From assembly GCA_002441245.1 (NCBI GenBank), contig DJVP01000008.1, positions 234,540-298,539 of the forward strand: DNA of 64,000 nt, in the 5' to 3' direction. The DNA is from Candidatus Omnitrophica bacterium UBA6253 (lineage in GTDB: Bacteria > Omnitrophota > Gorgyraeia > Gygaellales > Profunditerraquicolaceae). The notes under the pieces were generated by a model. That model did not search any database, had not been told where the DNA came from, and worked only from the letters and a program-made list of their open reading frames with translations. Made by a program: the position numbers and the translations under genes. Below are positions 1 through 64,000 of this stretch, one piece after another (the first letter of the stretch is position 1; every line of letters starts with the position of its first letter).

Positions 1-6
1 ACCAGC

Positions 7-468
7 ATGTTATTCTGCCTGCCAAATGAAAATCTTGAAAATGCAGTTGAGAGCATATATTTTGCCAATTCATTGAAACCCTGGGGAGTCAGGGCGAGTA
101 TACTCAAAATCTTCAAAAATACAAAATTGGCAAAATCTCTATTGAAAAACGGGTCGTCCGAAGAAGTAGGGGAGTTTACTTATAAATCCAAAGACCTTTA
201 TAAAGACCACGATAAAATCAAGAATATGCTTTGGGCAGCTAACCTGTTGGTTAAATTCCCCCTGCTTTTGCCTTTTGCCAAGAAAATACTCTCTATTCCT
301 GCTAATTGTTTATCTGCACCGCTCATATTATTGAGTTATTGGACGGATGTAATTTTTCATAAAATACCTTTAACCCAGGCCTTTGGATATTTCTGGAATT
401 CCCGCAAGGTTTTTATTAAAGGAGTTGCTTCGGAACAGGAGGATGTTTACAGAAAGATTGTACCTTAA
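7..468 (+). CDS. hypothetical protein, 5' end truncated by the window edge (listed from first Met; the frame is open upstream)
   Basis: ORF track entry. There is no stop between the window start and position 7 in frame, so the gene probably begins upstream. No motif recognised. Confidence 0.35.
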   Translation: MLFCLPNENLENAVESIYFANSLKPWGVRASILKIFKNTKLAKSLLKNGSSEEVGEFTYKSKDLYKDHDKIKNMLWAANLLVKFPLLLPFAKKILSIPANCLSAPLILLSYWTDVIFHKIPLTQAFGYFWNSRKVFIKGVASEQEDVYRKIVP

Positions 469-471
469 AAT

Positions 472-1629
472 ATGATAAAAGAACTTTATTACACCCTGAA
501 GACTTTAAACAGCCGGCCAAGCGGCAGGGATTCTTCAATCCTGCGCCTTATCTGTCAAAGCCTGCCGATGTATTTTTTAAGGAATGGCTATAGTTTGCCT
601 CCTTTGAATTTATATCTCTCGGTTAATTCAAGCTGTAACTTAAAATGCAAGATGTGCGATATCGGGCAGGATGATATCAACGGCAGTTTTTATAGGAATA
701 TCGCAAAAGAAGAGAAGGCAGATTTATCTTTTGAGCTTATTAAAAAGATAATTGACGAAGTTTCCGTTTTTAAGCCGACAGTCCATGTGTGTTGTGTAGA
801 GCCGCTGCTTTATAAAGATATCGGCAGGGTGTGCAGGTATATTTCTGATAAAGGGATGAATGTTGATCTGCTCACTAACGGTCTGTTGTTAGAAAATAAG
901 ACAGAGGAAATAGTTTACGGAAGGGTGCGTAATCTATGGGTTTCCCTTGATGGCCCTCCCGATATTCATGATTCTATCCGCGGGGTTAAAGGCGCGTTTG
1001 AATTGATAAGAAAAGGGCTAGTAAAAATTAACGATCTTAAGAAATCAACGGGTTTAAGATTGCCAGTCTTAAACTGTTATTTTGTTACCTCCAACTATAA
1101 TTATTTTTGCCTTGAAGATTTTATTAAGTCAATATACGGTTTTGGTTTTAAAAGGATTCTTATCAGCCATATGAATTTTATTACCAAAGAATTAAGCGAA
1201 GAGCATAACGCAAAATTCGGGGATAAATACATATCTTATCCTGCTAATATCAGCAAGGTTGATCCTCTGGCAGTGGATACTGACGTTTTATATGAACAGG
1301 TTAAGAAAATAAAAAGGAGTTATATCCCCTTATGCAAGGGGGACATAATCTTTTCACCTTCTCTTGGCAGAAAGGGCTTAAGGGATTATTATCATAATCA
1401 CCGGATTATTGTGACCCGCACAACGTGTTTTATCCCTTGGGGGAGCGCCCAGATTAACGCTGATGGCGAAATGATTATATTCAGCAGATGCCTGCCGTTG
1501 AACTGTGGTAATATAAAAGATAAATCTTTTTTTGAGTTGTGGAATGGTGCTAAGATGAGGGAGTTCAGGAAAGATCTGCAGCGGTACCATTATTTTCCTG
1601 CCTGTTCCCGCTGTATTGGAATTTTATAA
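472..1629 (+). CDS. radical SAM enzyme with C-terminal SPASM/twitch-type auxiliary cluster domain
   Basis: CNLKCKMC matches the CX3CX2C radical SAM cluster motif. The Cys-rich C-terminus (TTCFIPWG...CLPLNCGN...CSRC) is typical of a SPASM domain. Confidence 0.8.
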   Translation: MIKELYYTLKTLNSRPSGRDSSILRLICQSLPMYFLRNGYSLPPLNLYLSVNSSCNLKCKMCDIGQDDINGSFYRNIAKEEKADLSFELIKKIIDEVSVFKPTVHVCCVEPLLYKDIGRVCRYISDKGMNVDLLTNGLLLENKTEEIVYGRVRNLWVSLDGPPDIHDSIRGVKGAFELIRKGLVKINDLKKSTGLRLPVLNCYFVTSNYNYFCLEDFIKSIYGFGFKRILISHMNFITKELSEEHNAKFGDKYISYPANISKVDPLAVDTDVLYEQVKKIKRSYIPLCKGDIIFSPSLGRKGLRDYYHNHRIIVTRTTCFIPWGSAQINADGEMIIFSRCLPLNCGNIKDKSFFELWNGAKMREFRKDLQRYHYFPACSRCIGIL

Positions 1630-1676
1630 AACAGGCAATTGGTTTATATAAAAAACATTTATTTAGGGGTAGCAGC

Positions 1677-3122
1677 ATGGGCCAAGGAATAGACATTTTA
1701 TTAATTATCCCTCATCAGCCCGGGACAGCGGATATATTGTCTGGGGCATCCGGGATTACGCCACCATTAGGCGCAGGGTATATTGCGAGCTATTTAGAGA
1801 AAAATAACTTTTCGGTTAAAATACTTGATAATAGCATAGAGAGGCTGAATGAAACAGAATTCCGGGCCTATATTAAGAAAGTTGACCCTCTTTATGCGGG
1901 CTTCAGCGTTTGTACATCTTCATATAATAATGCTGTCTATATGGCTAATATAGTTAAGGAGATAAACCGGGATATCAAAGTGATTATGGGCGGGGTGCAC
2001 GCATCAGCATTGCCAGGTGAGGTTCTCAAAAATGAGGCAGTAGATATAGTGGTTAAGGGGGAAGGAGAAGAAACAACCCTAAATTTATTACGGGCATTAA
2101 ATAAAAATGAAGATTTGAGTAAAATAAATGGTTTAGTGTTCAGGGGGGCTGACAAGTTAATTGAAACTCCGGAAAGGGAATTAATTGTTAATATAGATAA
2201 CCTGCCTTTTCCTGCTTACCATCTTTTAAATATGAATAAATATAGCCTGCCTGCCCAGAGGAGGCTTACTGATAAACCATGCGGCGCGGTAATTACCAGC
2301 AGGGGGTGTGTTTATAAATGTTTCTTTTGCAGCCATAACAGCATATTCAAGGGCAAGATAAGGTTCCGTTCAGTGCAAAATGTAATTGCCGAAATAAAAC
2401 ATTTGGTAGCAGATTATAAGATTGGGGAATTGTTGATATGGGATGACTCGTTTTTATTGGATAGGGGGCGTGCTTTAGAGTTTTGCCGGCTGATCAAGGA
2501 AGAAAAAATTGATATAATCTGGAGTTGCAGCAGCCGGGTTAACCAGATTTCCGACGATTTAGCTAAAGAGCTTTATACGGCTGGATGCAGACTGATACTT
2601 TTTGGCGCAGAGTCAGGTTCTCAGTTGATCCTTGATTCAATTAATAAAAATACCACTTTGTTAAATATAAGCGATGCAATTTCTGCCTGTAGAAAAAACA
2701 GAATACTTTCCTTTTGCAGCTTTATCTTGGGTACGCCGCAGGAAAACGAGGAGACAATAGAAGAAACCTTGAGGTTTGTTAAGAAGATTAACCCTGATTT
2801 TGCTATTTTTTGTATTTTTTCCCCTTTGCCCGGATCTGTTTTCTTTGATAGATTTATTTCTACAGGGCAGCTTGATATAAGTAAATTGAATTGGGATAAT
2901 TACATAAATTTATTATCAAATGCCCCGCCTGTTATTTCTTTGTGTCAAATTAGCGAAAAACGTTTGGTTTTGTTACAAAAAAAATGTTTCCGTAGTTTTT
3001 ATTTCCGGCCTAAATATATATTACAGAGATTAAAAAATATCCGTTCCTGGGGTAATTTTTATCAGTCCTGGAGAGGCCTGTTGGCATTAGCCAGATTGCA
3101 ATTAAATAAATTCAGATTCTAG
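1677..3122 (+). CDS. class B (B12-binding domain) radical SAM enzyme
   Basis: N-terminal Rossmann-like B12-binding region (IKVIMGGVHASALPGEVL). ITSRGCVYKCFFCSH is a CX3CX2C motif. The ~480 aa length is typical of B12-rSAM methyltransferase-like enzymes. Confidence 0.8.
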   Translation: MGQGIDILLIIPHQPGTADILSGASGITPPLGAGYIASYLEKNNFSVKILDNSIERLNETEFRAYIKKVDPLYAGFSVCTSSYNNAVYMANIVKEINRDIKVIMGGVHASALPGEVLKNEAVDIVVKGEGEETTLNLLRALNKNEDLSKINGLVFRGADKLIETPERELIVNIDNLPFPAYHLLNMNKYSLPAQRRLTDKPCGAVITSRGCVYKCFFCSHNSIFKGKIRFRSVQNVIAEIKHLVADYKIGELLIWDDSFLLDRGRALEFCRLIKEEKIDIIWSCSSRVNQISDDLAKELYTAGCRLILFGAESGSQLILDSINKNTTLLNISDAISACRKNRILSFCSFILGTPQENEETIEETLRFVKKINPDFAIFCIFSPLPGSVFFDRFISTGQLDISKLNWDNYINLLSNAPPVISLCQISEKRLVLLQKKCFRSFYFRPKYILQRLKNIRSWGNFYQSWRGLLALARLQLNKFRF

Positions 3123-3135
3123 GTTGTGAAACTAA

Positions 3136-4107
3136 ATGAAAAACAGCATTAAGAACTATGTTTCAATTACCATAGATATCGATACGCTTGGCGAAGATTT
3201 TTCTACCGGGAACTTGTCTAAAAATGACTCGGAGAAGATACGCCGCCTTGCTTATAATAAGAGCTTGCCAAGAATTTTAGATATACTTCAAGGGCTTGGA
3301 ATAAAAGCCACCTTTTTTATTATTGGAAAAGATGGGCTAATCCATAGCAATAAGAGGGTAATCCGTGATATTGCCAGCAGGGGGCATGAAATTGCTAACC
3401 ATAGCCTGGCCCATCGAAGGGATTTAGTGAAATTAAATAAAAATGAGATTATTGAGGATATTTCTCTTTCCGGGAAAATCCTTTCTGATATTACAGGGGA
3501 TAAATTGTATGGTTTCCGTATGCCCGGGTGCACTATTAACAATACAATCTTAAACGCACTGGAAGGAATGGGATATATTTACGATTCTTCCCTTAATTCA
3601 TCTATTGCGTATAATTTAGCGAAATTACTATATAAAGGATTATTTGCTAAGGGCAATATTCCAGCTCCAAGCCAGGGCATAAGTTCCCTAAGGGCTCCAG
3701 GCGAGCCATATTTCCCGGATAAAAAGAATATATTTACCAGTTCGAATAATAATAGCGGGATACTTGAGATACCCATCACATTAGTCCCATGGCTATCAAT
3801 TCCATTTATGAATTATTTGCTGCTTACCGGCGGGTATAGAATCACTGAATTATTTTATCGCCTTATAAGGAGAAAGAGAAAATTCCTGAATTTTGTTATG
3901 CATGATAGTGAGCTAGCCTGTTTTGATGATTACCAGGGGCAGCACTTGTCTTGCCGGCTTTGCGGATGGCATCTCAATAAAGATATCCGTCTCCGGGAGG
4001 GGTTTGTTAATAAAATACTTAAGATGATTAGCTTAGATTATCAGTTTATCACTCTTAAGGAGTATGCTATGATATCAAAAGGAATAAACTCTGATCCTGC
4101 ACGCTAA
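3136..4107 (+). CDS. polysaccharide deacetylase (NodB homology domain) family protein
   Basis: TFFIIGKDG and HEIANHSLAHR (H-S-x-x-H) are NodB-like motifs. Confidence 0.65.
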   Translation: MKNSIKNYVSITIDIDTLGEDFSTGNLSKNDSEKIRRLAYNKSLPRILDILQGLGIKATFFIIGKDGLIHSNKRVIRDIASRGHEIANHSLAHRRDLVKLNKNEIIEDISLSGKILSDITGDKLYGFRMPGCTINNTILNALEGMGYIYDSSLNSSIAYNLAKLLYKGLFAKGNIPAPSQGISSLRAPGEPYFPDKKNIFTSSNNNSGILEIPITLVPWLSIPFMNYLLLTGGYRITELFYRLIRRKRKFLNFVMHDSELACFDDYQGQHLSCRLCGWHLNKDIRLREGFVNKILKMISLDYQFITLKEYAMISKGINSDPAR

Positions 4108-4146
4108 AATATATTAATTAGCGGTTGGATTATCGGGGGAGGAAGC

Positions 4147-5445
4147 GTGGTCAATAGATTAATTTTTATATTGAAGAAAATAGGCATTTTATTTATTGGC
4201 TTAATTTTCGTAATTCTTTTGCTGGAGATTTGCTTAAGGTCTGCAGGCTATCTTTATTCTATGAAAAGAAGCATGTCTGCCTTGGACCGTGGAGATATTT
4301 TTGGCTCGAATAATATAGAATGGTCTGTTAAAGAAAATAGCCTAAATTCCAATGGCACAAAAACTATATTATGCTTAGGGGATTCTTTTACTTTTGGCGG
4401 TAATGTTAAAGAAAAAGATTGCTATCCATATCAGCTTATGAAATTAATACGGCTAAAGAACAAAGGTGCGGGCGTAAGGATAATAAACAAGGGCCATTGT
4501 GAATATAATTCAAACCAGGTTCTCAGGGATTTTTTAAGCAATATAAAGAAATTCACACCTAAAATAATCATCCTTTTGGTGGGGTCAAGCGACAAATTTA
4601 ACCTTATAGGCAATGAAGAACTGGATAGTAGGCTTATATATGAGCCGGATTACGAAGAGGGCAGGGGTGGCGGTGGTTTAACAGGCAAATCTGTATATTT
4701 TAATTTAAGAGATATGGTTTTAGAGTCGAGGGTATATAAAATAGCTAAAATTATAAAATTAAATTTAATCTATAGGAAATTATCTTGGGAGATCAAGGAG
4801 AATGGGGAGGCGTTATCTTCTATACATAGTCCAAAAATAAGGAATGAAAACTTTAAGAGCGTTTGTGCTGACCTGGAGAGATATTATTATCAGAAAAACT
4901 ACGAAAAAGTTATGGAATTGGCTCTGGAGTCTATCAGGAACTGGCCTCTTGAACCGGAATATTATATCCGCGGGATTGGTAGTTTTTATGCTTTGGCATG
5001 GGCATATGATTTCCAGGGGAAATATGATAGCCAGTATGTGATTGATAGTTTTGATAATATGACTTTAAGCCGGCCGGAGCTTAAACAAAACAAAGTATTT
5101 CTAAAATACTACAAAAGGTTCAAAGACCTGCAGGAATCCGATGAATACTTAATTGAAAAACTAAAAAGTAACCTGGAAAAAATGATTAAGATATGCAAGG
5201 CAATGGATATTGATATAATAATCCAGAATTACCCGTCTTCTTACGTTATAGTCAATAATATACTGCGGGAAGCTGCGGCAAGGAATAACCTGTTATTTAT
5301 CGACAATTATGCAATTTTTAATGAATTGATGATAAAGAATGGGAGAAATGTATATTTGATAGGGGATGATCATTGTACACCCGCCGGCTATAGAGTAATG
5401 GCTGAGAACATATATAATGCCGCAAAAGAACTGATTAATCGTTAG
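4147..5445 (+). CDS. membrane-anchored SGNH/GDSL-family hydrolase
   Basis: N-terminal TM helix. ILCLGDSFTFGG is a GDSL block I motif. A DH pair near the C-terminus (GDDHCTP) is the block V catalytic Asp-His candidate. Confidence 0.55.
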   Translation: MVNRLIFILKKIGILFIGLIFVILLLEICLRSAGYLYSMKRSMSALDRGDIFGSNNIEWSVKENSLNSNGTKTILCLGDSFTFGGNVKEKDCYPYQLMKLIRLKNKGAGVRIINKGHCEYNSNQVLRDFLSNIKKFTPKIIILLVGSSDKFNLIGNEELDSRLIYEPDYEEGRGGGGLTGKSVYFNLRDMVLESRVYKIAKIIKLNLIYRKLSWEIKENGEALSSIHSPKIRNENFKSVCADLERYYYQKNYEKVMELALESIRNWPLEPEYYIRGIGSFYALAWAYDFQGKYDSQYVIDSFDNMTLSRPELKQNKVFLKYYKRFKDLQESDEYLIEKLKSNLEKMIKICKAMDIDIIIQNYPSSYVIVNNILREAAARNNLLFIDNYAIFNELMIKNGRNVYLIGDDHCTPAGYRVMAENIYNAAKELINR

Positions 5446-5487
5446 GCATCTGTGGGTTAAGAGATCTAGTAGTTTAAGGCAGGGGGA

Positions 5488-5670
5488 ATGATTATGGGTA
5501 AGACGCGTTTTAAATCAAATAAAGATTTATTAATGTTATTATTTGTTTTGATCAAGAACAACAAAAAATGGTTTTTATTGCCCATTCTTTTCGTTCTCGC
5601 TGTGCTTAGCTTATTTGTTAATCTCACCGGTAATCAATCTGTATTACCAGCAATTTATGCTTTGTTTTGA
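5488..5670 (+). CDS. DUF5989-like small membrane protein
   Basis: 60 aa, basic N-terminus, and a single TM ending ...KKWFLLPILFVLAVLSLFVNLTGNQSVLPAIYALF. This resembles the conserved DUF5989 pattern (KKxWLLPIIxxLLLLG...APFIYTLF). It overlaps the next gene start by 4 nt. Confidence 0.5.
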   Translation: MIMGKTRFKSNKDLLMLLFVLIKNNKKWFLLPILFVLAVLSLFVNLTGNQSVLPAIYALF

Positions 5671-7133
5671 TGAAAAAGAAAATCTTATTAATTAGGACTC
5701 ATAAGCATCTGAATGCTGGCGGACCAATACCGCCCATTGGCCTGCTATACATAGCTACGGCTATCCTAAAGAATTTTGCTGATACATATGAAGTAAAAAT
5801 TATTAATTTGGGTCTGAATAATTTTACCGTAGATGATATTATATGCCAGATTAAATCTTATGATCCTTATATTCTAGGAATGAGTGTTTTAACTTGCGAA
5901 GCTGACATTATGCAGGAAATAGCTCAGCAAGCAAAGGCAATTAAAAAAGAAATTATTGTTTTAGTGGGCGGTCCCCATGCTAGCTTAGTGAAGGAAGGCA
6001 TATTGCATGACAATAATATTGATTATGGAGTGATTGGCGAAGGCGAAAATACGATAATTGAGTTGTTGCGCGGGTTAGAAAATAAGAAGGATATATCAAG
6101 CATAAAAGGTATTGTCTGCCGCAATAATAATAGTATTTCTTGTACGCAAAGGGCAGAATATGTCGCTGATTTGGATAGCCTGGATATTCTACCCGATGCC
6201 TGGGGGTTAATTGATTTAAAAGAATATGCCAGATGCGCTAATTGGAACGGGGCAGGAAAGGAAAAGCTTTACGCTCCCGTATTAACTTCTAGGGGCTGTC
6301 CGTTTAATTGCGCATTTTGTAATAGTAGAAATATTTTTGGCAGGGGTTTTAGGACTCGTTCGCCGGAAAACGTATTTTCAGAGATGTTGTTTCTGTATAG
6401 AAAATACGGGATTAAAGAAATTCATATCATTGATGATGTATTTAATTTTAACAGCGAGAGGGTAAACCGGATTTGTTCATTGATTATAAATTCCGGGATA
6501 GATTTCAGCCTGGCATTTCCTAATGGCTTAAGGATTGATATGATGACGGAGGAAATGATCTCTAGTTTAAAGAGGGCGGGAACTTACAAGATAAATTATG
6601 GGATTGAAACTGCTGAAGCAGGCATGCAGCAAATTATAAATAAGGAGCTCAATCTTACCTACGCAAATGACATAATTAATAAAACCATGGACGCGGGAAT
6701 AATTACCGCCGGTTACTTCATTTTGGGTTTTCCCAATGAAAGTTGCGAAAACATGATGAAAACAGTCAAATTTGCTTTGGGGTCAAATTTAGATAATGCC
6801 TATTTCTTTAAATACACCAATTTTCTGGATAGCGGACTTGACGATAAAAAAGGAAAGGATGAAGAAAAAATAAGCCATGGCCATAATGATCTGCATTTCT
6901 ATTCTTTAGCTCGGCCAGGCGTCAATATGCCGGCGGCAAAATTAAACAACATTATATTAAAGGCCCAGCAGGATTTTTATTTGAATCCCAGGAGGATCTT
7001 GCGTGGGATTTTAAGGGCTAAGCACAAGCTGGTGTATCTAAGAAACCTTTTGAATGCTTTTTCCCGGATCTTACAATCATATTTGTTTAGAGAGTTAATA
7101 TTTAATAATAAATTAGATACTGGACAATCTTAA
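5667..7133 (+). CDS. class B (B12-binding domain) radical SAM enzyme
   Basis: VLVGGPHASL in the B12-binding domain. LTSRGCPFNCAFCNS is a CX3CX2C motif. Confidence 0.8.
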   Translation: MMKKKILLIRTHKHLNAGGPIPPIGLLYIATAILKNFADTYEVKIINLGLNNFTVDDIICQIKSYDPYILGMSVLTCEADIMQEIAQQAKAIKKEIIVLVGGPHASLVKEGILHDNNIDYGVIGEGENTIIELLRGLENKKDISSIKGIVCRNNNSISCTQRAEYVADLDSLDILPDAWGLIDLKEYARCANWNGAGKEKLYAPVLTSRGCPFNCAFCNSRNIFGRGFRTRSPENVFSEMLFLYRKYGIKEIHIIDDVFNFNSERVNRICSLIINSGIDFSLAFPNGLRIDMMTEEMISSLKRAGTYKINYGIETAEAGMQQIINKELNLTYANDIINKTMDAGIITAGYFILGFPNESCENMMKTVKFALGSNLDNAYFFKYTNFLDSGLDDKKGKDEEKISHGHNDLHFYSLARPGVNMPAAKLNNIILKAQQDFYLNPRRILRGILRAKHKLVYLRNLLNAFSRILQSYLFRELIFNNKLDTGQS

Positions 7134-7137
7134 AGGT

Positions 7138-8574
7138 ATGGGCAGGCAGATAAAAACCCTCTTAATCAATCCTCCGTTTACTACTGAGTCTATATATGGA
7201 AAATTTGCAGGCGCTGGCGCCGACCACGCGCCTTTGTCCTTAGGATATATTGCTGCGTATCTTTTAAAACATGGCAAGGACGTAAAAATTATTGATGCGG
7301 CAAAATTAAAACTGGATATCTCCGGGATATCCAAGATGATCTCTGCTTATTCCCCTGATATCGTTGGTCTGCATACATGCACCCCGAATATTAATACGGT
7401 CAAGCTTTTAGCTTCAGAGATAAAAGATTTATCATCGGATATTCTGGTAATTGCGGGGGGTCCGCATTTTTTATATAATCCGGCTGAAGAAGTCAAAAAT
7501 TCAAAACTGGATATTATCGTTATCGGTGAAGGAGAAGGAACCTGTCTAGAAATAGTTGAGGGCCTGGAGCAAGGTAATTTAGGCCAGTTTATTTCGGAGA
7601 GATCCCCGTGGATAAGGGGGATTGTCTATAAAGATAATAATACCGTAAAGATAAATCCACCGCGAGACCCAATCGTGGATATTGATTCTATTCCCTTTCC
7701 GGCTAGACATCTGCTGCCGCCTTTACATACCTATAGATCTACAATTGCTACTTTCAAGCGCCTGCCTTCTACTATAGTTTTAACATCGCGGGGATGCCCT
7801 TTTAGTTGTATATATTGCCACAATTCGGCACAAAGAATAAAATTTCGCATGCATAGCATAGGTTATGTTATGGAAGAAGTCGATGAATTAATTAATAAGT
7901 ATAAAATCAGGGATATCACGTTTGTCGATGATATTTTTACTGTAGACAGGGGCAGGACTTTTGCGATTTGTAAGGAACTGGCAAAAAGAAAGGACAGATT
8001 GTGTTGGGTCTGTAATATAAAAGTTGGCTTAGTAGATAAAGAAATGCTCAAGGTTTTAAAAGATTCTGGCTGTTGGCTGGTGATGTTCGGGGTGGATAGC
8101 GGCAATCAGGGGATTATTGATACAATGGAAAGAAAGTTTGCCTTGGAAGAAGCAGAGCAGGTGTGTGATTGGTGCAGAGATATTGGTCTGATGATTCATC
8201 CGAACTTTATTATAGGCAATCCAGGGGAAACAGTAGAAGCTATTAATGAGAGTATAAATTTTGCCAGGAAGATATATTGTCATTATCCAGTTTTCATGAC
8301 CATGGTTCCCTATCCGGGGACAAAATTGTGGGACAATCTGCATAGATATGGTAGATTGGCTACTGATAACTTTGACAGTTTTACCTTTGGAAGCGAAAAG
8401 CCTTGTTTTATCCCCTATGGGCTGACGGAAGGCTTAATAATAAAAAAAAGAAAAGAAGCTTACCTGAAATGCTACCTTAATTTTCCTATGGTGTTAAGGC
8501 ATATATGTTCAATAAAATCATTCGAAGATATCAGGCGTCTTTTAAGAGCTTTTAGGGTTTTGATAGGTATATAG
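7138..8574 (+). CDS. class B (B12-binding domain) radical SAM enzyme
   Basis: VIAGGPHF in the B12-binding domain. LTSRGCPFSCIYCHNS is a CX3CX2C motif. Confidence 0.8.
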   Translation: MGRQIKTLLINPPFTTESIYGKFAGAGADHAPLSLGYIAAYLLKHGKDVKIIDAAKLKLDISGISKMISAYSPDIVGLHTCTPNINTVKLLASEIKDLSSDILVIAGGPHFLYNPAEEVKNSKLDIIVIGEGEGTCLEIVEGLEQGNLGQFISERSPWIRGIVYKDNNTVKINPPRDPIVDIDSIPFPARHLLPPLHTYRSTIATFKRLPSTIVLTSRGCPFSCIYCHNSAQRIKFRMHSIGYVMEEVDELINKYKIRDITFVDDIFTVDRGRTFAICKELAKRKDRLCWVCNIKVGLVDKEMLKVLKDSGCWLVMFGVDSGNQGIIDTMERKFALEEAEQVCDWCRDIGLMIHPNFIIGNPGETVEAINESINFARKIYCHYPVFMTMVPYPGTKLWDNLHRYGRLATDNFDSFTFGSEKPCFIPYGLTEGLIIKKRKEAYLKCYLNFPMVLRHICSIKSFEDIRRLLRAFRVLIGI

Positions 8575-8598
8575 CCATAATTTTACACCTTTTATAAA

Positions 8599-9768
8599 AT
8601 GCGAATTAATAAATCTACGATTATTGTTTTATTATTTATAATTGCCATGGAAATTACAGCTTATTTAATATTGCCAAATAACAAGCTGGGCACATTAGAC
8701 GCTATTCTACAGGTTGTTGAGGAAGATCAAGTCCTTTTCTGGAGACAAAGGCCGCATTTAAACATAAAGTTTCAAGGGGTAAATGTCTCTACTAATTCAT
8801 TGGGATTCAGGGGCGAGGGTATCTCTGCCGGCAAGAGTAAACAGTCTTACCGTATAATATGCCTTGGCGCTTCTCCGACATTTGGTTGGGGTGTTAATTT
8901 TCAAAATACATATCCGTTTCTTGTTGAACAAAAACTTAAAGAAATATTTCCAGCTAAGGATATCGAAGTTATTAATGCTGGGCAGATTGGCTATAGTTCA
9001 TATCAAGGCAACATTCTGTTAGAGGAATATTTATTAGGGTTTTCCCCGGATTTGATTACAGTTTCTTATGTTTTAAACGATATTGACAGGTATAGATTTT
9101 ACGGCAATAAAGGAGTCAGCGATAAAGAATTAATTTTAAATAATCCTTTTGAGATAGCAATAAACAACACTATCCCCAACATCAGATCCCTTGTCTTTAT
9201 GAAAAAGATTATTTCTAAATTCATAGACAATAATGAAAAATTGGGCGCCAGTATATTTAAAAAACAATATAATTTAGCTAGGGTCCGTGTATCCAGGGAT
9301 GACTATAGGGAGAATCTTGTTAAAATAATAAATATAGCCAGGGCCAATAATATTAAACTCATTTTTATTAAAATGCCCATCAATCTTTCGCTGCCTCATT
9401 TAACAGATAGCGAAAATGACATCTTGAAAGACGGAAAAATCATTAGCGCCTTTTATTACGACCAGGCAGTTAAATATGAGAAAATGCATGATTATCATGA
9501 AGCGCTAATTCTTTTTAAGAAAGCAAAAGATTATCAAGTAATTGAATGTGCCCAAGACGGAGCAGGTTATCATAAGATTATGGAGGAAGTATCCTGCGAA
9601 TATAGCGTCCCTTTGATAGACGCTGATAGAATTTTTAGAGTGGAAGGCAAAGACAAGAACTTATTTAATCTGCCATATGATCCAGTGCATCCTAACCCCG
9701 AAGGCCATAAGATTATATCTGAGGCTTTATATAATGAGATTACGTCTTTAGCTGATTTAAGAAAATAA
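8599..9768 (+). CDS. membrane-anchored SGNH-like hydrolase/esterase (possibly an O-acyl-modifying enzyme)
   Basis: N-terminal TM helix. IICLGASPTFGWG resembles SGNH block I with Ser in a GAS context. A DPVHPNPEGH block near the C-terminus resembles block V (DxxH). Confidence 0.45.
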   Translation: MRINKSTIIVLLFIIAMEITAYLILPNNKLGTLDAILQVVEEDQVLFWRQRPHLNIKFQGVNVSTNSLGFRGEGISAGKSKQSYRIICLGASPTFGWGVNFQNTYPFLVEQKLKEIFPAKDIEVINAGQIGYSSYQGNILLEEYLLGFSPDLITVSYVLNDIDRYRFYGNKGVSDKELILNNPFEIAINNTIPNIRSLVFMKKIISKFIDNNEKLGASIFKKQYNLARVRVSRDDYRENLVKIINIARANNIKLIFIKMPINLSLPHLTDSENDILKDGKIISAFYYDQAVKYEKMHDYHEALILFKKAKDYQVIECAQDGAGYHKIMEEVSCEYSVPLIDADRIFRVEGKDKNLFNLPYDPVHPNPEGHKIISEALYNEITSLADLRK

Positions 9769-9860
9769 AACATGTTAACTCTGTAAATAAAAGCAGGAAT
9801 TTATAAAAGAGATTCCAATTTAACGATAAGCGTGCAATTAAGCATTTATTATTTTAAAAT

Positions 9861-10565
9861 ATGAAGTTAAGCATAATTTGCCCCGCCTGCAATGAAAAAG
9901 GCAATTTAAAAGAGCTAATTGAACGGGTTTTTTCTTCGTTGCCTGATTTATTTAAGAATAACAATGCTGAATTAATTTTTGTTGATGATGGCAGCAATGA
10001 TGGCAGCAGGGAATTGTTAGAGAACTTATTAAAGAAAAATAGCAGTATCAAGTTGTTAATTCATGATGAACGAAGAGGCCAGGCAGCAGCTTTAAGCTCG
10101 GGTTTTCTGTCGGCTGCCGGAGATATAATTATTACTATGGATGCGGATTTACAGGTTTTTCCGGAAGATTTACCCCTTTTTCTAAATAAGATGGATGAAG
10201 GATTTGATTTTGTCAATGGGGCAAGAATAGCAAGGCAGGATGGGGTGATTTTAAAATTATCTTCTAGGTTCCTTAGTTTTTTAATAAGTACTATTTTAAA
10301 TATCAAGATAAAGGATGCGGCTAGTAATTTTACTGCAGTCAAGAGGAGATTTGTCAAGAACCTGCGACTATTAGCTAACGACCATCGTTATATTATCCTT
10401 ATTGTTAAGAGCCGCGGGGCAACCAGGATTACGGAAATAAAAGTACGCCATGCTATGAGGCAGAAAGGAAGATCTAAATATAAACTGTCAAAGGTTATAT
10501 CTGCTATACCTGAACTGTTCTCGTTTTATTCAAGATTTAAGAAAGGTTATTACTGTGTAAATTAG
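9861..10565 (+). CDS. GT2 family glycosyltransferase, polyprenyl-phosphate sugar synthase-like (DPM1/ArnC/GtrB-type)
   Basis: LSIICPACNE, FVDDGSNDGS and ITMDADLQ form a GT-A DXD-type signature. The ~230 aa size is typical of polyprenol-P glycosyltransferases. Confidence 0.75.
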   Translation: MKLSIICPACNEKGNLKELIERVFSSLPDLFKNNNAELIFVDDGSNDGSRELLENLLKKNSSIKLLIHDERRGQAAALSSGFLSAAGDIIITMDADLQVFPEDLPLFLNKMDEGFDFVNGARIARQDGVILKLSSRFLSFLISTILNIKIKDAASNFTAVKRRFVKNLRLLANDHRYIILIVKSRGATRITEIKVRHAMRQKGRSKYKLSKVISAIPELFSFYSRFKKGYYCVN

Positions 10566-10632
10566 GGGCCATAATAATCAAAGGCGTGGCCTGGACGGTA
10601 CTTTAATAAAAATTTAAGAGGATAAAAGGAAA

Positions 10633-12045
10633 ATGATTCAGGAAGCGATTGTTTTTTTAAACCCTCCTTATAAATATGCCATTCAAAGAAAATTACGATG
10701 TTCTCCAAGGCGTTGTGGTAACATATTCCCGCCCTTAGAATTATTATATCTAGCTTCGCTAATAAACGAAAAGGGCAGCCTAGAGATTATTTTTACAGAT
10801 GCAATAGCCGATAGGCTAACGCTTAGGGAAATAATAGACAGATTAAAAAAGTATCGCGTAAGGATTATAGTTTTTATGCCGGGTTTTGAATCCTTGGAAG
10901 AAGATTTAAAAACCATATCTAAAATCAAGGAAAGCCTAAATAAAGATTGCCGGGTAATAAGCTTTGGTTATTTGCCGACTTTATATTTCAGGGATATTTT
11001 TAAGGCGTTTCCTCTAGTAGACTATATAATTATGGGGGAACCGGAAATAACATTCAAAGAGCTGTATGATGCTATAATTCTGGATAATAAGGACATAAGA
11101 AAAATAAAAGGTTTGGCCTTAAACCAGGGCACAGTACCAATTTTAAATGAAGCTAGGCTTGAGAAGCTTGATTTAAACTGCCTGCCCTTTCCCAATAGAA
11201 AATTATTGAGGAATAATTCTTATTCTGATCCATTTTTGAAGGGGCCCATGACAAGCGTAATTACTTCCCGGGGATGCCCGCATAGATGTGTTTTTTGTGT
11301 CGATTCCTATGGGCATGTTTTTCGCCGGAGGGCAGCGGATAATGTTGTTCGTGAGTTGAAACATATTGTTTATGATCTTGGTATCAACAATGTTAGATTT
11401 ATGGATGATAATTTTACCGCGGATAGAAATAATCTCATTAGCATATGCAAGGGGATAATTGAAAATAAAATAGATATTGCCTGGACCTGTTTAAGCCGGG
11501 TTGATACTTTTGACAAAGAAATGTTGGCTTATATGGCACGGGCGGGGTGCAAGGCTATATTCCTTGGTATAGAAAGCGGGTCCCAGAAGATCCTCGATTA
11601 TTATAAAAAAGGCTATTCCGTTGATATAATAAAGAGACAATGCCGGTTAATAAAAGAGGCAGGCATTGATATTGTTTCCTGGTTTGTTTTAGGTGCGCCA
11701 ATAGAAACACTCGATGATATCAGAAAGAGCCTAAAATTATCCCTGGAGATTGATTCCGATTTTATCTGTCTGAATGAACTACGGCCAATGCCTGCTACTG
11801 ATATCTTTAATAAGCTAAGAGACCATATCCGTGTTTCTTTATTTCCATTCAATATCAGTTATGCGCCATTTTCTTTAAGTGCTAAAGAAGTTGCGCGTTT
11901 ACGGAGGATATTTTATATAAGATTTTATTTTTCGCCAAAGATAATTTGGAAAATTTTATTGCGTTTTATCAGGAATCCGGAGAATATAATGTTTTTTTTA
12001 CGGGAGTTTATTTCAGCAACCAGGTTGAGTTATATTGAAAAATAA
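10633..12045 (+). CDS. class B (B12-binding domain) radical SAM enzyme
   Basis: ITSRGCPHRCVFCVDS is a CX3CX2C motif. The N-terminal region has the B12-binding-like fold pattern. Confidence 0.8.
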   Translation: MIQEAIVFLNPPYKYAIQRKLRCSPRRCGNIFPPLELLYLASLINEKGSLEIIFTDAIADRLTLREIIDRLKKYRVRIIVFMPGFESLEEDLKTISKIKESLNKDCRVISFGYLPTLYFRDIFKAFPLVDYIIMGEPEITFKELYDAIILDNKDIRKIKGLALNQGTVPILNEARLEKLDLNCLPFPNRKLLRNNSYSDPFLKGPMTSVITSRGCPHRCVFCVDSYGHVFRRRAADNVVRELKHIVYDLGINNVRFMDDNFTADRNNLISICKGIIENKIDIAWTCLSRVDTFDKEMLAYMARAGCKAIFLGIESGSQKILDYYKKGYSVDIIKRQCRLIKEAGIDIVSWFVLGAPIETLDDIRKSLKLSLEIDSDFICLNELRPMPATDIFNKLRDHIRVSLFPFNISYAPFSLSAKEVARLRRIFYIRFYFSPKIIWKILLRFIRNPENIMFFLREFISATRLSYIEK

Positions 12046-12076
12046 AATAATTATAATATTGGAATATCTTTAAAGT

Positions 12077-13150
12077 ATGAATCCATGGAAGATAAGTTTT
12101 AACCGGCCTTTGAAATGGGGTGATTTATGGGGTTTACGCTGGATCCTTTTTACTATATTTATCCGGCTATGCAGGCCAAAAATATCTGCAAACATTTTCC
12201 GTTTCCTCCTTGGATGTATTTTAAAAAAAGACAAGGTTTCGCATATGCCGTTATATATGGTATTTGAACCAAGCTCCCGGTGTAATCTGAGCTGTAAGAT
12301 GTGCTGGAGGTCGCTGTATAAGACAAATAGAGTAGAGTCCGATATGTCCTATGACAATTTTACAAAGGTTATTGATAAAATCGGAGACTATCTAATCTTC
12401 GTAGTGCTATGGAATTATGGTGAACCACTGCTAAATCCTAATTTGGACAGGATGATAGAGTATTGTTCAAAAAAAGGGATAATCACTGTTTTAAGCACCA
12501 ATGGTAATCTGCTTAGTAAGGAAAGAAGCTTAGGGCTATTCAGCGCCGGCTTAAAATACCTGATTGTTTGCGTAGATGCAGTTACCGATGATATTTACCA
12601 AAAGTATAGAGGCGCTGTGAAATTATCAGAGATAAAGAATAATATAGTACAGGCGTGTAAATTAATAAAAGAAAACAAACTTAAATTTCCTGTTATAGAG
12701 TTACAATTTATTGTGATGAGAGAAAACGAACATCAGGTTGATGATTTTTTACTTATGGCTTATTCCTGGGGAGTGGATAGGGCCTCTTTAAAAAAATTCA
12801 GTGCGCTTTTAGGTTCCGGACCGCTGGATGAATTTATGCCTCTAAATAATAATTATCTCCTGGATTGCTATAAAAAACCTGGATCTATCCGCAAAGGTTT
12901 TTGTTTTGCCCCTTGGCAGTCCCTGGTTATCAACTCAGATGGCTGGGTCCTGCCCTGTTGTTCGGATTATTTCTGTACCGAGAAAATGGGCAATATACTT
13001 GAAGAAGATATAAGCCAAATATGGAACAATAGCCGGTGTATTAAGTTCCGCAGGCAGATAAAGCATGATATAAATTCAATTGATATCTGCCGTGATTGCC
13101 CGCATGATTCCGGTCAATCCGGCTCTTTTGTATTGACAAAACAATTCTAA
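12077..13150 (+). CDS. radical SAM enzyme with C-terminal SPASM domain
   Basis: SSRCNLSCKMC is a CX3CX2C motif. The C-terminal CCSDYFC...CRDCPHD is a Cys-rich SPASM-like region. The start codon may lie downstream of the listed one. Confidence 0.75.
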   Translation: MNPWKISFNRPLKWGDLWGLRWILFTIFIRLCRPKISANIFRFLLGCILKKDKVSHMPLYMVFEPSSRCNLSCKMCWRSLYKTNRVESDMSYDNFTKVIDKIGDYLIFVVLWNYGEPLLNPNLDRMIEYCSKKGIITVLSTNGNLLSKERSLGLFSAGLKYLIVCVDAVTDDIYQKYRGAVKLSEIKNNIVQACKLIKENKLKFPVIELQFIVMRENEHQVDDFLLMAYSWGVDRASLKKFSALLGSGPLDEFMPLNNNYLLDCYKKPGSIRKGFCFAPWQSLVINSDGWVLPCCSDYFCTEKMGNILEEDISQIWNNSRCIKFRRQIKHDINSIDICRDCPHDSGQSGSFVLTKQF

Positions 13151-13157
13151 TTAATAT

Positions 13158-14144
13158 ATGACAATATCTGCAATAATACCGGCTTATCACCCACGCAATA
13201 TTAGAGAATGCGTATTGGCAATAGCCTGTTCTAGATATAAACCGCATGAGATCATCTTGGTTGACGATAATTCTAAAATCGATTATTTCAAAGATGTAGA
13301 GCAATATTGCAAAATAATAAAATTAGATAAACATTCAGGGGCAGCCAGAGCCAGGAATGCCGGCGCGCTAGCTTCAAAAGGCGAATTACTTTGTTTTATT
13401 GATTCCGATGTATTGGTTTTTGAAGATACACTGGAATTAATAGCTTCTATATTTAGAAAAGATCCTGAAATATCCGCGGTTCAGACAGCCTGCATAGATA
13501 GGTGTGGTTTTGTAAATTTTGCTAGCCAATATCAGAATCTGTATTTTCATTATAATACCATAACGATTAGGGAAAAATATCTTGCTACAATAATAGGTCA
13601 TTGTTTTGCGGTAAGGAGAAAAGATTTTGATTTGGCAGGAGGATTTGATGAAGAGATTATGGGGGCTAGCGTTGAGGACGGTAATTTTGGGTTGAAGTTA
13701 TATAAGCTTCATAAGAAGATCTATTTGGATCAGGGGATTAAGATATGGCACAAGAGAAACCTTAGCCCGTTGACGGTTATAAATAAGATGTTCACAAAAT
13801 CATCCGATAAAATCTATACTTTATTAAAGTCCGGTGATCTCTTTAAAGTTAACCCGGATAAGACAGAACATTCAAAAATGAAGATAGCTGCTATACTGGC
13901 AGCTTTATTATCAGCTTTAAGTTTAATAAGCTCGATATTCTTTCCCCGGATATTATTTGTTGCCTTGTTTATCCTATTGGTATATTTATTGTGCAGCGGA
14001 CAGTTTGTTTTCTTCTGTTTACGGAAAAATGGTTCAATTTTTGCAGTTAAAGCGGTTTTATTCCATTACCTGAACTGTTTTTTTTCTTCCTTAGGGATAA
14101 TTTCGGGGCTGTTCAGGTTTCTTAAATATAGGTTTATAGAATGA
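13158..14144 (+). CDS. GT2 family glycosyltransferase with C-terminal TM segments
   Basis: ISAIIPAYHP, LVDDNS and FIDSDV are GT-A fold motifs. The C-terminus is hydrophobic. Confidence 0.7.
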   Translation: MTISAIIPAYHPRNIRECVLAIACSRYKPHEIILVDDNSKIDYFKDVEQYCKIIKLDKHSGAARARNAGALASKGELLCFIDSDVLVFEDTLELIASIFRKDPEISAVQTACIDRCGFVNFASQYQNLYFHYNTITIREKYLATIIGHCFAVRRKDFDLAGGFDEEIMGASVEDGNFGLKLYKLHKKIYLDQGIKIWHKRNLSPLTVINKMFTKSSDKIYTLLKSGDLFKVNPDKTEHSKMKIAAILAALLSALSLISSIFFPRILFVALFILLVYLLCSGQFVFFCLRKNGSIFAVKAVLFHYLNCFFSSLGIISGLFRFLKYRFIE

Positions 14145-15229
14145 TGCAATATATCAAACAATGTTTCAATCTGGTAGATAAAAGAGGCATGTTCCCTGAA
14201 TATCTGACACTATTTGTTACTAATAAGTGTAATTCATCCTGCCGGCATTGTTTTTATTGGCAAAGTTTAAATTCTAGCGAAAAAGACTTAAGCTGTGATG
14301 AAATTAATAAGTTATCCAGCAATATGGATAATTTTCTGTTTTTATTGATAACTGGCGGAGAGCCGTTCCTTAGAGACGATATCCCTGAGATTGTAAAAAT
14401 CTTTTACAGGAAGAATTGTCTGAAGAAATTAACGATAGCAACTAACGGTTACTTTGTAGAAAATATAGAGAAAGGGGTTGAGGGGATCTTAAGGGAATGC
14501 CCGGGATTAGAGTTAAATGTTAATATTTCTCTTGATGGTATAGGCGAAGACCATGATAGGATAAGGGGAAAAGATGGTATGTTTGCTAAGGCGATTGCTG
14601 CCACAAAAGTTATAAAGCAACTTAAAATGCATTATCCGGATTTATTGCTTTCTGTTATTTATACTTTCTCAGCCCTTAATGAAAATAAGGCTGCAAGCGA
14701 TTATCAGTATATAAAGAAAACTATCAAACCGGACTATTTTAATCTTTCTTTAGTCAGGGGCAATACCAGGGAGCAAGGCCTAAGGGTAGGGAATATTAGG
14801 GAATATAATAATCTTTGGAGTGAAATAAAGAAAGATATTCTATCCAAATGCTTCAGGCAATCTGTTTTATCCAGATTATTATCTGCTGCTAAAGTAACAG
14901 CCAAGGACCTGGCGTTAAAAACATTGATGCAGGATAGGTATATAACTCCATGCTATGCTGGTAAAACCAATATAGTTATTTACCCTAACGGTGATGTTTA
15001 TCCTTGTGAGCTCTTAGAGGAGGGGTTTGGGAATTTACGAAAAGAAGGCTACGATCTGAGAAAAATATTGTTTTCGGCAAACTCTAGAAAAATAAAGGAA
15101 AGAATTCATAAGAAAAGATGTTATTGTTACCATGGTTGTAATGCCCTGCCCAATGTTCTATACAATGTCAGGTATTTACCAGAGATAGCAATAAACTATT
15201 GTAAGCAGTATTTTATGAGTAAAAATTAA
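14141..15229 (+). CDS. radical SAM enzyme with C-terminal SPASM domain
   Basis: VTNKCNSSCRHC is a CX3CX2C motif. The C-terminal CYAGK...YPCE...CYCYHGC is SPASM-like. It overlaps the upstream gene by 4 nt. Confidence 0.75.
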   Translation: MMQYIKQCFNLVDKRGMFPEYLTLFVTNKCNSSCRHCFYWQSLNSSEKDLSCDEINKLSSNMDNFLFLLITGGEPFLRDDIPEIVKIFYRKNCLKKLTIATNGYFVENIEKGVEGILRECPGLELNVNISLDGIGEDHDRIRGKDGMFAKAIAATKVIKQLKMHYPDLLLSVIYTFSALNENKAASDYQYIKKTIKPDYFNLSLVRGNTREQGLRVGNIREYNNLWSEIKKDILSKCFRQSVLSRLLSAAKVTAKDLALKTLMQDRYITPCYAGKTNIVIYPNGDVYPCELLEEGFGNLRKEGYDLRKILFSANSRKIKERIHKKRCYCYHGCNALPNVLYNVRYLPEIAINYCKQYFMSKN

Positions 15230-15231
15230 TT

Positions 15232-17376
15232 ATGGCCATAACATCTACCCAGAAAAATAAGCTGGTTATTTTATCGCTGCTTATATTATTTTTTATCTTT
15301 ATACGGATAATGATAATATCGTGTTCAGAAATCCTGATCCGGCAAGGAGAAGAGCCTTATGTAGGAACAATTGCTAAGGGGATTCTCGAGGGATGGATTT
15401 CTTCGGTTTGGGATTATCAGCGTATTCCGTATGTCGGCGGTCATGTTATGGCGGCTTATCTTGCCTTGCCATTTTTTATATTATTCGGTTTTAAGCAAAT
15501 TGCCCTGGTGACCGCCGCTATTATAATTGGTTTAATAGGACTGGTCTTTCTTTATATTCTTTGCGAAAAATATTTTAATAGAAGGGTGGCGGTTATCAGC
15601 TGCGTGCTTTATATTTTGCCTCCTCCGTTATTGATGGTGCGTTCATTGATATTTAACGGCTCACATAGCGAATCGGTAGTTTTTACCATTTTAGTTTTCT
15701 TCGTATTCTTAAATACGCTTTATAATAAAAGATCGGTTTTAAATTATTCCATATTGGGGTTATTAAGTGGAATTAGTTTTTCTTACCTGTATACAAATGC
15801 CATTTCGATTCTAACGTGTTTGTTTATCTGGATTACGATAAAAAGGAAGGTTTTTTTAAAAAAAGAATTTATTTTTTATATTTCTGGGTTAATGCTGGGG
15901 TGTACTCCGTGGTTGAGCTACAATTTCAGGAATAACTTTTCCGGTTTAGAATTTGTTGCCACCAACTTTTCCGGGGTTTCCAATCATGCTTTGAAAGAAT
16001 TTCCCTCGGTTCTATTTGAATCCATTAAAAATATGCGCAAGATGTTTATCTTTGATCATTTCTCGATTGTTTCGGGAAATATTTTTAACATAATATATTA
16101 TTCGATATTTTTAATTTCGCTATTCTTTATCCTTTTCTTAATTATAAAAAAGCTAATTCTTTCTTATCAATTGAAGTCTAAAATTAACTTTCAGGATAAA
16201 TGTCCAGCTTATTCTAAATACCTGTTTATTGGCACTTTCATTATTATGTACATATTAGTCTATTCTATCAGCAATATTAAATTCAAGAATAGCGGAAATC
16301 CTATTATGGATTATAAATATGGCTTGATTATTTTTCCCTATATCTTTATAAGTATTGCCTTGTTTATCGATGGATTATTTTCGGCCAGGAATCCTTTATG
16401 CAGGTTCGCCGGCCTTGTGATGCTGGCTACGGCCACTATTATTGGGTTTGTAGGAAACTCAGGTTTATTTTATTCCCTGGATTTTAAGAATAAATACTTA
16501 GGCACTACTGCTATTTACTATGATTTAGTCGGCAAGGTGGCAGCTGACAAATATGATATAGATTGGGCTAAGGCCGAAAAATTTATAAGGAGGGTAAAAT
16601 CTGGGTGTGCTGTTCGTAATGCTGTTGAAGGATATGGATTCGCCTTAGGAGATAGATTTTCCAGAGAAATGGTTTTTAATGAAAAACTTGGATTACTCAA
16701 AAATATTAGTATGCCAGCTGATATTTTAGGTAGTTTTTGGAGAGGTATTGGCAAGGCGAGAGTTGATAATTATTATCAGGAAAGAATGAGAAATGTGCAT
16801 AAAGATAATTTCAAGATTGTTGATTTTATCGCAGAATGTAATCAATTACATATCCCTGCTCCGCAGCGCGATTATTTCTACGCCGGGGTTATCGAACAGT
16901 TATTGGCAGAAAGGTGGAATGAACAATTTAGCCGCCTCGATATAAAGATAGATGATTTAGCTAATATTCTGCCAGAAGAATACCGTTATTTAACATATCT
17001 TTTCTATGGTTTTTCTGTTGGAGATAAGATTGCCAGGAAGGACCATTTTTACGATTCTTTAAGACTGCCTCCCGATTTAAATTCCAGCTATCTCAGGTAT
17101 TATTATATGGGTGTTGGTACTACCGTAACCTATTTTTTCTCCGGCAATATAAGAAAGAGCATCAATTTTTTAAATAGCTTTGAAAAAACTATACGTGATT
17201 ATTTATTGACCGGTGTGGGTTTGTATTTTTATATATTTAACGATTGCAGCAAAGATAGCCGCGGAGCAGGATACCCGCATGTTTTTCTAAAAGAATATAA
17301 TGTTTATTATGAGAAAGCCGCTAGTTTATTTAAAGATACCCCACTTAACAGCTTTGATTTTCAGATAGGTAATTAA
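15232..17376 (+). CDS. large polytopic membrane protein, GT-C-fold (ArnT/PMT-like) glycosyltransferase candidate with a soluble C-terminal domain
   Basis: About 430 aa carry 10+ hydrophobic helices, and the first loop holds an acidic EEPY motif. The soluble ~280 aa C-terminal domain is unrecognised. Confidence 0.4.
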   Translation: MAITSTQKNKLVILSLLILFFIFIRIMIISCSEILIRQGEEPYVGTIAKGILEGWISSVWDYQRIPYVGGHVMAAYLALPFFILFGFKQIALVTAAIIIGLIGLVFLYILCEKYFNRRVAVISCVLYILPPPLLMVRSLIFNGSHSESVVFTILVFFVFLNTLYNKRSVLNYSILGLLSGISFSYLYTNAISILTCLFIWITIKRKVFLKKEFIFYISGLMLGCTPWLSYNFRNNFSGLEFVATNFSGVSNHALKEFPSVLFESIKNMRKMFIFDHFSIVSGNIFNIIYYSIFLISLFFILFLIIKKLILSYQLKSKINFQDKCPAYSKYLFIGTFIIMYILVYSISNIKFKNSGNPIMDYKYGLIIFPYIFISIALFIDGLFSARNPLCRFAGLVMLATATIIGFVGNSGLFYSLDFKNKYLGTTAIYYDLVGKVAADKYDIDWAKAEKFIRRVKSGCAVRNAVEGYGFALGDRFSREMVFNEKLGLLKNISMPADILGSFWRGIGKARVDNYYQERMRNVHKDNFKIVDFIAECNQLHIPAPQRDYFYAGVIEQLLAERWNEQFSRLDIKIDDLANILPEEYRYLTYLFYGFSVGDKIARKDHFYDSLRLPPDLNSSYLRYYYMGVGTTVTYFFSGNIRKSINFLNSFEKTIRDYLLTGVGLYFYIFNDCSKDSRGAGYPHVFLKEYNVYYEKAASLFKDTPLNSFDFQIGN

Positions 17377-17467
17377 TTATAAGTAAAATCAAGGGTATTT
17401 GCCCTCCGCGGACTAGCGCAGACCATAGCAGCTCTTATTATAGGTATAAATTTACTAACTAAATTAC

Positions 17468-17492
17468 TTGCAATTTAGAGATTTGTGATAAA
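17468..17492 (+). promoter_or_regulatory. putative promoter (TTGCAA ... TGnTAAAAT extended -10)
   Basis: The sequence is acTTGCAAtttagagatttgTGaTAAAATatt. Confidence 0.3.
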
Positions 17493-17562
17493 ATATTATG
17501 GTGACTTTTGTTTTACCCTGCCATTCTGGGATGGAAGCGTTAAATTGAGTGAAGGAGGGAAA

Positions 17563-18402
17563 ATGGATAAACATAAATTGATTTCCTTGATATTAGTAAT
17601 ATGCTTACAGTTTTCAGTATCAGCTTTTGCGGAAACCATTGTTCTTAAATCTGGAGAGATTGTTGAAGGGAAGCTAATTGAGAAAACCGATAAATATATA
17701 AAAATAGACTTCCAGGGTGTGCCACTGACATATTTCTTAGATGAGATTCAGAGTGTTGATAAGGTCGATATCCAGTCGGCTACTATTCCAAATAAAAAGG
17801 TCGATATCCAGGAGACCGCTGATTCAGCTTATCAAAAAGGTGAAAATTATATGAGCCAGCAAAATTTTGATGAAGCTATAATTGAATTCAGCAAGGCGAT
17901 AAAACTTGATCCCCGTTCGGATAAGGCTTATTATTCTAGGGGGAGAGCATATGGGGCAAAAGATGACTTAGAAAAGGAATTAGCTGATTATGATCAAGTA
18001 ATTAATATTAATGCTCCGGAGACAATCCAGTCTGCCTGCATTAATAGGGGGATGGCATATGAATATAAAGGTGATTTAGATAAAGCCCTTGCAGTCTATT
18101 CTAAGGGTATTGAGGCAATCCCTGGTCCAATGTCCTCAAAGTTTGGTTATTTGAAACAAATCCTTTATCGTAACAGGGCGCAAATATACTTATCGAGAAA
18201 AGAGTTCGATAAAGCGTTAGATGATATCCAGGGGATAGAAAAATTAGGAGGAAGCGTTGACCTGGATGTTATTAATAAAATAAAGAACCATGATTCTAAT
18301 ATTGAATTAAAGGTAGCCTTTAAGGAAAGCCCTGAATATTATCCAGGTGAATCGGTTGAAGCTAACCGTTATAATAATAGCGGATACAAAAGCCTTGAAT
18401 AA
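17563..18402 (+). CDS. secreted TPR-repeat protein
   Basis: Signal peptide MDKHKLISLILVICLQFSVSAFA. TPR-like repeats (AYQKGENYMSQQNFDEAIIEFSKAIKLDP...). The GGAGGG SD sits 6 nt upstream of this ATG. The track's earlier start (17485) overlaps a putative extended -10 promoter. Confidence 0.6.
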   Translation: MDKHKLISLILVICLQFSVSAFAETIVLKSGEIVEGKLIEKTDKYIKIDFQGVPLTYFLDEIQSVDKVDIQSATIPNKKVDIQETADSAYQKGENYMSQQNFDEAIIEFSKAIKLDPRSDKAYYSRGRAYGAKDDLEKELADYDQVININAPETIQSACINRGMAYEYKGDLDKALAVYSKGIEAIPGPMSSKFGYLKQILYRNRAQIYLSRKEFDKALDDIQGIEKLGGSVDLDVINKIKNHDSNIELKVAFKESPEYYPGESVEANRYNNSGYKSLE

Positions 18403-18466
18403 GAGTAAAGAAATAATTTTTGGGTTATTTTTTACCCTCTCCGTGTTTCATTATGTAATTTGATTA

Positions 18467-19402
18467 TTAAGATTTGTTTTGACGTTTGTCTTTGATGTAG
18501 TTGCTTTTTTCTGCACCCTTAGCCAGTTTTTTTAACTCCGCGCCAATTTCACCGACCTGAGCTACATGTGTAATATCGCGTGTTTCATTTGTTACTATAC
18601 CTATAGATACTGAAAGTAGGCGTATTTTATGGATTTGATTTTGCCGGTCGTATCCGACAATAAAACCGTTCTCTCTGTCCTCTTGGCTATAGAATGACGG
18701 TGAAATTTTATCAAAATCATGGATAATCTTTTCGCAAATTTTATCTGCTAAATCAGGAGTAGTTATAACTACGAAATCATCCCCTCCGATATGGCCCACA
18801 AAATCCTGCGGATTGCCGTATTCTTTGGTAGCGCCAAGCAATATGCGCGCGGTTTCGCGAATTACATCATCCCCGTGTTCAAATCCATATTTATCATTAT
18901 AGGCTTTGAATTTATCAAGGTCAACATAACAAACTGCGTAAGGTTTCTTGCTTTCTATGCAATTTGAAAGTTCGTTAAGTATAGCTATATTTCCGGGCAG
19001 GCGAGTCAGGGGGTTTGCTTCAAGGTCCCTTTTGGTTCTCCTTAATACCATGCGTATCCTGGCCAGCAGCTCCTTAGGTTCGAAAGGCTTGACAATGTAA
19101 TCGTCAGCCCCTGAGTCAATGCCGTCAATTTTATCGCTAATTTCGCCTTTACCCGTGACCATAATTATGGGGAGATGGGCTAACAGCAAATCCTTTTTAA
19201 TTAAATCACAAACTTGCAATCCGTCCATTTTCGGCATTTTATAATCTAAAAGAACCAGGTCAAGCGGTTTTGACCGGATTATTTCCAGGGCTTCCTGGCC
19301 GTTTCTTGCTTCAGTAGTTTCGTAATTTTCTTCGGTAAGAGTAATTTTGAGCACGTCTCTTATATCCGGATCGTCGTCAGCAATAAGTATTCTTATATTC
19401 AT
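18467..19402 (-). CDS. response regulator, REC + GGDEF-like domain with a noncanonical GGDDF motif
   Basis: REC domain (ILIADDDPD...LLDYKMPKMDG...KP). The GGDEF-type domain carries an NPLTRLPGN-like motif. The active-site sequence reads GGDDF, not GG(D/E)EF. Confidence 0.8.
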   Translation of the reverse strand: MNIRILIADDDPDIRDVLKITLTEENYETTEARNGQEALEIIRSKPLDLVLLDYKMPKMDGLQVCDLIKKDLLLAHLPIIMVTGKGEISDKIDGIDSGADDYIVKPFEPKELLARIRMVLRRTKRDLEANPLTRLPGNIAILNELSNCIESKKPYAVCYVDLDKFKAYNDKYGFEHGDDVIRETARILLGATKEYGNPQDFVGHIGGDDFVVITTPDLADKICEKIIHDFDKISPSFYSQEDRENGFIVGYDRQNQIHKIRLLSVSIGIVTNETRDITHVAQVGEIGAELKKLAKGAEKSNYIKDKRQNKS

Positions 19403-19410
19403 AATTTTAT

Positions 19411-20886
19411 TTAAGCAGCATTGAGGGTAAAACTGAAAGTTGAACCTTCGCTAATCTTACTTTTTACCCATATTCTTCCCTGATGTGCCTCGATAATATG
19501 TTTGACTAAAGTAAGCCCCAGTCCGGTGCCTTTTACCTCCTGGTTAATAGTATTTTCCACCCGGAAAAACTCTTCAAATATCTTTTCTTGTGCATCTTCG
19601 GGAATGCCGAAGCCGGTGTCGGTAATATCTACCTGAATTACCCTGCCTGAGCGGTGGGCGTTTATACTGATTTTACCCTTTTCAGGCGTAAATTTTAGTG
19701 CGTTACCAACTAAATTAATAAAGACCCTTTCAATCTGGCTGCGGTCAGCCAGTATTTTCTGGCAGTCATCAGGTATATTGCTGCTAAAGGTGATATTTTT
19801 TGTTTTCATCTGTTCAGAAAGCAGGTCAGCTACTTTATCGGAGATGTACTTTAGCTCCAGGCTTTCCATATTCATATTTACTTTACCTGACTCAATGCGG
19901 GAAATATCCAGCAGATCGTTTACCATATGCACCAACTCATCGCTATGGCGATTGATCTTTTCAAGCCGGCTTCTTATCTCATCTGGTACGGACCCCAGCT
20001 TGCCGGCAAGTAGAATGGCAGCATAACCTTTGATTGAAGTAAGAGGGGTTCTCAGTTCGTGGGAGACGCTGGAAATAAAGTCGCTTTTGCGCTTGCTTAT
20101 TTTACCTACTTCTTCCAGCGCTTGAGTCAACTGGCTGGTCCTTTCCTCAACTTTTATTTCCAGTTCTTGTTGAGACCTCCAGGTTTTCTCAAAAAGCCGG
20201 GCATTATCTAAAGTCTGGCCAATTTGATTAGCCAGTATAGTAATAAGTTCTTGTTCACCCTCCGTGATGCAGGTTTCAATATTTTGGGTGCCTACGAAGA
20301 TAAAACCTTGGTCTCCTTCCTGGGCCAATATGGGGCAAATAATAAATGAACGCACCTGGAATAACTGATAAATCTTATCTTTTGTTAAGAAATTGTTGGG
20401 AACAAATACGGATGATGCAGTTTTACCGCTGTGGATTAAATCCAGGTAATAATCTTTATCGGCGTTAACGGTAATTTTTATTTTTTCGGATTCAACATCC
20501 CCATATCCGAGATTTAAACATGGATGAAATTCTCGTTTTAAATCGTTCCATAAAAAGGCAAGGGACTTTTCAAATCCTAGCTCTTCAAGGTATTCATTGC
20601 TTATTTTTTTGAAGATCTGTTTTTCTTCCAGGGTAGTGCTGATATCACGGGATAGCTTTTGCAGGATATCAAGTCCGGAGATTTTCTTGTCCAGTTCTTC
20701 CTGAGTTTTATTTAATTCCATGTCCGTGCGCATGATTAATTTTGCCTGCTCATCCATTTCCTCGAGAGAAGTTTTTAACGCCGATATCTGTTTATCTTTT
20801 TCTTTCAGCCTTTGTACTTTAGAAAGCAAGAATATCCCGAGGCCGGCCACAATTAAACAAAAGCTAATAAAGATAAAACTTAACAT
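19411..20886 (-). CDS. sensor histidine kinase (TM, coiled-coil, GAF-like, HisKA, HATPase_c)
   Basis: H-box SHELRTPLTSI. ATP-lid motifs NLVGNALKFT, DTGFGIP and GTGLGL. Confidence 0.85.
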   Translation of the reverse strand: MLSFIFISFCLIVAGLGIFLLSKVQRLKEKDKQISALKTSLEEMDEQAKLIMRTDMELNKTQEELDKKISGLDILQKLSRDISTTLEEKQIFKKISNEYLEELGFEKSLAFLWNDLKREFHPCLNLGYGDVESEKIKITVNADKDYYLDLIHSGKTASSVFVPNNFLTKDKIYQLFQVRSFIICPILAQEGDQGFIFVGTQNIETCITEGEQELITILANQIGQTLDNARLFEKTWRSQQELEIKVEERTSQLTQALEEVGKISKRKSDFISSVSHELRTPLTSIKGYAAILLAGKLGSVPDEIRSRLEKINRHSDELVHMVNDLLDISRIESGKVNMNMESLELKYISDKVADLLSEQMKTKNITFSSNIPDDCQKILADRSQIERVFINLVGNALKFTPEKGKISINAHRSGRVIQVDITDTGFGIPEDAQEKIFEEFFRVENTINQEVKGTGLGLTLVKHIIEAHQGRIWVKSKISEGSTFSFTLNAA

Positions 20887-20887
20887 T

Positions 20888-22111
20888 CTATTGTCCTCCT
20901 AGAGCTAGAACATTTATGCTTTGATTATGGAAATAAGCCCGGCCAAGATAACTTATGGATTTAAGCGGGGCCTGTTCACCGTAAGTATAGATTCCAATTA
21001 AAGGGGTATTTTCTCCGAACACTGCTTTAATTATGTCAAGTTCCCTCGAGCATTGTCTGCCTAAAAGCGTAAATCTTGAAGCAGAATCGAAAATCATTAC
21101 GAATTTTGTTTTTTGCGCCCCGAGGTTCTTTTTTGCTTCTTCGCAGGAGGTCACTGCCGCGGCAAGGCAAGAATCTTTAGTGCCGATCATTAACCGGATT
21201 GGACTATCCTGGGGAATATCCCCCTGGGTAACCAGTGAGCCATCATCTTTTATGGAGATAATGTTGCGCAGGAGATATTCTTTTTCTCCCTGTAGATAAA
21301 TACCTATTGGATAAAAGATAGATATACGTCGTAGTTCTTTAGCCAGCTCTAAGGCGTCTTTAGCAAAATAATCTTCATAGAGTTTTACTGCCGGTTCGCC
21401 GTTGATTTCTTTAATAATATTCCCATCAGCCTTAGTAACGTAGCGTATTTTTCCTAAAGCCTTCCATCCGTGTTTAATCCCGAACCCGAAATTCATTTTA
21501 CCGCCGAAAAGCAACCCGCAACATGAATCCGTAAGTACATCTTTATTGAAGTACTGAAAGGTTTTTGCATAGGCATGATTATCTGATGCAGAGGCGCCGA
21601 TTAAAGGGAAGCTCCTGCCTAGATTTTCCTGGAGCCCGTTAATTAAACTTGTTCCGTCTGATATCAGTCCGTCTGAGAAAATTAAACTCAAGTTCCTGCG
21701 CACATCTTTGCAACCGTATAATAATTTTTCCCCTAATTCCCTCCCAGCAGTAATAGGTGTTTTCTTGTTTACTTCTTTAACCAGGGCAAGATTCAAGAAT
21801 ATCTGTTTACTTAAGCTAATCAGCAGGATGGCAAAACCATGTTTAAATATCCCCTTATTCGTTATGATCCCTAAACTACTGCAGCCCAATATTGGGATAC
21901 CACCCAATAAATTGTTTGCGATTTTTAAAACCAGTGGATGCGCGAATTCTATCGTGGTAAATATAATAGCTAAATCCCCGCGTGTTTTTCCCAGACCGAC
22001 CATAGCCTGCCCAACTGCTTCATTGGTGGCCTGGATATGGTCCTTATTTTCACTAAAGCCCAAACTAATATTCATGCCAGTCAGTATATAATGTAAATAT
22101 GGGAGGGTCAA
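20888..22111 (-). CDS. FIST-domain sensory protein (FIST_N/FIST_C-like)
   Basis: About 400 aa, with glycine-rich FIST-like blocks (GCSSLGII, GGKMNFGFG). It sits immediately upstream of the HK/RR genes with a 1-nt gap. Confidence 0.5.
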   Translation of the reverse strand: MTLPYLHYILTGMNISLGFSENKDHIQATNEAVGQAMVGLGKTRGDLAIIFTTIEFAHPLVLKIANNLLGGIPILGCSSLGIITNKGIFKHGFAILLISLSKQIFLNLALVKEVNKKTPITAGRELGEKLLYGCKDVRRNLSLIFSDGLISDGTSLINGLQENLGRSFPLIGASASDNHAYAKTFQYFNKDVLTDSCCGLLFGGKMNFGFGIKHGWKALGKIRYVTKADGNIIKEINGEPAVKLYEDYFAKDALELAKELRRISIFYPIGIYLQGEKEYLLRNIISIKDDGSLVTQGDIPQDSPIRLMIGTKDSCLAAAVTSCEEAKKNLGAQKTKFVMIFDSASRFTLLGRQCSRELDIIKAVFGENTPLIGIYTYGEQAPLKSISYLGRAYFHNQSINVLALGGQ

Positions 22112-22166
22112 TATAATTGTTGACTAAAGGCACTTATATAGTAAAATAACTTTGCGTATTTTTTTT

Positions 22167-22241
22167 GGCCCCATCGTCTAGCCTGGCCCAGGACGTCAGG
22201 TTCTCAGCCTGTAAACACCGGTTCAAATCCGGTTGGGGCTA
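22167..22241 (+). tRNA. tRNA-Glu: tRNA-Glu (anticodon CUC)
   Basis: Cloverleaf: acceptor stem GGCCCCA/TGGGGCT, D-arm TCGTCTAGCCTGGCCCAGGAC (Glu-like), anticodon loop TTCTCAG, T-arm ACCGGTTCAAATCCGGT. CCA is not encoded. Confidence 0.85.
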
Positions 22242-22346
22242 TTAAGCTATCAGCAGAGTTTCATAGCGTAGCTGCAGGGTTGTTGGTCTAGGAACTTTGT
22301 GTTTTTATCTCAGGTAGGCAGGTGTAAGTGGCATGTTTAATAAATA

Positions 22347-22374
22347 TTGCTTGCATTTTGCGCAGCTTTATAAT
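22347..22374 (+). promoter_or_regulatory. putative sigma70 promoter (TTGCTT, 16 nt spacer, TATAAT)
   Basis: It lies upstream of the small membrane protein, PPIase and Tad gene string. Confidence 0.4.
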
Positions 22375-22412
22375 AAAATCTAAACTAATAAGCTAATAAG
22401 AAGGAGGACTGG

Positions 22413-22658
22413 ATGCGTGAACATTTAGGTTTCTTAAAGGTTTCCAGCGCAGTGGTTAAGGTAGCTGCCTGGATTTTTTTATTCCTGGGGCTTTTAGGCG
22501 GAGTTTCTTTGCTTTTAGGCGCAGTGCCGGGGAATCCACGTTGGATGGGGGCTGTTATCCTGGCTTTTTATGTTTTTGTTTTTTTCTTTTTATTTCTTAC
22601 TGCAAAAATAGCCGATCTTTTGGTTAAGATCATAAACGAAATCAAGGCGGTTGGATAA
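22413..22658 (+). CDS. small two-TM membrane protein
   Basis: Strong SD (AAGGAGG) 6 nt upstream of the ATG. Two hydrophobic helices. Confidence 0.45.
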   Translation: MREHLGFLKVSSAVVKVAAWIFLFLGLLGGVSLLLGAVPGNPRWMGAVILAFYVFVFFFLFLTAKIADLLVKIINEIKAVG

Positions 22659-22700
22659 GAAAATTTGAGCTTTAAGTTTGAATTCTCAAGGAGGTTAAAC

Positions 22701-23618
22701 ATGAGGCTGAATTTTATTTCTTGTATTATTTTAGGGGTAATTTTTATAGGAGCCCTTGGATGTGATAAAATAAAACTCTCTGTTTCTAAGAAAGCAGAGA
22801 TAATGGAAACAAAAACCGTTCCGGTTGTCCCGCAGGTTAAGGGCCCCATCGTTGCAAAGGTGAATAATATTCCCATTGGATTAGAGGATTTTAACCAGGA
22901 AGTTGAGATTTACAATGCCAATGTCCCCGACGACAGGCCTGAATTAAAGATTACTACCAGGGAACAAAAGGTTAATTATTTAAAAAATGAAGTAGTGCGT
23001 AGAACACTGCTCTATCAAAATGCGCTGGACAAAGGTTTGGACAGGAATGAAGATGTTTTAATGGCGCTGGACAAGACCAAGATGCAACTTTTAGTTATGG
23101 AATTAGTCAAACAGGTTTCGCAAAAAGTCGATGTGTCCTCCAAGGAGATTGAAGATTATTATAATACTTATAAAGAACAACTGAAAGAACCGGAAGAGCG
23201 CCAGGTTATGGAGATAGTTTCTTCTAATGAGCAGGATGCAAGGGATATATTGATTCAACTTTTACAGGGAGGGGATTTTGCTACTCTTGCCAGGACTAAT
23301 TCTAAATCATCCAGCGCTAAGAATGGCGGTGACTTAGGGTTTATTAAGCTAGGAGAAAAATCTCCGCAGTTTGATTCCGTGGCTTTTTCTGATTCTTTGG
23401 AAGTTGGTAAAATAAGCAGTATCTTTAAGACTCCCGATGGATACAGCATAATTAAATTAGAAGGTAAGCGCGGAGGCAAGCAAAAACCTTTATCCGAAAT
23501 GTGGGATGATATTAAAAAAGGGCTTATCTTTTTAAAACAGCAGCAGGTTATTGAAGAGATGATCGGGAAACTTTCCCGCGACGCCAAAATAGATATTTAT
23601 GAAGGGGAGATAAAATAA
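22701..23618 (+). CDS. parvulin-type peptidyl-prolyl isomerase, PrsA/SurA-like probable lipoprotein
   Basis: PpiC domain (NGGDLGFI...FSDSLEVGKIS...TPDGYSIIKLEG). Signal peptide with ALGC lipobox-like Cys. AAGGAGG SD before the ATG at 22701; the track start at 22665 is probably too early. Confidence 0.75.
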   Translation: MRLNFISCIILGVIFIGALGCDKIKLSVSKKAEIMETKTVPVVPQVKGPIVAKVNNIPIGLEDFNQEVEIYNANVPDDRPELKITTREQKVNYLKNEVVRRTLLYQNALDKGLDRNEDVLMALDKTKMQLLVMELVKQVSQKVDVSSKEIEDYYNTYKEQLKEPEERQVMEIVSSNEQDARDILIQLLQGGDFATLARTNSKSSSAKNGGDLGFIKLGEKSPQFDSVAFSDSLEVGKISSIFKTPDGYSIIKLEGKRGGKQKPLSEMWDDIKKGLIFLKQQQVIEEMIGKLSRDAKIDIYEGEIK

Positions 23619-24520
23619 TGGCCATAGAAAAGCAAAAGCTTATTTTAATAAGCGGAGTAGTTCTGGGCATAGTAGCAATTCTAATGACTAAGATATATTT
23701 AGATCAACAGAAGCAGGAGGCTGAGGCCCGGGCAAAGAAATCGCTTGTTAAAATGCAGGCCAATCAGAGTGTGGTTTTGGTAGCCAAACATGATATACCC
23801 AGTGGTTCAGTTATTGAATCTTCGATGATTGATAGTTCAATTGTGCCTAATCAATTTATTCAGCCTCAGGTAGCTACCTCTATAGATAGGGTTTTGGGAA
23901 TGATTAGTTTGGCTCCAATTTCTAAAGGTGAACAGATAAGCCTGTCTAAGCTCTCTAAAGGGCGGAGAGAAAGCGCAGGAAGCAGTTTGGCAGGAAATAC
24001 TCCTGCGGGTAAGAGGGCGATTTCTATTGCCGTGGACAGTATTGCTTCTGTATCTGGCATGGTCATGCCTGGAGATTATGTGGATGTGATTGCTACGTTG
24101 CAAGTTCCTATACAGGGGTCGGATGGGCAGATATCAAGCCAGGTGGCTGTGGTTCCCTTGTTTCAGAATGTTTTAGTTTTAGCCGTAGGCCAGAATACAG
24201 GTTCTGTTGGTAAAACAGGAAGCCGCTATGATGAAAAAGAAACTTCTTCTTCTGGATTGATTACTCTTGCTTTGGGGCCGCAAGAAGCAAATCTTATTGC
24301 TTTTGTCCAAGAACAAGGTAAGATGCGCCTGACCCTGCGTTCTCCAGCAGATGCCAGTGTTGAACAGGTTGTCCCGGCCAGCTGGGAGACTTTATTTCAA
24401 TATATTATGCCTCAACAGAAACCCGTTGAGGTTAAAGAGGCCCCAGTGGTTGATACTGCTACTGAATATGTAGAGGTATTTCGAGGGTTGAAGAAGGAAA
24501 AAGTTTCTCTGTCACAATAA
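23618..24520 (+). CDS. cpaB: Flp pilus assembly protein CpaB/RcpC-like (SAF domain)
   Basis: N-terminal TM helix. The conserved block VLVA(K)xDIPxG is CpaB-like. Its position before the secretin is also CpaB-like. Confidence 0.6.
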   Translation: MAIEKQKLILISGVVLGIVAILMTKIYLDQQKQEAEARAKKSLVKMQANQSVVLVAKHDIPSGSVIESSMIDSSIVPNQFIQPQVATSIDRVLGMISLAPISKGEQISLSKLSKGRRESAGSSLAGNTPAGKRAISIAVDSIASVSGMVMPGDYVDVIATLQVPIQGSDGQISSQVAVVPLFQNVLVLAVGQNTGSVGKTGSRYDEKETSSSGLITLALGPQEANLIAFVQEQGKMRLTLRSPADASVEQVVPASWETLFQYIMPQQKPVEVKEAPVVDTATEYVEVFRGLKKEKVSLSQ

Positions 24521-24599
24521 TAAAAGGGGAACTCTGTCAAAATAAAACAGGCTAGAAGGCTGCGACGTGGTCTTTTGATAGCCAAAGCCAAGGAGAAAA

Positions 24600-26195
24600 A
24601 TGAGAAAGTTATTTTTTGGCCTATTATTTATTATTACATTTATAACTTTTCTGCCTTTTAAGGGGTATGTTGCAGATGGCGTTGAAGAAGAGGTAAGGCT
24701 TTATATGGGGCAAACCAAGATTATCTCGGTAAGTTCTCCAAAGCGGGTAGCAGTTGGTAATCCTTCGATTGCCGATGTAGCTAATATTGGAAAAAACGAA
24801 CTTACGGTCGTTCCTAAGGCGGCAGGAAATACTACGCTTATTGTTTGGGATAATTTTGGCGAGCAGGCTTATCGCTTAATGGTATTTGCGGAAGATACCT
24901 CTGAGCTTAAACGCCGCATAGACCATATGTTAAAGAAGCTAAATTTACCGGATGTACATACTAGCGCCGAAGATGAAGAGGGTAAGGTTGCGCTTTTAGG
25001 CATGGTTAAGCGTGCGGCAGATAGGGAGCGTATTGCTACTGCCTTAGGGGCGCTTAAAGATAAAACTATTGATTTAATAGTAGTAAAAGAAGAGGAAACA
25101 GTTATAGAGATTGATGTACAGGTAATTGAAGTTAACAGGGGGTCTCAGGATACGCTTGGTTTTACCTGGCCAAGTTCACTGAATTTAACCGAAGTCGGCT
25201 CTCCTGGTATTTCTACTGGCGGGACAACTTGGGGTAAACTATTTCATGTTGTTAACGTAACCAGGGATGCTTTTACCCTTAAACTGGATGCCTTGATTAG
25301 AGATGGTAAGGCGCGAATTCTTTCTAGGCCCAGGGTTTCCTGTCAGAGCGGCAAGGAAGCCAAACTTGTCGTCGGAGGAGAGGTTCCTGTTTTAAGCGGT
25401 TCAGTTACACCTGGTACGAGCGGTTCGACTTCTGTGGGCGCAACTACCGGAGGCTCTGTAGAATATAAGGAATATGGAATTATTTTAAATGTCAGGCCGG
25501 CAATTGAAGATTCTGGACGTATTCATCTTAATCTTGATGTTACTGTCAGCGAGGTTGGGGATGTGGTGAGTACGACTTACGCACTTGCATATAAAATGAC
25601 AAAGCGTACAGCTACAACCGAGCTTTTCCTTGACAATGGGCAAACAATGGCCCTCGGAGGCTTGATTAAGAAAAAATCTACTGAAGAATTAAAAAGGGTT
25701 CCCTGGCTTTCAGATGTTCCGGTATTAGGCCTGTTTTTTAGACAGAGGACTACTTCTCAGGGGTGGAATTCCGATTTATCTAAGGCCGATGATACAGAGC
25801 TATTTATTACTCTTACTCCTCGCGTAATTGAGCAAAAAATGCCATCGAAAGAATTAAGACCGTCAATTTCCGGTACGCCTACGCTTAATGATGATGATAT
25901 AAAGGATCCTGTTGTAAGGTACGCTAGGATTATTCAAAGGAAGATTCTTGAGAACCTTACTTATCCTATAGCAGCTAAAGAAGCAGGTTTTCAGGGTACG
26001 GTAAAATTAAGCCTCAAGCTTTCTGCGCAGGGAGACCTGTTGGATTCAAAAATAAAAGAGCCTTCCAAATATCGTTTGCTCGACGATAACGCGATAAGGA
26101 TAGCGCAGAAGATTGTCCCCTATCCTCCGTTTCCTCCTGCAATAAAAGAAGCTCAACTTTGGGTGGATGTCCCGATAATCTATCAACTGGAATAA
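24600..26195 (+). CDS. cpaC: secretin CpaC/RcpA-like with C-terminal TonB_C-like domain
   Basis: Secretin C-domain (GGLIKKKSTEELKRVPWLSDVPVLGLFFRQ...TELFITLTPRVI). The last ~95 aa, YPIAAKEAGFQGTVKLSLKLSAQGDLLDSKIKEPSKYRLLDDNAIRIAQKIVPYPPFP, match the TonB C-terminal domain pattern. Confidence 0.8.
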   Translation: MRKLFFGLLFIITFITFLPFKGYVADGVEEEVRLYMGQTKIISVSSPKRVAVGNPSIADVANIGKNELTVVPKAAGNTTLIVWDNFGEQAYRLMVFAEDTSELKRRIDHMLKKLNLPDVHTSAEDEEGKVALLGMVKRAADRERIATALGALKDKTIDLIVVKEEETVIEIDVQVIEVNRGSQDTLGFTWPSSLNLTEVGSPGISTGGTTWGKLFHVVNVTRDAFTLKLDALIRDGKARILSRPRVSCQSGKEAKLVVGGEVPVLSGSVTPGTSGSTSVGATTGGSVEYKEYGIILNVRPAIEDSGRIHLNLDVTVSEVGDVVSTTYALAYKMTKRTATTELFLDNGQTMALGGLIKKKSTEELKRVPWLSDVPVLGLFFRQRTTSQGWNSDLSKADDTELFITLTPRVIEQKMPSKELRPSISGTPTLNDDDIKDPVVRYARIIQRKILENLTYPIAAKEAGFQGTVKLSLKLSAQGDLLDSKIKEPSKYRLLDDNAIRIAQKIVPYPPFPPAIKEAQLWVDVPIIYQLE

Positions 26196-26196
26196 A

Positions 26197-28356
26197 ATGG
26201 CCAAGGTAATAGCTATATTCAGCACAAAAGGCGGCGTAGGCAAGAGTTTAATTGCGGTTAATTTGGCCGTGACTCTGGCTAAAGAAGGCAAGAAAGTTTG
26301 TGCGATAGACTTAGATACGCAAGTAGTCGGAGATATGGCGCACATGCTTGGCATTAATCCCCAGAAATGTATGGCGGATTTAATGAGTTTTTTAAGAAAG
26401 CAGCCACAGTTAACCAAAAAAACAGATTTTATTATTAAAACTAAAATTACTAACATAGATTTCCTAGCCGGATTATTGAAGCCGCAACAATCCGGATATC
26501 TTTATCCGGATAAACTTGCAGAAGTATTTAACCTTTTTGATAAAGATTATGACTATATTATTGTTGATGTAGGCAAAAGCTTCAGCGATGTATTCCTTTC
26601 TGTATTAAACCAGGCCAATCTGATTCTTCTGGTGGTTACCCCTGACGTGCTATCCGTATACCAGACAAAATGGGCGTTAGACACTTTGCAGTTCTTGCAT
26701 TTTCCTTTAAGCATGATCAAGCTTGTGCTCAACCGGGCGGAATCAGCTTCAAGTATAAGCTGGCAGGAGATCCGTGTCAGCTTGCCGGTAGATATTATTG
26801 CAAAGGTCCCTTCCGAAGGTAGATTGGTTAATCAGGCAGTTAACCAGGGGGTACCCATAGTTATCGATTCCCCCCGCTCTAAGATCTCTTTAGCTGTTAC
26901 TAGTCTTGCGCACACACTTATTGAAGACAAGGAGCTTTTTATAGAAAGAAGGAACCTTGATCAGATTAAGATTAAAGAATCAGCCCAGGAGAAATCCGGG
27001 CAGTTCTGGGCAGGCCAGGATTTAGAAGAGTCGGTGATCGAGCCCGACGCTGCCGAAGACAGGGATGAGATTTTAATTCTTAAGCGCAGGATACATACCC
27101 GGTTGATTGAGGGCATGAATATCAAGAGGTTGGATCTGAAGGTTTTTAGTGACCATAAAAAGACCAAAGAATTAAGGGATAGGGCAGAGTTAACCGTGTC
27201 AAATCTTTTGGTTGAGGAGGCGGGAAGTTTTATCCCTTCCCAGGAAATAAGAAAGAAGCTTATCAAGGAAATCCTGGATGAGGCCTTGGGGCTAGGTGCC
27301 CTGGAAGATCTTTTGGCTGATCCAGACATCACTGACATTATGGTGAATAATAAAAATGAGATTTTTGTTGAACGCTTTGGCAAGATTGAAATGACCAGTA
27401 AGAAATTTATTTCTAATGATCAGGTCAGGACGATTATTGAACGTATTATCGCTCCCATAGGAAGGCGTATTGATGAATCAGTGCCCATGGTTGATGCACG
27501 ACTTGCCGATGGCTCGCGTGTAAATGCGATTATTTCCCCGCTTTCTTTAACTGGCCCCACTCTTACAATCAGGAAATTCCGCAAGGAAAGATATAAGACT
27601 GTCGATTTGGTTAATTTCGGAGCGCTTACTTTGGAAATGGCGGACTTTATCAGGGCTTGTGTTTTTTGCCGTAAGAACATGATTGTTTCTGGAGGTACTG
27701 GTTCAGGAAAAACCACTGTACTTAATGCCCTTTCAGAAAATATCCCTAATGATGAACGTATTGTTACCCTAGAAGATGCGGCGGAGTTAAAATTAAGTCA
27801 ACAACATTGGGTCAGGCTTGAGTCCCGTCCGCCTAATATTGAAGGCAAGGGCGCCGTTACCATAAGAGACCTTTTTCGCAATACCCTGCGTATGCGTCCG
27901 GATAGGATTATCGTCGGTGAATGCCGCGGCACCGAATCTTTGGATATGCTTCAGGCAATGAATACCGGACATGATGGATCAATGACAACGATTCATGCTA
28001 ATTCAACCTTTGATGTTTTATCGCGGTTGGATTCGATGATTCTTATGTCCGGCATAGAACTTCCTGTAAGGGTTATCCGTGAAATGATTTCTTCTGCGGT
28101 TGATATAATCGTCCACACTGCCAGGCTTTGTGACGGATCGCGTAAGATTACGGCTATTTCCGAGGTTTCCGGGATGAAAGACGAATTACATATAAATTTA
28201 AATGACATATTTATCTTTAAACAAACTGGAATAGATGCCAACGGGAAGGTCCAGGGGTATTTTACCGCCACTGGCCATTTGCCTTCTTTTCTTGAGGAAG
28301 TCAGGATTCGCGGCGTCAAAATCTCCGACGACATTTTTAAGCCCACCAAACCATAA
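26197..28356 (+). CDS. cpaF: fused CpaE-like (ParA/MinD ATPase) and CpaF/TadA (secretion ATPase) protein
   Basis: N-terminus has the deviant Walker A KGGVGKS. C-terminal part has Walker [10 protein letters not shown], Walker [10 protein letters not shown], His-box [13 protein letters not shown] and the CpaF N-domain motif [21 protein letters not shown]. One 719-aa ORF. Confidence 0.8.
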
Positions 28357-28362
28357 AAAATA

Positions 28363-28707
28363 ATGCGCTTAATCAATCAAACCAGGGGCACTGTTTTGGC
28401 GAAAGATATTGTTTTTGCAAATACTCCTTTCAAGAGGCTAAAGGGGTTATTGGGTGATAAAAGTTTCTTGGATGGGCAGGCCCTGATAATCAAGCCGTGT
28501 AATTGCGTGCATACCTTATTTATGCGTTTTTCAATTGATGTTTTGTTTGTGGATAGTAATAATAAGGTAGTTAAGGCTTTAGGCCAGCTTGATCCTTTTA
28601 AGTTCAGTAAAATGTATTGGAATTCGAAAAAGGTTGTGGAATTACCATCTGGTAAATTAAAATCCACTCAAACTCAAGATGGCGACTCACTCCAGTTTTT
28701 AGATTAA
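28363..28707 (+). CDS. DUF192 family protein
   Basis: RLKGLLG...IIKPCNCVHTLFMRFSIDVLFVD...ELPSG matches the DUF192 (COG1430) pattern. Confidence 0.55.
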   Translation: MRLINQTRGTVLAKDIVFANTPFKRLKGLLGDKSFLDGQALIIKPCNCVHTLFMRFSIDVLFVDSNNKVVKALGQLDPFKFSKMYWNSKKVVELPSGKLKSTQTQDGDSLQFLD

Positions 28708-28733
28708 CCCTGCTTAATAATTTCCCACTTAAC

Positions 28734-28762
28734 TTGACAAATTGTTAAAAAGGCGCTATATT
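28734..28762 (+). promoter_or_regulatory. putative sigma70 promoter (TTGACA, 17 nt spacer, TATATT)
   Basis: Near-consensus hexamers upstream of the GTG start at 28794, which itself follows a TGGAGG SD. Confidence 0.45.
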
Positions 28763-28793
28763 TGCCTTAATAAATGTCCAATCTGGAGGTCTT

Positions 28794-31085
28794 GTGGGTG
28801 TAGTCCATAAATTAAAACCAGAAATAATTCAATTTATTCTTGATAATAAACAAGCCAATCCGCATTTAAGCTGCCGCAGCTTAACTACTATGTTGCTGGA
28901 AAAATTCCAAGTTAAAGTTTCTAAATCAAGTATAAATACTATTTTTAAACAAAACAATTTGAGTATGCCTGTGGGCAGGCGTCAAAAACCAAAGAAAAAG
29001 AAGTTTAATATGCCGGCTTTGCCGGTTATTGAAAGTATTAAGACTAATGCGTCTAACGAGGAGTTTCAGAAAAACACTTTGGAAGAGGGGCCTGAGATTC
29101 AGGAAAAGGCAAAGGGCGAAATTACAGAAGAACAACGTATACAGGAAGCAGAGGGCTGGGCAGAAAAATTATTGGAGAAGGAGCATGAACGGCTTGAGCA
29201 GGAAAGGTTGACCCGAGAGGCTCAGGAAAAAAAATCCGAGAATGATGCGATTGAAGAGGATTTGCTGAGGCTGCAGAAGATACAAGAGGAAGAAGACTTA
29301 AGGCGTGAAGAATTAGCTAGGCTTAAGCTTAAAGAGGAGGCTAAGTCTACAGGGGAGCCGGAAAGATTGGCCCAGGAAGAAGAGGCGCAAAGGAAGGCAG
29401 AAGAAGAAAGGTTTGCTAAAGAAGAAGCTGAGAGAAAAAACGAAGCAGAAAAACTCATCAAGGCAAAAGCCGATGCTGAGCTTAAAGAACAAGAGGCTTT
29501 ACGCAAGATTGAAGAGGAGAGAATGCAGGAGGAGCAGTTGAGGCTGCAGAAGATACAAGAGGAAGAAGACTTAAGGCGTGAAGAATTAGCCATGCTTAAG
29601 CTTAAAGAAGAAACTAGGTTGAGGGAAGAGCAGGAAAAACTGGCCAGGGAAGCGGAATTAAAAGCAGAGCATGAACGTTGGGCGCGGCTATCGGAGGAGG
29701 AAGAGAAAAGAAGAAAAAAAGCATTTAATGCCTCCCAGATTGCCAAAGAGGAGGCTAGTGTTGAGTTTCATGCCGGATCATCGTTACCCAAGGAATGTAC
29801 AGGAGCAGTATTATTAAAAGCAATTGACCATTTGATAAAAGGAAGCGTTCAATTAAGTGAAGCTATCCAGAGAAGGTTAGGTTACCCTAAAGAAGAAGTT
29901 GAGGCATTAACTCAAACTTTGATATTCCAGGATATTGTGGGCAATGAGCCGGGCGCCTTAAGCGCTATAACACGCAATGAAATAAGCACTGATAAGTTAT
30001 CGGGTTATTTTACCCAACTCCAAGAGTTAAAAACCATGAAGCTTGATTTATCGCGCCTTTTGGCAAACATATTTACCCAGAGCCGGGGGATCAAGATGCA
30101 TTTTATCGACGGAAGCGTAGTTTATCTTGATGCACAGATGCATACGGTATGGCCTACTCCTTATATGCCCCATGATTTTTCTGCGACAGTCACCAGCGTA
30201 AAGGATTGCATAAACCGGTATTTCTTTAAGGATGGAAATTTAGTCTTATTTATGGCTCCCGGCTATGACATCCCCACAAAAGAATTCTTTACACTGTTGG
30301 TTAATTTTAATTCAAAACATGAAACGGCAGACAATCTTATTTTATACGGCAATAAACTTGATGAATTAGAAAATATTGCTTTAAACCCAGAAGGAAATCA
30401 TAATCTCCTGTTTGCGTTATGGCCCTGGCAATTTACCGCTTACCGAAAAGTAAAAAGAATCGGTGAATTCAGTTCGCAGTTTGTTGATTGCATGAATAAA
30501 GAATTTTATTTGGCAGAGATTGAAATTGAGCTTGTGCAGCCAACAAACATGCAATCGTTTTCACTAAGGGGATGTGCTATAAAATTAAGTTTGGCCGAGA
30601 AGATACGGCTGGTAGTTTTGAGTACCGATGGGTCCAGGGACCTGGTTTCCCTGGCCAATGATTATCTTTGCCGTTGGCCAAACCTTGATGAAGGTCTCCA
30701 TGATTTTAACCGTAAAATTGAATTATTCAGTTGCACGGGGGAATCTCAACAAGTCTTTGCATATGAAGAGCTGCCAATAGGTAAGAGTGAACCAATTGAT
30801 TTAAAGTCTATTTTCTCAGGTTACTCCGAGGCTTTGGATGCTTATTTGAGATGGCATTTTATGCCGCCTGGATATGAAAAAACAGAATTTAAACTAAACA
30901 GGGAACGTTTTTACAGCCAAAAGGCACAAATAATTCAAGGTAAGGACAAGATACAGTACCTTTTTAGTGTTATTAATGATTATGCCTATGCAAAAGACTT
31001 GGAATATATATGCCGAAGGCTTAATGAAAGGGATATACATACTGATGACGGGCAACGAGTTTGTTTTGAAAGCGGTTTCAAATAA
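28794..31085 (+). CDS. large coiled-coil protein with an N-terminal HTH-like domain and charged E/K/R repeats
   Basis: N-terminal ~60 aa look helix-turn-helix-like. Then ~250 aa of ER/EK heptad-like coiled coil with an internal ~91-aa repeat. The C-terminal ~430 aa domain is unrecognised. Confidence 0.4.
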   Translation: MGVVHKLKPEIIQFILDNKQANPHLSCRSLTTMLLEKFQVKVSKSSINTIFKQNNLSMPVGRRQKPKKKKFNMPALPVIESIKTNASNEEFQKNTLEEGPEIQEKAKGEITEEQRIQEAEGWAEKLLEKEHERLEQERLTREAQEKKSENDAIEEDLLRLQKIQEEEDLRREELARLKLKEEAKSTGEPERLAQEEEAQRKAEEERFAKEEAERKNEAEKLIKAKADAELKEQEALRKIEEERMQEEQLRLQKIQEEEDLRREELAMLKLKEETRLREEQEKLAREAELKAEHERWARLSEEEEKRRKKAFNASQIAKEEASVEFHAGSSLPKECTGAVLLKAIDHLIKGSVQLSEAIQRRLGYPKEEVEALTQTLIFQDIVGNEPGALSAITRNEISTDKLSGYFTQLQELKTMKLDLSRLLANIFTQSRGIKMHFIDGSVVYLDAQMHTVWPTPYMPHDFSATVTSVKDCINRYFFKDGNLVLFMAPGYDIPTKEFFTLLVNFNSKHETADNLILYGNKLDELENIALNPEGNHNLLFALWPWQFTAYRKVKRIGEFSSQFVDCMNKEFYLAEIEIELVQPTNMQSFSLRGCAIKLSLAEKIRLVVLSTDGSRDLVSLANDYLCRWPNLDEGLHDFNRKIELFSCTGESQQVFAYEELPIGKSEPIDLKSIFSGYSEALDAYLRWHFMPPGYEKTEFKLNRERFYSQKAQIIQGKDKIQYLFSVINDYAYAKDLEYICRRLNERDIHTDDGQRVCFESGFK
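29266..29613 (+). repeat. intragenic direct repeat, two ~70-nt copies (52 nt identical) with 273-nt period
   Basis: tgaggctgcagaagatacaagaggaagaagacttaaggcgtgaagaattagc occurs at about 29266 and 29539. Confidence 0.7.
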
Positions 31086-31270
31086 GCCCTAAATTAGCTT
31101 GATTAGCCCATTTTATAATGTTATATTTAAGTGTGATTAAGAGAGGACATAGTCTGTAGGGAGGAGAGAGAAACAGCATGCATACGCCACGGATGCATAA
31201 GAAATTTCTTTTTAGGCAGAGTTTCGTCAGATTTTTTATATTATTTGATATGATGGCTGTGTCTTTGTTA

Positions 31271-31300
31271 GCCCTTGCGCAAAAGGGCTTTTTCTATTTT
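31271..31300 (+). terminator. rho-independent terminator-like hairpin (GCCCTT gcgcaa AAGGGC + TTTTTCTATTTT)
   Basis: 6-bp GC-rich stem, 6-nt loop, U-tract. It lies between the coiled-coil gene and the first pilin gene. Confidence 0.5.
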
Positions 31301-31333
31301 TAGGAGTATTTTCTAACTGTTCCGGAGGATGCA

Positions 31334-31498
31334 ATGAAAAATCCTAGATTTAGAAAAGGGCAAAGCGTTATTGAATACGCCATGCTGATTACTATCGTCG
31401 CTGCGGCTTTAATGGCGATGTCTGTATATATAATGCGTTTAATCAATGTGGGGTCTCAACAAACGCAAAAAGAATTAAATTATTGTTGGAATAAATAA
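31334..31498 (+). CDS. flp: Flp/Fap-family pilin (class III signal peptide), 54 aa
   Basis: MKNPRFRKGQSVIEYAMLITIVAAALMAM. The G-x4-EY Flp motif is followed by a hydrophobic helix. GGAGG SD. Below the ORF-track size cutoff. Confidence 0.7.
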   Translation: MKNPRFRKGQSVIEYAMLITIVAAALMAMSVYIMRLINVGSQQTQKELNYCWNK

Positions 31499-31515
31499 TT
31501 TTAGGAGGTGAGAAA

Positions 31516-31683
31516 ATGAGGAGATTTTGCAAGGGGCAAAGCACGTTGGAGTACGTAATTATTTTAGCAGCTGTAGTAGGGGCGATTATCGCGGTCGCTG
31601 CGGCATTGAAACCAAAATTGACCGGCACTTATGATACGCTGGGTAATAAGATGCAGGATAAGGTGAACGAAGTAAACTTCTAA
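31516..31683 (+). CDS. flp: Flp-family pilin, 55 aa
   Basis: MRRFCKGQSTLEYVIILAAVVGAIIAV. AGGAGGTG SD 5 nt upstream. Confidence 0.7.
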   Translation: MRRFCKGQSTLEYVIILAAVVGAIIAVAAALKPKLTGTYDTLGNKMQDKVNEVNF

Positions 31684-31696
31684 GGAGGTGAATGAA

Positions 31697-32020
31697 ATGT
31701 TGAGGTTAATGCGAAAAGGGCAAAGCACGGCAGAATACGCAATCGTTATCGGCTTAGTTATCGCTGCGGCAGTAGCCATGCAGATTTATGTAAAACGCAG
31801 CCTGCAGGCGAAAGTCAAAGATGCGGTAGATTATAATGATCCGGCAGCGACAATGTTATCCACCAGTCAGTATGAACCGTATTATTTATCGTCCGACATG
31901 ACTAATACCCGTAAAGAATCAACCACTGCTGCTACTACTACTGGTGGTGGAGTTACAAGAACTATTAATGAAGATGAGGCCAACAGGACCGGAACGCAAA
32001 ATATAAGTGCAGTTGAGTAA
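31697..32020 (+). CDS. flp: Flp-family pilin with Thr/Ser-rich C-terminal extension (107 aa)
   Basis: MLRLMRKGQSTAEYAIVIGLVIAAAVAMQ, then a T/S-rich tail (STTAATTTGGGVTRT). The likely start is the ATG at 31697 after AGGAGGTG. The track start (GTG at 31688) lies inside the SD. Confidence 0.7.
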   Translation: MLRLMRKGQSTAEYAIVIGLVIAAAVAMQIYVKRSLQAKVKDAVDYNDPAATMLSTSQYEPYYLSSDMTNTRKESTTAATTTGGGVTRTINEDEANRTGTQNISAVE

Positions 32021-32070
32021 GATTTAAGACAGTATTTACGATTAAGTTACTTTTTAAGGAGGTGAAAGCT

Positions 32071-32376
32071 ATGTTTAGGCGTAGTTCTCGAGGGCAAAGT
32101 ACTTTGGAATATGTTATTTTACTCGGTTTTGTGGTTGCGGCGTTGATTGCTATGGGCATCTATATGAAACGTGGGTTTCAGGGTAAATTGAGGGAATCTA
32201 CTGATCAGATTGGTGAACAATATTCTGCTGGTAATACCACTTCGGAATATACTACTACTACTGACATGCAGCAGAATGAGGTTGTGAGCCCAGGCGGAGT
32301 TTCCACGACGACTATCTCAAAGAATCAGCAGATCCGGACAGGTAGTGAAACAGTTAGTGCGTTAAGCGCGGAATAA
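32071..32376 (+). CDS. flp: Flp-family pilin with Thr/Ser-rich C-terminal extension (101 aa)
   Basis: MFRRSSRGQSTLEYVILLGFVVAALIAMG, then TTTTD...STTTIS. Start after the AAGGAGGTG SD; the track start at 32062 is a GTG inside the SD. Confidence 0.7.
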   Translation: MFRRSSRGQSTLEYVILLGFVVAALIAMGIYMKRGFQGKLRESTDQIGEQYSAGNTTSEYTTTTDMQQNEVVSPGGVSTTTISKNQQIRTGSETVSALSAE

Positions 32377-32412
32377 TAAGAGCTGCGATTAGCATTAATG
32401 AAAGGCTTTGCA

Positions 32413-32565
32413 ATGAGGATAGAACGAAAGAAGGCACAGTCTATACTTGAGTATGTTATTTTGTTTGGGGTACTGACTGCGATGGTAGGGGTTACGCTGA
32501 TTGCTGCCTCTTCCGGTGGCGGGCAATTGCAAAGCGCGCTTAAAAGTTATATTGACGGCAGCTAA
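32413..32565 (+). CDS. flp: Flp-family pilin-like, 50 aa (Ala at the -1 position of the motif)
   Basis: MRIERKKAQSILEYVILFGVLTAMVGVTLIAA. Weak RBS. Confidence 0.55.
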   Translation: MRIERKKAQSILEYVILFGVLTAMVGVTLIAASSGGGQLQSALKSYIDGS

Positions 32566-32612
32566 CGGAGTATCTTAATAAGCGGTTTGAATAAAATCAT
32601 ATAGGCGGTAAA

Positions 32613-32765
32613 GTGAGAAACAAGGCGCAAAGTATAATTGAATATGTGATAATTATCAGCGTGGTTGCAGCTGCGGTTGTAGCTATGCAGACATATTTTA
32701 AGCGGGCAGTTAATGCCCGGCTTGAAGAGATTAAACAGGAGTATGTCCCTAAGGTTGCTTCATAG
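32613..32765 (+). CDS. flp: Flp-family pilin-like, 50 aa (GTG start, Ala at -1)
   Basis: V/MRNKAQSIIEYVIIISVVAAAVVAMQTYFKR. Weak RBS. Confidence 0.5.
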   Translation: MRNKAQSIIEYVIIISVVAAAVVAMQTYFKRAVNARLEEIKQEYVPKVAS

Positions 32766-32815
32766 GACTGAGCGAGAGGATAAAGATTTCCTGTTAATTT
32801 TTAGGAAAAGAAAAT

Positions 32816-33106
32816 ATGTTTATAAAAAAAAGAGGGCAGACACTTCAGGAGTATGTTATATTATTGGCCTTGGTGACTACAGCTTTTATTGCTATGCAGG
32901 CTTATATGAAGCGTGGCGTACAGGGCAGGCTGCGGGATTTGGCTAACCAGATTAGTTCTAAACAGTATGAGCCTAATGATACGACTTCTCAAACCGGAAT
33001 AACGCGATCTGGAAGTTCTACCGAAAAAGAACATTTAGGTACTTATACGAACCAAGGTTCTGATACAACCAAAACCAATTATGAGTCAACTACTGTGGAG
33101 GAATAA
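32816..33106 (+). CDS. flp: Flp-family pilin with Thr/Ser-rich C-terminal extension (96 aa)
   Basis: MFIKKRGQTLQEYVILLALVTTAFIAMQAYMKR, then a S/T-rich tail. Confidence 0.7.
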   Translation: MFIKKRGQTLQEYVILLALVTTAFIAMQAYMKRGVQGRLRDLANQISSKQYEPNDTTSQTGITRSGSSTEKEHLGTYTNQGSDTTKTNYESTTVEE

Positions 33107-34112
33107 AGAGTTGGTATGGGGTAGAAAAGCTCAGGCATTATTAGAATTGGCGTTATTTTTAGGTATTATGCTTATGGTTTTGCTGGCGGCACTGAGCTAT
33201 CAAAGGAATTTGCGCGAACAAAAACTGGCTGATGAAGATGTCTTTGACCAGGCAAAAATTAAAGCCTATAATCATAAATTCACTGAAAAAGATATAGACG
33301 GAGAGACCTTTGAATGCTCCGGCGCGATTGTAAGTTATAGCCTTAATGCTGACCGTCAGGCAACCCGGATCTTCCAGGGGGGGCAGCGTCGCACTGCTGC
33401 CAGCTCCGCTTCAGTGTATTACTCAAACGCAGAAGACCCGCCAAATTTAGAGTATAATTATTACAATTCTACTGATATTAGTAGCGGAGAAGAAGCGAAA
33501 AAGCTATACTATGACCGTCCGGGCGGTACCGAAGATCCGGAAGACGGCTTAAAGCTTTCTACTGCTGATTATTTCTGCGCAGTATACCCGTTGCTTTCTA
33601 CTATGGCCCAGGGGCTCTTTAATTTAGAAGATACCGGTAGCTGGTGGGCAGAATGGGGAAGTTTCCTTGATTTCTCAATCCGTTTAGTTTGTTTCTTATA
33701 TCTTTCTGAACGCATGTATGAAGCCTTGGATAAGATTGAAGAGTCAGAAGCAGAGAGAGATAAACTTGAAGCTCAAGATGAACAAATGGGGGAATGGGGA
33801 TGGCGAGTTTGCGATGAGGTTCATGATGGTTCTTCGCTTGCCGGCAAGAAATATGTCAAAGAGATAACCCCGCAGGTGTATGATATAGAAACTGAGGAAG
33901 ACAAGAGCATTAATTATAATGAAACTCAAGATGCAAATTCAAGTATCCGCTCAGTACTCGTAGGACATAAGGTTAATCGTAAAATTTCGCGTCGTTATGA
34001 TGTAACTGTACCTGATCCAACCTTGCCTTTGGCCAGCCATACATTTGAGAACCTCGGGGAAAAAGAAGTTACTGTAGATTTAAGTGGAGGACAAAGTGAG
34101 ACCTGGAATTAA
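33081..34112 (+). CDS. TadE-like pilin-like protein / minor pilin candidate
   Basis: The N-terminus, WGRKAQALLELALFLGIMLMVLLAAL, has a pilin-like K-A-Q-x-x-x-E motif and a hydrophobic helix. The true start is uncertain: TTG at 33111 follows a GGAGG SD and avoids overlap with the upstream pilin gene. Confidence 0.5.
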   Translation: MSQLLWRNKELVWGRKAQALLELALFLGIMLMVLLAALSYQRNLREQKLADEDVFDQAKIKAYNHKFTEKDIDGETFECSGAIVSYSLNADRQATRIFQGGQRRTAASSASVYYSNAEDPPNLEYNYYNSTDISSGEEAKKLYYDRPGGTEDPEDGLKLSTADYFCAVYPLLSTMAQGLFNLEDTGSWWAEWGSFLDFSIRLVCFLYLSERMYEALDKIEESEAERDKLEAQDEQMGEWGWRVCDEVHDGSSLAGKKYVKEITPQVYDIETEEDKSINYNETQDANSSIRSVLVGHKVNRKISRRYDVTVPDPTLPLASHTFENLGEKEVTVDLSGGQSETWN

Positions 34113-34248
34113 AGATAATAATATAGGAATCTTTCGGCAAAAAGCACAGGTAATTTTAGAAGCAGTGCTTGCTTTGACTATGCTGGTACTATTTATATTA
34201 GGGGCGATGGCTATCTTAAAGAGCGCGAATCAATAGGGAGATTAGTGT

Positions 34249-35568
34249 ATGAATATACTTTTTCATAAAATGCGCACAGGTAAAAAGGGGCAGATTATTG
34301 CTGTTTTGACCCTGGCCCTGGTTATCTTCGTTATTGCCGCCTTCCTTGTGGTAAATTTAGGAAAGACTAAAATCCAGGATAACAAAGTTAAGAATGCTGC
34401 TCAGTCAGGAGTGCTTGCCGGAGGCTCATCCGCCTGCATCATGCTTAATTCTATGGCCAATATTAATGATCAGATGGTCCTGAATTTTGCTGGTTTTACT
34501 CTTATGATACAGCTTTTATTAGTTGCCTGGATCATAGATTTTGTGAAAACTATTATTGTCGCCTATGATGTTCTTATCGCTTATAACTGGGAGGCCGGAG
34601 TAGACCTTGATCTTGCGGTATTGACGCTATGTCTGACCTCTGCGACTATGGCGCTTATGATTGAAGGCGCCACCAAGGTAGGTAATTCAATTAAAAAGAT
34701 GATTGATGAAATAAACGATAAGCTTCCTAAAAATAGCCGGGATTCTGCCCGTCAATACGCTTTCTCAAACGTTGGCGTAGACGAACCCAAGGTGCCATTT
34801 TCTAAATCCGGTTGTTCGGATGCCTGGTGTTATTCATTAATTGAGACAAAATTTGATGAGTTTATGCGTGTGCTTCCGGCAAAAAATAAAGCAGATATGA
34901 ATTATGGCACCAGCACTATAGATTTTGATTGGAATGATTCTCGTACCGAGCATATTATAAATAATAAGATTGAGGTAACGGTTACTCCCGTGCAAAAGGT
35001 GCCTTTTCGCTTGGTAAGATTCGGCGAGGTAGCTAGTGAATCCGGAGAGATTATTGATTATTTAAGCCAACAGTCCACGGGTATTTTGGGGCCTCTTATA
35101 ACGTGGGGAGTATATACAGCCGATATGATTATTATTATGTGTTACTCAATTGCAGTATTGATGGTAGTCCTTTCTGCTTGTTTGGTTGTCGTTGCTGCGA
35201 TTTGTACTATGTGGGCAGCATCCTATTGGACAACTTGTTTTAGCTGCAGTTGGGCTTATTGTGCTTGTTGTTGGGCATGTCCTTTAGGGGCATATTATAC
35301 TTTTGGTGCTACTATGGTGTTAATTGCTGCAGCCCTTGCGGCTTCATTAGTTCTTACTTCTCCCGAGGATATACCTTGTTTTGTCTGGGAGCAAAGGAAG
35401 GAACACCCTCTTCAGGTAGAAGTTACGAGGACTACTAATCCGTCAAGTGTAAATTATGGCATATATACTACGGATTGGCCGGTTCATAAGCAATCAGCAT
35501 CCGGGATAGTTAAGGATGGGACCATATTTCCTCCGAATCAAAATTTTGATATTATACCAAATTTTTGA
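34249..35568 (+). CDS. TadG-like protein (TadE/G N-terminal domain) with Cys-rich hydrophobic C-terminal region
   Basis: KKGQIIAVLTLALVIFVIAAFLVVNLGKTKIQDNKVKNAAQSGVLAGG matches the TadG N-terminal pattern (...LQNAADAAALAGA). The C-terminus has CFSCSWAYCACCWACPLG inside hydrophobic segments. Confidence 0.55.
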   Translation: MNILFHKMRTGKKGQIIAVLTLALVIFVIAAFLVVNLGKTKIQDNKVKNAAQSGVLAGGSSACIMLNSMANINDQMVLNFAGFTLMIQLLLVAWIIDFVKTIIVAYDVLIAYNWEAGVDLDLAVLTLCLTSATMALMIEGATKVGNSIKKMIDEINDKLPKNSRDSARQYAFSNVGVDEPKVPFSKSGCSDAWCYSLIETKFDEFMRVLPAKNKADMNYGTSTIDFDWNDSRTEHIINNKIEVTVTPVQKVPFRLVRFGEVASESGEIIDYLSQQSTGILGPLITWGVYTADMIIIMCYSIAVLMVVLSACLVVVAAICTMWAASYWTTCFSCSWAYCACCWACPLGAYYTFGATMVLIAAALAASLVLTSPEDIPCFVWEQRKEHPLQVEVTRTTNPSSVNYGIYTTDWPVHKQSASGIVKDGTIFPPNQNFDIIPNF

Positions 35569-35610
35569 TATAATATTTGATAGTTAAAAGAAAAGAAAGG
35601 AAAGGAAGTT

Positions 35611-36405
35611 ATGATGAAGCAAAAAGCCTTCTGCTTAAGACTATTTTTTATTATTTCTTTTGTCCTGTTTTTATCTGAAACGGTTTTTGCCGAAGTACCA
35701 ATTCCCTGGGGAGCAAAACTTATAAGGGATGATGTAGCAGTTGCCGGCAACGGAGAAGAAAGAAAAATAGCTTCTTATGAAACAAAGGCCAGTAAACAGG
35801 AGTTGCTTAATTATTATCTTAGAGAGATGCCCGGGCGGGGTTATAGATTATTTATGAATGGCGAGCAAAACCTTGTTTTTAGTAAAGCAGAAGAATTAGT
35901 TATTGTGGTTGTGCCTTCAACCCAGGCTGGTAAAACCAGTTTTATGGTTAGTACCGCTCCCATGAAAACTCTCCTTGGCAAGGATAGCTCTTATAGCGCA
36001 GGGGTTAGTTGCGAGCCTATTCCTTCTGTTCCTGTGTATTCTGGGGCACGTTGCATGAATTCAACACGTTTAAAATCAGGTGGGTCAAGATCGGTAGCGT
36101 ATTCTATCGAAGAACCTATTAGTGTTGTGCTTGATTTCTATCGCAATCAAATGCCACGATATGGCTGGCAATTAGAGAAAGAAAATAACCTTGAAGACAT
36201 TATGTCTAAGGTTACGCCGGGGCAACAGCAGACGAAAATTACTCCGGAGCAACAGGCAGCGATGCGTAATCTTCTTGGAAGCGCGCATGGGATGTTTTTT
36301 GCTAATCAAAAAGGAAACAGTTGTTTTGTGCAAGTAATGAATAATCCGACAAATAAAGAGGCCTCTATAGCTAGTATTATCTATGAAGATAAGACATCAA
36401 AATAA
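35611..36405 (+). CDS. secreted hypothetical protein
   Basis: Signal peptide MMKQKAFCLRLFFIISFVLFLSETVFA. No motif recognised. Confidence 0.4.
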   Translation: MMKQKAFCLRLFFIISFVLFLSETVFAEVPIPWGAKLIRDDVAVAGNGEERKIASYETKASKQELLNYYLREMPGRGYRLFMNGEQNLVFSKAEELVIVVVPSTQAGKTSFMVSTAPMKTLLGKDSSYSAGVSCEPIPSVPVYSGARCMNSTRLKSGGSRSVAYSIEEPISVVLDFYRNQMPRYGWQLEKENNLEDIMSKVTPGQQQTKITPEQQAAMRNLLGSAHGMFFANQKGNSCFVQVMNNPTNKEASIASIIYEDKTSK

Positions 36406-37174
36406 TAAATTATCCCAGTCAACAATGGCCTACATAATATTTATCATTATTTTAATTGGGGCCTTTTCAGTTATGATACCTAAAATCCGGCAGAGATTGC
36501 AGGCTTCCTATAAAGAATCTGCTGATACCTTTGGCGAAGGCAGGCAGTTTGGCTCTCTTTCTACTTCTGGCGGTGTTGCTCCGTTTGTATTCCCGGTTTT
36601 GCCCGGCAGCGGGCAGATTGATGTGCCTACTCCTCCTCCTGTTGATAATCCCGAGTGTGATCCGGACTATTTGAATTCTTTATTACAGGAGGCGTTAAAC
36701 AAGCAAGAGATTTTCTCGAATTTATCTCAAGAGGCAGGCGATGCCAATTCAGCAGCAATCAAAGCGGAAGAAGAAGAGGAAGCAGCAAAAGAAGCGGCTC
36801 GTATCGCTAAAGAAGAAGCAATCCAGGCTCGAGAGGAAGCTACTGCTGCCCGCCAAGCAGCTAATGCTAAACAGTCAGAATGTAATGATTGTAAATATGG
36901 GGAATGGGGTTTTGGGGTTTGGGGAGGTTGTGAAGCTATCTGTGATGAGGCTGAAAGTTTAGCAGAGGAGGCTACGATAAAAGAAGGTGTAGCTACAGAG
37001 AAAGAAGGAATAGCTGTTGAGAAGGAGGCAATCTCTCAGCAGAAACAGGCAAAAGCCCGTGAATTAGAAGGAATAGCAATTGAAAAGACACAAATAGCTG
37101 CACAGGCGGGAGAAGAAGCAGCGGCTGCTGCTGAAGCATTGCAGAAGGCAAATGCAGACTGTCTTGGCGCATAG
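36383..37174 (+). CDS. pilin-like hypothetical protein with degenerate class III signal-like N-terminus, coiled coil and C-terminal Cys cluster
   Basis: KLSQSTMAYIIFIIILIGAFSV resembles the KGQSTLEYVIL pilin motif but lacks the Gly and Glu. An EEEEAAKEAARIAKEEA coiled coil is followed by CNDCKYGEWGFGVWGGCEAIC. The start is uncertain (alternative ATG at 36425). Confidence 0.35.
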   Translation: MKIRHQNNKLSQSTMAYIIFIIILIGAFSVMIPKIRQRLQASYKESADTFGEGRQFGSLSTSGGVAPFVFPVLPGSGQIDVPTPPPVDNPECDPDYLNSLLQEALNKQEIFSNLSQEAGDANSAAIKAEEEEEAAKEAARIAKEEAIQAREEATAARQAANAKQSECNDCKYGEWGFGVWGGCEAICDEAESLAEEATIKEGVATEKEGIAVEKEAISQQKQAKARELEGIAIEKTQIAAQAGEEAAAAAEALQKANADCLGA

Positions 37175-37213
37175 TAATGTCAATATTAACACCAATAATT
37201 TAAAATAATAAAT

Positions 37214-38059
37214 ATGGTTTTATTGCTTAGTATTGTGATTTTGTGTTCAATTATTTTGTTATCTTTGAGCATCCTGCCTTTTTTCATGCAAAAGATACAA
37301 TCCTGGCAGCAAAAGCAGGAGGTTTTAGTTGCTAAAGAAATGGATAAGATGTTTTATGATAAGAGCCCTAAGAGGATTGCCATGCTTTATTATATCCTTC
37401 CCATTTTCTTTGGGCTTAGCGGGCTCATCTTTTTACGTTCACCGTTTTTTATGATTTTTGGCGCGCTTATCGGCCTGGCTACGCCAAGCTTAATTCTTAA
37501 GATGCGTTTTAAACGCAGAGTCCAGAAATTCAACGACCAGCTTTTGGATTCTATTAACATGCTTACTAGCTGTTTAAAAGGCGGCTTAAGCTTATTACAG
37601 GGGATTGAAGTATTGGTGGAAGAGATGCCTGCGCCAATTAGCCAGGAGCTAGGTTTGGTGGTAAGGGAAAATAAAATGGGTATTTCTTTAGAGGAGAGCC
37701 TTGTCCGGCTGAATAAAAGGATGAATCTTGAGGAACTTGGCTTGGTGGTTAACGCGCTCTTAGTTGCCCGTGAAACAGGCGGGGAGTTGACCAAGGTTTT
37801 TAGCCGCCTAAGTGTGACTATAAGGGATAATCACAAACTAAAAGAAAACATAAAAACACTTACTTTGCAGGGGAGAATGCAAGGGTATATTATGTCGTTT
37901 TTGCCGATTATATTTGTTGCCTGGGTCCTTTCAGTTAATAAGCACCATTTTGATATTATGATGAATAATGATTTGGGCAGGATGCTTTTGGTGGGGGCGG
38001 TGATATTGCAGGTTTGTGGAATGTTTCTTATCAGGATGTTTAGTATAATTAAAATATAA
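37214..38059 (+). CDS. tadB: Flp pilus assembly inner-membrane platform protein TadB (T2SSF domain)
   Basis: LSLLQGIEVLVEEMPAPISQELGLVVRENKMGISLEESLVRL...LLVARETGGELTKVFSRLSVTIRD is a GspF-like domain flanked by TM helices. Confidence 0.75.
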   Translation: MVLLLSIVILCSIILLSLSILPFFMQKIQSWQQKQEVLVAKEMDKMFYDKSPKRIAMLYYILPIFFGLSGLIFLRSPFFMIFGALIGLATPSLILKMRFKRRVQKFNDQLLDSINMLTSCLKGGLSLLQGIEVLVEEMPAPISQELGLVVRENKMGISLEESLVRLNKRMNLEELGLVVNALLVARETGGELTKVFSRLSVTIRDNHKLKENIKTLTLQGRMQGYIMSFLPIIFVAWVLSVNKHHFDIMMNNDLGRMLLVGAVILQVCGMFLIRMFSIIKI

Positions 38060-38061
38060 AT

Positions 38062-38919
38062 ATGGATATTTTGATTTACCTTTTGATTATTTCCGCGGTT
38101 GTTTTAATCGCCTGGGCAATGGCCTCTTCCTGGCGAGTTTCAGCTATGCGGTTGAAGCAGGATAATTTTATTGAAAAAGCTAATAAGCCGTTTTTTGATT
38201 TATCTAAACTTCTTCCTACGCGTGATATCCTTGAAAGAACCGGGCTATTAGTAAAAATAAAGAATAAGATTGATGCAGCCCATGTTAATATTTCTCCGGT
38301 TGCATTTTTTAATTTAAAGATAATCATTATGTTTATCTTTGTATTTTTAAGCGTTATTGCTACCGGCAAAATCGACCCCATCTTTATCTTTATTTCCTTA
38401 GGGATAGGATATATTGCCCCTGAAATTTATTTAAAGCAAAAGCTTGCCAAGCGTAAAAACCTGATTTCGCGCCGGCTTCCGGAAACAGTGGACTTGCTAG
38501 GACTTTGCATTGAGGCAGGGCTGGACTTTGTAAGCGCGGTTAGATGGGTGATTGATAAGACTCCAGGTACAGCGATGACTGAAGAGCTGGCATTTGTAGT
38601 TGAAGAGATAAAGTGGGGAAAACCGCGTATTCAGGCTTTAAAGGATATGTCTCGTAGGCTGGATATCCCAGAAATGACCTCATTTGTTCAAACAATTATT
38701 CAGGCAGACCGTATGGGAACTCCGGTTGCAGAAGCCTTTACTATAATCTCTGAAGATGCCCGTGCTCAAAGGTTCCATCGCGGGCAAAGGATTGCCTTGC
38801 AAGCTCCTATCAAAATACTCCTTCCTCTTATATTTTTCATTATGCCTGTGATTGGTATTGTAATTGGAGGTCCAATCCTGCTTCAGTTTATGCAGGGTGG
38901 CCTTACCGGCCTTAAGTAA
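38062..38919 (+). CDS. tadC: Flp pilus assembly inner-membrane platform protein TadC (T2SSF domain)
   Basis: LPETVDLLGLCIEAGLDFVSAVRWVI...ALKDMSRRLDIPEMTSFVQTIIQADRMGTPVAEAF is GspF-like with TM helices. Confidence 0.75.
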   Translation: MDILIYLLIISAVVLIAWAMASSWRVSAMRLKQDNFIEKANKPFFDLSKLLPTRDILERTGLLVKIKNKIDAAHVNISPVAFFNLKIIIMFIFVFLSVIATGKIDPIFIFISLGIGYIAPEIYLKQKLAKRKNLISRRLPETVDLLGLCIEAGLDFVSAVRWVIDKTPGTAMTEELAFVVEEIKWGKPRIQALKDMSRRLDIPEMTSFVQTIIQADRMGTPVAEAFTIISEDARAQRFHRGQRIALQAPIKILLPLIFFIMPVIGIVIGGPILLQFMQGGLTGLK

Positions 38920-39020
38920 GGGACGGTTCCTTCTTCTTTTATTCATTACACCCCAGTAAGTTATAATAATATTAAAATACTTTAGTTAGATTATTCTCCT
39001 TGCTGCGTCAATTGTAGTAA

Positions 39021-39593
39021 AAGCAAAAGAGATTTTATTATGCCAGGGAGTCAAGATTAATTCCGCAGCATGGAGCGTTGCATGTAATATGCAGAGGAAA
39101 TAATAAGAGGAAGGTGTTCATAAAGGAAAATGACTATGAATATTATTACCATTGTCTTGTTAAATTGAAGAAAGAAGAAGGGGTAAAGATTTATCATTAT
39201 TGTTTGATGCCTAATCATCCACACCTTTTGGTTGGGGTTGAGGAGGGAAGTAACCTTTCGCATTTTATGTAAAGAGTAAATGGGAAATATGTATATTATT
39301 ATAAGAAGCGACATAAGTACATAGGCCACCTTTGGCAAGATAGATTTAAGAGCAGGATAGCAGATGATGAGGGATATTTAGCTCAATGTGGAAAATATAT
39401 AGAGCTTAACCCGGTAAGAGCCAAATTAGTAGATTTTCCAGAAGAGTATAATTTTTCAAGCTATTGCCATTATGCTTTTGGAACGAAAGACGTGCTTATA
39501 GATGACAATCCTCTATTTCTGTTTTTAGATGAAGATCCTCTTAAAAGATCTGTCATTTATAGAGAAATAATCCGCGCAGAAATGATGTTGTAA
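39021..39593 (+). pseudogene. IS200-like / REP-associated tyrosine transposase (RAYT, COG1943-like) pseudogene with in-frame TAA and no canonical start
   Basis: One frame reads ...ARESRLIPQHGALHVICRGNNKRKVF...YHYCLMPNHPHLLV (HUH motif)...SHFM-TAA(39270-39272)-RVNGKYVYYYKKRHKYIGHLWQDRFKSRIADDEGYLAQCGKYIELNPVRAKLV.... This matches the RAYT pattern (PQHxxxRGNNRQ, HxHLL, WQxRF, YIxxNPV). No in-frame ATG lies upstream of the conserved N-terminus. Confidence 0.65.
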
Positions 39594-40198
39594 CATTGTG
39601 TAGTCTTAACAATGGATGGGGGGGTCGCGTTTTGCCTTTGATTTATTGTGAAATATAGAGCACTTAGGAAGCGCACTGCATCCTTCTTCCTGTTCTATGG
39701 TGATGTTCTTGGATCATATATAAATATCTGGTTTTAATCAAGTATATTTTCTTAGAATTGCATCTTGTTAATTACATAATTATATACTACCGATTTTTCT
39801 CGAATATTATTATATTAATGGAAGTATCAATTCTAACCTTGTTGTAACTTTATGCCATTTTGAATGATAAGAATGAGATAACCGTCCCTATTATTTGTCC
39901 AATCTGTATATAACCAGCTTTATTAATGTCCACTCTACATATATAATTGTCCAATCAGTTCTAATTATCTTATATTAACCTAAAGGCTGTCAAATAAAAA
40001 CGATTAGATGGGGCTGAATTGTTAATTATACTTTATGTTCCTGTATCCAGGCTTGTTAATTTAATTAAAGCTCCCTAGGATCTGGTATCTTAAATAGATT
40101 TGACTTAAATTCTCGCCAATTTTAACCCCCAATCTTGAGTCTTATTTTTGGCCGTTTTCAGGAAAAGAAAGCGTTACCAAAAATAGCATATTTTATAC

Positions 40199-40226
40199 TT
40201 GACAGCGACGATCTAGGTGTTATACT
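40199..40226 (+). promoter_or_regulatory. near-consensus sigma70 promoter (TTGACA, 16 nt spacer, TATACT) ~270 nt upstream of the giant ORF
   Basis: cTTGACAgcgacgatctaggtgtTATACTttgg. It predicts a long 5' UTR. Confidence 0.45.
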
Positions 40227-40498
40227 TTGGTGTAAATTGAAAAGGTTGAAAAGGTAAACTTAGAGTAATCTAAGGACACAAAGCCACGGGTCCTTAAGTC
40301 AAGAAGAAGTCCCAGGGATAGCCGGGTTGCCAATAGCGACGAGAGTTGGAATTGACAACTCGATTTTATTTCAATACTTAGTAAGTAATTTTAAAAAGCG
40401 TTTATTAACTTATGAAGAAAGTGAAAGTAATAAGGTTAATAAAAAGTATTGGGGTAAGGGGAAAGATTTATTTTTTATCTAACACTATTAGGTAAAAG

Positions 40499-43400
40499 AT
40501 GGATAAACTTCAGAAACAGACAGAAGGCCAATTTGAGCAACCAGAAACCAAGCCAGAATTTAAATCTAGCTTTAAGGCTTGGATCCGCGTGGTTGCTTTT
40601 ATTGTTGTAGCGGTCTTCTTGCCAGAACAGGTAGCTCAGGCAGTAGAATATGACTGGCGTATACTTTGGAATAAGCCGGTAACAGGTAGTATAGCTCCCA
40701 GCTATTTAAAAGATCTTTCTGGTATCGATACTGCTCTAGCCATCCGTAATATTCTTAAAGATATAGCAAATAAACCAATAACCGCAATCAAAATATCGTC
40801 CAATCTGACCATAGGTTTAGATAAGCCTCTAGAAATGTCCAATCAGAAGATTGATGAAATCTTCCAATGGTTAAAAGGCCGGCCCTGTGGCTCTAAGGCC
40901 TTATATGATTATTTAAATTATACCGGCTTGAAAGTAACTGAACAAGATATTGCTATACTGGCTTTGACAATAGACATCTTAAATGATGTAGTTAAGCCGG
41001 AAGGCAACCCCGAAGTTATTAAAACTTCATTGTACGCCCTTTCTAAAACCTCTGAGTTTTTTGGCCAAAGGCTTTATTCTGTGAAATTAGACTTAAATAA
41101 CCTGGATAAGAAAATAGATCTGACTCCATTTATTGCGCATGTTAATGGCGACCACTATGTTTTAGTAACCCATATCAGTCAAGACAAGGTTTATTTTAGC
41201 GATAACCATACAGAAGAGTTTTTGCCTAAAGAGAAGTTCTTAAATGAGTTTACTGGTTATGCTTTAATTAGCAAGCCGATGTCAGTGGATTTGGAGATAA
41301 GCGTTAGTCAAGCCAAGGCTGTTTTGGGCAGCGGCAGAAACCCTGGCCGGTACTCCAACAGCGTGAATTGGTCAAAATGGTCCAAGAATATGACTACGAG
41401 TATCCTTGTTAATCTTGGCATGAATATGGTTAGTAGTTCGCTCTCTGGCGGTTGGAAGAATATCCCTAGTAAATTATATGATAATTTTGGATCAAGTATA
41501 GTGAGTGGTGTTAAATCCATGGCTGTAAGCTACGCGGTTCAAAGCTATGTTCAGGGTGTGGCTATGGAGAATAATTGGTCCTCAGATAAGGCTGCTTTAG
41601 TCGGTTCTGCTCTAGGCGGTTTTGCAGCAGGCCTAACTACCTCGATAGGGGCAATGAGCGGTAAACCTTCACTTAAACTTTCTAATTGGACTGGCGGGGC
41701 ACTTGGTAATGCATTTCTTGGGGGTGTGACTACTGCTATTAGCCAGGCTACTGCTACCAGAGTCTACCTGTCTTTATATGATAAGAATGATACGCGAACG
41801 AATGCCACTGCGCAGATAGGTTCTTTGGCTGCAGGGTTGCTTATGATGCAGGCAAGCAAAAGCTTAGTTCCCGGGGCATTTGGTATTGACAGCTCATCTT
41901 TAACCAAATCTAAAGCTCCTTTTAACTTGGGTGATTTTTGGAAAAACAATCGGACAACAATTTTCTCAGGTGTTGGTGGAGCTGCCTTAGGAGCAGCTCT
42001 TTACTCTAATAATCGTGTTGCCGGTGCCTTGATTGGTGCTGGCGTAGGTGCAGGCGCAGGGTATTTGGTGAGTAATCGCGCTGTTGTACTGGATACTATT
42101 AAAAATAATGCCATGCCTATGCTTATCGGAGGGGTTGCAGGAGCAGCTATGGGGGCTTTTACTGGTTCAGATGGTTCAGAACGTGCAATATCTGCTTTGG
42201 CCGGATTTGGATTAGGCGCTACTTCAGGGCTGTTGATCAAGAAATATGATTTTTCCGTAATGGGTGGAGTTAGCGGTGCACTCGCTGGTTATATGTACGG
42301 CGGCGATGAGACGAAAGACCGCTTACGTTCTGCAGCCCTAGGTTTTGTTGGAGGAACAGCAGTGGGTGCTTTTGTTAATATCATTGATGATATGGAGAAG
42401 AGGCCTTATATGGAAAAAGGGCTGAAGTCGCACTTAACTGAGGCTGGAAAAACATCTCCGGATGGAAAAGAGTTCCTAGGCTATGCAGAAGGAAGCGATA
42501 AATTAAAAGAATATGCAAATAGAGAATATAAATTTGAACAAGGTACAAGCTACGGTGACATTATGAAATATATTACCGTAAAATCAGGGGCTATCCTATT
42601 AGAAGAAGGTTTTCGTTCTATGAAGTATGATAAGGTTAAGAAAGAAGGGGAGTCCCGAGGGTTAAAAGATACTGACCTGGATGATTATATTGGCGATGAG
42701 ATGGGCAAATATGAAATATATTATTCCGGCCTGGGAGCCGGATATGAGATTTTAGGTACAACCAGCTATAGCAGTAAAGACAAGTGGTATACCATGCTTG
42801 GTCAAGGTCTTTTGCAGGGTGGGGTTTCCGTTGGTGTGGCAATGTTAAGAAATAAGCTTGTGAATAATTACGGAATAGACCCGGTTACTGCTTCAAATGC
42901 AACTATGTGGGTAAGCGCAGCAGGCCGGGCACTCACCGATACTCTTATTCACGGGGATTCATTTTATTATAATTCAGATGAAAAAACAGGCGAGTTAAAA
43001 GAGAGGCCGGGTTTTGGGGGATATATTCAGCAAGGTACTAACAAAGCGCTGAATTTTGGCTGGGGCGCTAAGGATAAAATGTCCGATGTAATTACTTATA
43101 ATAACTATGTTACGCAGATAGTAAATTTTGGCCAAAGAGCAGCGAATTCGGCAAATGGCGGCTTTGCTGTTGTCTATGGCCAGCACCTGGCGGATTCCTT
43201 CCATTATAGCACAGTGGAAAACAGCCTTGGATTAATAAATAATTCGTATATAGTAGCAAAGATTATTACTGGTCAAGCTTATGAGAGAGTTCGCGGGAAC
43301 ATGTCTGAATTGGCTAGCGGCGCCAAGAGCGATACCGAAGTAGATTTTACTTTGAAGCTCAAGTTGTTTGGTAAGAAGATATTTGAAGATGGCGAGTTGT

Positions 43401-46400
43401 TAAGCAAGGCTCCGCAACAAGAGAACCTAAAAACAAAGATAGATGGCATAGTGTTTAATAAGGATGAAGGGTATAGATTAATTACTAATATTGATAAGCC
43501 GGGAGAGGGTATTTATTATTATGAAACTCAGAGAGAGTCTAATTCTTCTCCTCTTCCTGAGAAAAACCGCGCGCTCACTAATACGGATGTATACGCGATA
43601 TCAGTACCGATTCCCGGTATAGAGGATAAAGCATACGGCAAGCTCTATAAAGGGGTTTTTGAAGTTGATTATTTAGGGCAAGATAGTAATGGCCGGGCGA
43701 GCTTTTTAGGCCTTGCCGGCGCTCCCGGATCTAAGGTTACCCTGGACTTAAATACCGCTGTTTTGAGCCCTGCGTTGACTGCTAAAATACAGCCTTTGAT
43801 TGCCGGTAATCATGAAGGGAAGATTACCATTACTACTACACGAGATAATAATATTACTTTGTCTTTTGGAAAAGCTGGAGCAGATAATAAACTTGTTGCA
43901 GAAAATACAGCAACAATTAGTAGAGCAGAGTTAGCAGAATTTAAACAGGCTTTGGCCCCGTGGAGAGATTACCGCGGCGCCGGATTCAGTGAAATAGTAG
44001 CGCAGGATAAAAAGGTTTCTCATGTTAACAGTCCTACCGGATTTCTTACAAACGGCCTCATGGTAAACAGCTCCCCCCTTGAGTTAAATAATGTAAAAAT
44101 TAATGGCACCCTTTCTCATCAAATTGAAAGTGCAAAAATAGAAATGTGGCAGTCTTTAGATAATAGTAATAAATGGAATATTCATCCTCTTACCAATTTA
44201 TTAACCGTTGCCACGATTAGTGGCGGAGTTTCTCTTTTACCTGAGAAAGCAGATTCACTTTATTTCTACAAGCAAGCAGACCGTTCAAGATTTGGAATTT
44301 TACTTAATGTTCAAAATGGCATTGGAGTCAACAGCTTTTTCTCAGCCGCGAATTCGCAGGAAGCAAAAGTGAATAAACCGAATATTCTGGATTATAAATA
44401 TAACTTTTTTGGCGAGGGCGCACAAAGCTCATTATTCGGGTTCAACGGCCTAACGCAAAAATCACCTTTTGGTTATTTCGCCTATAACTATCAAGATTCA
44501 ATAAAGGTTAAGGACGAGTTGGATTTACTTGCAAAGGAGAAAGAACCCGCCGAGACGCCTATAAGCGGGGAATTAACAAGCACCTTTATTCAGACTAATG
44601 GCAGCTTTGATAAGCAAACCGAAACATTCAAGGTTGATAATGCCATGATAATGCCTGGTTCAACCCTGCAAATAGAGCTTGGCCAGGATCAAGATGGCAA
44701 ATGGAGAGCGACTTCTTTGCATGAAGCAGATAAGGCAAAGTTCTCGAATTTTCTTACCGCGCAACTTCCTGCCAAATTTGAGAAAGCAGTCAAAGAAAAT
44801 AAATTAACTAATTATATCGTTGAAATACAAAGAATAAAGCCGGGTGAGTATAATGTTAACTTCTTTAAGAATTCTGCTGATCGCGAAGCCATCAGGCAGA
44901 TAGGAACGAATTCTCCGCTTGTTATGAAGATTGATGAGGCTGATTTGAATGATTTGGTAAAAGCAGGGGTTCCTATCGGGGACAACTTGTTATTTAATGT
45001 TCAGGGGACCATAAATTATAAAAGGAATAATGAAGGAAATTATGTTTCAGATATTATCTATCAGCAGAAAAATCTTGAACAGCCGGCGTTAGTAATGCCG
45101 ACTAAAGCCACGTCTATTGAGGCAAAGGCAGCAGGCGTCTCGGGGGGGGAGGGCGTAGTTAACGTTAAGCTCTTCACTTTTAATCAGATAACCTATAACG
45201 CAGAGAAAAATAGCAATACATTTAGTCTGTATCCCCTGGCTTTATTGCAAGGCGAGGGGACCTTGAGCAGCACCTACCTTAACAACATGAATAAAACACC
45301 GATAGACTCGGTTTTCTTTAATATTAAGAGCCCCTCGCTTGCTCCTGAAATGGGCGTGATTGCCCGGGTTACCCGAGGAACAGACGATACTATTTTTCAT
45401 AATAGGAACTTAGCTCCCACTCCCACTTCTTCCGGAGCCGCTACTTCAACAACTCAGGCCAATGAATCAGCTATTCCCACTCGCGCGCCTTTGACTGACT
45501 TGAACGTGATTAAAACCCATAGCGATGCTGTAATAGAATTAGGCAAAGGGACAAACCTGCAGATGTTATTAGGCGTAACAGAAATAAATGGAGTCCAGGT
45601 TTGGCAGGCGCAGTCAATGGCCGGTTTCATCGGTAACACCATTACCTTGCAAAAAGATACCTCTGTTGTCTGGGGTGAAACACTTAGTTATAAAGGGAAA
45701 GAAAAAGACGTATTCGCAACATTCCATATCGGAGAAGAAAAACGCGACGGCAAGCTGGTTCCTATTATTGACCGTGTTACTTCCAAAATTAACTTTGAAA
45801 GAAAAGATATTGCAATTGGCGATAAAGATGTAACGCTGCTGGGAACATTGCAGCAAGGCAAAAATAGAAAAGTTGAGCAGAAATTCGAGAAGATTAAATT
45901 TGGCGATAGAGAATACGGGATTAAAATGCAGGTTAATGACGGGTTCCTTATCAAGGGTGCCCAGAGTAAATTTTATATTATAGGTAAAGGCTTCCAGAAT
46001 GAGGCAAAGATAACTACCGAAGACGGAAGAACCTTCACGCTTAAGGCAGGCAAATCAGCGGGGATAAGTGTTTTTGATGAAACGGGCAAAAAGCAGGTTG
46101 GGGCTTTAACCGACAAGGGTATTGTTTTCTTTGAAATAGACAAAATCAGGGCTTCGATGCAGGAGCTTGCTGGATTTTTTGAGAAATCCGAAGCCTCCGG
46201 GGCTGATTTTGATAAGGCAAGGAATATTTTCGGCCGGGCAAGAAAGGCGTTTAATGAAGGTGATTATGTTAATGCTATTGATGCATTAAATAAGGCCAGT
46301 AAGGAAGCTACCAGGCAGCAGAACAAGAATCTTATGGAGCAGCTACGCACTCAAAATCTTATACCCGCGGGTTATAGTTTAGATAAAGATGCGCAGAATG

Positions 46401-49400
46401 GTTATAAACAGCTGGCGGCAATTGTTGAAGAATACAAGAAAAATGGCGGGCCTTCTACAGTAAGGGAACAGGTCAAGGAACGCCTTAGACGAGATATTTC
46501 TGTATTGGAAAATGAACAGCGCAGTCTTGTAGCTTCTTCAGCGGATAAAACAGAAGTAGATCTGGCGGCAAGAAAAATAGCAAAAGCAAAAGAAGCATTG
46601 GGGCTTTTGGAATCCTCTGATCCGCAAAAAACTACTCAATTAACGCGCAGGGTAAAAGACCTCGAATCTGCGTTTGTATCCCAGGAAACAAAATGGCGCA
46701 ATGAGTTGGCGCGCAATGGCGACATGCCGGATCAAGGAATCTGGGCTGGTATATGGGGAGCAGTCGCTGTTAACAGGGATGATAGTATCAGGGAGGAGAG
46801 GGATCGCAGGGCGGTTGATTTAACCTATGCACGTGTTGCATTAATCGGCTTAACTGCTACCGGAGCTAAAGATTTATATGATTTGGCTTCCAAGATTAAT
46901 AGCGAGTTGAAGATGGAGGATAGGGGGACTGCCCGCCGCCATGAAACCGAAATGTCCGCTGTTAAAGTTGACGCCAACGCCCTGTCTTTAATCATGAACA
47001 AAAAAGCGGTGGTAGAGGAAACCTTCCTTATAAAAGACGTAGGGTATGTAACCAGGGGGTATGATGAGAAAGGCAACCCTTACGAAGTGCTTACCGAACT
47101 GGCAGCCCTTAAATATGATGGCGGCCGGTATGCGCCAAAATACGCAGTAAAAGTCATTGATCTTGAGAGTGGAGGTCATATTACCGTAAAGCAGGAAGCT
47201 TTTGGCAGGACCAGGGTCTATAACGACCAGGGCGGGGAGATTATGGGTAATGTTGTTGCTAAGACCACTCAGGTTAAGGAAAACGATAATGTAATCGGCA
47301 ACATGCAAAAAGTGGTAACTCCTTCCGGGGAGATTAAATTCATTTTTCAAAGTAAAGATAGCTCTATAGGCACCCAGACAGTAGCTGCAAAAGAGGTTAT
47401 ATTTGAGCAGTCACAAGTTGATAGAATGTCTTTTAACTTGCCTAATGGAAAAGAGCTCTTTGTTGCCGCTGATGGCAAGGTAATGAATGGTTTTGAAGAG
47501 TATAACGCCAAGAATTATGAAGCAGCTGATGATGTGCAAGAAAACACATACTTCCGTTACGGCAACAGAGATATGTATTCAGGGGTTACTTTTGGACACT
47601 TTAGCAATTCAAGTGATTTAAAAAGAGACCTGGAAATAGCTTTAAGAAGTACCGGAACCGGACAGATTTCTCAAGACCGCCTCGCCAATGTGTTTGGAGA
47701 TGCCATTGAAACAAAATATATAAGCCGGGTTAACAGCCTGGCTGTTCAAGCCGGCCTTAATACCATGGATAGCAGCTCTCCTGAGTACGCAGCGGTATAT
47801 AAGAGAATTCAGCGTATTGCCCTTGGAGAATTGTATCGTGAACCTGCTGTGCGCGAGTACATGTCTAAAACAAATTTAGCCCCGGTTGCTTTTGTCGATG
47901 ATGCGATTACATGGGGTTCCACGGCTAAAGTAGGCGGTGGCGTAGGTTTAGTTGTAGGTGGCACCGTGGTGGCTGTTACAGGTGTTGGGTCGGCTCCTGG
48001 CGGTGGAATGGCAGCTGCCGGTTTGACAACTTTAGGTATTGTAGGAAGCGCTGCGGCAATTACTACCGGCAATGCGTTAATTTACAATGGTATTACTGGC
48101 CAGAACATAAGCTCAAATATCCTTCTGGGTGATTTTGCGGTTAATTTGGTTACTGCCGGCCTGGCTTCGTGGGCAAAAGTGATTACTGTAGGTACGGTAG
48201 CTGCGAACGCGACAAGAGCAGAGATAATGACTGCTAAAGTTTTAGGTTATGCAAAAACCGCTCCTACAATAGGGATTATAACCGAGAATGTGGTTAATAC
48301 CGGCAGCATATTATATAGTGGTGAATATATGAGCCCGGCAGGACGTTTGGGCATTTTTGCTACTGCAGGGATGGGGCAATATGTTTTCGCGTCAAAGACT
48401 GCCATGACGATTATGGGAGTTTCTTCGGCTGTTGGCATAGCCGATACGATAATACCATTGCATCAGTATATTGGCGTGGCCAGTAACATTACAGGAACCG
48501 TAGCTGCTCCTTATCGTGGTATTGTCAGGGCAATAGGCAGCTATTATGACAATCCGGATGCTGCGCCTGGCTGGATTTCCCGGGTATATAAAAATCAGGC
48601 CGCTGAAAAAGGTGCATGGGTTTCAAGTTTTGGCAGCGGGGTTATCTCTTCAATGGGCTGGTTTGGCGTTTCCGCGGCACAATCATTCCTGCAGGCAAGA
48701 AGCGGAAGCTATTTAATGCAATTTACGCTCAGGCCGCATGAGCCGGTTATGTCCATTATTCATTTAGCCAGCATTTTAAACAGTGATACCAGCGGCAATA
48801 GCAAGTTCACCATGATGGATGGTTTTGAATTAGCTGGTAATTTCGCAGGCGGTTTTGCAGGCCTTAAGGGGGTATCTTTACCGAAGACAGGAAGCCTTTC
48901 CCAAACAGGCAGGATAAACGGTTTAATAGATGATTTAAAAGCCTCTAATAGTTTCTTTGCGTCCGCGGTTGATATAGCGCCTAAAATGTATCTTGGGCAG
49001 GTAGGTTTTACTATCGCTACTTCTGCGGTAAAATCTTTAGCAGGTTCACAATCCTGGAGCTCCATTTTTAATAGCTTATCCGGCCAGACAGATTCCTTAT
49101 GGTCCAGCTCAATAGGTTTTGGTGTGTATGCTAAGGCCGTCGTCCCGCAGGTAAAGTCTATAATAAGTAAGTCAGCATTAGCAAAGTCACCGATTACTTC
49201 TTCTCTTGCCATTGGCGGGGTATCCGGAGGAATGGCCACCTTTATTGATTATGCAAACCATAGCATTTCCAACTTCTTTAGCGATAAAAAAGACAGCAGC
49301 TATAGCCTTACCAGAGGAGCGATAGTATTTGCTACGGCATTCCTGGCTGGCAGCGCCCTTGCTTACGGCAGGTCAAAATTAGCTTCAACAGGAAAAGCCA

Positions 49401-52400
49401 GCTGGCTTACTTCAGAGTATGCCTCTTATCCGGCAATTACCGGTTTGTCTTCTTTAGCCGGCGCATCCGCCGGTAATACTTTTGCCCGCGACGGTTATCA
49501 AGCTAATTTGTGGGCAAGCGCATTAGTCCCTGCTACATTGACCTTAATGGCAAAAATAAGTTCTAATATGGATGCTGCAAAGGTTAACCCTATTGAGTCC
49601 GGGCAGGCACCGGCATTCTGGAAGACGCTTGTTAATCGGGTTAATCCAGCTGGTAAATTCGAGAGGTTAACTGTTGATGGCAAGTTAGGCGGTTATAAGT
49701 GGGGACTTAATTTGAAGGGTACAGTTCCTGTGACAGCCGTCGGCCTTTCTTTGTTAGTAGAAAATGTTCCCCTGCCAAAAGAATATAATGCATGGAGAAC
49801 CGTTGCCAGCACTACTTTAAGGACAATTGCTTTAATACATGTTGGTTTAGGGCTTGAAGGAAAGCGCGGCGGAAGCAGCGGTTTAAGCGCAGCCTGGTAC
49901 AGGATGAAGGTAAATGGCGCTCCAGACGCTTTCCTTAGGAAGGCATCTTGGGCCAAGGGGACATGGGATTGGTCAGGAGTAGCCTCTAACGCCAGCGTAT
50001 TGGGGTCAGCAGGAGCGCTGGCATGGCTGATGAATTCAAAGAGCATTTCTGAAAACACAAAAACAAGTTTGATAGTTGCCTCAATTGCGGCATTGGCATT
50101 AGGAATGGGTGGGTATAAACAATCTTTTAAAAGCCTGGTAAAGCCAATCTGGACTGATAATATCATAGCTAAAAATGGCAGGATTTTGAAATTGAATGAA
50201 GCTGGTAAACCAGTGCGCACAGAGTTAACTGCTTCCGCTTTCTCAAGATTTTTATATTCTAACCCTGTTGCAAAAGTAGGGTTGAGCAGGGGTGCTGTAT
50301 GGGGAGGGATTTCTACTTATGCAGTATTGGGACCGGATAAATTACCAGTAGTAGGCTTTGAAAAGAAGCATATTGTTGTTGCTTTGATGGCTACAGCATT
50401 GCTTGGGCCTGGAATAAAACCCGGCCTGGCACAATTGGGGCGCGCCTACAATTTGTTAAAAGGAGAGACAACTTTTGAGACTGTTAATGGCAAGCTTGTT
50501 ATTAAAACAGCAGGGCCCGGAGTTCTCGCATATGATATAGCTAAAACCGCTTTACCAACCATACCTTCTATTGCTATAGGTATGGCGGCTATGCCTGATT
50601 TACAAAACCTGGTGCATTCCTTAAGCGACACTTCTTTTAACAACTTATTGAAATCCACATTTAACCTGGATGATGTAAAACAGCAATATATCCAGCTTGG
50701 CTGCGGCACGGAAGCTGATTTTCAGAATAAATCGTTTACCCAGGTTCAGGCTGAGATGATGGTAAAACAGATTGAGGTTCAAAAAGCCGCCTCTTCTAAT
50801 AAGGATGAGATTGATAAGTTAGAGGATTCCAGAAAATATTATTCAGGAGTTGTTGAGAGAGGCGAGACAGGTTGGAATAGCGCTTTTATGTGGCAATTAA
50901 GGGCTAATTCTGCTAATGAAGGCGCAAAGGTAGCTCTTTGGTTTGGGCCTTCCCTGTATTTTATCAAGCCTTTCCTTGAGGTAGGGCTACGCCGTATACC
51001 CGTAGTTGGGGATATGCAGGCTTTTATGGGTGAAGGAATGGGCAAAAAAGGCATGGGTGATAGCCTGACCTGGTTTAAAACCGATAGCAAACTAGGCAAT
51101 GTAATTCATGGGACGATTGGAAGAATTGAAAGTATCATCATGGAAGAGCAGGTCCGTGAAAACGTATTTGATACTTTCTTTAAAATGCCTCTTAAACAGA
51201 GCGGGTTTGAACCCGCCAGCCCAACCGATACAAAAAGGTACGCGTTTCAACAGCAATTATTTGAGAATCTTCAGGAATCAAATGAACGTTCAGGCGCTCT
51301 GAGTATTAGCGCAATGAATACCAGGGTAATAAATGTCATGATTTCGCAGGGCGCTACCTTAATGGTCGCTCCTGAGAGCAGTGTTTCAAACGGCGCCGAA
51401 ATCGATGCAATAAATCAGGATTTTAAAAATGGCAATTCCGCTCAGGCGCTCCAGAGATTATCGCAATTACCGGAAGGTTCTTCAGTGCGCATTCATGTAA
51501 CCACTGGCAATGGATTTCTGCCTGTAGGCTTATATGAATTTAAGGTCGAAAATGAGGCAGAATGGGCGCAGCCGTTGCAGATACGTGCGCAGGCAGAAAC
51601 ATTTCAGCAGCAATTAGTGGCCGGACAGATTTCTGCTTTAGAGCTTGCCCAGATTGCCGAAGGCGCAACTGCGGTGACCGGAAATTCTGTCGGCAATATC
51701 GCTCCCAGTATTAACCGGGATGCCGCACGTTATACCTTGGCGCAGGCAATTAGTGCAGATGCAGTTCCGTTACTGGTTGATCAACAGCAGCCAGGAAAGA
51801 TTATCTTTACCGATTCAAATAACCAGCAGAATACTGTAACTGTTTCCGCGCAGAACCTGATGCCGTTTATCCAGGAAAGACGTGCTTATGATACGAATTT
51901 TGATGCAGGCGTACGCCAGGCGCACCAGCAGTACCGCGCTCAAGTAATATTCCCCGCACAGGCAACAGCCCCTGTTTCTAACTTATTTAACTTTGTCAAT
52001 ACCAATTCAACTATCGCTACTGTGCCAAGCCAGAACTTAAATAATCAGAGATTGGATACCTTAAGGTTAAATACTCTGGATGCCTCAGAACGTTTTTATA
52101 ACTTACATTCCCAGATGATTGCAACCAATGATTGGTTAATGGAATCCGATTTACACCGCTCCGGCAGGGTTTTTGGTTCATTTACCGCAGAGGGAAAAAT
52201 AGACAAAGCGGCAAAGAAGCTGGCATATGAAAATCAATTGCACAAGTTTGGCGCTGATATAACTTCTGGTACACAAAAGGCCCTGGTAGCTGTGCAGGCC
52301 TTATTAGGGTTTGGCCTGGGCGCGCAAATTAAGCAGCAGGTGACTCAGGAAAAACGCCTTACCGCAGAGGCTGGTTTGCGCGAGATAGTAAAGAAATTGG

Positions 52401-55400
52401 ATTCTCTCAAGGCTGCAAAAGGCAACTTGCCGGCATACCGGACGGCTTTGGTGGATACTTTTGGGTTTACCGCTGAGAATGTCAAGAAGCTCTCAGATGA
52501 AGCCTTGCAAATGCAGTATGATTTTCATTTAATGGCGCTTAAAGCCCAGCATAAACAGATAAAGTCCTTTAACAAGAAACTCGTTAGCTCGAGGGGTAAT
52601 TTACGCAGCTTATTAGTGGCGGATTTCCGTCAGAATCAGGCTAATCTTCAGGAGCTATCGACCTTATTGGCTGAGGCCGGAGTAAGCCAGGATATTTTAG
52701 GGGCAGATTTCTCAGCTGGAATAAGCAAGGATTATAAAGGACGTAATGCCCGTGTATTTGTTAGTGAAAATAGCGTAGTAAAAGTATTTGATCTCTCATC
52801 TTTGCCTGAGGATGCGCGGGATAGGGCCAGGATAAAGATAGAAGATCGTTATCGCAGGGGTTTAAATGGTTTATCAGTTGCAGGAGCTGTTACCAGATCA
52901 GGGAATAATCTAATTATTACACAGGCCAGGGTTACTACCGTAGCAGAAGAAATGATGAAGTTGCATGCTGCCGGCAAACTCGCAGAAATGAACACGCTTC
53001 TTGAAAAGCTGGCCCAGCTTGGCCAGGATCTTTCAGCGCAGGGGTATCAGTGGTCTCCTGCAACTTCCGGTAACATGCTGGATAACTTAGGCCTGGATGA
53101 TCAGGGTAATATCACCGTAGTTGATTTATCAGCCATACAAACAACAGCTAATCCGGATGATGCGCAGGCAATATGGGTAGCGCGGCTTAAGCAGGATGCG
53201 GGAACATATTCAACAGAAAGGCTGTCCGCCTCCAAGGCTACTATTAATGCTTTTGATACCTATTTTAATACTCACAGTGCAATGGTTACCCGCGGAGAAC
53301 AATTGCTGGCTCCATTTGTTAAAGGCAATGTTCGGATAGATAGCAGTAATATTGTCGGCCTTAACCCGGCATTGACTACCGGAGTTGAGAATGTAGTTAA
53401 TGCTGCGGTTAAGAAAGTTTTAGGCAAAGATAGCGATTTGCGCGGCCTGCAGGTTAACTTTATGCCTTTTGCAGGAGATTTACAATTTGAGTGGGATGTT
53501 AATGCTGATGGCGGGCTCACGCTATCGCTTAACCCTGCTGTCTTGGCCAACCCCGAGTTATTAGAGGCGGTTGTGGAGCATGCTTTTGATAAACGTTCTA
53601 ACAGGCAGTTTGCTGCGGATAGGGCCCTTGATTTTATGACCAGATTAAGGCATGTCTCCGGCGGCATTATTACAGCTCCTTTAATTAACCTGAACTCCTG
53701 GCTTACTACAAGCCAAGTCAACCGTCTGACTTTCACAGAAATTGGACAAAGAGCCGGTGATTTGGCGCAGGCGTTAGGATTACCAATAGATCTTTTGACT
53801 CGTCGATTACCGCATACCGCAGTAGGCGCAATCGTTAATGCGTTTGATATTAATAACCATGCCAGGCAGTCTTTAAATACGCAGTTCAGGTTAAGAGCTG
53901 AAGCGGCCTTAGCTCCAATGATCAGGTTCTGGGCAGGGACAAACTGGGGCCAAAGGTTTGATACTATGGATTATCGCGCTCAAGGTATCTCGCAGCACGC
54001 CATTGATCCGTTTATTTTATCGCAAAAAACACTCGGTGAGATCTTTGAGCTTGATGCTAATGGACAGGTAATTGGCATTAAGAATATTGATGCGCGTGCG
54101 CAAAGCTTTACCGCTGCCAGCCAGAAAGCTGTCGCAGTAAGATTGCCGGCATTATTTGAAGAAACCAAGAAGAGCTTGCTTAAGAATGCCCAGCAGCTTG
54201 GATTATCTACTGAAGCCCAAACTAAGCTTAGGGCCTTAACTATTGAACAGGTATTAGGCGCTAATAAAGGCGACTGGGCAAATAAGGTGCAGATTCGCAT
54301 AGCTTTACCGGAAGAATTGGATCATATGGGATTTGGCGAAACTAAACAGGGGAGCCGCCAGATCTGGGTGAATTCGCGCTTCATTGACCTTGAAACAGGA
54401 GAAATCAGCAAGGAGCTTCTTAATGATGTATTAGCCCATGAAGCAACCCATGTTATTGCTGATTTGATAGCATCAGAACTTACCGCGCAAACAGGCAGTC
54501 CTGTTAATACGGGTATTGCAATCGGACAGGAAGGTAATGAATCGCTTGTAGACAAGATTGCCGGGAACAAGCGTAGTAATTTAGGTAATCATTTATATAT
54601 AAATCTGGGGAGGCTTAGGAATATTGGCAATGCCGGTGGATTTGGTAATGTAGGTGGCGGAACCCCTGGTTTAGGTGATGGCGTTGGTGGTACAGCAGGT
54701 GGAGTTGGAGTAAATAGCGGAGCATCTATTCCCGAAGTAGAGCCTCCTGAAATCGAGATTCCTAAGGTAGAACCGACTAAAGTAGAAGAGCCGGCTCCTT
54801 CTCCTGTTGTCGAAGAAACTCTATCTTCCAGTTCATCTAAATTAAATAAGGCTATAGCCGCTCTTGCTGCCAGCTTAATCAAGGCCAAGAATTATGTTAC
54901 TTCGTTCCATCCTGTGGATAGATTGGTTAACTTAGTAAAGGGCATAAGAAACAGTATCAGTAATGCCCTGAATGCCAGGTTCGAACGCATTAAGCAGCAG
55001 GCCGCAGAAACACCAGCCGTTTTAGTTCCAGTAGAGCAGCTGGAGATCAAAAAGGTTGATAATCAAGAAGCGGTAGAAGTACTTTCTATCGCCGACATAC
55101 ATGGGTCTCCTATTGAAGGCCAGAGCTTAACAACAGGGATTATTGATGCAAACGGCTTGACTCCCAAGTACAAGGTTGAGGTGGAAGATGTAACTTATTA
55201 TTTATCCGCTCCTTATGACCTTGGAGGTGGCCGTATTGCAGTGTTAGCGTTCTTGCGCGAAGGGGATAGATTTGTTGCCAGGACCTATTATAGAAGTAAT
55301 TCCGCGGTGGAATTCAGGTATCTGCCGAATTATACATATAACGAGGAACTCAAGGAGATCGTCCACTATGATAAAGGGTTCGGGGAAGACAGCTTAGGAG

Positions 55401-58400
55401 TTCCATACCAGGTACAGGAAGCACTCGCGAAAGTAAAAGAGCAGGAAAAACTTATCAATATTGAAGATTCTGCTATCAGGGATCTTGTGTTTGCCGGCAC
55501 AGCACGGCAGAAAATTGAAGGCGGAACATATGTTGGCTTTATGGGGCGCGCGAAAATAGAGGTTCCCGGCAATTTCCATACCGGACTCCGTAATAAGAGA
55601 GGTTCTGAAGAAAAAGTCTCTCCTCACCAGGTAGGCTTTGATAATCCTGAAGACGCTCCTGATTATAGCCGCCTGCTTACAACCTATACGACCAATACTA
55701 ATACATATGGTGATATTACTGTTGAAGTCTTCCCCTCAAAGAACGGGCTTCATAAGTATTCGATATTCCGTGATTCACTTGGCAGGATATGGTTTGGGCA
55801 TGTGGAGAATGGCGCCAAGATTAACTCTATGGGGATTAGAGGCAATTGGCTTGATTTAGGTGATTTAAATACTCCGGCTTTTGAATATGCGCAGCAGGCA
55901 GACGGTTATGGTAACTTTGATCTTAGTAAAGGGAACTATGTGGATATGTTTAAGAATTATTTAAGCAAGATCCCTGTTATCCAGGAATACATGAAGGTTC
56001 GTATGGGCGCCTCTTCACCGGTGGTTCATGAACAAAGAAGCGAGATAATCGTTAATGCCCTGAAGGCTTTCTTAGGTGCGTCAAGCGTTAATACGATTGG
56101 CGGCCAAGGCATAGGCAAGGCCCCAGGCAACTCTTCTTCACCCATTAAGGCAATAGCCAGATTTATGGTGCTACCTTTATTGGCTATGGGGTTATCTTTA
56201 GCCGCGCCTTCTTTAACAATAGCGCAAAGCTACCAGCCTGCTAAGCAGGGTGTTGTAGCTGAGGCCAAGAGTATCAATGTTAAGCAGTTCAAAGGGATTA
56301 AGATAGCTGGCTTTAGTGCTGAAGATTCGACTGCTATTGTTAAGTCGTTAAAAGAGATTAATGATAGGGCTCCGTTGTTCTTGCAGTTAGCCAGGAGAGC
56401 AGGCCTTGAGTTCGTCAGCATTAAGGGCCATGGCCTCCAGTTTACTGCCGGGCAATTAGAAGGCAGCCAGGTAAAATTGTATGATGGCAATTGGCAGTTG
56501 AACAAAGATTTAACAGGCTTTATAAGCCATGAAGTTGGGCATCTTGTATATAATAAACTTAACTCTAACGGCCAGTTAGGCGAGGCATTAAAGGCTATAG
56601 AGAAGAAATACGGAGTTGATGAGGCAACTACCGGCGTTGATAGCGCAGGCCGCAAGTTTATGATTGTTTTTGGAGGCAAAAACGGCGTTTATGGCGGTTC
56701 ATATGAATTCATGAATAAATATAATCCAATACCGTTTGGCAGCGTAAATACAGATGAATTGGCAGCTGAAATATTCCGTATGCGCGTTAAGCCCGTTGCC
56801 GGTTTTGAAGAGAATTCATTCTTACAGGAATTAAATGGTGTGATAGAAGAGTATCTAAAAGGCCCAAGCGGCTCATCTTCTCCTATTCAGTTGCCTGGAG
56901 AAGACAGGCAAGGCGAGCCCGTACGCGGGCAATCTCCTGCGCTTCCGCTGGTTCCCGGGCAAATACCTGTTCCCGGCGTTAATGGCGGTGCCTTAGGAGC
57001 GGTTATTGGAGGCCTAAGTATGACGACAGCCGTCGCCAGTAGCCCTATTGACTTAGCTGTCCCTGTGCTTGCTACAGGCAGGGTTAATTTAGGTAATATA
57101 AGGGCGCAAGTCCCGATTATAGATGGAACAGTAACTGCCCATGGCCCGCCTGCTGTTAACACGACAATCTCTCTCTCAAAGATTGGTCGCGAAATAAATG
57201 CGAGAGGCAAATCAGGTATATTAGTAGTTGTATCAAGTAGTGTAGTAAAGGCAGATGCCCAGAGTGCAACCTTCGGAAACGAAGAAAGAGGGCAGGGTGC
57301 AGAAGGTGCATCCAGTAATATAGGTAATGCGGCTGTCAAGGCCGTACGCAGCACTGATTCCAGGGTTATGCCTGGCAATAGTATAGGTAATAAGATTGCC
57401 AGAATAATCAGCAGAATCACATATGCCCAGAGTGCAACCTCCAGAAATGGAGAAAGAAGGCAGGATACGAAAGACGTATCCGGAAATAAAGCTAATACGG
57501 CTGTCAAGGCCGTACGCAGCATTGTTCCGCAGGCTGCTGATGTAGCAGCTGATTCAGTTATCTCAAACGAAATTGATGCAGAAAATGCATCGGTTCCGAC
57601 CTTCCCGAGGTCTGTATCTGTTTCCTCAAGCCCAGTAGAAACAAATGGTAATGGCAGGACGTTATTTGGCCGTTTATCCGCCTTCCTTAGTAATGGCCGC
57701 TCCGCAAAGAAGGTTTTAACTGTTGAAGAGATATTCCATCTTTTGACCCGCTTACAGGCTCAAAAGCTATATCGTAATCAGCAAAAGCGCGGGCTTGATG
57801 TTCCTGAAAAAGACAATTATGACATGTCCAGCCAGCAGATAAAGGTTTCCGTATCTGACCGTTTAAAAGAGCAATTAGAAGACTATTCAGATTCCAGGTT
57901 AGGAAAGTGGTTTAATGCCGCTAATTTATCCGATACAGAATTAAGCAGTATGGACATTGAGGATGTAGAGACATTATTGGATAGAGGTTTAAGGAGAGCT
58001 GCTGAGCTTATTACTGAACTGGGCAGGGTAAGTGAGTTTAAGGTTCAGGAAGGCGGCTTAACTGCGGCGGATGTAGAGCGTATAATTGAAACTAAGATAG
58101 GCGGTATTATTGATGCTAAAATAGCTCCGATAGCTAAATTAGCGCAGGAAGCAGATTTAAAAGCAACCGATGCACGTAAGCGCACCGGGGCAGAAGATTG
58201 CTTGATTGGTGCGATTACCGACAAAGAGGTTAGAGAGGAATCTGACCGTCGTCTTCGTATTGAAGCAGGCGTAGAGTTTGGCCCATACGTAGTTAAGGAT
58301 CTCTATACCGGCTTACAGATTATTAACCAGGTTTATGATGAATTTATTGCTAAGTATGAAAAAGAAGGAAACCAGAAGAAAGCTGATGCTTTAAGGGATG

Positions 58401-61400
58401 AGAAATTAGCTGCTATAAAGGCAAATGAAACTATGGCTGTTGATATACTCAACAAGTATGCCGGCAGGATTAGTATTTTAGCTCCTCTTGATAATAATCA
58501 ATACCACGTTTTACAGGTAATGAGCTATGATGCTGAAACAGGAGAGATCCTTTATGTTGAAGATAACGGACAGGGTAATTCTACCGGGTATGGTAAGATT
58601 GTTTTGGATAAGATAGCAAAGATTAATGGTGAATATGTATTTATTGTGCAGGAAAGCGTGGTTAAAGAGGCAGAATTAAAGGATAATTTATTAAGCGATG
58701 AAGAGCAGAAAGAAATTAAGAATGTTGGTGGTACTGGTTCAACTGGCAGCGGCTCTTCAAATGGCGGCTCATCTGGCGGAGCGCAGGGTGGAACAGGTTC
58801 TGGTGCAGCAGGAGCTGGCCAGGGTGGCTCAAGCCCTGCCGGAGCAGGTTCTGGAATAAATGGCCTAGTTGATGATGATGACTATCTGGATAACAGGCTT
58901 TCTAGAAGTTCGACTTTATATATAGGTAGCACAGATCCTTTGTCAGCTCAGAATGTTCAGCCTGAATCCAGGGCTCCTCCGGCTGGAGAACAGGCATATC
59001 CTTCAACTTTAACTAATTCATCCATAACCGATGCTTCTATCCAGAAATCATCCCAGGAAGTTTATAGCCAGAGCGAAACAGTTTTAGGCCTGGTTTCCGC
59101 CGCAGGTAACAACACCTCTACTACTTTAGATAGCCTTACAGAGGAGCAAGAAGCCGCAGTAAGGCTACTTAACCGTTTTATCCGTTCTCCGATAATGGAT
59201 AATTTAGCCCGCCGTGAAGAAGAAGATTATATGGTTGTTATTCTGGATAAACTGCTCAAGGCTATTAAGACCCGTGGCTTGGATCTTCATGGCCGTTATT
59301 TCCGCGCCGCACGCTTAATTGCGTATAGATTTGGGCTTCCTTATTCCTCTATGATACAGTTAGCCACCGCGTTCATCTTGTTAAATGAGACTGATTCCTT
59401 TATTGAGGCATTAAAAGAAGAGCAATCCATTAGAGCGGAATTAGCCGCGGTAAATACCAAGGGTACGACCGAAGCAGTTGAGGCAGTAAGCGCGGAGCCA
59501 GAGAAAACAGCAGTTAATTTTGATTTATTAGCCAATATCCGTACTATATTAGCTTCCGTAAGCAAATTAATAAAAGAAAATATAAATCTTCTTCCCGGGA
59601 ATGTCCAACCGGCAAGCTCTCCAGTTAAGAAACTCGATGTAGTGTTTTATTCTTCTGAAAGAGCTGATCGGAATGGCACATTCTCTAACTTATTGGATCT
59701 TGCCCGAGATTTAGGGCAGAGAGTTTATGACCTGGCATTCAGGCTGCAACAATTTACTAATGATCGGCCGGAAGACTTAATCGTAGTTGACGAACGCGGA
59801 AGCCGCTTGGAGATTATCTCTTCTGAAGAGGAAATCTCAGAGCATGGAGTAATTTTAATTAGCGGCAGCTCAGCAGATAATGACGAAGCAACCCAGGAAA
59901 ATATCGCAAATTCTTTTGCAAAGGTATTCCCGCAGGCAAACAGAATTCTTGCTCCGAGAGTCCCTGCTGGGGCAAGGTCGGTATTTGATGCTGACGCTGA
60001 GGCTTTAGTATCCAGCCAATCTAATGATCAAAATGCAGGGTCATTAGCTGTTCAGGATGCAACAACTGTTCAGGCAGAAAAAGAAGCTGTCAATGTAATT
60101 GGTGCTGTTGATAAAGAAGTGAGCGTAAATAACCGCGAAGTTCATCAGGCAGAGTCGAAGATTGTTAAAGAGATTGTTAAAGCAGGCAATATATATCAGG
60201 AAGCTAAACTGGCTTTAGCAAAAGTATTAGGTAAGGTATTACATGTCGTATCGGAAAAGGTCTTGGGAGCTATCGCATCCTTAAAGCAGGTTGCTTCATT
60301 TATTAATGGCAGTGCGCATAAGGATGGAATTCCGTTTACAACTACGCTTCCTGTTAACGTGGCCAATGCCGTAGTAGATTTTACTTTTGTGATTAAAGCC
60401 GCTAATAACAGATTTGCTCAGCAAGGCCTGGTAGCAGCATTAAAGAATTTGGAAGTTTCTTCGCCTGTTGAAGCTGAAAGAGAAGCGCATGTAGAGCTGT
60501 TGAAGAGAAAATCTGAAGGTATCGGTACTGCCATTAGCATCAAGGCTCCTCCGGTTTATTCTCCTGTCAAGTTTAACGCGGGGTCAGTTAAACGTGTGGG
60601 AATAACCAAAGGAGGAACAAATGGTAATCATACAGAAAATTCAGGAAATGAAAGAAGCAATCGCAGAGTTGGAGAATCAGTACAATATAAGACGGTTACA
60701 GGAAATGAGAGAAGCAGCAATAGTGGAATTAATGAATACGAAAAACGTCTTAGCTACGAAACCGAATTAAAGGGCCGTCTTTATACATTTAATATAGGTA
60801 AGGCCGACCAGGCTAAACTTGGCGTACATCCTGTGCGCGCCCCGCCTTACGCAGCCTTCGTAGCTAAGCTGCACAATTCCGCATTATCCAGAACCTTCAA
60901 TTCAAATAATCCATTAAATTTAAACCAGCCGCATTCTCTTTCCGTGGCAGGAGAGTCGTTTGCGGCTAATGTTGTTAAGGGCGGTGCAAGAACCCTCCTC
61001 CGGGGATTGACCCTTCTTGTTACCGCCCTTACAACAATCATAGGAGGTGCACTATGTGCCCTATCAAGATTGATGAGATCAGGATTGACCACATCGTTGA
61101 CTTCTCTAAGGACCACACTACCTTTGCAGCCGCGCGTGAAAACAGCAGCGGGCATCTCAGGATATTCCTCGTTAATGATGTTACCGGTACGGTTTATGCC
61201 CGTAACGGCCGCGCTGACAGTTGGGAAGAGCTCCTCGGCGTTAAATGCGAGCTTGTCCGTATCAAGATTACTGAAGCAAGAGGTTTTGGCGTTCCAGTCT
61301 ATAGAATTAACGCAGAACACAATTAATGAGGAGATCCTTGCCTCTTCTAGCCCCGTCAGAGACTATGCCAATAAGAATTATCTTCGCTCCGGGGCTAGAC

Positions 61401-64000
61401 GTAATTATAGGTATGCTTATAAAACTGAAGCGAGTGTATTCGTTAAAGTTGTACAAGTATTGGGAATAGCGGTTATTGCCCTGTTGTTGTTCTTTATGGG
61501 TTACAAGTATGTTAGCTATATATCCAGCCAGGACAAAATAGCCCTTAAGACTTTTGATGTTATGCAGGCACATACAAAACAAGACAGGAGCATAAGAGAG
61601 TTTGCAAGGGAGTTCTTCCGCTTGTTTGACAATATCGAGTTTTCCGATGGGTTGGAGTTCGGATTGATTTCAAGCCTGGTGGAGCCGTTAGAGAAGCTAA
61701 AGATGAACAGGAGCCTGGTAATAAAAGAAGCCAATGCTCATAGCATAGATCCTAATCTGCTTGCGGCTATCCTGACAGCCGAAAGGCTTGATATGAACCC
61801 ATTGAAGCGCGCCGCAGATTTTACTATTTTTGTCCGGTCGAAGACTTCAGGCGGCTGGGGCCAGGTAAGGCCTGAAACAGTCAGGTTCCTTATAAGCAAT
61901 GGAAGGATTGATAAAAAGTACGCGGCGTATAGCAGCTACAAGCTCGCTGAGGAAATAAAGAATAATGATCAATTCAATGTAATGTGCGTTGCGGCATATT
62001 TGAAGTTCTTGGTTGATGAGGCAGAAAAGATCCAGGGATCAGGCGACCGTTATGAGTTTATGAAGAAGGTGGCCGCAGGCTATACCGCAGACTGGCGCAG
62101 GATGAAAGAGGGTTTATTACAGCCTCCTTTCGATGCTAAAGAATATAAAGAAAAAACAGGAATTGATTCCAGCCGGGCGCAGGCCGCGGTTTATGCTGAG
62201 CTTGTTGCGGCCTTATATAGGCTAATTGAGAAAAATGACTTAACCGGTACTTCCAGCCCGGTTACAAAATCCGAAGATCCACGCATTAATAATTTAAGAA
62301 GGGATTTGAATTCTGACAACAGGTTAATCCGTACCCGCGCAATTAATAATATAAGAGATTACAATTTAGCGAATATCTTCGTGGAAGAACTGCTTGCTTT
62401 AATCCGTGAGCAGGAGGAAGCGAGCAGGTATAATTTAACCAGCAGGGAAGGCAAGGAATGGTTCCATGTTAAGATGTTCGCGATTCAGGCGCTGGTCAAT
62501 TTAGATGAGAAGGTGATAGGGCGCGCTAAGTTTGAAGAAGTTTTAGGGGTTATTAACAGCCAGCATGGCATTGGAAGCGAAGCCGGATGCGTAAAGGTGA
62601 TGGCGAAAGGCGCGTATCAGTTACTGACTGAAGCCAGGAATGGTACTTCCAGCCCGGTTGCAGCGCAAATTTTGATTGTAGATGACGAAGAGATGCAGCG
62701 TGATTTAGTCAGGATGGTTCTTGAGATGGCAGGTTATAAGGTAGAAGAAGCGGTAAATGGAAAAGAAGGTTTAGAGAAATTTAAGGCAGGAAAGTTTGAC
62801 TTAGTGGTGACGGATAATCGTATGCCTGAGATGTGCGGTACGGTTTTAATCGGGGAATTGCTCAAGATTAATCCTGAATTGCCGATTATATTTATGAGCG
62901 GCACAGAGATAGTAACTGAAACTCAACGCATAAAGAATGTCAGCAAGCCGTATAATATTGGCGTATTTACTAAGAAAGTTGCGGAATTATTAGCGTTGGC
63001 TCAATCTTCCTCTAGCCCTGTGGGCGCCGCGGTTACTACGGTTTTGAAATGGCTGGTTTTAAGGAGCGAACAGACCTCTGGCGTAATTAATAGCAGAGAG
63101 TTAGCGCTGTATGCCGGTATATCCCAGGATGAGGTCGCGAGGCTGGTTAAGCAGGTTAATGATTCAGGCAAGGTCAGGTTAATCTCTAAGGACGCAACGA
63201 ATTGGAGAATAGAGGTGGTTTCCTCCAGCCCGATCTCCCTTAAGAATTCCGGAGCAGAGGAGTTACGCGCGGCGCTAAAGAATTGGGCGGCAAGCAATAA
63301 ATTTGAATTTCTCTTCCAGGATACAGTTTGGCAATTAACTAATCCCGGCATACTTCGTAAGATAGAAAAGGCCGGTGAATTAGCCGGGTTTATTTTATAC
63401 TTTGCAAGCAATTATATATCTATAAAGTCGTTTATTGTTGCCCCGGGCATGAGGGGCCAGGGGATAGGCACAGAGGTTATGAATTTAATTGTCAGCGAGA
63501 ATCCTAATAAGGACATTGTTACTGATCCTTTGAGCCAGGCAGCGGTCAATTTCTATAAGAAGCTTGGATTTAAAGAAGATTTTGGCGGTAATTACGTAAG
63601 GCCTGCCGGAGTAACCTCCAGCCCGGCAGTTGCTCCTGATTTTAAGCATAAATTAACAGAGGTATTAGCCGCGTTAGGGATTAACCAGGAATCAGTGGTC
63701 AATAGCTTTGACAGGGTGATGTTAAGAGGTGAAAGAAACTATTATCCGGATGGGTTATTTAAAGATAATGCAGCGTATTTACAGTGGGTATCAGAGGCAG
63801 TGAGTTTTCTTGCCAGAGACGGCAGGCATTTGCCTATATTGAGGATGCTTATTTCATCGCTTTACCCGGAATTTGATCTATCAAAAATTCCCGGACAAAA
63901 TATGTATGCCTGCCCTGCTAACGCTTTACTTGGCTATATCTTTATGGCCCTTAAGTTTGCACCACGTAATATTGCCGCGCTTGCCTACTATAATGAGAAT
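40499..64000 (+). CDS. giant multi-domain protein, 3'-partial: one open reading frame of at least 7,834 codons running off the window end
   Basis: ATG at 40499 sits directly after an in-frame TAA (40493-40495), with an AGGT SD-like element upstream. I checked frame 2 (positions = 2 mod 3) by hand at the start, 40861, 41101, 41941, 45541, 47881, 54421, 56461-56521, 60541-61380, 61741, 62641, 63361 and 63901-64000 and found no stop. The ORF track lists no frame-2 ORF on the + strand anywhere in 40.5-64 kb, which it would if a stop existed. Only short antisense or off-frame ORFs occur there. Confidence 0.8.
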   Translation, partial: MDKLQKQTEGQFEQPETKPEFKSSFKAWIRVVAFIVVAVFLPEQVAQAVEYDWRILWNKPVTGSIAPSYLKDLSGIDTALAIRNILKDIANKPITAIKISSNLTIGLDKPLEMSNQKIDEIFQWLKGRPCGSKALYDYLNYTGLKVTEQDIAILALTIDILNDVVKPEGNPEVIKTSLYALSKTSEFFGQRLYSVKLDLNNLDKKIDLTPFIAHVNGDHYVLVTHISQDKVYFSDNHTEEFLPKEKFLNEFTGYALISKPMSVDLEISVSQAKAVLGSGRNPGRYSNSVNWSKWSKNMTTSILVNLGMNMVSSSLSGGWKNIPSKLYDNFGSSIVSGVKSMAVSYAVQSYVQGVAMENNWSSDKAALVGSALGGFAAGLTTSIGAMSGKPSLKLSNWTGGALGNAFLGGVTTAISQATATRVYLSLYDKNDTRTNATAQIGSLAAGLLMMQASKSLVPGAFGIDSSSLTKSKAPFNLGDFWKNNRTTIFSGVGGAALGAALYSNNRVAGALIGAGVGAGAGYLVSNRAVVLDTIKNNAMPMLIGGVAGAAMGAFTGSDGSERAISALAGFGLGATSGLLIKKYDFSVMGGVSGALAGYMYGGDETKDRLRSAALGFVGGTAVGAFVNIIDDMEKRPYMEKGLKSHLTEAGKTSPDGKEFLGYAEGSDKLKEYANREYKFEQGTSYGDIMKYITVKSGAILLEEGFRSMKYDKVKKEGESRGLKDTDLDDYIGDEMGKYEIYYSGLGAGYEILGTTSYSSKDKWYTMLGQGLLQGGVSVGVAMLRNKLVNNYGIDPVTASNATMWVSAAGRALTDTLIHGDSFYYNSDEKTGELKERPGFGGYIQQGTNKALNFGWGAKDKMSDVITYNNYVTQIVNFGQRAANSANGGFAVVYGQHLADSFHYSTVENSLGLINNSYIVAKIITGQAYERVRGNMSELASGAKSDTEVDFTLKLKLFGKKIFEDGELLSKAPQQENLKTKIDGIVFNKDEGYRLITNIDKPGEGIYYYETQRESNSSPLPEKNRALTNTDVYAISVPIPGIEDKAYGKLYKGVFEVDYLGQDSNGRASFLGLAGAPGSKVTLDLNTAVLSPALTAKIQPLIAGNHEGKITITTTRDNNITLSFGKAGADNKLVAENTATISRAELAEFKQALAPWRDYRGAGFSEIVAQDKKVSHVNSPTGFLTNGLMVNSSPLELNNVKINGTLSHQIESAKIEMWQSLDNSNKWNIHPLTNLLTVATISGGVSLLPEKADSLYFYKQADRSRFGILLNVQNGIGVNSFFSAANSQEAKVNKPNILDYKYNFFGEGAQSSLFGFNGLTQKSPFGYFAYNYQDSIKVKDELDLLAKEKEPAETPISGELTSTFIQTNGSFDKQTETFKVDNAMIMPGSTLQIELGQDQDGKWRATSLHEADKAKFSNFLTAQLPAKFEKAVKENKLTNYIVEIQRIKPGEYNVNFFKNSADREAIRQIGTNSPLVMKIDEADLNDLVKAGVPIGDNLLFNVQGTINYKRNNEGNYVSDIIYQQKNLEQPALVMPTKATSIEAKAAGVSGGEGVVNVKLFTFNQITYNAEKNSNTFSLYPLALLQGEGTLSSTYLNNMNKTPIDSVFFNIKSPSLAPEMGVIARVTRGTDDTIFHNRNLAPTPTSSGAATSTTQANESAIPTRAPLTDLNVIKTHSDAVIELGKGTNLQMLLGVTEINGVQVWQAQSMAGFIGNTITLQKDTSVVWGETLSYKGKEKDVFATFHIGEEKRDGKLVPIIDRVTSKINFERKDIAIGDKDVTLLGTLQQGKNRKVEQKFEKIKFGDREYGIKMQVNDGFLIKGAQSKFYIIGKGFQNEAKITTEDGRTFTLKAGKSAGISVFDETGKKQVGALTDKGIVFFEIDKIRASMQELAGFFEKSEASGADFDKARNIFGRARKAFNEGDYVNAIDALNKASKEATRQQNKNLMEQLRTQNLIPAGYSLDKDAQNGYKQLAAIVEEYKKNGGPSTVREQVKERLRRDISVLENEQRSLVASSADKTEVDLAARKIAKAKEALGLLESSDPQKTTQLTRRVKDLESAFVSQETKWRNELARNGDMPDQGIWAGIWGAVAVNRDDSIREERDRRAVDLTYARVALIGLTATGAKDLYDLASKINSELKMEDRGTARRHETEMSAVKVDANALSLIMNKKAVVEETFLIKDVGYVTRGYDEKGNPYEVLTELAALKYDGGRYAPKYAVKVIDLESGGHITVKQEAFGRTRVYNDQGGEIMGNVVAKTTQVKENDNVIGNMQKVVTPSGEIKFIFQSKDSSIGTQTVAAKEVIFEQSQVDRMSFNLPNGKELFVAADGKVMNGFEEYNAKNYEAADDVQENTYFRYGNRDMYSGVTFGHFSNSSDLKRDLEIALRSTGTGQISQDRLANVFGDAIETKYISRVNSLAVQAGLNTMDSSSPEYAAVYKRIQRIALGELYREPAVREYMSKTNLAPVAFVDDAITWGSTAKVGGGVGLVVGGTVVAVTGVGSAPGGGMAAAGLTTLGIVGSAAAITTGNALIYNGITGQNISSNILLGDFAVNLVTAGLASWAKVITVGTVAANATRAEIMTAKVLGYAKTAPTIGIITENVVNTGSILYSGEYMSPAGRLGIFATAGMGQYVFASKTAMTIMGVSSAVGIADTIIPLHQYIGVASNITGTVAAPYRGIVRAIGSYYDNPDAAPGWISRVYKNQAAEKGAWVSSFGSGVISSMGWFGVSAAQSFLQARSGSYLMQFTLRPHEPVMSIIHLASILNSDTSGNSKFTMMDGFELAGNFAGGFAGLKGVSLPKTGSLSQTGRINGLIDDLKASNSFFASAVDIAPKMYLGQVGFTIATSAVKSLAGSQSWSSIFNSLSGQTDSLWSSSIGFGVYAKAVVPQVKSIISKSALAKSPITSSLAIGGVSGGMATFIDYANHSISNFFSDKKDSSYSLTRGAIVFATAFLAGSALAYGRSKLASTGKASWLTSEYASYPAITGLSSLAGASAGNTFARDGYQANLWASALVPATLTLMAKISSNMDAAKVNPIESGQAPAFWKTLVNRVNPAGKFERLTVDGKLGGYKWGLNLKGTVPVTAVGLSLLVENVPLPKEYNAWRTVASTTLRTIALIHVGLGLEGKRGGSSGLSAAWYRMKVNGAPDAFLRKASWAKGTWDWSGVASNASVLGSAGALAWLMNSKSISENTKTSLIVASIAALALGMGGYKQSFKSLVKPIWTDNIIAKNGRILKLNEAGKPVRTELTASAFSRFLYSNPVAKVGLSRGAVWGGISTYAVLGPDKLPVVGFEKKHIVVALMATALLGPGIKPGLAQLGRAYNLLKGETTFETVNGKLVIKTAGPGVLAYDIAKTALPTIPSIAIGMAAMPDLQNLVHSLSDTSFNNLLKSTFNLDDVKQQYIQLGCGTEADFQNKSFTQVQAEMMVKQIEVQKAASSNKDEIDKLEDSRKYYSGVVERGETGWNSAFMWQLRANSANEGAKVALWFGPSLYFIKPFLEVGLRRIPVVGDMQAFMGEGMGKKGMGDSLTWFKTDSKLGNVIHGTIGRIESIIMEEQVRENVFDTFFKMPLKQSGFEPASPTDTKRYAFQQQLFENLQESNERSGALSISAMNTRVINVMISQGATLMVAPESSVSNGAEIDAINQDFKNGNSAQALQRLSQLPEGSSVRIHVTTGNGFLPVGLYEFKVENEAEWAQPLQIRAQAETFQQQLVAGQISALELAQIAEGATAVTGNSVGNIAPSINRDAARYTLAQAISADAVPLLVDQQQPGKIIFTDSNNQQNTVTVSAQNLMPFIQERRAYDTNFDAGVRQAHQQYRAQVIFPAQATAPVSNLFNFVNTNSTIATVPSQNLNNQRLDTLRLNTLDASERFYNLHSQMIATNDWLMESDLHRSGRVFGSFTAEGKIDKAAKKLAYENQLHKFGADITSGTQKALVAVQALLGFGLGAQIKQQVTQEKRLTAEAGLREIVKKLDSLKAAKGNLPAYRTALVDTFGFTAENVKKLSDEALQMQYDFHLMALKAQHKQIKSFNKKLVSSRGNLRSLLVADFRQNQANLQELSTLLAEAGVSQDILGADFSAGISKDYKGRNARVFVSENSVVKVFDLSSLPEDARDRARIKIEDRYRRGLNGLSVAGAVTRSGNNLIITQARVTTVAEEMMKLHAAGKLAEMNTLLEKLAQLGQDLSAQGYQWSPATSGNMLDNLGLDDQGNITVVDLSAIQTTANPDDAQAIWVARLKQDAGTYSTERLSASKATINAFDTYFNTHSAMVTRGEQLLAPFVKGNVRIDSSNIVGLNPALTTGVENVVNAAVKKVLGKDSDLRGLQVNFMPFAGDLQFEWDVNADGGLTLSLNPAVLANPELLEAVVEHAFDKRSNRQFAADRALDFMTRLRHVSGGIITAPLINLNSWLTTSQVNRLTFTEIGQRAGDLAQALGLPIDLLTRRLPHTAVGAIVNAFDINNHARQSLNTQFRLRAEAALAPMIRFWAGTNWGQRFDTMDYRAQGISQHAIDPFILSQKTLGEIFELDANGQVIGIKNIDARAQSFTAASQKAVAVRLPALFEETKKSLLKNAQQLGLSTEAQTKLRALTIEQVLGANKGDWANKVQIRIALPEELDHMGFGETKQGSRQIWVNSRFIDLETGEISKELLNDVLAHEATHVIADLIASELTAQTGSPVNTGIAIGQEGNESLVDKIAGNKRSNLGNHLYINLGRLRNIGNAGGFGNVGGGTPGLGDGVGGTAGGVGVNSGASIPEVEPPEIEIPKVEPTKVEEPAPSPVVEETLSSSSSKLNKAIAALAASLIKAKNYVTSFHPVDRLVNLVKGIRNSISNALNARFERIKQQAAETPAVLVPVEQLEIKKVDNQEAVEVLSIADIHGSPIEGQSLTTGIIDANGLTPKYKVEVEDVTYYLSAPYDLGGGRIAVLAFLREGDRFVARTYYRSNSAVEFRYLPNYTYNEELKEIVHYDKGFGEDSLGVPYQVQEALAKVKEQEKLINIEDSAIRDLVFAGTARQKIEGGTYVGFMGRAKIEVPGNFHTGLRNKRGSEEKVSPHQVGFDNPEDAPDYSRLLTTYTTNTNTYGDITVEVFPSKNGLHKYSIFRDSLGRIWFGHVENGAKINSMGIRGNWLDLGDLNTPAFEYAQQADGYGNFDLSKGNYVDMFKNYLSKIPVIQEYMKVRMGASSPVVHEQRSEIIVNALKAFLGASSVNTIGGQGIGKAPGNSSSPIKAIARFMVLPLLAMGLSLAAPSLTIAQSYQPAKQGVVAEAKSINVKQFKGIKIAGFSAEDSTAIVKSLKEINDRAPLFLQLARRAGLEFVSIKGHGLQFTAGQLEGSQVKLYDGNWQLNKDLTGFISHEVGHLVYNKLNSNGQLGEALKAIEKKYGVDEATTGVDSAGRKFMIVFGGKNGVYGGSYEFMNKYNPIPFGSVNTDELAAEIFRMRVKPVAGFEENSFLQELNGVIEEYLKGPSGSSSPIQLPGEDRQGEPVRGQSPALPLVPGQIPVPGVNGGALGAVIGGLSMTTAVASSPIDLAVPVLATGRVNLGNIRAQVPIIDGTVTAHGPPAVNTTISLSKIGREINARGKSGILVVVSSSVVKADAQSATFGNEERGQGAEGASSNIGNAAVKAVRSTDSRVMPGNSIGNKIARIISRITYAQSATSRNGERRQDTKDVSGNKANTAVKAVRSIVPQAADVAADSVISNEIDAENASVPTFPRSVSVSSSPVETNGNGRTLFGRLSAFLSNGRSAKKVLTVEEIFHLLTRLQAQKLYRNQQKRGLDVPEKDNYDMSSQQIKVSVSDRLKEQLEDYSDSRLGKWFNAANLSDTELSSMDIEDVETLLDRGLRRAAELITELGRVSEFKVQEGGLTAADVERIIETKIGGIIDAKIAPIAKLAQEADLKATDARKRTGAEDCLIGAITDKEVREESDRRLRIEAGVEFGPYVVKDLYTGLQIINQVYDEFIAKYEKEGNQKKADALRDEKLAAIKANETMAVDILNKYAGRISILAPLDNNQYHVLQVMSYDAETGEILYVEDNGQGNSTGYGKIVLDKIAKINGEYVFIVQESVVKEAELKDNLLSDEEQKEIKNVGGTGSTGSGSSNGGSSGGAQGGTGSGAAGAGQGGSSPAGAGSGINGLVDDDDYLDNRLSRSSTLYIGSTDPLSAQNVQPESRAPPAGEQAYPSTLTNSSITDASIQKSSQEVYSQSETVLGLVSAAGNNTSTTLDSLTEEQEAAVRLLNRFIRSPIMDNLARREEEDYMVVILDKLLKAIKTRGLDLHGRYFRAARLIAYRFGLPYSSMIQLATAFILLNETDSFIEALKEEQSIRAELAAVNTKGTTEAVEAVSAEPEKTAVNFDLLANIRTILASVSKLIKENINLLPGNVQPASSPVKKLDVVFYSSERADRNGTFSNLLDLARDLGQRVYDLAFRLQQFTNDRPEDLIVVDERGSRLEIISSEEEISEHGVILISGSSADNDEATQENIANSFAKVFPQANRILAPRVPAGARSVFDADAEALVSSQSNDQNAGSLAVQDATTVQAEKEAVNVIGAVDKEVSVNNREVHQAESKIVKEIVKAGNIYQEAKLALAKVLGKVLHVVSEKVLGAIASLKQVASFINGSAHKDGIPFTTTLPVNVANAVVDFTFVIKAANNRFAQQGLVAALKNLEVSSPVEAEREAHVELLKRKSEGIGTAISIKAPPVYSPVKFNAGSVKRVGITKGGTNGNHTENSGNERSNRRVGESVQYKTVTGNERSSNSGINEYEKRLSYETELKGRLYTFNIGKADQAKLGVHPVRAPPYAAFVAKLHNSALSRTFNSNNPLNLNQPHSLSVAGESFAANVVKGGARTLLRGLTLLVTALTTIIGGALCALSRLMRSGLTTSLTSLRTTLPLQPRVKTAAGISGYSSLMMLPVRFMPVTAALTVGKSSSALNASLSVSRLLKQEVLAFQSIELTQNTINEEILASSSPVRDYANKNYLRSGARRNYRYAYKTEASVFVKVVQVLGIAVIALLLFFMGYKYVSYISSQDKIALKTFDVMQAHTKQDRSIREFAREFFRLFDNIEFSDGLEFGLISSLVEPLEKLKMNRSLVIKEANAHSIDPNLLAAILTAERLDMNPLKRAADFTIFVRSKTSGGWGQVRPETVRFLISNGRIDKKYAAYSSYKLAEEIKNNDQFNVMCVAAYLKFLVDEAEKIQGSGDRYEFMKKVAAGYTADWRRMKEGLLQPPFDAKEYKEKTGIDSSRAQAAVYAELVAALYRLIEKNDLTGTSSPVTKSEDPRINNLRRDLNSDNRLIRTRAINNIRDYNLANIFVEELLALIREQEEASRYNLTSREGKEWFHVKMFAIQALVNLDEKVIGRAKFEEVLGVINSQHGIGSEAGCVKVMAKGAYQLLTEARNGTSSPVAAQILIVDDEEMQRDLVRMVLEMAGYKVEEAVNGKEGLEKFKAGKFDLVVTDNRMPEMCGTVLIGELLKINPELPIIFMSGTEIVTETQRIKNVSKPYNIGVFTKKVAELLALAQSSSSPVGAAVTTVLKWLVLRSEQTSGVINSRELALYAGISQDEVARLVKQVNDSGKVRLISKDATNWRIEVVSSSPISLKNSGAEELRAALKNWAASNKFEFLFQDTVWQLTNPGILRKIEKAGELAGFILYFASNYISIKSFIVAPGMRGQGIGTEVMNLIVSENPNKDIVTDPLSQAAVNFYKKLGFKEDFGGNYVRPAGVTSSPAVAPDFKHKLTEVLAALGINQESVVNSFDRVMLRGERNYYPDGLFKDNAAYLQWVSEAVSFLARDGRHLPILRMLISSLYPEFDLSKIPGQNMYACPANALLGYIFMALKFAPRNIAALAYYNEN
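40800..41280 (+). other. papain-like (C39-like) cysteine peptidase-type domain inside the giant ORF
   Basis: QWLKGRPCGSKALYDYL has Gln 7 residues before Cys (Cys codon 40886-40888). ...AHVNGDHYVLVTHISQDKVYFSDN has the His codon at 41153-41155 followed by Asp. The order Cys, His, Asp is as in C39/transglutaminase-like folds. Confidence 0.5.
54437..54451 (+). other. HExxH motif (HEATH) inside the giant ORF, candidate zinc-metallopeptidase site
   Basis: cat gaa gca acc cat, in frame 2. Context: NDVLAHEATHVIADLIAS. Confidence 0.4.
56528..56542 (+). other. second HExxH motif (HEVGH) inside the giant ORF
   Basis: cat gaa gtt ggg cat, in frame 2. Context: LTGFISHEVGHLVYNKL. Confidence 0.4.
57256..57521 (+). 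repeat. intragenic imperfect direct repeat, two copies of ~100 nt with 169-nt period
   Basis: gcccagagtgcaacct and cggctgtcaaggccgtacgcagca recur at 57256/57425 and 57329/57498. The minus-strand antisense ORF 56887-57522 shows the same duplication. Confidence 0.6.
62669..62998 (+). other. CheY-like receiver (REC) domain embedded in the giant ORF
   Basis: ILIVDDEEMQRDLVRMVLEMAGYKVEEAVNGKEGLEKFKAGKFDLVVTDNRMPEMCGTVLIGELLKINPELPIIFMSGTE...SKPYNIG. All canonical positions are present: the DD pair, the phospho-acceptor Asp, Thr and Lys. Confidence 0.7.
63250..63600 (+). other. GNAT-type N-acetyltransferase domain embedded in the giant ORF
   Basis: FIVAPGMRGQGIGTEVMNLIV is motif A (R-G-x-G-I-G). 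AAVNFYKKLGFKED is motif B. Confidence 0.55.

What the first reader, a model, noticed from the sequence alone, without database searches (positions are those of the whole stretch)
472..17376. Seven radical SAM enzymes (four class B B12-binding, three SPASM-type) in one glycan-modification-like operon with GT2, GT-C, deacetylase, SGNH hydrolases and a DUF5989 mini-protein
Seventeen kilobases of co-directional, tightly packed genes encode four B12-binding radical SAM proteins (1677, 5667, 7138, 10633) and three SPASM-domain radical SAM proteins (472, 12077, 14141). Interleaved are two GT2 glycosyltransferases, one being the ~230-aa polyprenyl-phosphate-sugar synthase type. There is also a 714-aa polytopic GT-C-like membrane protein, a NodB deacetylase, two membrane-anchored SGNH hydrolases and a DUF5989-like 60-aa membrane protein. 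I know of no characterised polysaccharide or lipid pathway that needs this many radical SAM enzymes. The GT2 (polyprenol-P-sugar synthase) plus GT-C pairing is the hallmark of periplasmic-face glycosylation of lipid A, O-antigen or proteins. The adjacent locus encodes seven pilins with Ser/Thr-rich tails, so pilin or envelope glycan tailoring (C-methylation, epimerisation, dehydration by radical chemistry) is a testable hypothesis. A radical-SAM-tailored lipid is another possibility.
Basis: partly seen in the sequence, partly recalled or inferred. Interest (0 to 1): 0.75.

Follow-up and report, generated by a model that had tools for sequence, protein, structure and literature searches.

The report
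Radical-SAM-rich envelope sugar-tailoring gene island
An uncultured Omnitrophota bacterium carries a long operon that combines the standard machinery for attaching lipid-carried sugars to the cell surface with an exceptional number of oxygen-independent radical enzymes, which probably build unusual surface sugars that nobody has yet characterised.

Summary
All seven radical SAM (rSAM) genes, two GT2s, one GT-C, a NodB deacetylase, two SGNH hydrolases and a DUF5989 mini-protein are present (Pfam, CxxxCxxC in all seven). The array is cut by the window's left edge. ORF 7-468 is the tail of an eighth rSAM, and the source contig (Omnitrophota MAG GCA_028718365.1) carries at least 13 rSAMs and 2 GT-Cs co-directionally; a third GT-C is seen only in a sister lineage.

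The array is built from conserved sub-modules:
- GT2a-B4-S2-GT-C recurs in other Omnitrophota. B4-GT2-GT-C recurs in a Planctomycetia glycan locus.
- SGNH-DUF5989-B2 recurs next to Wzy_C, YfhO and heptosyltransferase genes.

Closest solved relatives point to sugar chemistry. GT2a matches ArnC, DPMS and GtrB. The GT-C fold matches ArnT. B4 matches AprD4. S2 matches BtrN with all four twitch cysteines conserved. No protein reaches any NCBIfam equivalog cutoff.

Best reading: an Arn-like, three-component polyprenyl-phosphate-sugar/GT-C system whose sugars are tailored by rSAM enzymes. The acceptor is unknown. A pilin link gets no support: no Tad or Flp genes occur in 97 related loci. Lipid head-group and peptide (RiPP) readings remain as rivals. 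I rate it a new variant of a known kind.

The parts
1..468 (+). 3' end of an eighth rSAM gene (a 484-aa B12-binding rSAM whose start lies about 986 nt upstream of the window)
   Evidence: 100% match to L007 8543-9997. The full protein has B12-binding + Radical_SAM domains. The window maps to L007 position 9530 with 0 mismatches over the overlap.
472..1629 (+). S1: rSAM with a SPASM/twitch C-terminal domain (385 aa)
   Evidence: Pfam Radical_SAM 46 bits and SPASM 43 bits. CNLKCKMC at residue 55. Best solved relative is cytosylglucuronate decarboxylase BlsE, E 6e-7.
1677..3122 (+). B1: B12-binding-domain rSAM (481 aa)
   Evidence: Pfam B12-binding 77 bits and Radical_SAM 79.5 bits. Best NCBIfam hits are HpnJ 204 bits and BchE 202 bits, both far below cutoff. 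Best solved relative is AprD4, E 1.8e-18.
3136..4107 (+). NodB/CE4-type deacetylase (323 aa, no TM helix)
   Evidence: Pfam Polysacc_deac_1 78 bits. Only generic CE4 matches among solved structures. ArnD equivalog 23.9 bits against a 382-bit cutoff.
4147..5445 (+). SGNH1: membrane-anchored SGNH/GDSL hydrolase (432 aa)
   Evidence: Pfam Lipase_GDSL_2. TM-like helix at residues 12-30. Relatives of 36-43% local identity sit next to DUF5989 in L092 and L093, and at 25% in Elusimicrobiota L091.
5488..5670 (+). DUF5989 mini-protein (60 aa, one TM helix)
   Evidence: Pfam DUF5989 47 bits. 37 homologues found; the few with a source name are Omnitrophota or Elusimicrobiota. An SGNH gene is next to it or one gene away in all 3 contexts examined. 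dN/dS 0.15.
5667..7133 (+). B2: B12-binding-domain rSAM (488 aa), partner of the SGNH1-DUF5989 pair
   Evidence: Pfam B12-binding 72.7 bits and Radical_SAM 63 bits. Relatives of 46-48% identity lie immediately after DUF5989 in L092 and L093.
7138..8574 (+). B3: B12-binding-domain rSAM (478 aa)
   Evidence: Pfam B12-binding 62.5 bits and Radical_SAM 74.6 bits. HpnJ 189 bits, below cutoff. A 33% relative lies next to the B4-like gene in Planctomycetia L014.
8599..9768 (+). SGNH2: second SGNH/GDSL hydrolase (389 aa) with an N-terminal hydrophobic helix
   Evidence: Pfam Lipase_GDSL_2 50 bits. 39% relative in L093.
9861..10565 (+). GT2a: polyprenyl-phosphate-sugar synthase-type GT2, catalytic domain only (234 aa)
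   Evidence: Solved relatives: ArnC 7e-33, DPMS 9.5e-21, GtrB 3e-18. NCBIfam ArnC 129 bits against a 529-bit cutoff. 54-62% orthologues in L003, L005 and L006.
10633..12045 (+). B4: AprD4/HpnJ-like rSAM with a degenerate B12-like N-domain (470 aa); conserved core partner of GT2a and the GT-C
   Evidence: Pfam Radical_SAM 88.6 bits, B12-binding 32.5 bits (cutoff 32.1). AprD4 2.3e-23. 52-63% orthologues in Omnitrophota, 40% in Planctomycetia and 38% in Woesearchaeota, next to a GT2a-like gene in each.
12077..13150 (+). S2: BtrN-like twitch-domain rSAM (357 aa); conserved core
   Evidence: BtrN 5.5e-16, with C276, C294, C338 and C341 aligned to BtrN's auxiliary-cluster cysteines. 51-64% orthologues in L003, L005 and L006.
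13158..14144 (+). GT2b: conventional GT2 glycosyltransferase (328 aa) with one C-terminal hydrophobic helix
   Evidence: Pfam GT2 76.8 bits. Chondroitin/heparosan-synthase-like GT2 domain. TM-like helix at 260-278.
14141..15229 (+). S3: rSAM with a SPASM-like domain (362 aa)
   Evidence: Pfam Radical_SAM 54.6 bits and SPASM 30.4 bits. The best solved hit covers only the rSAM core: GDGT/MA synthase, 1.8e-7. NCBIfam Tes 46 bits against a 450-bit cutoff.
15232..17376 (+). GT-C glycosyltransferase (714 aa): polytopic N-domain plus an all-helical repeat C-domain (about residues 430-714)
   Evidence: Pfam PMT_2. AF2 model pLDDT 77, pTM 0.79. Best fold match ArnT 5f15, E 2.3e-5, then OST/AglB/Pmt4. 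E40-E41 invariant in the first loop. 548 representative clusters at E<=1e-30.
17485..18402 (+). Membrane-anchored TPR protein (305 aa), likely accessory
   Evidence: Pfam TPR_1/2/8. TM-like helix at 35-53. 25-28% TPR relatives sit in the L003 and L005 clusters.

Best explanation
The region is the 3' half of a roughly 30 kb Omnitrophota operon for a cell-envelope glycan. It works like an Arn/Gtr/PpgS-type 'three-component' system with radical SAM tailoring enzymes built in.

Inferred pathway:
1. GT2a loads a hexose or N-acetylhexosamine from a nucleotide sugar onto polyprenyl phosphate at the cytoplasmic face.
2. The NodB enzyme exposes the amine.
3. The rSAM enzymes remodel the sugar without oxygen, while it is nucleotide-linked or lipid-linked. 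S2 (BtrN-like) would oxidise an alcohol to a ketone. B4 (AprD4/HpnJ-like) would dehydrate a diol or rearrange the ring. B1-B3 would C-methylate or carry out other cobalamin-assisted radical steps.
4. GT2b and S3 add or alter a further sugar.
5. After flipping, the ArnT-fold GT-C transfers the tailored sugar to a periplasmic acceptor (LPS/lipid A, another glycan or a surface protein). Its helical-repeat C-domain and the adjacent TPR protein would recognise the acceptor.
6. The membrane-anchored SGNH hydrolases with DUF5989 add or remove ester-type decorations.

Shown: domain identities, synteny, purifying selection and closest structural relatives. Inferred: substrates, the order of steps, the chemistry of each rSAM and the acceptor.
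For: - Domain content and operon packing.
- GT2a's only strong solved relatives are polyprenyl-phosphate glycosyltransferases: ArnC, DPMS and GtrB.
- The GT-C model's best fold match is ArnT.
- GT2a-B4-S2-GT-C are syntenic orthologues (36-64% identity) in three or four other Omnitrophota lineages. There an SDR epimerase/dehydratase and a DegT aminotransferase sit between GT2a and B4, as in the Arn operon.
- The B3-like/B4-like/GT2a-like/PMT_2 run also occurs in a Planctomycetia locus with DegT, GFO/IDH/MocA, GT1, several GT2s and an ABC exporter.
- Every GT-C-seeded locus with usable flank has rSAMs beside the GT-C (L098-L103), and most with enough flank also carry a short GT2. This holds down to 21-29% GT-C identity. 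Those loci also carry DegT, WbqC, Asn synthase, NodB+DUF3473 and a GLF-like gene.
- SGNH1-DUF5989-B2 recurs next to Wzy_C, YfhO, GT1, GT2, GT9 heptosyltransferase and PMT_2 genes.
- The closest solved rSAM relatives act on sugars or aminocyclitols: AprD4, BtrN (twitch cysteines conserved) and BlsE.
- dN/dS is 0.08-0.15 for all 13 genes compared.
- GC is about 36% in the cluster against about 42% in the rest of the window, as is common for surface-glycan islands.
Against: - No protein reaches any equivalog cutoff, so every substrate assignment is by analogy.
- rSAM similarities to AprD4, BtrN and BlsE are weak (E 1e-7 to 1e-23) and lie largely in the shared rSAM core. HpnJ and BchE profiles score higher than AprD4 for B1, B3 and B4.
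- No flippase (GtrA or ArnE/F type) and no nucleotide-sugar enzyme was recognised in the window.
- GT2a lacks the TM helices of ArnC and GtrB.
- The acceptor is unidentified.
- A distantly similar NodB/GT2/SPASM/B12-rSAM set in Desulfuromonadales sits among fatty-acid synthesis genes, so such enzyme sets can serve lipid pathways.
Confidence: 0.55

Rival explanations
1. The cluster tailors a membrane lipid or glycolipid head group, not a polysaccharide or protein glycan. A GT2 would put GlcNAc on a lipid, the deacetylase would free the amine, and B12-type or SPASM rSAMs would contract, methylate or cross-link the head group or the chains. The models are HpnI-HpnK-HpnJ in hopanoids, calditol synthase in archaea, and the uncharacterised 'ladderane-like' lipid clusters.
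For: - HpnJ is the top NCBIfam hit for B1, B3 and B4 at 180-204 bits.
- The trio of GT2, deacetylase and rSAM is the published route to BHT cyclitol ether, and calditol synthase is an rSAM acting on a lipid-linked hexose (PMC13459092).
- Desulfuromonadales/Geobacter loci combine NodB, a PpgS-like GT2, a SPASM rSAM and several B12-rSAMs with an LpxL-like acyltransferase, FabD-like and FabG genes and a true TIGR04072 'lipid biosynthesis B12 rSAM' (396 bits, cutoff 360).
- S3's best solved hit is the tetraether synthase.
Against: - HpnJ scores are about one third of the family cutoff (577 bits). TIGR04072 scores are 91-123 bits against 360. Tes scores 46 against 450.
- No fatty-acid, isoprenoid, squalene/hopene or acyltransferase genes occur in the window or in the upstream 10 kb.
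- Identity to the Desulfuromonadales genes is only 25-32%.
- Two to five GT-C transferases per locus, together with Wzy_C, heptosyltransferase, DegT and WbqC neighbours, fit glycan assembly better.
Confidence: 0.2
2. One reading: the cluster glycosylates the seven Flp pilins encoded about 14 kb downstream, with rSAM-tailored sugars attached to their Ser/Thr-rich tails.
For: - A complete Tad locus lies in the same window: CpaB, secretin, CpaE/F fusion, TadB/C and seven Flp-type pilins at 31334-33106. Three of the pilins have long Ser/Thr-rich tails.
- The GT-C belongs to the PMT_2 family, which includes protein O-mannosyltransferases. It carries a helical-repeat domain and a TPR neighbour, both suited to protein recognition.
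Against: - No homologue of any Tad or Flp protein occurs within about 10 kb in 97 related loci (1.36 Mb), including all close orthologous clusters.
- In the window the two loci are separated by opposite-strand regulators, a tRNA gene and a PpiC gene.
- ArnT, a lipid A transferase, is the best fold match.
Confidence: 0.1
3. The rSAM enzymes modify a peptide or protein (RiPP-like, or maturation of a giant surface protein). B12-rSAMs would C-methylate and SPASM enzymes would cross-link, as in proteusins, sactipeptides and ranthipeptides. The GT-C would add O-linked sugars after export.
For: - Many NCBIfam hits for the SPASM proteins are peptide maturases, and ApyD and RiPP C-methyltransferase profiles match the B12-rSAMs at 1e-26 to 1e-44.
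- A giant ORF (at least 7,833 aa) with a Peptidase_C39-like domain lies in the same window.
Against: - All those hits fall far below the family cutoffs.
- Intergenic gaps are 108 nt or less, which leaves no room for a precursor gene.
- No PqqD/RRE domain, leader peptidase or export ABC transporter was detected in the cluster.
- The conserved partners of the rSAMs across lineages are GT2, GT-C, DegT and SDR genes, not peptides.
Confidence: 0.07

Closest known systems
Arn pathway (ArnB/C/A/D/T) and other three-component polyprenyl-phosphate-sugar systems (GtrA/B/V; PpgS with Rv3779; CsbB with YfhO)
   Same: - A short GT2 whose best solved relatives are ArnC, DPMS and GtrB.
- A CE4-family deacetylase in the role of ArnD.
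- A GT-C whose best fold match is ArnT.
- Sister loci add an SDR and a DegT aminotransferase, matching ArnA and ArnB.
   Different: - Seven rSAMs in the window, and at least 13 in the full operon, are interleaved with these genes. None is known in any characterised system of this type.
- GT2a lacks TM helices.
- No flippase was recognised.
- Two to five GT-C paralogues occur per locus.
- The GT-C carries a helical-repeat C-domain of about 280 aa.
- All equivalog cutoffs are missed by a wide margin.
Hopanoid side-chain tailoring HpnI (GT2), HpnK (deacetylase) and HpnJ (B12-like rSAM); archaeal calditol synthase Cds
   Same: - The same trio: glycosyltransferase, deacetylase and an rSAM proposed to rearrange a lipid-linked aminosugar.
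- HpnJ is the best-scoring curated profile for B1, B3 and B4.
   Different: - Scores are about one third of the HpnJ cutoff.
- The deacetylase here is a NodB/CE4 enzyme. From memory, HpnK belongs to the YdjC family.
- No hopanoid genes are nearby.
- GT-C transferases point to onward transfer of the sugar rather than a terminal lipid head group.
Aminoglycoside and nucleoside-sugar rSAMs: AprD4 (diol dehydratase), BtrN (twitch dehydrogenase), BlsE (decarboxylase)
   Same: - These are the closest solved structures to B1/B4, S2 and S1 respectively.
- S2 keeps all four BtrN auxiliary-cluster cysteines.
- BtrN-like oxidation followed by DegT transamination would be the same logic as 2-deoxystreptamine synthesis.
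   Different: - Similarity is low (E 1e-7 to 1e-23).
- The NCBIfam AprD4 profile gives 77-100 bits against a cutoff of 500.
- The context is envelope glycosylation, not an antibiotic cluster.
TIGR04072-type 'lipid biosynthesis B12-binding/radical SAM' (ladderane-like) clusters of Desulfuromonadales and anammox bacteria
   Same: Several B12-rSAMs sit with a NodB deacetylase, a short PpgS-like GT2 and a SPASM rSAM in a single operon.
   Different: - Those clusters contain FabG, FabD-like and LpxL-like genes and a true TIGR04072 member. The window has none of these.
- Identities are only 25-32%.
- Those clusters lack GT-C genes.
SxtK with SxtL (a small protein and a GDSL-type enzyme next to the saxitoxin carbamoyltransferase)
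   Same: A protein of about 55-60 aa lies beside a GDSL/SGNH enzyme of about 430 aa. In the sxt clusters, sxtK is 165 bp and sxtL is 1281 bp (PMC2679770). From memory, not tested here: DUF5989 corresponds to SxtK-like proteins and SxtL is a GDSL-type enzyme.
   Different: - No carbamoyltransferase or SxtJ gene is present here.
- The conserved third partner is a B12-rSAM (B2).

Membership tests
Radical SAM superfamily | PF04055 domain with a CxxxCxxC motif for the SAM-binding [4Fe-4S] cluster | tested here: met
   All seven proteins score 46-89 bits against PF04055, above the 29.5-bit cutoff. Each has one CxxxCxxC motif.
Class B (cobalamin-dependent) rSAM | N-terminal B12-binding (PF02310) domain | tested here: met
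   B1 scores 77, B2 72.7 and B3 62.5 bits against a 32.1-bit cutoff. B4 scores only 32.5 bits, which is marginal.
Class B (cobalamin-dependent) rSAM | Actual cobalamin binding and methyl transfer (or other B12 chemistry) | not testable with these tools
   The top solved relative of B1 and B4 is AprD4. From memory, AprD4 has a B12-like domain but no cobalamin. Methylases TokK, TsrM and CysS score lower.
SPASM/twitch rSAM | C-terminal PF13186 domain | tested here: met
   S1 43 bits, S2 57.6 bits and S3 30.4 bits, all above the 21.5-bit cutoff.
SPASM/twitch rSAM | Full seven-cysteine SPASM motif (CX2CX5CX3C) for two auxiliary clusters | tested here: not met
   No CX2CX5CX3C motif occurs in S1-S3 (cysteine positions). 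S2 matches the four-cysteine twitch pattern of BtrN. S3 is ambiguous (C271, C289, C327, C329, C333, C354).
ArnC (undecaprenyl-phosphate Ara4FN transferase) | NCBIfam NF007986 equivalog score of at least 529 bits; C-terminal TM helices | tested here: not met
   129 bits. GT2a is 234 aa with no TM-like segment. ArnC is nevertheless its best solved relative, E 7e-33.
ArnD (deformylase) | NCBIfam NF011923 score of at least 382 bits | tested here: not met
   23.9 bits. Only generic CE4 matches among solved structures.
ArnT / GT-C fold | Polytopic GT-C fold with an acidic motif in the first periplasmic loop | tested here: met
   The AF2 model's best Foldseek hits are ArnT 5f15 and 5ezm at probability 1.0, followed by OST, AglB and Pmt4. 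E40-E41 is invariant in the family alignment. Fold membership is met. Identity as ArnT is not: there was no sequence hit to any PDB chain and no NCBIfam hit.
HpnJ | TIGR03471 score of at least 577.6 bits; hopanoid gene context | tested here: not met
   B1 204, B3 189, B4 180 and B2 115 bits. No hpn or shc genes in the window or the upstream 10 kb.
AprD4 family diol-dehydratase | NF033070 score of at least 500 bits | tested here: not met
   B4 100, B3 87, B1 77 and B2 51 bits.
TIGR04072 lipid-biosynthesis B12 rSAM (ladderane-type cluster) | TIGR04072 score of at least 360 bits; adjacent fatty-acid synthesis genes | tested here: not met
   91-123 bits for B1-B4. No Fab or ACP genes were found. 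A true member is present in L090 at 396 bits.
Tetraether synthase Tes | NF045702 score of at least 450 bits | tested here: not met
   S3 scores 46 bits.
RiPP biosynthetic cluster | Precursor peptide gene, RRE/PqqD domain, leader peptidase or exporter | tested here: not met
   Gaps are 108 nt or less. No such domains were found in 16 window proteins or 10 upstream proteins.
DUF5989 (PF19451) | Pfam gathering score of 27 bits | tested here: met
   47.4 bits. Homologues carry the same Pfam annotation.

The most novel reading that the evidence does not exclude
Omnitrophota, and some Planctomycetia, Woesearchaeota and related uncultured anaerobes, possess a previously unrecognised class of envelope-glycosylation modules. 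In these, radical SAM enzymes act directly on polyprenyl-phosphate-linked sugars and generate deoxy, keto/amino, C-methylated or even carbocyclic sugars without oxygen. Dedicated ArnT-fold GT-Cs then install these sugars on the surface. The modules would be shuffled and possibly phase-varied to diversify the surface of these ultra-small, host-associated cells.
Probability: 0.3. Interest if true: 0.8.

Novelty: new variant of a known kind. Interest (0 to 1): 0.62.

Why it matters
In characterised pathways, sugars are modified while attached to a nucleotide, mostly by NAD-, PLP- or oxygen-dependent enzymes. Radical SAM sugar chemistry is known mainly from antibiotic pathways and from two lipid head groups.

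This would be a conserved module that ties AprD4-, BtrN- and class-B-type rSAMs to a polyprenyl-phosphate-sugar synthase and a GT-C. If confirmed, it would:
- extend radical chemistry to bacterial cell-surface glycans;
- predict new sugar structures in a phylum with no pure cultures;
- supply many unassigned rSAMs with a plausible substrate class;
- offer an anaerobic enzyme toolbox for glyco-engineering.

It would also give a concrete handle on the surface biology of Omnitrophota, which are thought to attach to or prey on other cells.

Tried and rejected
- NCBIfam scan of all cluster proteins for an equivalog: none reached a cutoff, so no known pathway could be assigned.
- Sequence search of the GT-C against solved structures: no hit. 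A fold search was needed instead.
- Promoter and terminator scan of 1-19500: counts were within or near the shuffle expectation, so it says nothing about operon boundaries.
- Literature searches for 'DUF5989' and for 'radical SAM' + ArnC + ArnT found no papers. The Omnitrophota + radical SAM papers do not describe this cluster.
- The Tad/Flp co-localisation test was negative, so pilin glycosylation was demoted.
- Hopanoid, Tes/GDGT, ladderane, AprD4 and RiPP memberships were each rejected on curated score cutoffs and on missing context genes.
- The source genome was not in the genome-contig collection. Upstream extension therefore came from exact-protein look-ups (L007) and from a lineage about 92% identical in protein sequence (L010).
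- The equivalence of DUF5989 and SxtK could not be tested, because no SxtK sequence was available.
- The topology of the SGNH anchors could not be decided from charge distribution.

Full report
**Source and observation**

The window comes from a Candidatus Omnitrophota metagenome-assembled genome (MAG). The GT-C protein is 99% identical to an NCBI 'Candidatus Omnitrophica' protein. The window maps with no mismatch over an 11.6-kb overlap onto GCA_028718365.1, contig JAQUMA010000002.1, which is 225 kb long.

Fifteen + strand genes fill 472-17376, with gaps of -4 to 92 nt. A TPR gene follows after 108 nt. Each of the seven radical SAM (rSAM) proteins has a single CxxxCxxC motif.

A sister lineage (L104, L105; GCA_028714555.1) keeps the entire gene order. 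All 13 genes compared show dN/dS of 0.08-0.15, including the 60-aa DUF5989 gene. These are real genes under selection.

**The cluster is larger than reported**

ORF 7-468 is the C-terminus of a 484-aa B12-binding rSAM. Upstream, on the same strand of the same contig, lie:
- a B12-rSAM of 491 aa;
- a SAM methyltransferase;
- a PMT/PMT_2 GT-C of 596 aa;
- three further rSAMs of 462, 351 and 331 aa, the last with a SPASM domain;
- a B12-rSAM of 504 aa.

In a lineage about 92% identical in protein sequence, a further PMT_2 GT-C and a flavin amine oxidase precede these genes. Beyond a short opposite-strand block lie another B12-rSAM and three Peptidase_U32 genes.

The window's own contig therefore holds at least 13 rSAMs and 2 GT-Cs in one co-directional array. 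The third GT-C was seen only in the sister lineage.

**Refinement of the enzyme classes**

B1-B3 have solid B12-binding domains. B4 scores 32.5 bits against a 32.1-bit cutoff.

The best solved relative of both B1 and B4 is the aminoglycoside diol-dehydratase AprD4 (1.8e-18 and 2.3e-23). The cobalamin methylases TokK, TsrM and CysS score lower. Among curated profiles, HpnJ and BchE score best at 115-204 bits. That is about one fifth to two fifths of their cutoffs.

S2's best solved relative is BtrN. The residue-level alignment conserves BtrN's four twitch-cluster cysteines, which correspond to C276, C294, C338 and C341 in S2. S1 weakly matches the cytosylglucuronate decarboxylase BlsE. S3 matches only the generic rSAM core of other enzymes. 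None of the three has the CX2CX5CX3C SPASM motif.

'Four class B plus three SPASM' is therefore better stated as three probable class B enzymes, one AprD4/HpnJ-like enzyme with a degenerate B12-like domain, two twitch-like enzymes and one ambiguous SPASM-like enzyme.

**Glycosylation machinery**

GT2a's only strong solved relatives are polyprenyl-phosphate glycosyltransferases: ArnC 7e-33, DPMS 9.5e-21 and GtrB 3e-18. It comprises the catalytic domain alone, with no TM helix.

GT2b resembles the GT2 domains of chondroitin and heparosan synthases. The deacetylase is a generic CE4 enzyme.

The GT-C was modelled with pLDDT 77 and pTM 0.79. It has a polytopic N-domain and an all-helical repeat C-domain. 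ArnT is the best fold match, followed by oligosaccharyltransferases and Pmt4. An E40-E41 pair in the first loop is invariant.

A profile of this GT-C finds 548 representative clusters at E<=1e-30 among 1.84 billion proteins. This is a sizeable and undescribed subfamily. The 8 homologues seen at first reflect the limited sensitivity of the word index.

**Comparative genomics**

*Module B (9861-17376).* GT2a, B4, S2 and the GT-C have syntenic orthologues in other Omnitrophota (L003/L004, L005=L011, L006, L012):

| Gene | Identity to orthologues |
|---|---|
| GT2a | 54-62% |
| B4 | 52-63% |
| S2 | 51-64% |
| GT-C | 36-46% |

In those loci an SDR epimerase/dehydratase and a DegT aminotransferase are inserted between GT2a and B4. 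That reproduces the ArnC/ArnA/ArnB/ArnT gene set.

A Planctomycetia locus (L014) has a B3-like gene, a B4-like gene (40% identity), a GT2a-like gene and a PMT_2 gene in a row. They sit among DegT, GFO/IDH/MocA, GT1, several GT2s, an ABC exporter and an LtaS/sulfatase-type enzyme. A Woesearchaeota contig has a B4-like gene next to a GT2a-like gene.

I also seeded the search from the GT-C rather than from an rSAM. Every locus with usable flank (L098-L103, GT-C identity 21-29%) carries rSAMs beside the GT-C, and most with enough flank also carry a short GT2. One locus has four tandem GT-Cs. Others add U32, Asn synthase, WbqC, DegT, NodB+DUF3473, LPG_synthase_TM and GLF-like genes.

*Module A (4147-9768).* SGNH1, DUF5989 and B2 recur as a unit in two other Omnitrophota loci. 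DUF5989 is 75-78% identical, B2 46-48% and SGNH1 36-43% over a local alignment. SGNH2 recurs at 39% in one of them. The neighbours there are Wzy_C, YfhO, GT1, GT2, a GT9 heptosyltransferase and PMT_2 genes. An Elusimicrobiota locus keeps DUF5989 close to an SGNH gene.

*Signs of mosaic structure.* Synonymous divergence from the sister lineage jumps from 0.37-0.50 to 0.63-1.0 at SGNH2. The cluster's GC is about 36%, against about 42% for the rest of the window. Both fit a mosaic surface-glycan island.

**Interpretation**

The best-supported model is a three-component, Arn-like periplasmic glycosylation system with rSAM tailoring built in:
1. GT2a makes a polyprenyl-phosphate sugar.
2. NodB frees an amine.
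3. S2 (BtrN-like oxidation), B4 (AprD4/HpnJ-like dehydration or rearrangement) and B1-B3 (C-methylation or other radical steps) remodel the sugar.
4. GT2b and S3 elaborate it further.
5. The GT-C transfers it outside the cytoplasm, helped by its helical-repeat domain and the TPR protein.
6. The SGNH/DUF5989 pairs handle ester-type decorations.

Precedents exist for modifying sugars while they are lipid-linked. ArnD and the mycobacterial DprE1/E2 epimerase are established knowledge. HpnI/K/J and calditol synthase are described in PMC13459092.

Domain identities, synteny and purifying selection are shown. The chemistry of each rSAM, the carrier state of the substrate, the flippase and the acceptor are all inferred.

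**Rivals**

- *Lipid or glycolipid head-group tailoring.* This is the main rival. HpnJ is the best curated hit. Desulfuromonadales loci also combine NodB, a PpgS-like GT2, a SPASM rSAM and several B12-rSAMs with Fab genes and a true TIGR04072 member. The window has no lipid-synthesis genes, identities are 25-32%, and multiple GT-Cs plus O-antigen-type neighbours favour glycans.
- *Pilin glycosylation.* A Tad locus with seven Flp pilins does exist at 23618-38919. No related cluster has Tad or Flp genes nearby.
- *A peptide (RiPP) role.* The cluster lacks a precursor gene, an RRE domain, a peptidase and an exporter.

**Novelty**

No curated family, solved structure or paper that I could search describes rSAM enzymes embedded in a GT2/GT-C polyprenyl-phosphate-sugar system.

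The parts are known kinds and the combination is not. I rate it a new variant of a known kind, of moderately high interest. It defines a testable substrate class for many orphan rSAMs and predicts unusual anaerobically made surface sugars in an uncultured phylum.

Noticed in passing
window 40244-40335 (+) and 40500-64000 (+, runs off the window end): A c-di-GMP-I-GGC riboswitch (62.4 bits, above the gathering score) lies about 165 nt upstream of a giant ORF. The ORF is at least 7,833 codons long and is still open at the window end. A Peptidase_C39-like domain sits at residues 177-261, and no other Pfam hit occurs in the first 6,000 residues. This looks like a c-di-GMP-controlled giant Omnitrophota protein.
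   Followed up: partly
window 23618-38919 (+): A complete Tad/Flp pilus locus. It holds RcpC/CpaB, a secretin with a TonB_C domain, a fused CpaE-CpaF ATPase (719 aa), DUF192, two T2SSF proteins and seven tandem Flp-type pilin genes at 31334-33106. Three pilins (110, 104 and 96 aa) carry Ser/Thr-rich tails.
   Followed up: partly
window 18467-22111 (-): A divergent signalling unit (response regulator-GGDEF, GAF histidine kinase and a FIST protein) sits between the glycan cluster and the tRNA-Glu gene at 22166-22242. Together with the riboswitch, it suggests c-di-GMP control of surface structures in this region.
   Followed up: no
L007 9311-9318 (about 218 nt upstream of window position 1): The only difference in 1.6 kb between the MAG and two independent assemblies (Logan SRR13427970, JGI 3300001592) is a poly-A tract of 8 against 7 bases. 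It lies inside the 484-aa B12-rSAM gene. A8 gives the intact gene and A7 splits it into 276 + 214 aa. This could be slipped-strand phase variation or an assembly error.
   Followed up: partly
L010 5420-6456 (-); L092 9653-10682; L093 9854-10693: A 282-aa protein with a PP-loop 'SGGxDS' ATP-pyrophosphatase motif (44-58% identical between loci) recurs beside the SGNH-DUF5989-B2 modules. In two loci it is paired with a conserved 63-aa hydrophobic mini-protein. Neither has a Pfam hit on record.
   Followed up: partly
L003, L005, L006, L010, L102: Peptidase_U32 genes recur in the sister rSAM/GT-C loci. From memory, this family now includes O2-independent hydroxylases. That fits an anaerobic tailoring toolbox. 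None occurs inside the window.
   Followed up: no
L043, L047, L050, L053, L056, L065, L068, L078, L085, L090 (Geobacter/Desulfuromonadales MAGs): A conserved cluster: B12-rSAM, NodB (XrtA-type, 207 bits), a PpgS-like GT2, a SPASM rSAM, several further B12-rSAMs (one a true TIGR04072 member in L090), an LpxL-like acyltransferase, a FabD-like gene and FabG. This is an uncharacterised 'ladderane-like' lipid or glycolipid pathway that shares its enzyme logic with the window cluster.
   Followed up: partly
window 1-18000 versus 18001-64000; boundary near 8599: The cluster has about 36% GC, against about 42% for the rest of the window. Synonymous divergence from the sister lineage steps up from about 0.4 to 0.6-1.0 at SGNH2. 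Both suggest recombination or mosaic assembly of modules.
   Followed up: partly
L100 8329-16427: Four tandem paralogous GT-C genes (654-685 aa) of the same subfamily sit in one metagenomic locus, flanked by B2-, B3- and B1-like rSAMs, an SGNH gene and a GT2b-like gene.
   Followed up: no

Follow-up and report, generated by a model that had tools for sequence, protein, structure and literature searches.

The Tad secretin encoded by Candidatus Omnitrophica bacterium UBA6253 ends in a genuine, well-conserved TonB C-terminal-type (TonB_C) domain, and this secretin-TonB_C fusion is spread across the little-known phylum Omnitrophota and selectively maintained. The gene lies on a stretch of 64,000 nucleotides from contig DJVP01000008.1 (assembly GCA_002441245.1), the whole of which we refer to as the window. 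Secretins need aid to reach the outer membrane, to assemble in it and to remain fixed there, and each studied secretin system has its own solution, be it a pilotin, an S-domain or AMIN/LysM anchoring. In the case of Tad pili, the TadD pilotin is the sole solution known to us, and we know of no wall anchor. A TonB_C-Tad secretin fusion that is both phylum-wide and under selection points to a different way of supporting the secretin, and its 95-residue TonB_C domain offers a defined handle toward the partner. Omnitrophota are ultra-small and probably predatory or parasitic bacteria; their Tad pili, which are encoded beside giant genes, presumably attach them to their hosts, and the fusion is therefore a detail that bears on host attachment.

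Domain architecture of the secretin

The gene and its parts are as follows:

24600..26195, + strand: Tad (CpaC/RcpA-type) secretin with C-terminal TonB_C, whole gene; a single ORF of 531 aa plus stop
24600..24671, + strand: predicted Sec signal peptide, residues about 1-24, MRKLFFGLLFIITFITFLPFKGYV; from reading of the sequence, with a putative cleavage site
24687..24884, + strand: PF13629 pilus-formation N-terminal domain (T2SS-T3SS_pil_N), residues 30-95; Pfam E 4.3e-16
25290..25832, + strand: Secretin domain PF00263, the outer-membrane channel core, residues 231-411; E 1.7e-39, 135.6 bits against a cut-off of 27.5
25833..25907, + strand: flexible linker, residues 412-436, QKMPSKELRPSISGTPTLNDDDIKD, 25 aa; from AlphaFold pLDDT, dN/dS and comparison with relatives
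25908..26192, + strand: TonB C-terminal-type domain, residues 437-531; from PF03544, TIGR01352, AlphaFold, Foldseek and the family profile

The domains, the RcpA-type solved relatives and the surrounding Tad operon identify the product as a CpaC/RcpA-type Tad secretin, as a first-pass annotation made from the letters alone had proposed. The solved structures closest to it by sequence are 8jvb (E 6e-31) and RcpA 8odn (E 2e-24), which rank ahead of GspD and PilQ. Its N-terminus is a cleavable-type signal peptide followed directly by secretin domains, with the N-terminal membrane anchor of TonB absent; in the AlphaFold model the signal peptide region consists of a helix at residues 2-17 and a low-confidence segment thereafter. 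The PF13629 domain, which is typical of CpaC/RcpA, was detected in 87 of 89 diverse family members.

Between the channel core and the TonB_C domain, AlphaFold assigns residues 413-430 a pLDDT below 50, and constraint is weaker in the linker than anywhere else in the gene (dN/dS up to 0.55). Equivalent linkers among relatives range from 9 to 351 aa and are of low complexity and rich in E/K/S/A/P; some are E/K/R-rich and coiled-coil-like, and in many family members the linker spans merely 9-25 aa. With three prolines in its 25 residues, the linker studied here does not resemble the proline-rich, rigid spacer with which TonB crosses the periplasm. Such a disordered and variable tether fits a domain reaching for a target rather than one packed rigidly on the barrel. 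The AlphaFold model of the whole protein as a monomer (pTM 0.37) places the TonB_C domain without confident contact to the remaining protein.

Identity of the C-terminal domain

The first-pass annotation had recognized a TonB C-terminal consensus at 25900-26195, which corresponds to residues 434-531, by way of the peptide YPIAAKEAGFQGTVKLSLKLSAQGDLLDSKIKEPSKYRLLDDNAIRIAQKIVPYPPFPPA, found at residues 455-514 of the ORF 24600..26195 (+). It proposed profile searches for TonB_C and Secretin as a check, and took the lack of a significant TonB_C match as grounds for abandoning the idea. Both PF03544 and PF00263 are significant on the ORF. The PF03544 match covers residues 452-530 (E 4.7e-15, 56.2 bits against a gathering score of 24.6) and reaches 60 bits when the last 118 residues are scanned alone; the NCBIfam model TIGR01352 (tonB_Cterm) matches at 49.4 bits against a cut-off of 27.1. 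As the TonB_C match is far above chance, refutation by a missing profile match fails.

Structure prediction of the C-terminus, also suggested at that stage, gave a confident TonB/TolA fold for residues 429-531 modelled alone (pLDDT 94.4, pTM 0.82), with helices at 437-452 and 492-504, strands at 466-475 and 480-487, and a final strand at 519-528. The domain displays a YP motif at 455-456 and a PYPPFP loop at 507-512, and Y455-P456 is invariant in 70 homologs. A Foldseek search of the PDB with this model returned TonB C-terminal domains or TolA domain III as all of the top 25 matches; the best superposition was with Neisseria meningitidis TonB (rmsd 1.5 Å over 80 columns), and the rmsd to TonB C-terminal domains ranged from 1.5 to 2.7 Å. 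Consistent with this, a profile of the domain family recovered 6sly (E 1e-14), HasB (9e-8) and E. coli TonB (5e-5) among solved structures. Identity with TolA domain III was considered and rejected: TolA is matched more weakly than TonB in the same search (E 4e-4 versus 1e-14), and the TolA family PF06519 matched only one of the 89 diverse members. The conserved residues of the domain constitute mainly the generic structural signature of TonB_C, and so indicate no particular ligand.

Distribution and selective maintenance of the fusion

A survey for the same fusion elsewhere, the third check called for at the outset, uncovered a large conserved family. In a search of 1.84 billion proteins, 144 of the best 150 cluster representatives (50% identity) combine a secretin with one or two TonB_C domains, and ten of these 144 carry two in tandem. 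The fusion is present in 115 of the 120 closest homologs among the matches listed, while the other five are shorter (397-497 aa) and miss either the PF03544 or the PF13629 match. In a second homolog search, also with 120 listed, the architecture is shared by all but truncated sequences and the most distant CpaC matches. A second subfamily likewise carries the fusion, and 88 of the 89 diverse family members pass the Pfam TonB_C threshold.

A survey of genomic loci, based on an alignment of closer homologs and two secretin motifs and hence weighted toward near relatives, found Omnitrophota-type labels on all 69 full-length fusion loci; for distant fusion members, the cluster records carried almost no taxonomy. 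Stray labels of Nitrospirota, Hydrothermarchaeota, Marinamargulisbacteria and "uncultured Planctomycetales" also occur, and these probably reflect artefacts of binning or automatic labelling.

Metagenome assemblies carry the general possibility that a chance motif, or a false joining of secretin and tonB through assembly error or frameshift, mimics a fusion. This explanation is refuted by the profile E-values (5e-15 and 4e-13), by the confidently predicted fold, by the same uninterrupted fusion ORF recurring in independent assemblies that number in the hundreds and come from several sources, and by the purifying selection that acts on the TonB_C domain, whose dN/dS of 0.08-0.19 is close to that of the N-domain, with the linker evolving faster.

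Homologs are named "TonB family protein" by NCBI, which is misleading because the N-terminal anchor of TonB is absent and a signal peptide and secretin domains stand in its place. Applied by public pipelines, the label conceals a secretin, and TonB systems in Omnitrophota genomes could be overcounted as a result. We found no relevant publication when searching the literature for a secretin fused to TonB_C; Seymour et al. 2023 treat the Omnitrophota RcpA with no mention of TonB.

The Tad locus and the pilotin question

The secretin gene sits inside a complete Tad locus, with the following neighbors:

22665..23618, + strand: PpiC/SurA-like parvulin, predicted lipoprotein chaperone, directly upstream in the operon; Rotamase domains E 1e-16
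23618..24520, + strand: CpaB/RcpC, periplasmic alignment-ring protein; PF16976 RcpC E 1e-24 and a SAF domain
26197..28356, + strand: CpaE/TadZ~CpaF/TadA fusion, 719 aa; AAA_31/ParA at residues 2-241, T2SSE at 365-658
28363..28707, + strand: DUF192 protein, conserved operon member; PF02643 E 5e-15
31334..33106, + strand: Flp-type pilin array of about seven genes; from ORF translations, with the N-terminal motif KGQS[TI][LI]EY
37214..38919, + strand: TadB and TadC platform proteins (two T2SSF genes); PF00482 E 5e-19 and E 4e-15

Most of these genes recur in the 69 fusion loci. The PpiC lipoprotein is found in 58 of them, and its lipobox G32-C33 is invariant across 56 sequences. CpaB is present in 60, and its conserved C-terminal motif is probably the beta-hairpin that in Pseudomonas aeruginosa binds the secretin N-domain. 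The ATG of the CpaE~CpaF gene lies 1 nt past the secretin stop; its product joins a ParA/MinD-like domain to the secretion ATPase in a single protein in 62 of the 69 loci, and the same 719-aa fusion was called in a further locus (L081). DUF192 occurs in 48 loci and also 3' of the nearest non-fusion CpaC, in locus L080. The Flp array, with weak Class_IIIsignal and DUF4244 matches, has homologs in about 35 of the 69. A giant protein is encoded 14 kb downstream of the secretin. The conserved operon also encodes an 81-aa membrane protein, a 763-aa protein and TadE/G pilins. Clustering of all ORFs from 79 related loci yielded no conserved neighbor families beyond those of the window itself; the extra clusters that we inspected were short, antisense within conserved genes, and were judged spurious.

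In P. aeruginosa, assembly depends on the C-terminal tail of RcpA, which recruits the pilotin TadD; this tail is short and unstructured, and its last four residues bind TadD, a TPR lipoprotein (PMC10499894). The secretin described here ends not in a short, unstructured, pilotin-recruiting tail but in a folded TonB_C domain, and no TadD-like TPR lipoprotein is conserved in the 69 fusion loci. The sole TPR gene of the window (17485-18402) was considered as a TadD-like pilotin and set aside, as it recurs in only two of the 69. However, the absence of TadD is not specific to the fusion, since no recognizable TadD was found in the nearest non-fusion Tad locus, L080, either, where CpaC ends in a disordered tail of roughly 90 aa. 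A single model organism is the source for the TadD-recruiting tail, which may not be a feature of the whole RcpA/CpaC family.

Possible roles of the TonB_C domain

Our preferred reading, which we advance tentatively and at somewhat less than even chances, is that TonB_C serves as a tethered, passive periplasmic docking domain on the Omnitrophota Tad secretin. In this secretin, a short flexible tether followed by a complete TonB C-terminal-type domain takes the place of the C-terminal tail. If, as in homologs, both ends of the subunit are periplasmic and 13-14 subunits form the Tad secretin, then 13-14 TonB_C domains would hang on tethers as a skirt around the pore. This skirt would lie just beneath the outer membrane, where P. 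aeruginosa RcpA presents its unstructured TadD-binding tail. In solved complexes of the fold (TonB with its transporters, TolA with TolB), a short disordered strand of the partner is bound by beta-strand augmentation, and it is this mode of binding, taken with the position of the skirt, that leads us to propose a passive docking module. The domain might thus clamp a strand of an outer-membrane or lipoprotein assembly factor, or of another envelope component, and could thereby help the secretin assemble or hold it against pilus forces. A search for a conserved TonB-box-like motif found nothing convincing in the tether of the PpiC lipoprotein, CpaB, the DUF192 protein or the 81-aa protein.

Some members have very long tethers (up to 351 aa) or tandem domains, which speaks against a partner bound at the barrel rim in fixed stoichiometry and would be well matched to a diffuse target, for instance peptidoglycan. 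The main rival to docking is that TonB_C binds the cell wall and so fixes the secretin, as AMIN and TsaP (LysM) do for the type IVa PilQ, an anchoring role that the first-pass annotation had already raised and that we regard as unlikely. It would allow the outer membrane to withstand the pull of a retracting pilus. The flexible 9-351 aa tether and the tandem domains of some members fit such a layer-like target. The affinity of the TonB C-terminus for peptidoglycan that Kaserer et al. 2008 (J Bacteriol) reportedly described would also count in its favor, although our literature search for peptidoglycan binding by the TonB C-terminus found nothing. Moreover, no peptidoglycan-binding or -cleaving component is known in Tad machines (PMC12307814), which leaves the anchor role vacant, and peptidoglycan synthesis is complete in Omnitrophota (bioRxiv 10.64898/2026.06.07.730766). 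Against it, in the solved complexes that the fold search turned up (TonB with transporters, TolA with TolB or phage g3p) the domain binds protein and not glycan, and the many linkers of 9-25 aa may fall short of the wall.

The domains might instead bind each other or another part of the secretin, for example by strand exchange between neighbors, to form an outer collar that stabilizes or nucleates the 13-14-mer without a pilotin. Around the ring they would be highly concentrated locally, no separate partner gene other than the standard Tad genes is conserved beside the secretin, and isolated TonB C-terminal fragments crystallize as dimers; 1u07 and 1ihr, both among the profile sequence matches, are presumably such dimers. 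However, the physiological relevance of these dimers is disputed, a collar would have no need of linkers of up to 351 aa or of E/K/R-rich, coiled-coil-like ones, and in the AlphaFold monomer no contact of the domain with the remaining chain is confidently predicted; we consider self-association quite improbable.

Turning to energized systems, TonB couples to ExbB/ExbD through its inner-membrane N-terminal helix and reaches outward, whereas in the secretin fusion the domain hangs from an outer-membrane channel with neither anchor nor coupling segment. Because the ExbB/ExbD-coupling part of TonB is missing, the fusion is not expected to be an energy transducer and, judged from its sequence, cannot transduce energy by the known TonB mechanism. 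It has been suggested in the first-pass annotation that the domain mimics TonB and engages TonB boxes; in a related form, a TonB/ExbBD or Tol-like motor would link the proton-motive force to the secretin. In favor of such a role, the domain has kept the signature of TonB_C, with both its YP motif and its last strand, the one that in solved complexes pairs with TonB boxes. P. aeruginosa TonB3 has been linked to type IV pilus functions, and ties of this kind between TonB paralogs and pili lend it some further weight. Acinetobacter baumannii TonB2 is another such case (PMC8811193). Yet the protein lacks the TonB anchor, and ExbB/ExbD, TolQ/R, Plug and TonB-dependent receptor domains are missing among the ORFs of the window. 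Neither a TonB-dependent receptor nor ExbB/ExbD was seen in the 79 related loci, and no further TonB_C ORF in these or the window, the loci covering a small part of each genome. Likewise, a 2026 Omnitrophota preprint reports that canonical TonB-dependent receptor clusters are absent in the flanks studied. Of the functional readings in the first-pass annotation the TonB-box mimic has the least support, and we hold a mimic or energized role to be very improbable.

A more speculative variant, which we rate as only a little less improbable than that, is an "inverted TonB", in which TonB_C domains, ringed around the pore and tethered to the outer membrane, would catch a strand resembling a TonB box on a mobile partner. 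Candidates might be an inner-membrane or periplasmic motor protein, or cargo such as the downstream giant protein. If true, the Omnitrophota Tad machine would be coupled mechanically or energetically across the envelope, or would also serve as a gate for recruitment and export, in a manner that no secretin is known to show.

Comparison with known systems

The protein shares with RcpA/CpaC (8odn) the pil_N domain, the secretin core and a C-terminal extension after the secretin domain, as well as an operon with CpaB/RcpC, CpaE/TadZ, CpaF/TadA, TadB/C and Flp pilins; the extension is a short tail in RcpA, and a tether with a folded 95-aa TonB_C domain here. With TonB, HasB and FusB it shares the fold, the signature (YP motif, SSG..LD helix and final strand) and, as predicted from homologs, a periplasmic location of the domain near the outer membrane, and with its best match, the H. 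pylori TonB-CTD, an additional N-terminal helix.

TonB-CTD-like domains also act as structural connectors, according to AlphaFold models, in GltG and GltJ of the Myxococcus gliding machine (PMC11761067), a precedent away from iron transport and nutrient uptake that we count in favor of docking. In this envelope-spanning motility machine (M. xanthus Agl-Glt) they are likewise borne on long disordered tethers, and their predicted partner is the periplasmic GltD (PMC11761067). Unlike the secretin fusion, GltG and GltJ are inner-membrane proteins that operate with a TolQR-like motor and are not fused to an outer-membrane channel.

Among other secretins, the S-domain of GspD/InvG occupies the same C-terminal position and binds a pilotin, while the N-terminal AMIN domains of PilQ, together with the LysM of TsaP, bind peptidoglycan; both differ in fold and are not TonB_C. 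The S-domain, AMIN, the TsaP LysM and TonB_C are alike in being modules added on or beside a secretin, and the known ones target, assemble or anchor the channel.

A TonB-type domain at the C-terminus of a Tad secretin

The first-pass annotation had claimed a TonB_C-like tail on a Tad secretin at 25900-26195, which is the 3' end of the ORF below; the peptide it quoted corresponds to residues 455-514. Three domains of this ORF pass the Pfam gathering scores:

24600-26195, plus strand: secretin ORF, 531 aa
Residues 30-95: T2SS-T3SS_pil_N (E 4.3e-16)
Residues 231-411: Secretin (E 1.7e-39)
Residues 452-530: TonB_C, PF03544 (E 4.7e-15; 56 bits vs gathering score 24.6)

The PF03544 score rises to 60 bits with the last 118 residues as sole query, and the NCBIfam profile TIGR01352 (tonB_Cterm) matches the ORF with 49 bits (cut-off 27). 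Since both matches are significant, the observation survives the HMM check. For the N-terminal 413 residues the best solved matches are the Tad-type structures 8jvb (E 6e-31) and P. aeruginosa RcpA (8odn, E 2e-24), which outrank GspD and PilQ; these relatives, and the position of the gene within a complete Tad locus, likewise bear out its identity as a Tad secretin. The protein has a signal peptide, lacks the TonB-type N-terminal anchor, and carries the TonB_C domain after the final strand of the secretin core.

An AlphaFold model of the full-length protein has a mediocre overall pLDDT of 68, unsurprising when a secretin is modelled as a monomer, with residues 437-528 at 86-90 and residues 413-430 below 50, the latter being consistent with a flexible linker. 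Residues 429-531 modelled alone, guided by 60 aligned sequences of diverse domain members, reach a pLDDT of 94.4 and a pTM of 0.82, with the topology helix, short helix, two strands, helix, strand. The top 25 Foldseek matches of this model in the PDB are all TonB C-terminal domains or TolA domain III, including N. meningitidis TonB (rmsd 1.5 Å over 80 columns; target-normalised TM-score 0.78), H. pylori TonB-CTD, FusB, and P. aeruginosa and E. coli TonB. The domain is of the TonB type and not of the TolA type; a sequence profile of its family matches H. pylori TonB-CTD with E 1e-14, HasB with 9e-8 and E. coli TonB with 5e-5, and TolA with merely 4e-4.

Selection on the domain and its linker

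Residues Y441, Y455, P456, A459, G463, G466, L470, G478, S489, L494, P507-Y508-P509-P510-F511 and L530 are invariant across 70 close homologs.

Pairwise dN/dS of the UBA6253 gene against ten relatives
N-domain: 0.05-0.21
Secretin core: 0.04-0.11
Linker: up to 0.55
TonB_C domain: 0.08-0.19

The linker that joins the secretin to TonB_C spans 9-351 aa (median 33) among representatives and is of low complexity, rich in E/K/S/A/P and at times coiled-coil-like. Given these purifying-type ratios and the variable linker, TonB_C is a conserved head borne by a tether that varies. Ten representative clusters (P0151, P0155, P0161, P0167, P0171, P0185, P0193, P0254, P0257 and P0262) display tandem TonB_C pairs after the secretin; in others the linker measures 100-351 aa and in some cases is coiled-coil-like, recalling TolA domain II. 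In the four closest comparisons, a small sample, dS of the TonB_C-coding 3' end (25908-26192, plus strand) is 0.25-0.37 vs 0.44-1.24 elsewhere in the gene; possible reasons are recombination, an RNA element or translational coupling with the downstream gene.

Distribution of the fusion

The same three Pfam domains occur in 115 of the 120 proteins nearest to the query in the database (58-100% identity); the remaining five are shorter (397-497 aa) and lack the PF03544 or PF13629 match. A profile search of 1.84 billion representatives recovered 932 matches at E ≤ 1e-30, the best 150 of which were scanned with HMMs built from the fusion family: 144 combine the secretin with TonB_C (one copy in 134, two in 10), and five of the six without it are fragments. 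When 89 diverse full-length members sharing 28-55% identity with the query were scored independently, Pfam TonB_C was found in 88. Among the matches listed for a search seeded with a distant member were about 115 fusion proteins, the named ones all Omnitrophica, and secretins without TonB_C appeared only at E ~1e-34. An artefactual fusion is excluded. One MAG encodes two fusion paralogs (51% identical).

A survey of one genome per GTDB species, seeded with two secretin motifs, so that separate fusions in distant lineages may escape it, recovered 69 loci aligned through residue ~530. Most are labelled Omnitrophota or Omnitrophica, and the rest plain "bacterium" or "uncultured Planctomycetales/Planctomycetia", which we regard as automatically assigned; one partial locus bears the label Marinamargulisbacteria. 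For secretins of Smithella, Kuenenia, Singulisphaera, Thalassospira, Gemmataceae and Caulobacteraceae the match covers residues ~186-414 only.

Gene neighborhoods

The complete Tad locus codes for an 81-aa membrane protein, a PpiC/SurA-like parvulin, CpaB/RcpC, the secretin, a CpaE/TadZ-CpaF/TadA fusion, a DUF192 protein, a 763-aa coiled-coil protein, about seven Flp pilins, TadE/G-like proteins, TadB and TadC:

18467-22111, minus strand: FIST-domain protein, histidine kinase and receiver-GGDEF regulator, divergent and upstream of the Tad operon
22665-23618, plus strand: PpiC/SurA-like parvulin, invariant lipobox G32-C33
26197-28356, plus strand: CpaE/TadZ-CpaF/TadA fusion, a single 719-aa protein
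28794-31085, plus strand: 763-aa protein, weak N-terminal HTH-like match, no family assignment
31334-33106, plus strand: about seven tandem Flp-type pilin genes, 50-110 aa

The CpaE-CpaF fusion gene starts 1 nt past the secretin stop and joins CpaE/TadZ (ParA/MinD-like, aa 2-241) to CpaF/TadA (T2SSE, aa 365-658). Homologs occur in 62 of the 69 related loci, one (L081) with the identical 719-aa arrangement; in the nearest non-fusion Tad locus CpaE and CpaF are encoded separately. The 763-aa protein (homologs in 41/69 loci) has a long E/K/R-rich coiled-coil region with an internal duplication (LRLQKIQEEEDLRREELA.LKLKEE, twice). The pilins share the N-terminal motif KGQS[TI][LI]EY, several bearing long Thr/Ser-rich C-terminal extensions. 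The FIST, kinase and GGDEF module accompanies the operon in 32-33 of the 69 related loci, roughly half, which suggests c-di-GMP control of the pilus.

Beyond the operon, a frame that starts 1.6 kb past tadC runs without a stop for at least 7,835 codons (40496-64000, plus strand) and is still open where the window ends. It is an Omnitrophota giant gene, whose first 1000 residues contain a glycine-zipper motif and, at aa 177-261, a Peptidase_C39-like domain (E 2e-11); Tad/T2SS genes are known to flank such genes (2026 preprint). The 1.6-kb gap holds a 64-aa ORF (39078-39272, plus strand) that resembles, by eye alone, a transposase-like protein fragment. At the other end, a 17-kb one-strand gene run (472-17376, plus strand) probably serves to modify surface glycans or lipids, with four B12-binding radical SAM enzymes, three radical SAM/SPASM proteins, GT2 glycosyltransferases, GDSL lipases, a polysaccharide deacetylase and a PMT_2-type transferase.

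Predicted role of the domain

In P. aeruginosa RcpA an unstructured C-terminal tail places its last four residues in a groove of TadD, the lipoprotein pilotin, and assembly depends on this contact (PMC10499894); RcpC touches the secretin N-domain via a beta-hairpin (PMC12307814). No TadD-like gene is conserved nearby in the 69 loci; the window's TPR gene, considered as TadD-like, recurs in just two of them. TadD is also absent from the nearest non-fusion Tad locus (L080), whose secretin ends in a ~90-aa disordered tail. The parvulin gene lies immediately upstream of cpaB in 58/69 loci, and its product, a predicted lipoprotein chaperone dedicated to the Tad operon, might substitute for a pilotin. 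No strand motif is conserved in the tether of this parvulin. The window genes and related loci yielded no partner for the TonB_C domain, and 79 related loci contained neither a second TonB_C ORF nor conserved neighbors other than the window's own genes.

The 13-14 tethered TonB_C domains would ring the channel beneath the outer membrane. The Foldseek matches include complexes of the fold with transporters or TolB, in which a disordered strand of the partner is captured by beta-augmentation. On this ground we favor passive docking toward a protein partner, which may aid assembly or anchoring of the secretin. The main rival is anchoring to peptidoglycan, a layer-like target that would fit the tandem domains and the variable, at times very long tethers, Omnitrophota do make peptidoglycan (bioRxiv 10.64898/2026.06.07.730766), and Tad machines have no known peptidoglycan-binding component (PMC12307814); however, our literature search retrieved no evidence of cell-wall binding by this fold. 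A self-associating collar is possible but unsupported.

Standard profiles detect the fusion. Sources name the closest proteins "TonB family protein [Candidatus Omnitrophota]" or "pilus assembly protein CpaC", the former being the name given by public pipelines and wrong as a functional label because TonB's anchor is missing. Our literature search found no description or discussion of the fusion; TonB goes unmentioned in the main study of Tad systems in Omnitrophota (PMC10066038), and in a 2026 preprint "TonB C-terminal domain" genes are listed beside giant genes without their nature being recognized. The channel is known, as is the promiscuous domain; their combination and topology are new to description, and of moderate interest pending a partner or phenotype.

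Compared with TonB itself, which couples to ExbB/ExbD through its N-terminal anchor, the fusion secretin has a signal peptide and no such anchor, so coupling of that kind is impossible; a TonB mimic or energized system is the least supported reading, neither receptor nor ExbBD genes being present in the window or related loci. For TonB-CTD-like domains as connectors, GltG and GltJ of the Myxococcus gliding machine offer a precedent (PMC11761067).

Follow-up and report, generated by a model that had tools for sequence, protein, structure and literature searches.

Flp/Tad (type IVc) pili, exemplified by Flp1 of Aggregatibacter and PilA of Caulobacter, are assembled from small, all-helical subunits of about 50 to 80 residues that carry a class III signal, Glu5-Tyr6, and an N-terminal hydrophobic helix, and their loci encode TadA, TadZ, TadB, TadC, RcpA/CpaC, and RcpC/CpaB. 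Cleavage of these subunits follows a motif with Gly as the only residue at position -1 (G/XXXXEY). According to reviews, Gly is "invariably" the last residue of bacterial leaders, and the paper describing PilFind places bacterial cleavage "at a glycine or alanine." The tadV gene may be encoded away from the tad cluster. The Tad system is proposed to be derived from an archaeal Epd-like system. The Epd pilins of M. maripaludis (Class_IIIsignal/DUF361/UPF0333) have leaders of 5 to 13 residues, Gln at +1, and Glu at +5 and are processed at KG/Q and RA/Q sites (KG/QV, KG/QI, and RA/QI) by EppA, which requires Gln +1; the RA/QI site is that of EpdA, an EppA substrate. The Kil system of Myxococcus xanthus, a Tad system used in predation, has 14 minor pilins beside a single major one; the major subunit is an Flp, and the others include adapter pilins that are Flp-like and large tip proteins that resemble TadE/F/G. 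Its processing depends partly on a peptidase encoded outside the cluster. Finally, a Tad-like locus on a plasmid of Moraxella bovis (NZ_CP087831.1) contains a single short pilin gene (RG/QGMTEY) and a very large toxin-like gene (RHS) downstream, with no peptidase annotated in the locus.

We analyzed a 64-kb stretch of DNA (the window) from a Candidatus Omnitrophota metagenome-assembled genome in which seven small genes, designated P1 to P7, lie in tandem on the + strand at positions 31334 to 33106 (Table 1). An earlier note on this DNA had described seven open reading frames, each encoding the motif [KR]-[GA]-Q-[ST]-x-x-E-Y followed by a hydrophobic helix, and this description was accurate with respect to coordinates and motif, as well as to the four genes shorter than 60 codons (P1, P2, P5, and P6) and to the presence of Ala at position -1 in P5 and P6 and of Gly in the remaining five proteins. 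Alignment of the N termini revealed a single family with Q, E, and Y invariant in 7/7 sequences. The strict motif matched seven times in the window versus 0.0 times in 200 shuffles, and a looser pattern applied to 1.28 Mb of related DNA gave 458 matches on the strand encoding TadA versus 1 on the opposite strand. Differences from orthologues were three to four times more common at third codon positions (52/38/154 and 85/75/250 for the three positions), and this excess held for each of the seven genes individually, indicating that all seven are coding genes under purifying selection. These results confirm an array of seven Flp-like prepilin genes. For P5, another possible ATG start is present at position 32398.

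Table 1. Features of the pilin array and of the surrounding Tad cluster (positions in the window; leader and mature N terminus are separated by a slash)
Feature	Position	Strand	Description
RcpC/CpaB pilus assembly protein	23618..24520	+	Pfam RcpC, E 1.2e-24
Secretin (RcpA/CpaC type), C-terminal TonB_C	24600..26195	+	Secretin 1.7e-39; T2SS-T3SS_pil_N 4.3e-16; TonB_C 4.7e-15
TadZ-TadA fusion ATPase (ParA-like N-terminal domain + T2SSE)	26197..28356	+	T2SSE 1.3e-63; AAA_31/ParA
Terminator-like hairpin + T-run	31270..31299	+	Between 763-aa gene and P1
P1, short prepilin	31334..31498	+	54 aa; MKNPRFRKG/QSVIEY; mature 45 aa
P2, short prepilin	31516..31683	+	55 aa; MRRFCKG/QSTLEY; mature 48 aa
P3, long prepilin, Thr/Ser-rich tail	31697..32020	+	107 aa; MLRLMRKG/QSTAEY; mature 99 aa
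P4, long prepilin, Thr/Ser-rich tail	32071..32376	+	101 aa; MFRRSSRG/QSTLEY; mature 93 aa
P5, short prepilin, Ala at -1	32413..32565	+	50 aa; MRIERKKA/QSILEY; mature 42 aa
P6, short prepilin, Ala at -1, GTG start	32613..32765	+	50 aa; MRNKA/QSIIEY; mature 45 aa
P7, long prepilin, Thr/Ser-rich tail	32816..33106	+	96 aa; MFIKKRG/QTLQEY; mature 89 aa
Pilin-like protein, class III signal	33081..34112	+	343 aa; GRKA/QALLEL
Mini pilin-like protein	34096..34236	+	46 aa; FRQKA/QVILEA; gene call in NCBI and JGI records
TadG-like protein	34249..35568	+	439 aa; KKG/QIIAVL, without Glu5
Possibly pilin-like protein	36383..37174	+	263 aa; KLS/QSTMAY; start uncertain
TadB (37214-38059) and TadC (38062-38919), inner-membrane platform	37214..38919	+	Pfam T2SSF 5.2e-19, 3.9e-15

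The array is surrounded by a complete Tad/Cpa cluster (RcpC/CpaB, secretin, TadZ-TadA, TadB, and TadC), the gene order of which is the same in 80 related Omnitrophota loci, with 52 to 94% identity between the TadZ-TadA proteins and 5 to 11 such pilin genes per array. The machinery is thus that of the Flp/Tad systems, and the array proteins resemble Flp/Tad subunits in their small size, class III signal, N-terminal hydrophobic helix, and Glu5-Tyr6 (7/7). The motif and helix, in the context of the complete cluster, uphold the proposal that the seven proteins are Flp-like type IV prepilins. We conclude, with a probability of roughly 0.8, that the seven genes supply a Tad (type IVc) pilus machine with its prepilin repertoire and that this machine is conserved in a large Omnitrophota clade.

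The genes 3' of TadC raise a different possibility. They begin in the window with a giant open reading frame (>7,835 aa within the window), as also found in loci L023 and L081, and its product has an N-terminal C39 peptidase domain. West-Roberts et al. (2023) had already drawn attention to this locus, including its "small class III signal genes," and described it as a type II secretion-like system that is conserved on the 5' side of giant genes in Omnitrophota; in a 2026 preprint, 13 of 14 giant genes were flanked by genes for secretion or pili. These observations would be accounted for by a type II secretion-like pseudopilus, without an extended pilus, in which the pilin-like proteins act as a short piston or scaffold exporting or displaying the downstream giant protein. 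We regard this as unlikely, since each part that can be recognized belongs to the Tad type (RcpC, a secretin with a pilus N domain, TadZ, and split TadB/TadC), the subunits are Flp-sized and have Glu5-Tyr6, and the giant protein's own C39 peptidase domain is typical of other export routes. The sequence by itself is compatible with both readings. The Moraxella locus is similar to the Tad cluster of Omnitrophota in its ATPase, which is 60% identical to the TadA part of the fusion protein, and in its large downstream gene, but differs in gene order, in having one pilin gene in place of an array, and in that no long hairpin pilins were seen. A DUF192 gene adjoins TadZA in 71/81 loci, and the Moraxella cluster also has one. 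DUF192 was considered as a missing factor of the system and dropped, since the protein has no transmembrane segment and no sequence match to a solved structure.

None of the seven proteins reaches the threshold of any curated Pfam or NCBIfam pilin family. Flp_Fap (PF04964; threshold, 32.2 bits) matched only P6 (18.2 bits; E 0.0022). The best Pfam matches of the array pilins were to the archaeal family Class_IIIsignal (PF04021; threshold, 23.7 bits), again below threshold, with P2 (19.3 bits; E 0.0011) and P4 (18.8 bits) ranking first in the window, and JGI labels several homologues UPF0333. Among 81 pilins of the clade, 25 matched Class_IIIsignal (best, 3.6e-6) and 4 matched Flp_Fap at E ≤ 0.01. 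Assignment to the TadE/TadF pseudopilin class (about 150 to 200 aa) was rejected, as TadE (PF07811) matched none of the seven proteins and 3 of the 81 clade pilins and as the long pilins have only ~100 residues.

The signal peptides depart from the Flp/Tad type in several respects. The leaders comprise only 5 to 9 residues in the window (mostly 4 to 13 in the clade, with a mode of 7 to 8), position -2 is occupied by Lys or Arg (84 to 86% of clade pilins and family representatives), Gln at +1 is invariant, and Gly is not the only residue at position -1, where Gly (200 pilins), Ala (190), and Ser (10) were found across the clade. In a set of 147 independent family representatives drawn with a pattern that did not demand Gln, position +1 was Gln in 147/147, position -1 was Gly in 92 and Ala in 54, and the median leader had 9 residues. 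These features, [KR][GA]/Q with Glu5 after a short leader, are those of the EppA-dependent pilins of M. maripaludis, and the archaeal-like character suggested in the earlier note is therefore present on the substrate side. The array and Epd pilins are also alike in being Flp-sized and in being encoded by several genes per system. They differ in that Epd pilins lack Tyr +6 and belong to monoderm archaea without a secretin, whereas the array has Tyr +6 in 7/7 proteins, a diderm bacterial host, and a secretin and RcpC. Judged by its residues, this is a signal peptide of the archaeal Epd (EppA-dependent) type to which the Glu5-Tyr6 of bacterial Flp is joined.

The same comparison bears on Ala at position -1, which had been presented as an anomaly for bacteria. 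It does depart from the textbook rule but is as common as Gly in the clade (47% of 404 pilins and 54% of the best-conserved long class), and Gly, Ala, and Ser replace one another between orthologues of a single paralog that are 71 to 83% identical. Thus, P6 orthologues, found in 21 loci, have Ala in 8 and Gly in 13, the residue in P5 orthologues is Ala in L006 and Ser in L007, and the L007 orthologue of P7 (78% identical) has Ala. The match to the archaeal KG/Q and RA/Q sites indicates that Ala is normal at this position in the Omnitrophota clade. Failure of the Ala-containing proteins (P5, P6, and the 343- and 46-aa proteins) to be cleaved, leaving them as membrane-anchored, nonpolymerizing proteins or as decaying copies, would agree with the Gly rule of the reviews and with the small number of P5 orthologues (four). 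It is nonetheless very unlikely given the frequency of Ala, its exchange between close orthologues, the purifying selection signature in 7/7 genes, and the cleavage of EpdA by EppA.

No gene for an A24 prepilin peptidase was detected in the window, in the 10 kb preceding it, or, in any of the 80 loci, at a distance of up to 10 kb from TadA. The search combined a Pfam scan of all window open reading frames of at least 100 aa with a regular expression for the active site (G-x-[GAS]-D-x-[KR]) applied to hydrophobic open reading frames of the window and of the 80 loci. Clustering of all polytopic open reading frames retrieved only TadB and TadC as recurrent proteins, and Pfam analysis of ten plausible unknown membrane proteins returned M50, EamA, CDP-OH transferase, and TrkA_C but no A24 domain. 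Prepilin processing would thus rest on an enzyme not seen in these regions, and the absence of tadV is a further difference between the Omnitrophota locus and Flp/Tad loci.

Four of the seven pilins (50 to 55 aa) have the size of Flp/Tad subunits, whereas the other three (96 to 107 aa) are twice the usual size and combine the helix with a predicted beta-hairpin. The long Ser/Thr-rich tails reported for P3, P4, and P7 were recovered; they comprise 57 to 67 residues with a Ser-plus-Thr content of 28 to 35%, versus 12% in neighboring proteins. The tail is conserved in blocks across homologues (QYEP, GGG-V-T-R-T, and RTG-T/S) in a family of about 1,600 clusters or more at 50% identity that has no curated model. 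The AlphaFold model of P3 contains a helix (residues 11 to 47) and a hairpin (residues 64 to 80 and 86 to 103) of moderate confidence (pLDDT, 75 to 81), and the model of P4 has the same topology with low confidence. The tail is therefore a conserved domain, predicted in two paralog families to form a long beta-hairpin, and its conservation and predicted fold indicate that it is not a free linker. A search of the PDB for structural analogues of the hairpin pilin returned nothing below E = 2, the weak matches being generic long hairpins of toxin stems and phage tails. A membrane-inserting stem was rejected, since the hairpin is polar, and a resemblance of the tail to the staphylococcal G5 domain was weak and not significant (E 1.5).

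O-glycosylation of pilins is common in other type IV pili. The tails could likewise serve mainly as carriers of O-linked glycans, added for example by upstream PMT-family GT-C glycosyltransferases, and both the enrichment in Ser and Thr and the presence upstream of two PMT/PMT_2 proteins (encoded 14 to 25 kb upstream), of GT2 enzymes, and of many radical SAM enzymes are compatible with such a role. Thr is also a strong beta-former, so that composition alone is no proof of glycosylation, and the block conservation of the tails in about 1,600 clusters with a predicted beta-hairpin argues for a folded domain. Moreover, in no other locus do the 10 kb preceding the Tad cluster contain the PMT/GT2/radical SAM cluster; the connection of these upstream genes with pilin glycosylation was dropped for this lack of synteny. 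A main function as glycan carriers is therefore doubtful, and glycosylation of a folded hairpin is possible.

The earlier note had also deduced tandem duplication from shared ribosome-binding cassettes. The cassettes are present, as TAAGGAGGTGA before P3 (position 31682) and P4 (position 32056) and as TTAGGAGGTGA before P2. They contain AGGAGGTGA, the full Shine-Dalgarno site of P2 at position 31503, which occurs only three times on the + strand of the window, before P2, P3, and P4. The deduction itself was not sustained, since the paralogs are only 31 to 53% identical in protein sequence and 60 to 78% identical in the DNA encoding the motif. Except for P5, each paralog has orthologues in 12 to 50 other species-level loci, including 24 loci for P1 (reciprocal best matches), 42 for P2 (up to 96% identity), 50 for P3, and 44 for P4. 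Low identity between paralogs and this wide distribution indicate that the duplications are old. Across the clade, strong Shine-Dalgarno sites precede 31% of the pilin genes versus a background of 6%, which points to selection for translation, and high translation, rather than recent duplication, is most likely what the shared AGGAGGTGA sites reflect. The tandem arrangement and the 78% identity of the 36-nucleotide 5' regions of P3 and P4, ribosome-binding site included, could be read as a recent amplification or as a system of cassettes that lets the pilus undergo antigenic or phase variation. Besides the divergence and distribution of the paralogs, the array is devoid of long repeats, of promoter-flanking inverted repeats, and of a recombinase gene, making this reading highly improbable. 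No terminator-like site was found within the array.

Additional proteins with class III signals, absent from the earlier note, are encoded 3' of the array, at positions 33081, 34096, 34249, and possibly 36383. The first gene, the start of which is overlapped by the 3' end of P7, encodes a 343-aa protein that had no match in Pfam and NCBIfam searches and for which homologues were detectable only in the two closest loci; this fast-evolving protein is a candidate minor or tip pilin. The 439-aa TadG-like protein has a weak N-terminal match to Pfam Tad (TadE/G-like), several hydrophobic segments, and a Cys-rich stretch. For the 263-aa protein, the public gene call starts at position 36473 and lacks the KLS/QSTMAY N terminus.

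Together, these results suggest the following model for the Tad machine of Omnitrophota. The prepilin leader, basic and ending in Lys/Arg followed by Gly or Ala, would be cut before the invariant Gln by a peptidase encoded elsewhere in the genome and presumably tolerating Gly, Ala, or Ser at position -1. In keeping with work on M. maripaludis pilins, the exposed Gln may be cyclized to pyroglutamate. On the evidence of gene content, TadB/TadC would pull the mature hydrophobic helix, with Glu5 and Tyr6, out of the inner membrane, the TadZ-TadA ATPase would polymerize the subunits, and the CpaB/secretin channel would serve for their extrusion. The short pilins (42 to 48 residues when mature) are Flp-like, the hydrophobic helix at the N terminus making up most of the protein, whereas the long pilins (89 to 99 residues) would expose their additional polar beta-hairpin on the filament surface. 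By analogy with TadE/F/G and with the tips of Myxococcus Kil, the larger, fast-evolving class III signal proteins encoded downstream probably form a priming or tip complex. P2, P3, and P4 are, tentatively, the best candidates for abundant subunits, since they are the only genes of the window with full-consensus ribosome-binding sites and are the most widely conserved paralogs. The Kil system is comparable as a Tad-type machine with a large pilin repertoire in a likely predator. It differs in that its pilins are spread over several loci and have Gly in the cleavage motif, in that published descriptions present KilP as fully helical and mention no beta-hairpin class, and in that its link is to a T3SS-like apparatus, whereas the Omnitrophota locus is linked to a giant gene.

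A more speculative proposal, which we put forward tentatively and consider improbable, is that the Omnitrophota Tad system is a distinct branch that kept the ancestral Epd-type signal (Lys/Arg and then Gly, Ala, or Ser before Gln), which would require an unlinked EppA-like, Gln+1-specific peptidase, and that its abundant subunits are the ~100-aa long pilins, the polar hairpins of which would join from one subunit to the next into a beta-sheet coat around a helical core. If true, the beta-sheet-coated filament would be an architecture not described for Tad pili, and it could serve prey contact together with the downstream giant protein.

Since Gly and Ala occupy position -1 about equally often, the rule of a terminal Gly in bacterial leaders does not hold generally, and pilin predictors would miss half of the Omnitrophota pilin genes. 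The long-pilin family, for want of a curated model, is at present annotated as hypothetical. The presence of an Epd-type signal in a bacterial phylum directly supports, at the level of sequence, the proposal that Tad pili are of archaeal origin. The members of Omnitrophota, ultra-small bacteria that are abundant and uncultured, are regarded as probable predators or parasites. As to how they make contact with hosts, their genomes provide one main clue, the Tad locus beside giant genes, and the array offers concrete targets for metaproteomics, antibodies, and cryo-electron microscopy, namely, two size classes of subunits, mature N termini starting with an invariant Gln, and a conserved predicted surface hairpin.

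Seven ORFs of 50 to 107 codons (P1 to P7) follow one another on the + strand between positions 31334 and 33106, each encoding a short basic leader, the motif [KR]-[GA]-Q-[ST]-x-x-E-Y, and a hydrophobic stretch of ~20 residues. ORF inspection, motif searches, and alignment bore out every detail of this array as described in the earlier note, including the size of four of the genes (<60 aa) and the presence of Ala at position −1 of the cleavage site in P5 and P6. The N termini aligned as a family with MAFFT, and the Gln, Glu, and Tyr residues of the motif did not vary. The strict motif was matched seven times in the window versus a mean of 0.0 in 200 shuffles, and in 1.28 Mb of DNA from related loci a looser motif was matched 458 times on the TadA strand versus once on the other. 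Comparison with the corresponding arrays in the two closest relatives revealed 52, 38, and 154 substitutions in one case and 85, 75, and 250 in the other at codon positions 1, 2, and 3, respectively, the third-position excess being seen in each gene taken singly. P1 to P7 are real genes and evolve under purifying selection.

The array lies within a complete Tad/Cpa cluster. At least three of the four proteins encoded between the array and TadB bear class III signals. A terminator-like hairpin is present upstream of P1, and none was seen inside the array.

Features of the Tad/Cpa cluster and its surroundings (single positions are gene starts; ↓, cleavage site)
Feature	Position	Strand	Remarks
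FIST-domain protein, histidine kinase, GGDEF response regulator	18467-22111	-	Divergent from Tad operon
81-aa protein, two hydrophobic segments	22413-22658	+	Gene in public records
PpiC-type rotamase	22665		First gene of Tad cluster order
RcpC/CpaB	23618		Tad cluster
Secretin with C-terminal TonB_C domain	24600-26195		Tad cluster
TadZ-TadA fusion ATPase, 719 aa	26197-28356		ParA-like TadZ, T2SSE TadA
DUF192 protein, 114 aa, without transmembrane segment	28363-28707		Directly after TadZA
763-aa coiled-coil protein	28794-31085	+	Between DUF192 and pilin array
P1	31334	+	Short prepilin
P2	31516	+	Short prepilin
P3	31697	+	Long prepilin
P4	32071	+	Long prepilin
P5	32413	+	Short prepilin
P6	32613	+	Short prepilin
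P7	32816	+	Long prepilin
Pilin-like protein, class III signal	33081		RKA↓QALLEL
Pilin-like protein, class III signal	34096		QKA↓QVILEA
TadG-like 439-aa protein, class III signal	34249-35568	+	KKG↓QIIAVL
Possible further class III signal protein	36383		Signal uncertain
TadB	37214		Tad cluster
TadC	38062		Tad cluster, last gene
IS200/Y1-type transposase fragment, 64 codons	39078-39272	+	Pfam Y1_Tnp, E 5.6e-10
Giant ORF, >7,835 codons	40496-64000	+	Runs past window end

An identical TadZ-TadA protein is encoded by a 225-kb contig of GCA_028718365.1 (Candidatus Omnitrophota bacterium), and relatives with 52 to 94% identity were found in 80 species-level genomes, all labeled Omnitrophota or Omnitrophica save a TPA set ("uncultured Planctomycetales") and one plain "bacterium." Gene order is kept: the divergent regulator module, PpiC, CpaB, secretin, TadZA, DUF192, the coiled-coil protein, pilins, variable large pilin-like proteins, TadB, and TadC, followed in at least two other loci by the start of a giant gene. 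The TadZ-TadA fusion is full-length in nearly all of the 80 loci, the DUF192 gene is immediately 3′ of TadZA in 71/81, the coiled-coil gene is retained between DUF192 and the pilins in 60/81, and 5 to 11 small pilin genes are found 3′ of TadZA in every locus long enough to span the region. The coiled-coil protein has a weak helix-turn-helix-like N terminus, a Glu/Lys/Arg-rich coiled coil of ~250 residues, and an unannotated C-terminal half of ~400 residues. The TadG-like protein displays about six hydrophobic segments and an unusual Cys/Trp-rich stretch, CFSCSWAYCACCWAC, which is odd in a pilin-like protein. The 81-aa protein, which has no family match, is again encoded 5′ of PpiC in related loci. 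The position of the regulator module is conserved in ~30 related loci, which suggests that the pilus is under cyclic di-GMP control.

Of 404 pilin genes of the clade, 200 encode Gly, 190 encode Ala, and 10 encode Ser at position −1; position −2 was Lys or Arg in 84%, and leaders were mostly of 4 to 13 residues (mode, 7 to 8). Reciprocal best hits in related loci revealed exchanges between orthologues: Gly in P2, P4, and P7 is replaced by Ala in loci L008, L021, and L007 (83, 71, and 78% identity, respectively), and Ala in P5 is replaced by Ser in L007 (73%). The larger pilin-like proteins were similarly mixed (29 Gly, 20 Ala, and 4 Ser). In an independent sample obtained by exhaustive profile search (149 top representatives, clustered at 50% identity), the motif was found in 147 proteins, with Gly (92) or Ala (54) at −1 and Gln at +1 in 147/147, even though the search pattern left +1 free. 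Together, these sequence comparisons show that Gly, Ala, and Ser are interchangeable at −1 and that Gln at +1 is invariant, so that the putative processing enzyme, whichever it is, must accept all three residues. According to reviews, Gly is "invariably" the last residue of class III leaders in bacteria, archaea being the exception; the PilFind paper admits "a glycine or alanine."

Judged by its sequence, the nearest described match to this signal is that of the archaeal, EppA-dependent pilins of Methanococcus maripaludis, which have leaders of 5 to 13 residues, processing sites KG↓QV, KG↓QL, KG↓QI, and RA↓QI, and a Gln at +1 that EppA needs. These pilins share the leader type and have Glu at +5 but lack Tyr at +6, whereas the Omnitrophota pilins join the archaeal-type leader to the Glu5-Tyr6 pair of bacterial Flp. 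None of P1 to P7 reached a curated Pfam threshold or significantly matched NCBIfam; the best subthreshold Pfam matches were Class_IIIsignal for P2 and P4 and Flp_Fap for P6, and among 81 sampled clade pilins 25 matched Class_IIIsignal and 4 matched Flp_Fap. This preference and the Epd-type signal fit the origin inferred in the literature for Tad systems, namely, descent from an Epd-like system of archaea. The Gln +1 type extends beyond Omnitrophota, since a Tad-like plasmid locus of Moraxella bovis (L086), with an ATPase 60% identical, encodes a pilin with RG↓QGMTEY; this locus also has DUF192 (11872-12195), no prepilin peptidase is annotated in it, and a gene for a 1,516-aa RHS toxin comes next.

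No prepilin peptidase was found by Pfam scans for A24-family proteins among the sizeable window ORFs and unknown membrane ORFs, by active-site regular expression in the window and loci, by clustering of polytopic ORFs, or in the 10 kb further upstream, these searches together extending over the whole window and, in 80 loci, over 10 kb on either side of TadA. The putative peptidase gene must be unlinked to the Tad cluster. Such an arrangement is allowed in Tad systems, for which tadV has been reported to be possibly encoded elsewhere, and holds for part of the pilin repertoire of Myxococcus Kil.

The pilins fall into two size classes, P3, P4, and P7 being about twice the size of the other four. 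The Ser/Thr-rich tails ascribed to these three proteins were confirmed (Ser plus Thr, 28 to 35% versus 12% in neighboring proteins). Database homologues of P3 and P4 are 59 to 100% identical across nearly the whole length, and the three proteins share blocks (Q-Y-E-P, a Gly-Gly turn, and R/K-T-G-S/T near the end), indicating that the tails are not free-drifting low-complexity sequence. For two paralog families, AlphaFold predicted the same topology, in which a two-stranded β-hairpin with strands of ~17 residues comes after an N-terminal helix (hairpin pLDDT, 75 to 81 for P3 and 50 to 64 for P4); no similar solved structure was found. Since the strands are polar, surface exposure is the simplest reading of the predicted hairpin. 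The family comprises 1,619 clusters at 50% identity (E ≤ 1e-10), has no curated model, and consists almost entirely of full-length matches of 97 to 153 aa. O-glycosylation of the tails is possible. In no other species do PMT-family, GT2, or radical SAM genes like those upstream accompany the Tad cluster, with which their own cluster shows no synteny. In that very large cluster (positions 1 to 17376 and the 10 kb upstream of the window), radical SAM enzymes number at least 13, and several of them contain B12-binding or SPASM domains; also encoded are two GT2 and two PMT-family GT-C glycosyltransferases, a methyltransferase, a polysaccharide deacetylase, and GDSL hydrolases.

The paralogs are 31 to 53% identical in protein and 60 to 78% in DNA, the latter over the motif-coding part only, and individual paralogs have orthologues in 12 to 50 other loci (4 for P5). 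The duplications are therefore ancient. The near-identical ribosome-binding cassettes reported before several pilins are correct and not trivial: AGGAGGTGA occurs at just three + strand sites in the window, one each upstream of P2, P3, and P4, other window genes having mostly weak or absent Shine-Dalgarno sequences. Core matches of ≥7 nt precede 31% of clade pilin genes and 44% of the long class versus 6% of background ORFs, and the 5′ similarity of P3 and P4 is somewhat longer (36 nt at 78%). The cassettes had been taken as a sign of tandem duplication; we read them instead as probably selected for high-level translation of structural subunits that are made in abundance.

Downstream, the 1.6 kb separating TadC from the giant ORF contain few genes apart from the transposase fragment, which is probably a remnant. 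The N-terminal region of the giant ORF matches Peptidase_C39 and glycine zippers. By coordinate arithmetic, contig JAQUMA010000002.1 ends at about position 56170, so that the giant gene is cut in that assembly. A protein identical to P3 is on record from a 312,917-bp contig. Seymour et al. (2023) described Tad clusters in Omnitrophota and associated them with predation and giant ORFs, and a 2026 preprint reported this association again. West-Roberts et al. (2023) had already recorded the locus, with its "small class III signal genes," as a type II secretion-like system conserved 5′ of giant genes. In the literature searched, we found neither the anatomy of the pilin array, an Epd-type signal with even use of Gly and Ala, the long hairpin class and its family size, nor any mention that a linked peptidase is consistently missing.

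From knowledge of the family, the pilins would be cleaved before Gln by an A24-type peptidase, extracted from the membrane by TadB/TadC, and polymerized by TadZ-TadA, the pilus leaving via the secretin. The large, fast-evolving pilin-like proteins, with homologues detectable in the two nearest loci only, may have a priming or tip role by analogy with Kil tips. We would guess that P2 to P4 are the abundant subunits, that the predicted hairpin lies on the filament surface, and that the pilus and the giant protein cooperate in host contact. The array is a set of genuine, well-conserved pilin genes in a known kind of machine and a known setting; it is the signal peptide type and the subunit class that differ from the bacterial Flp paradigm.
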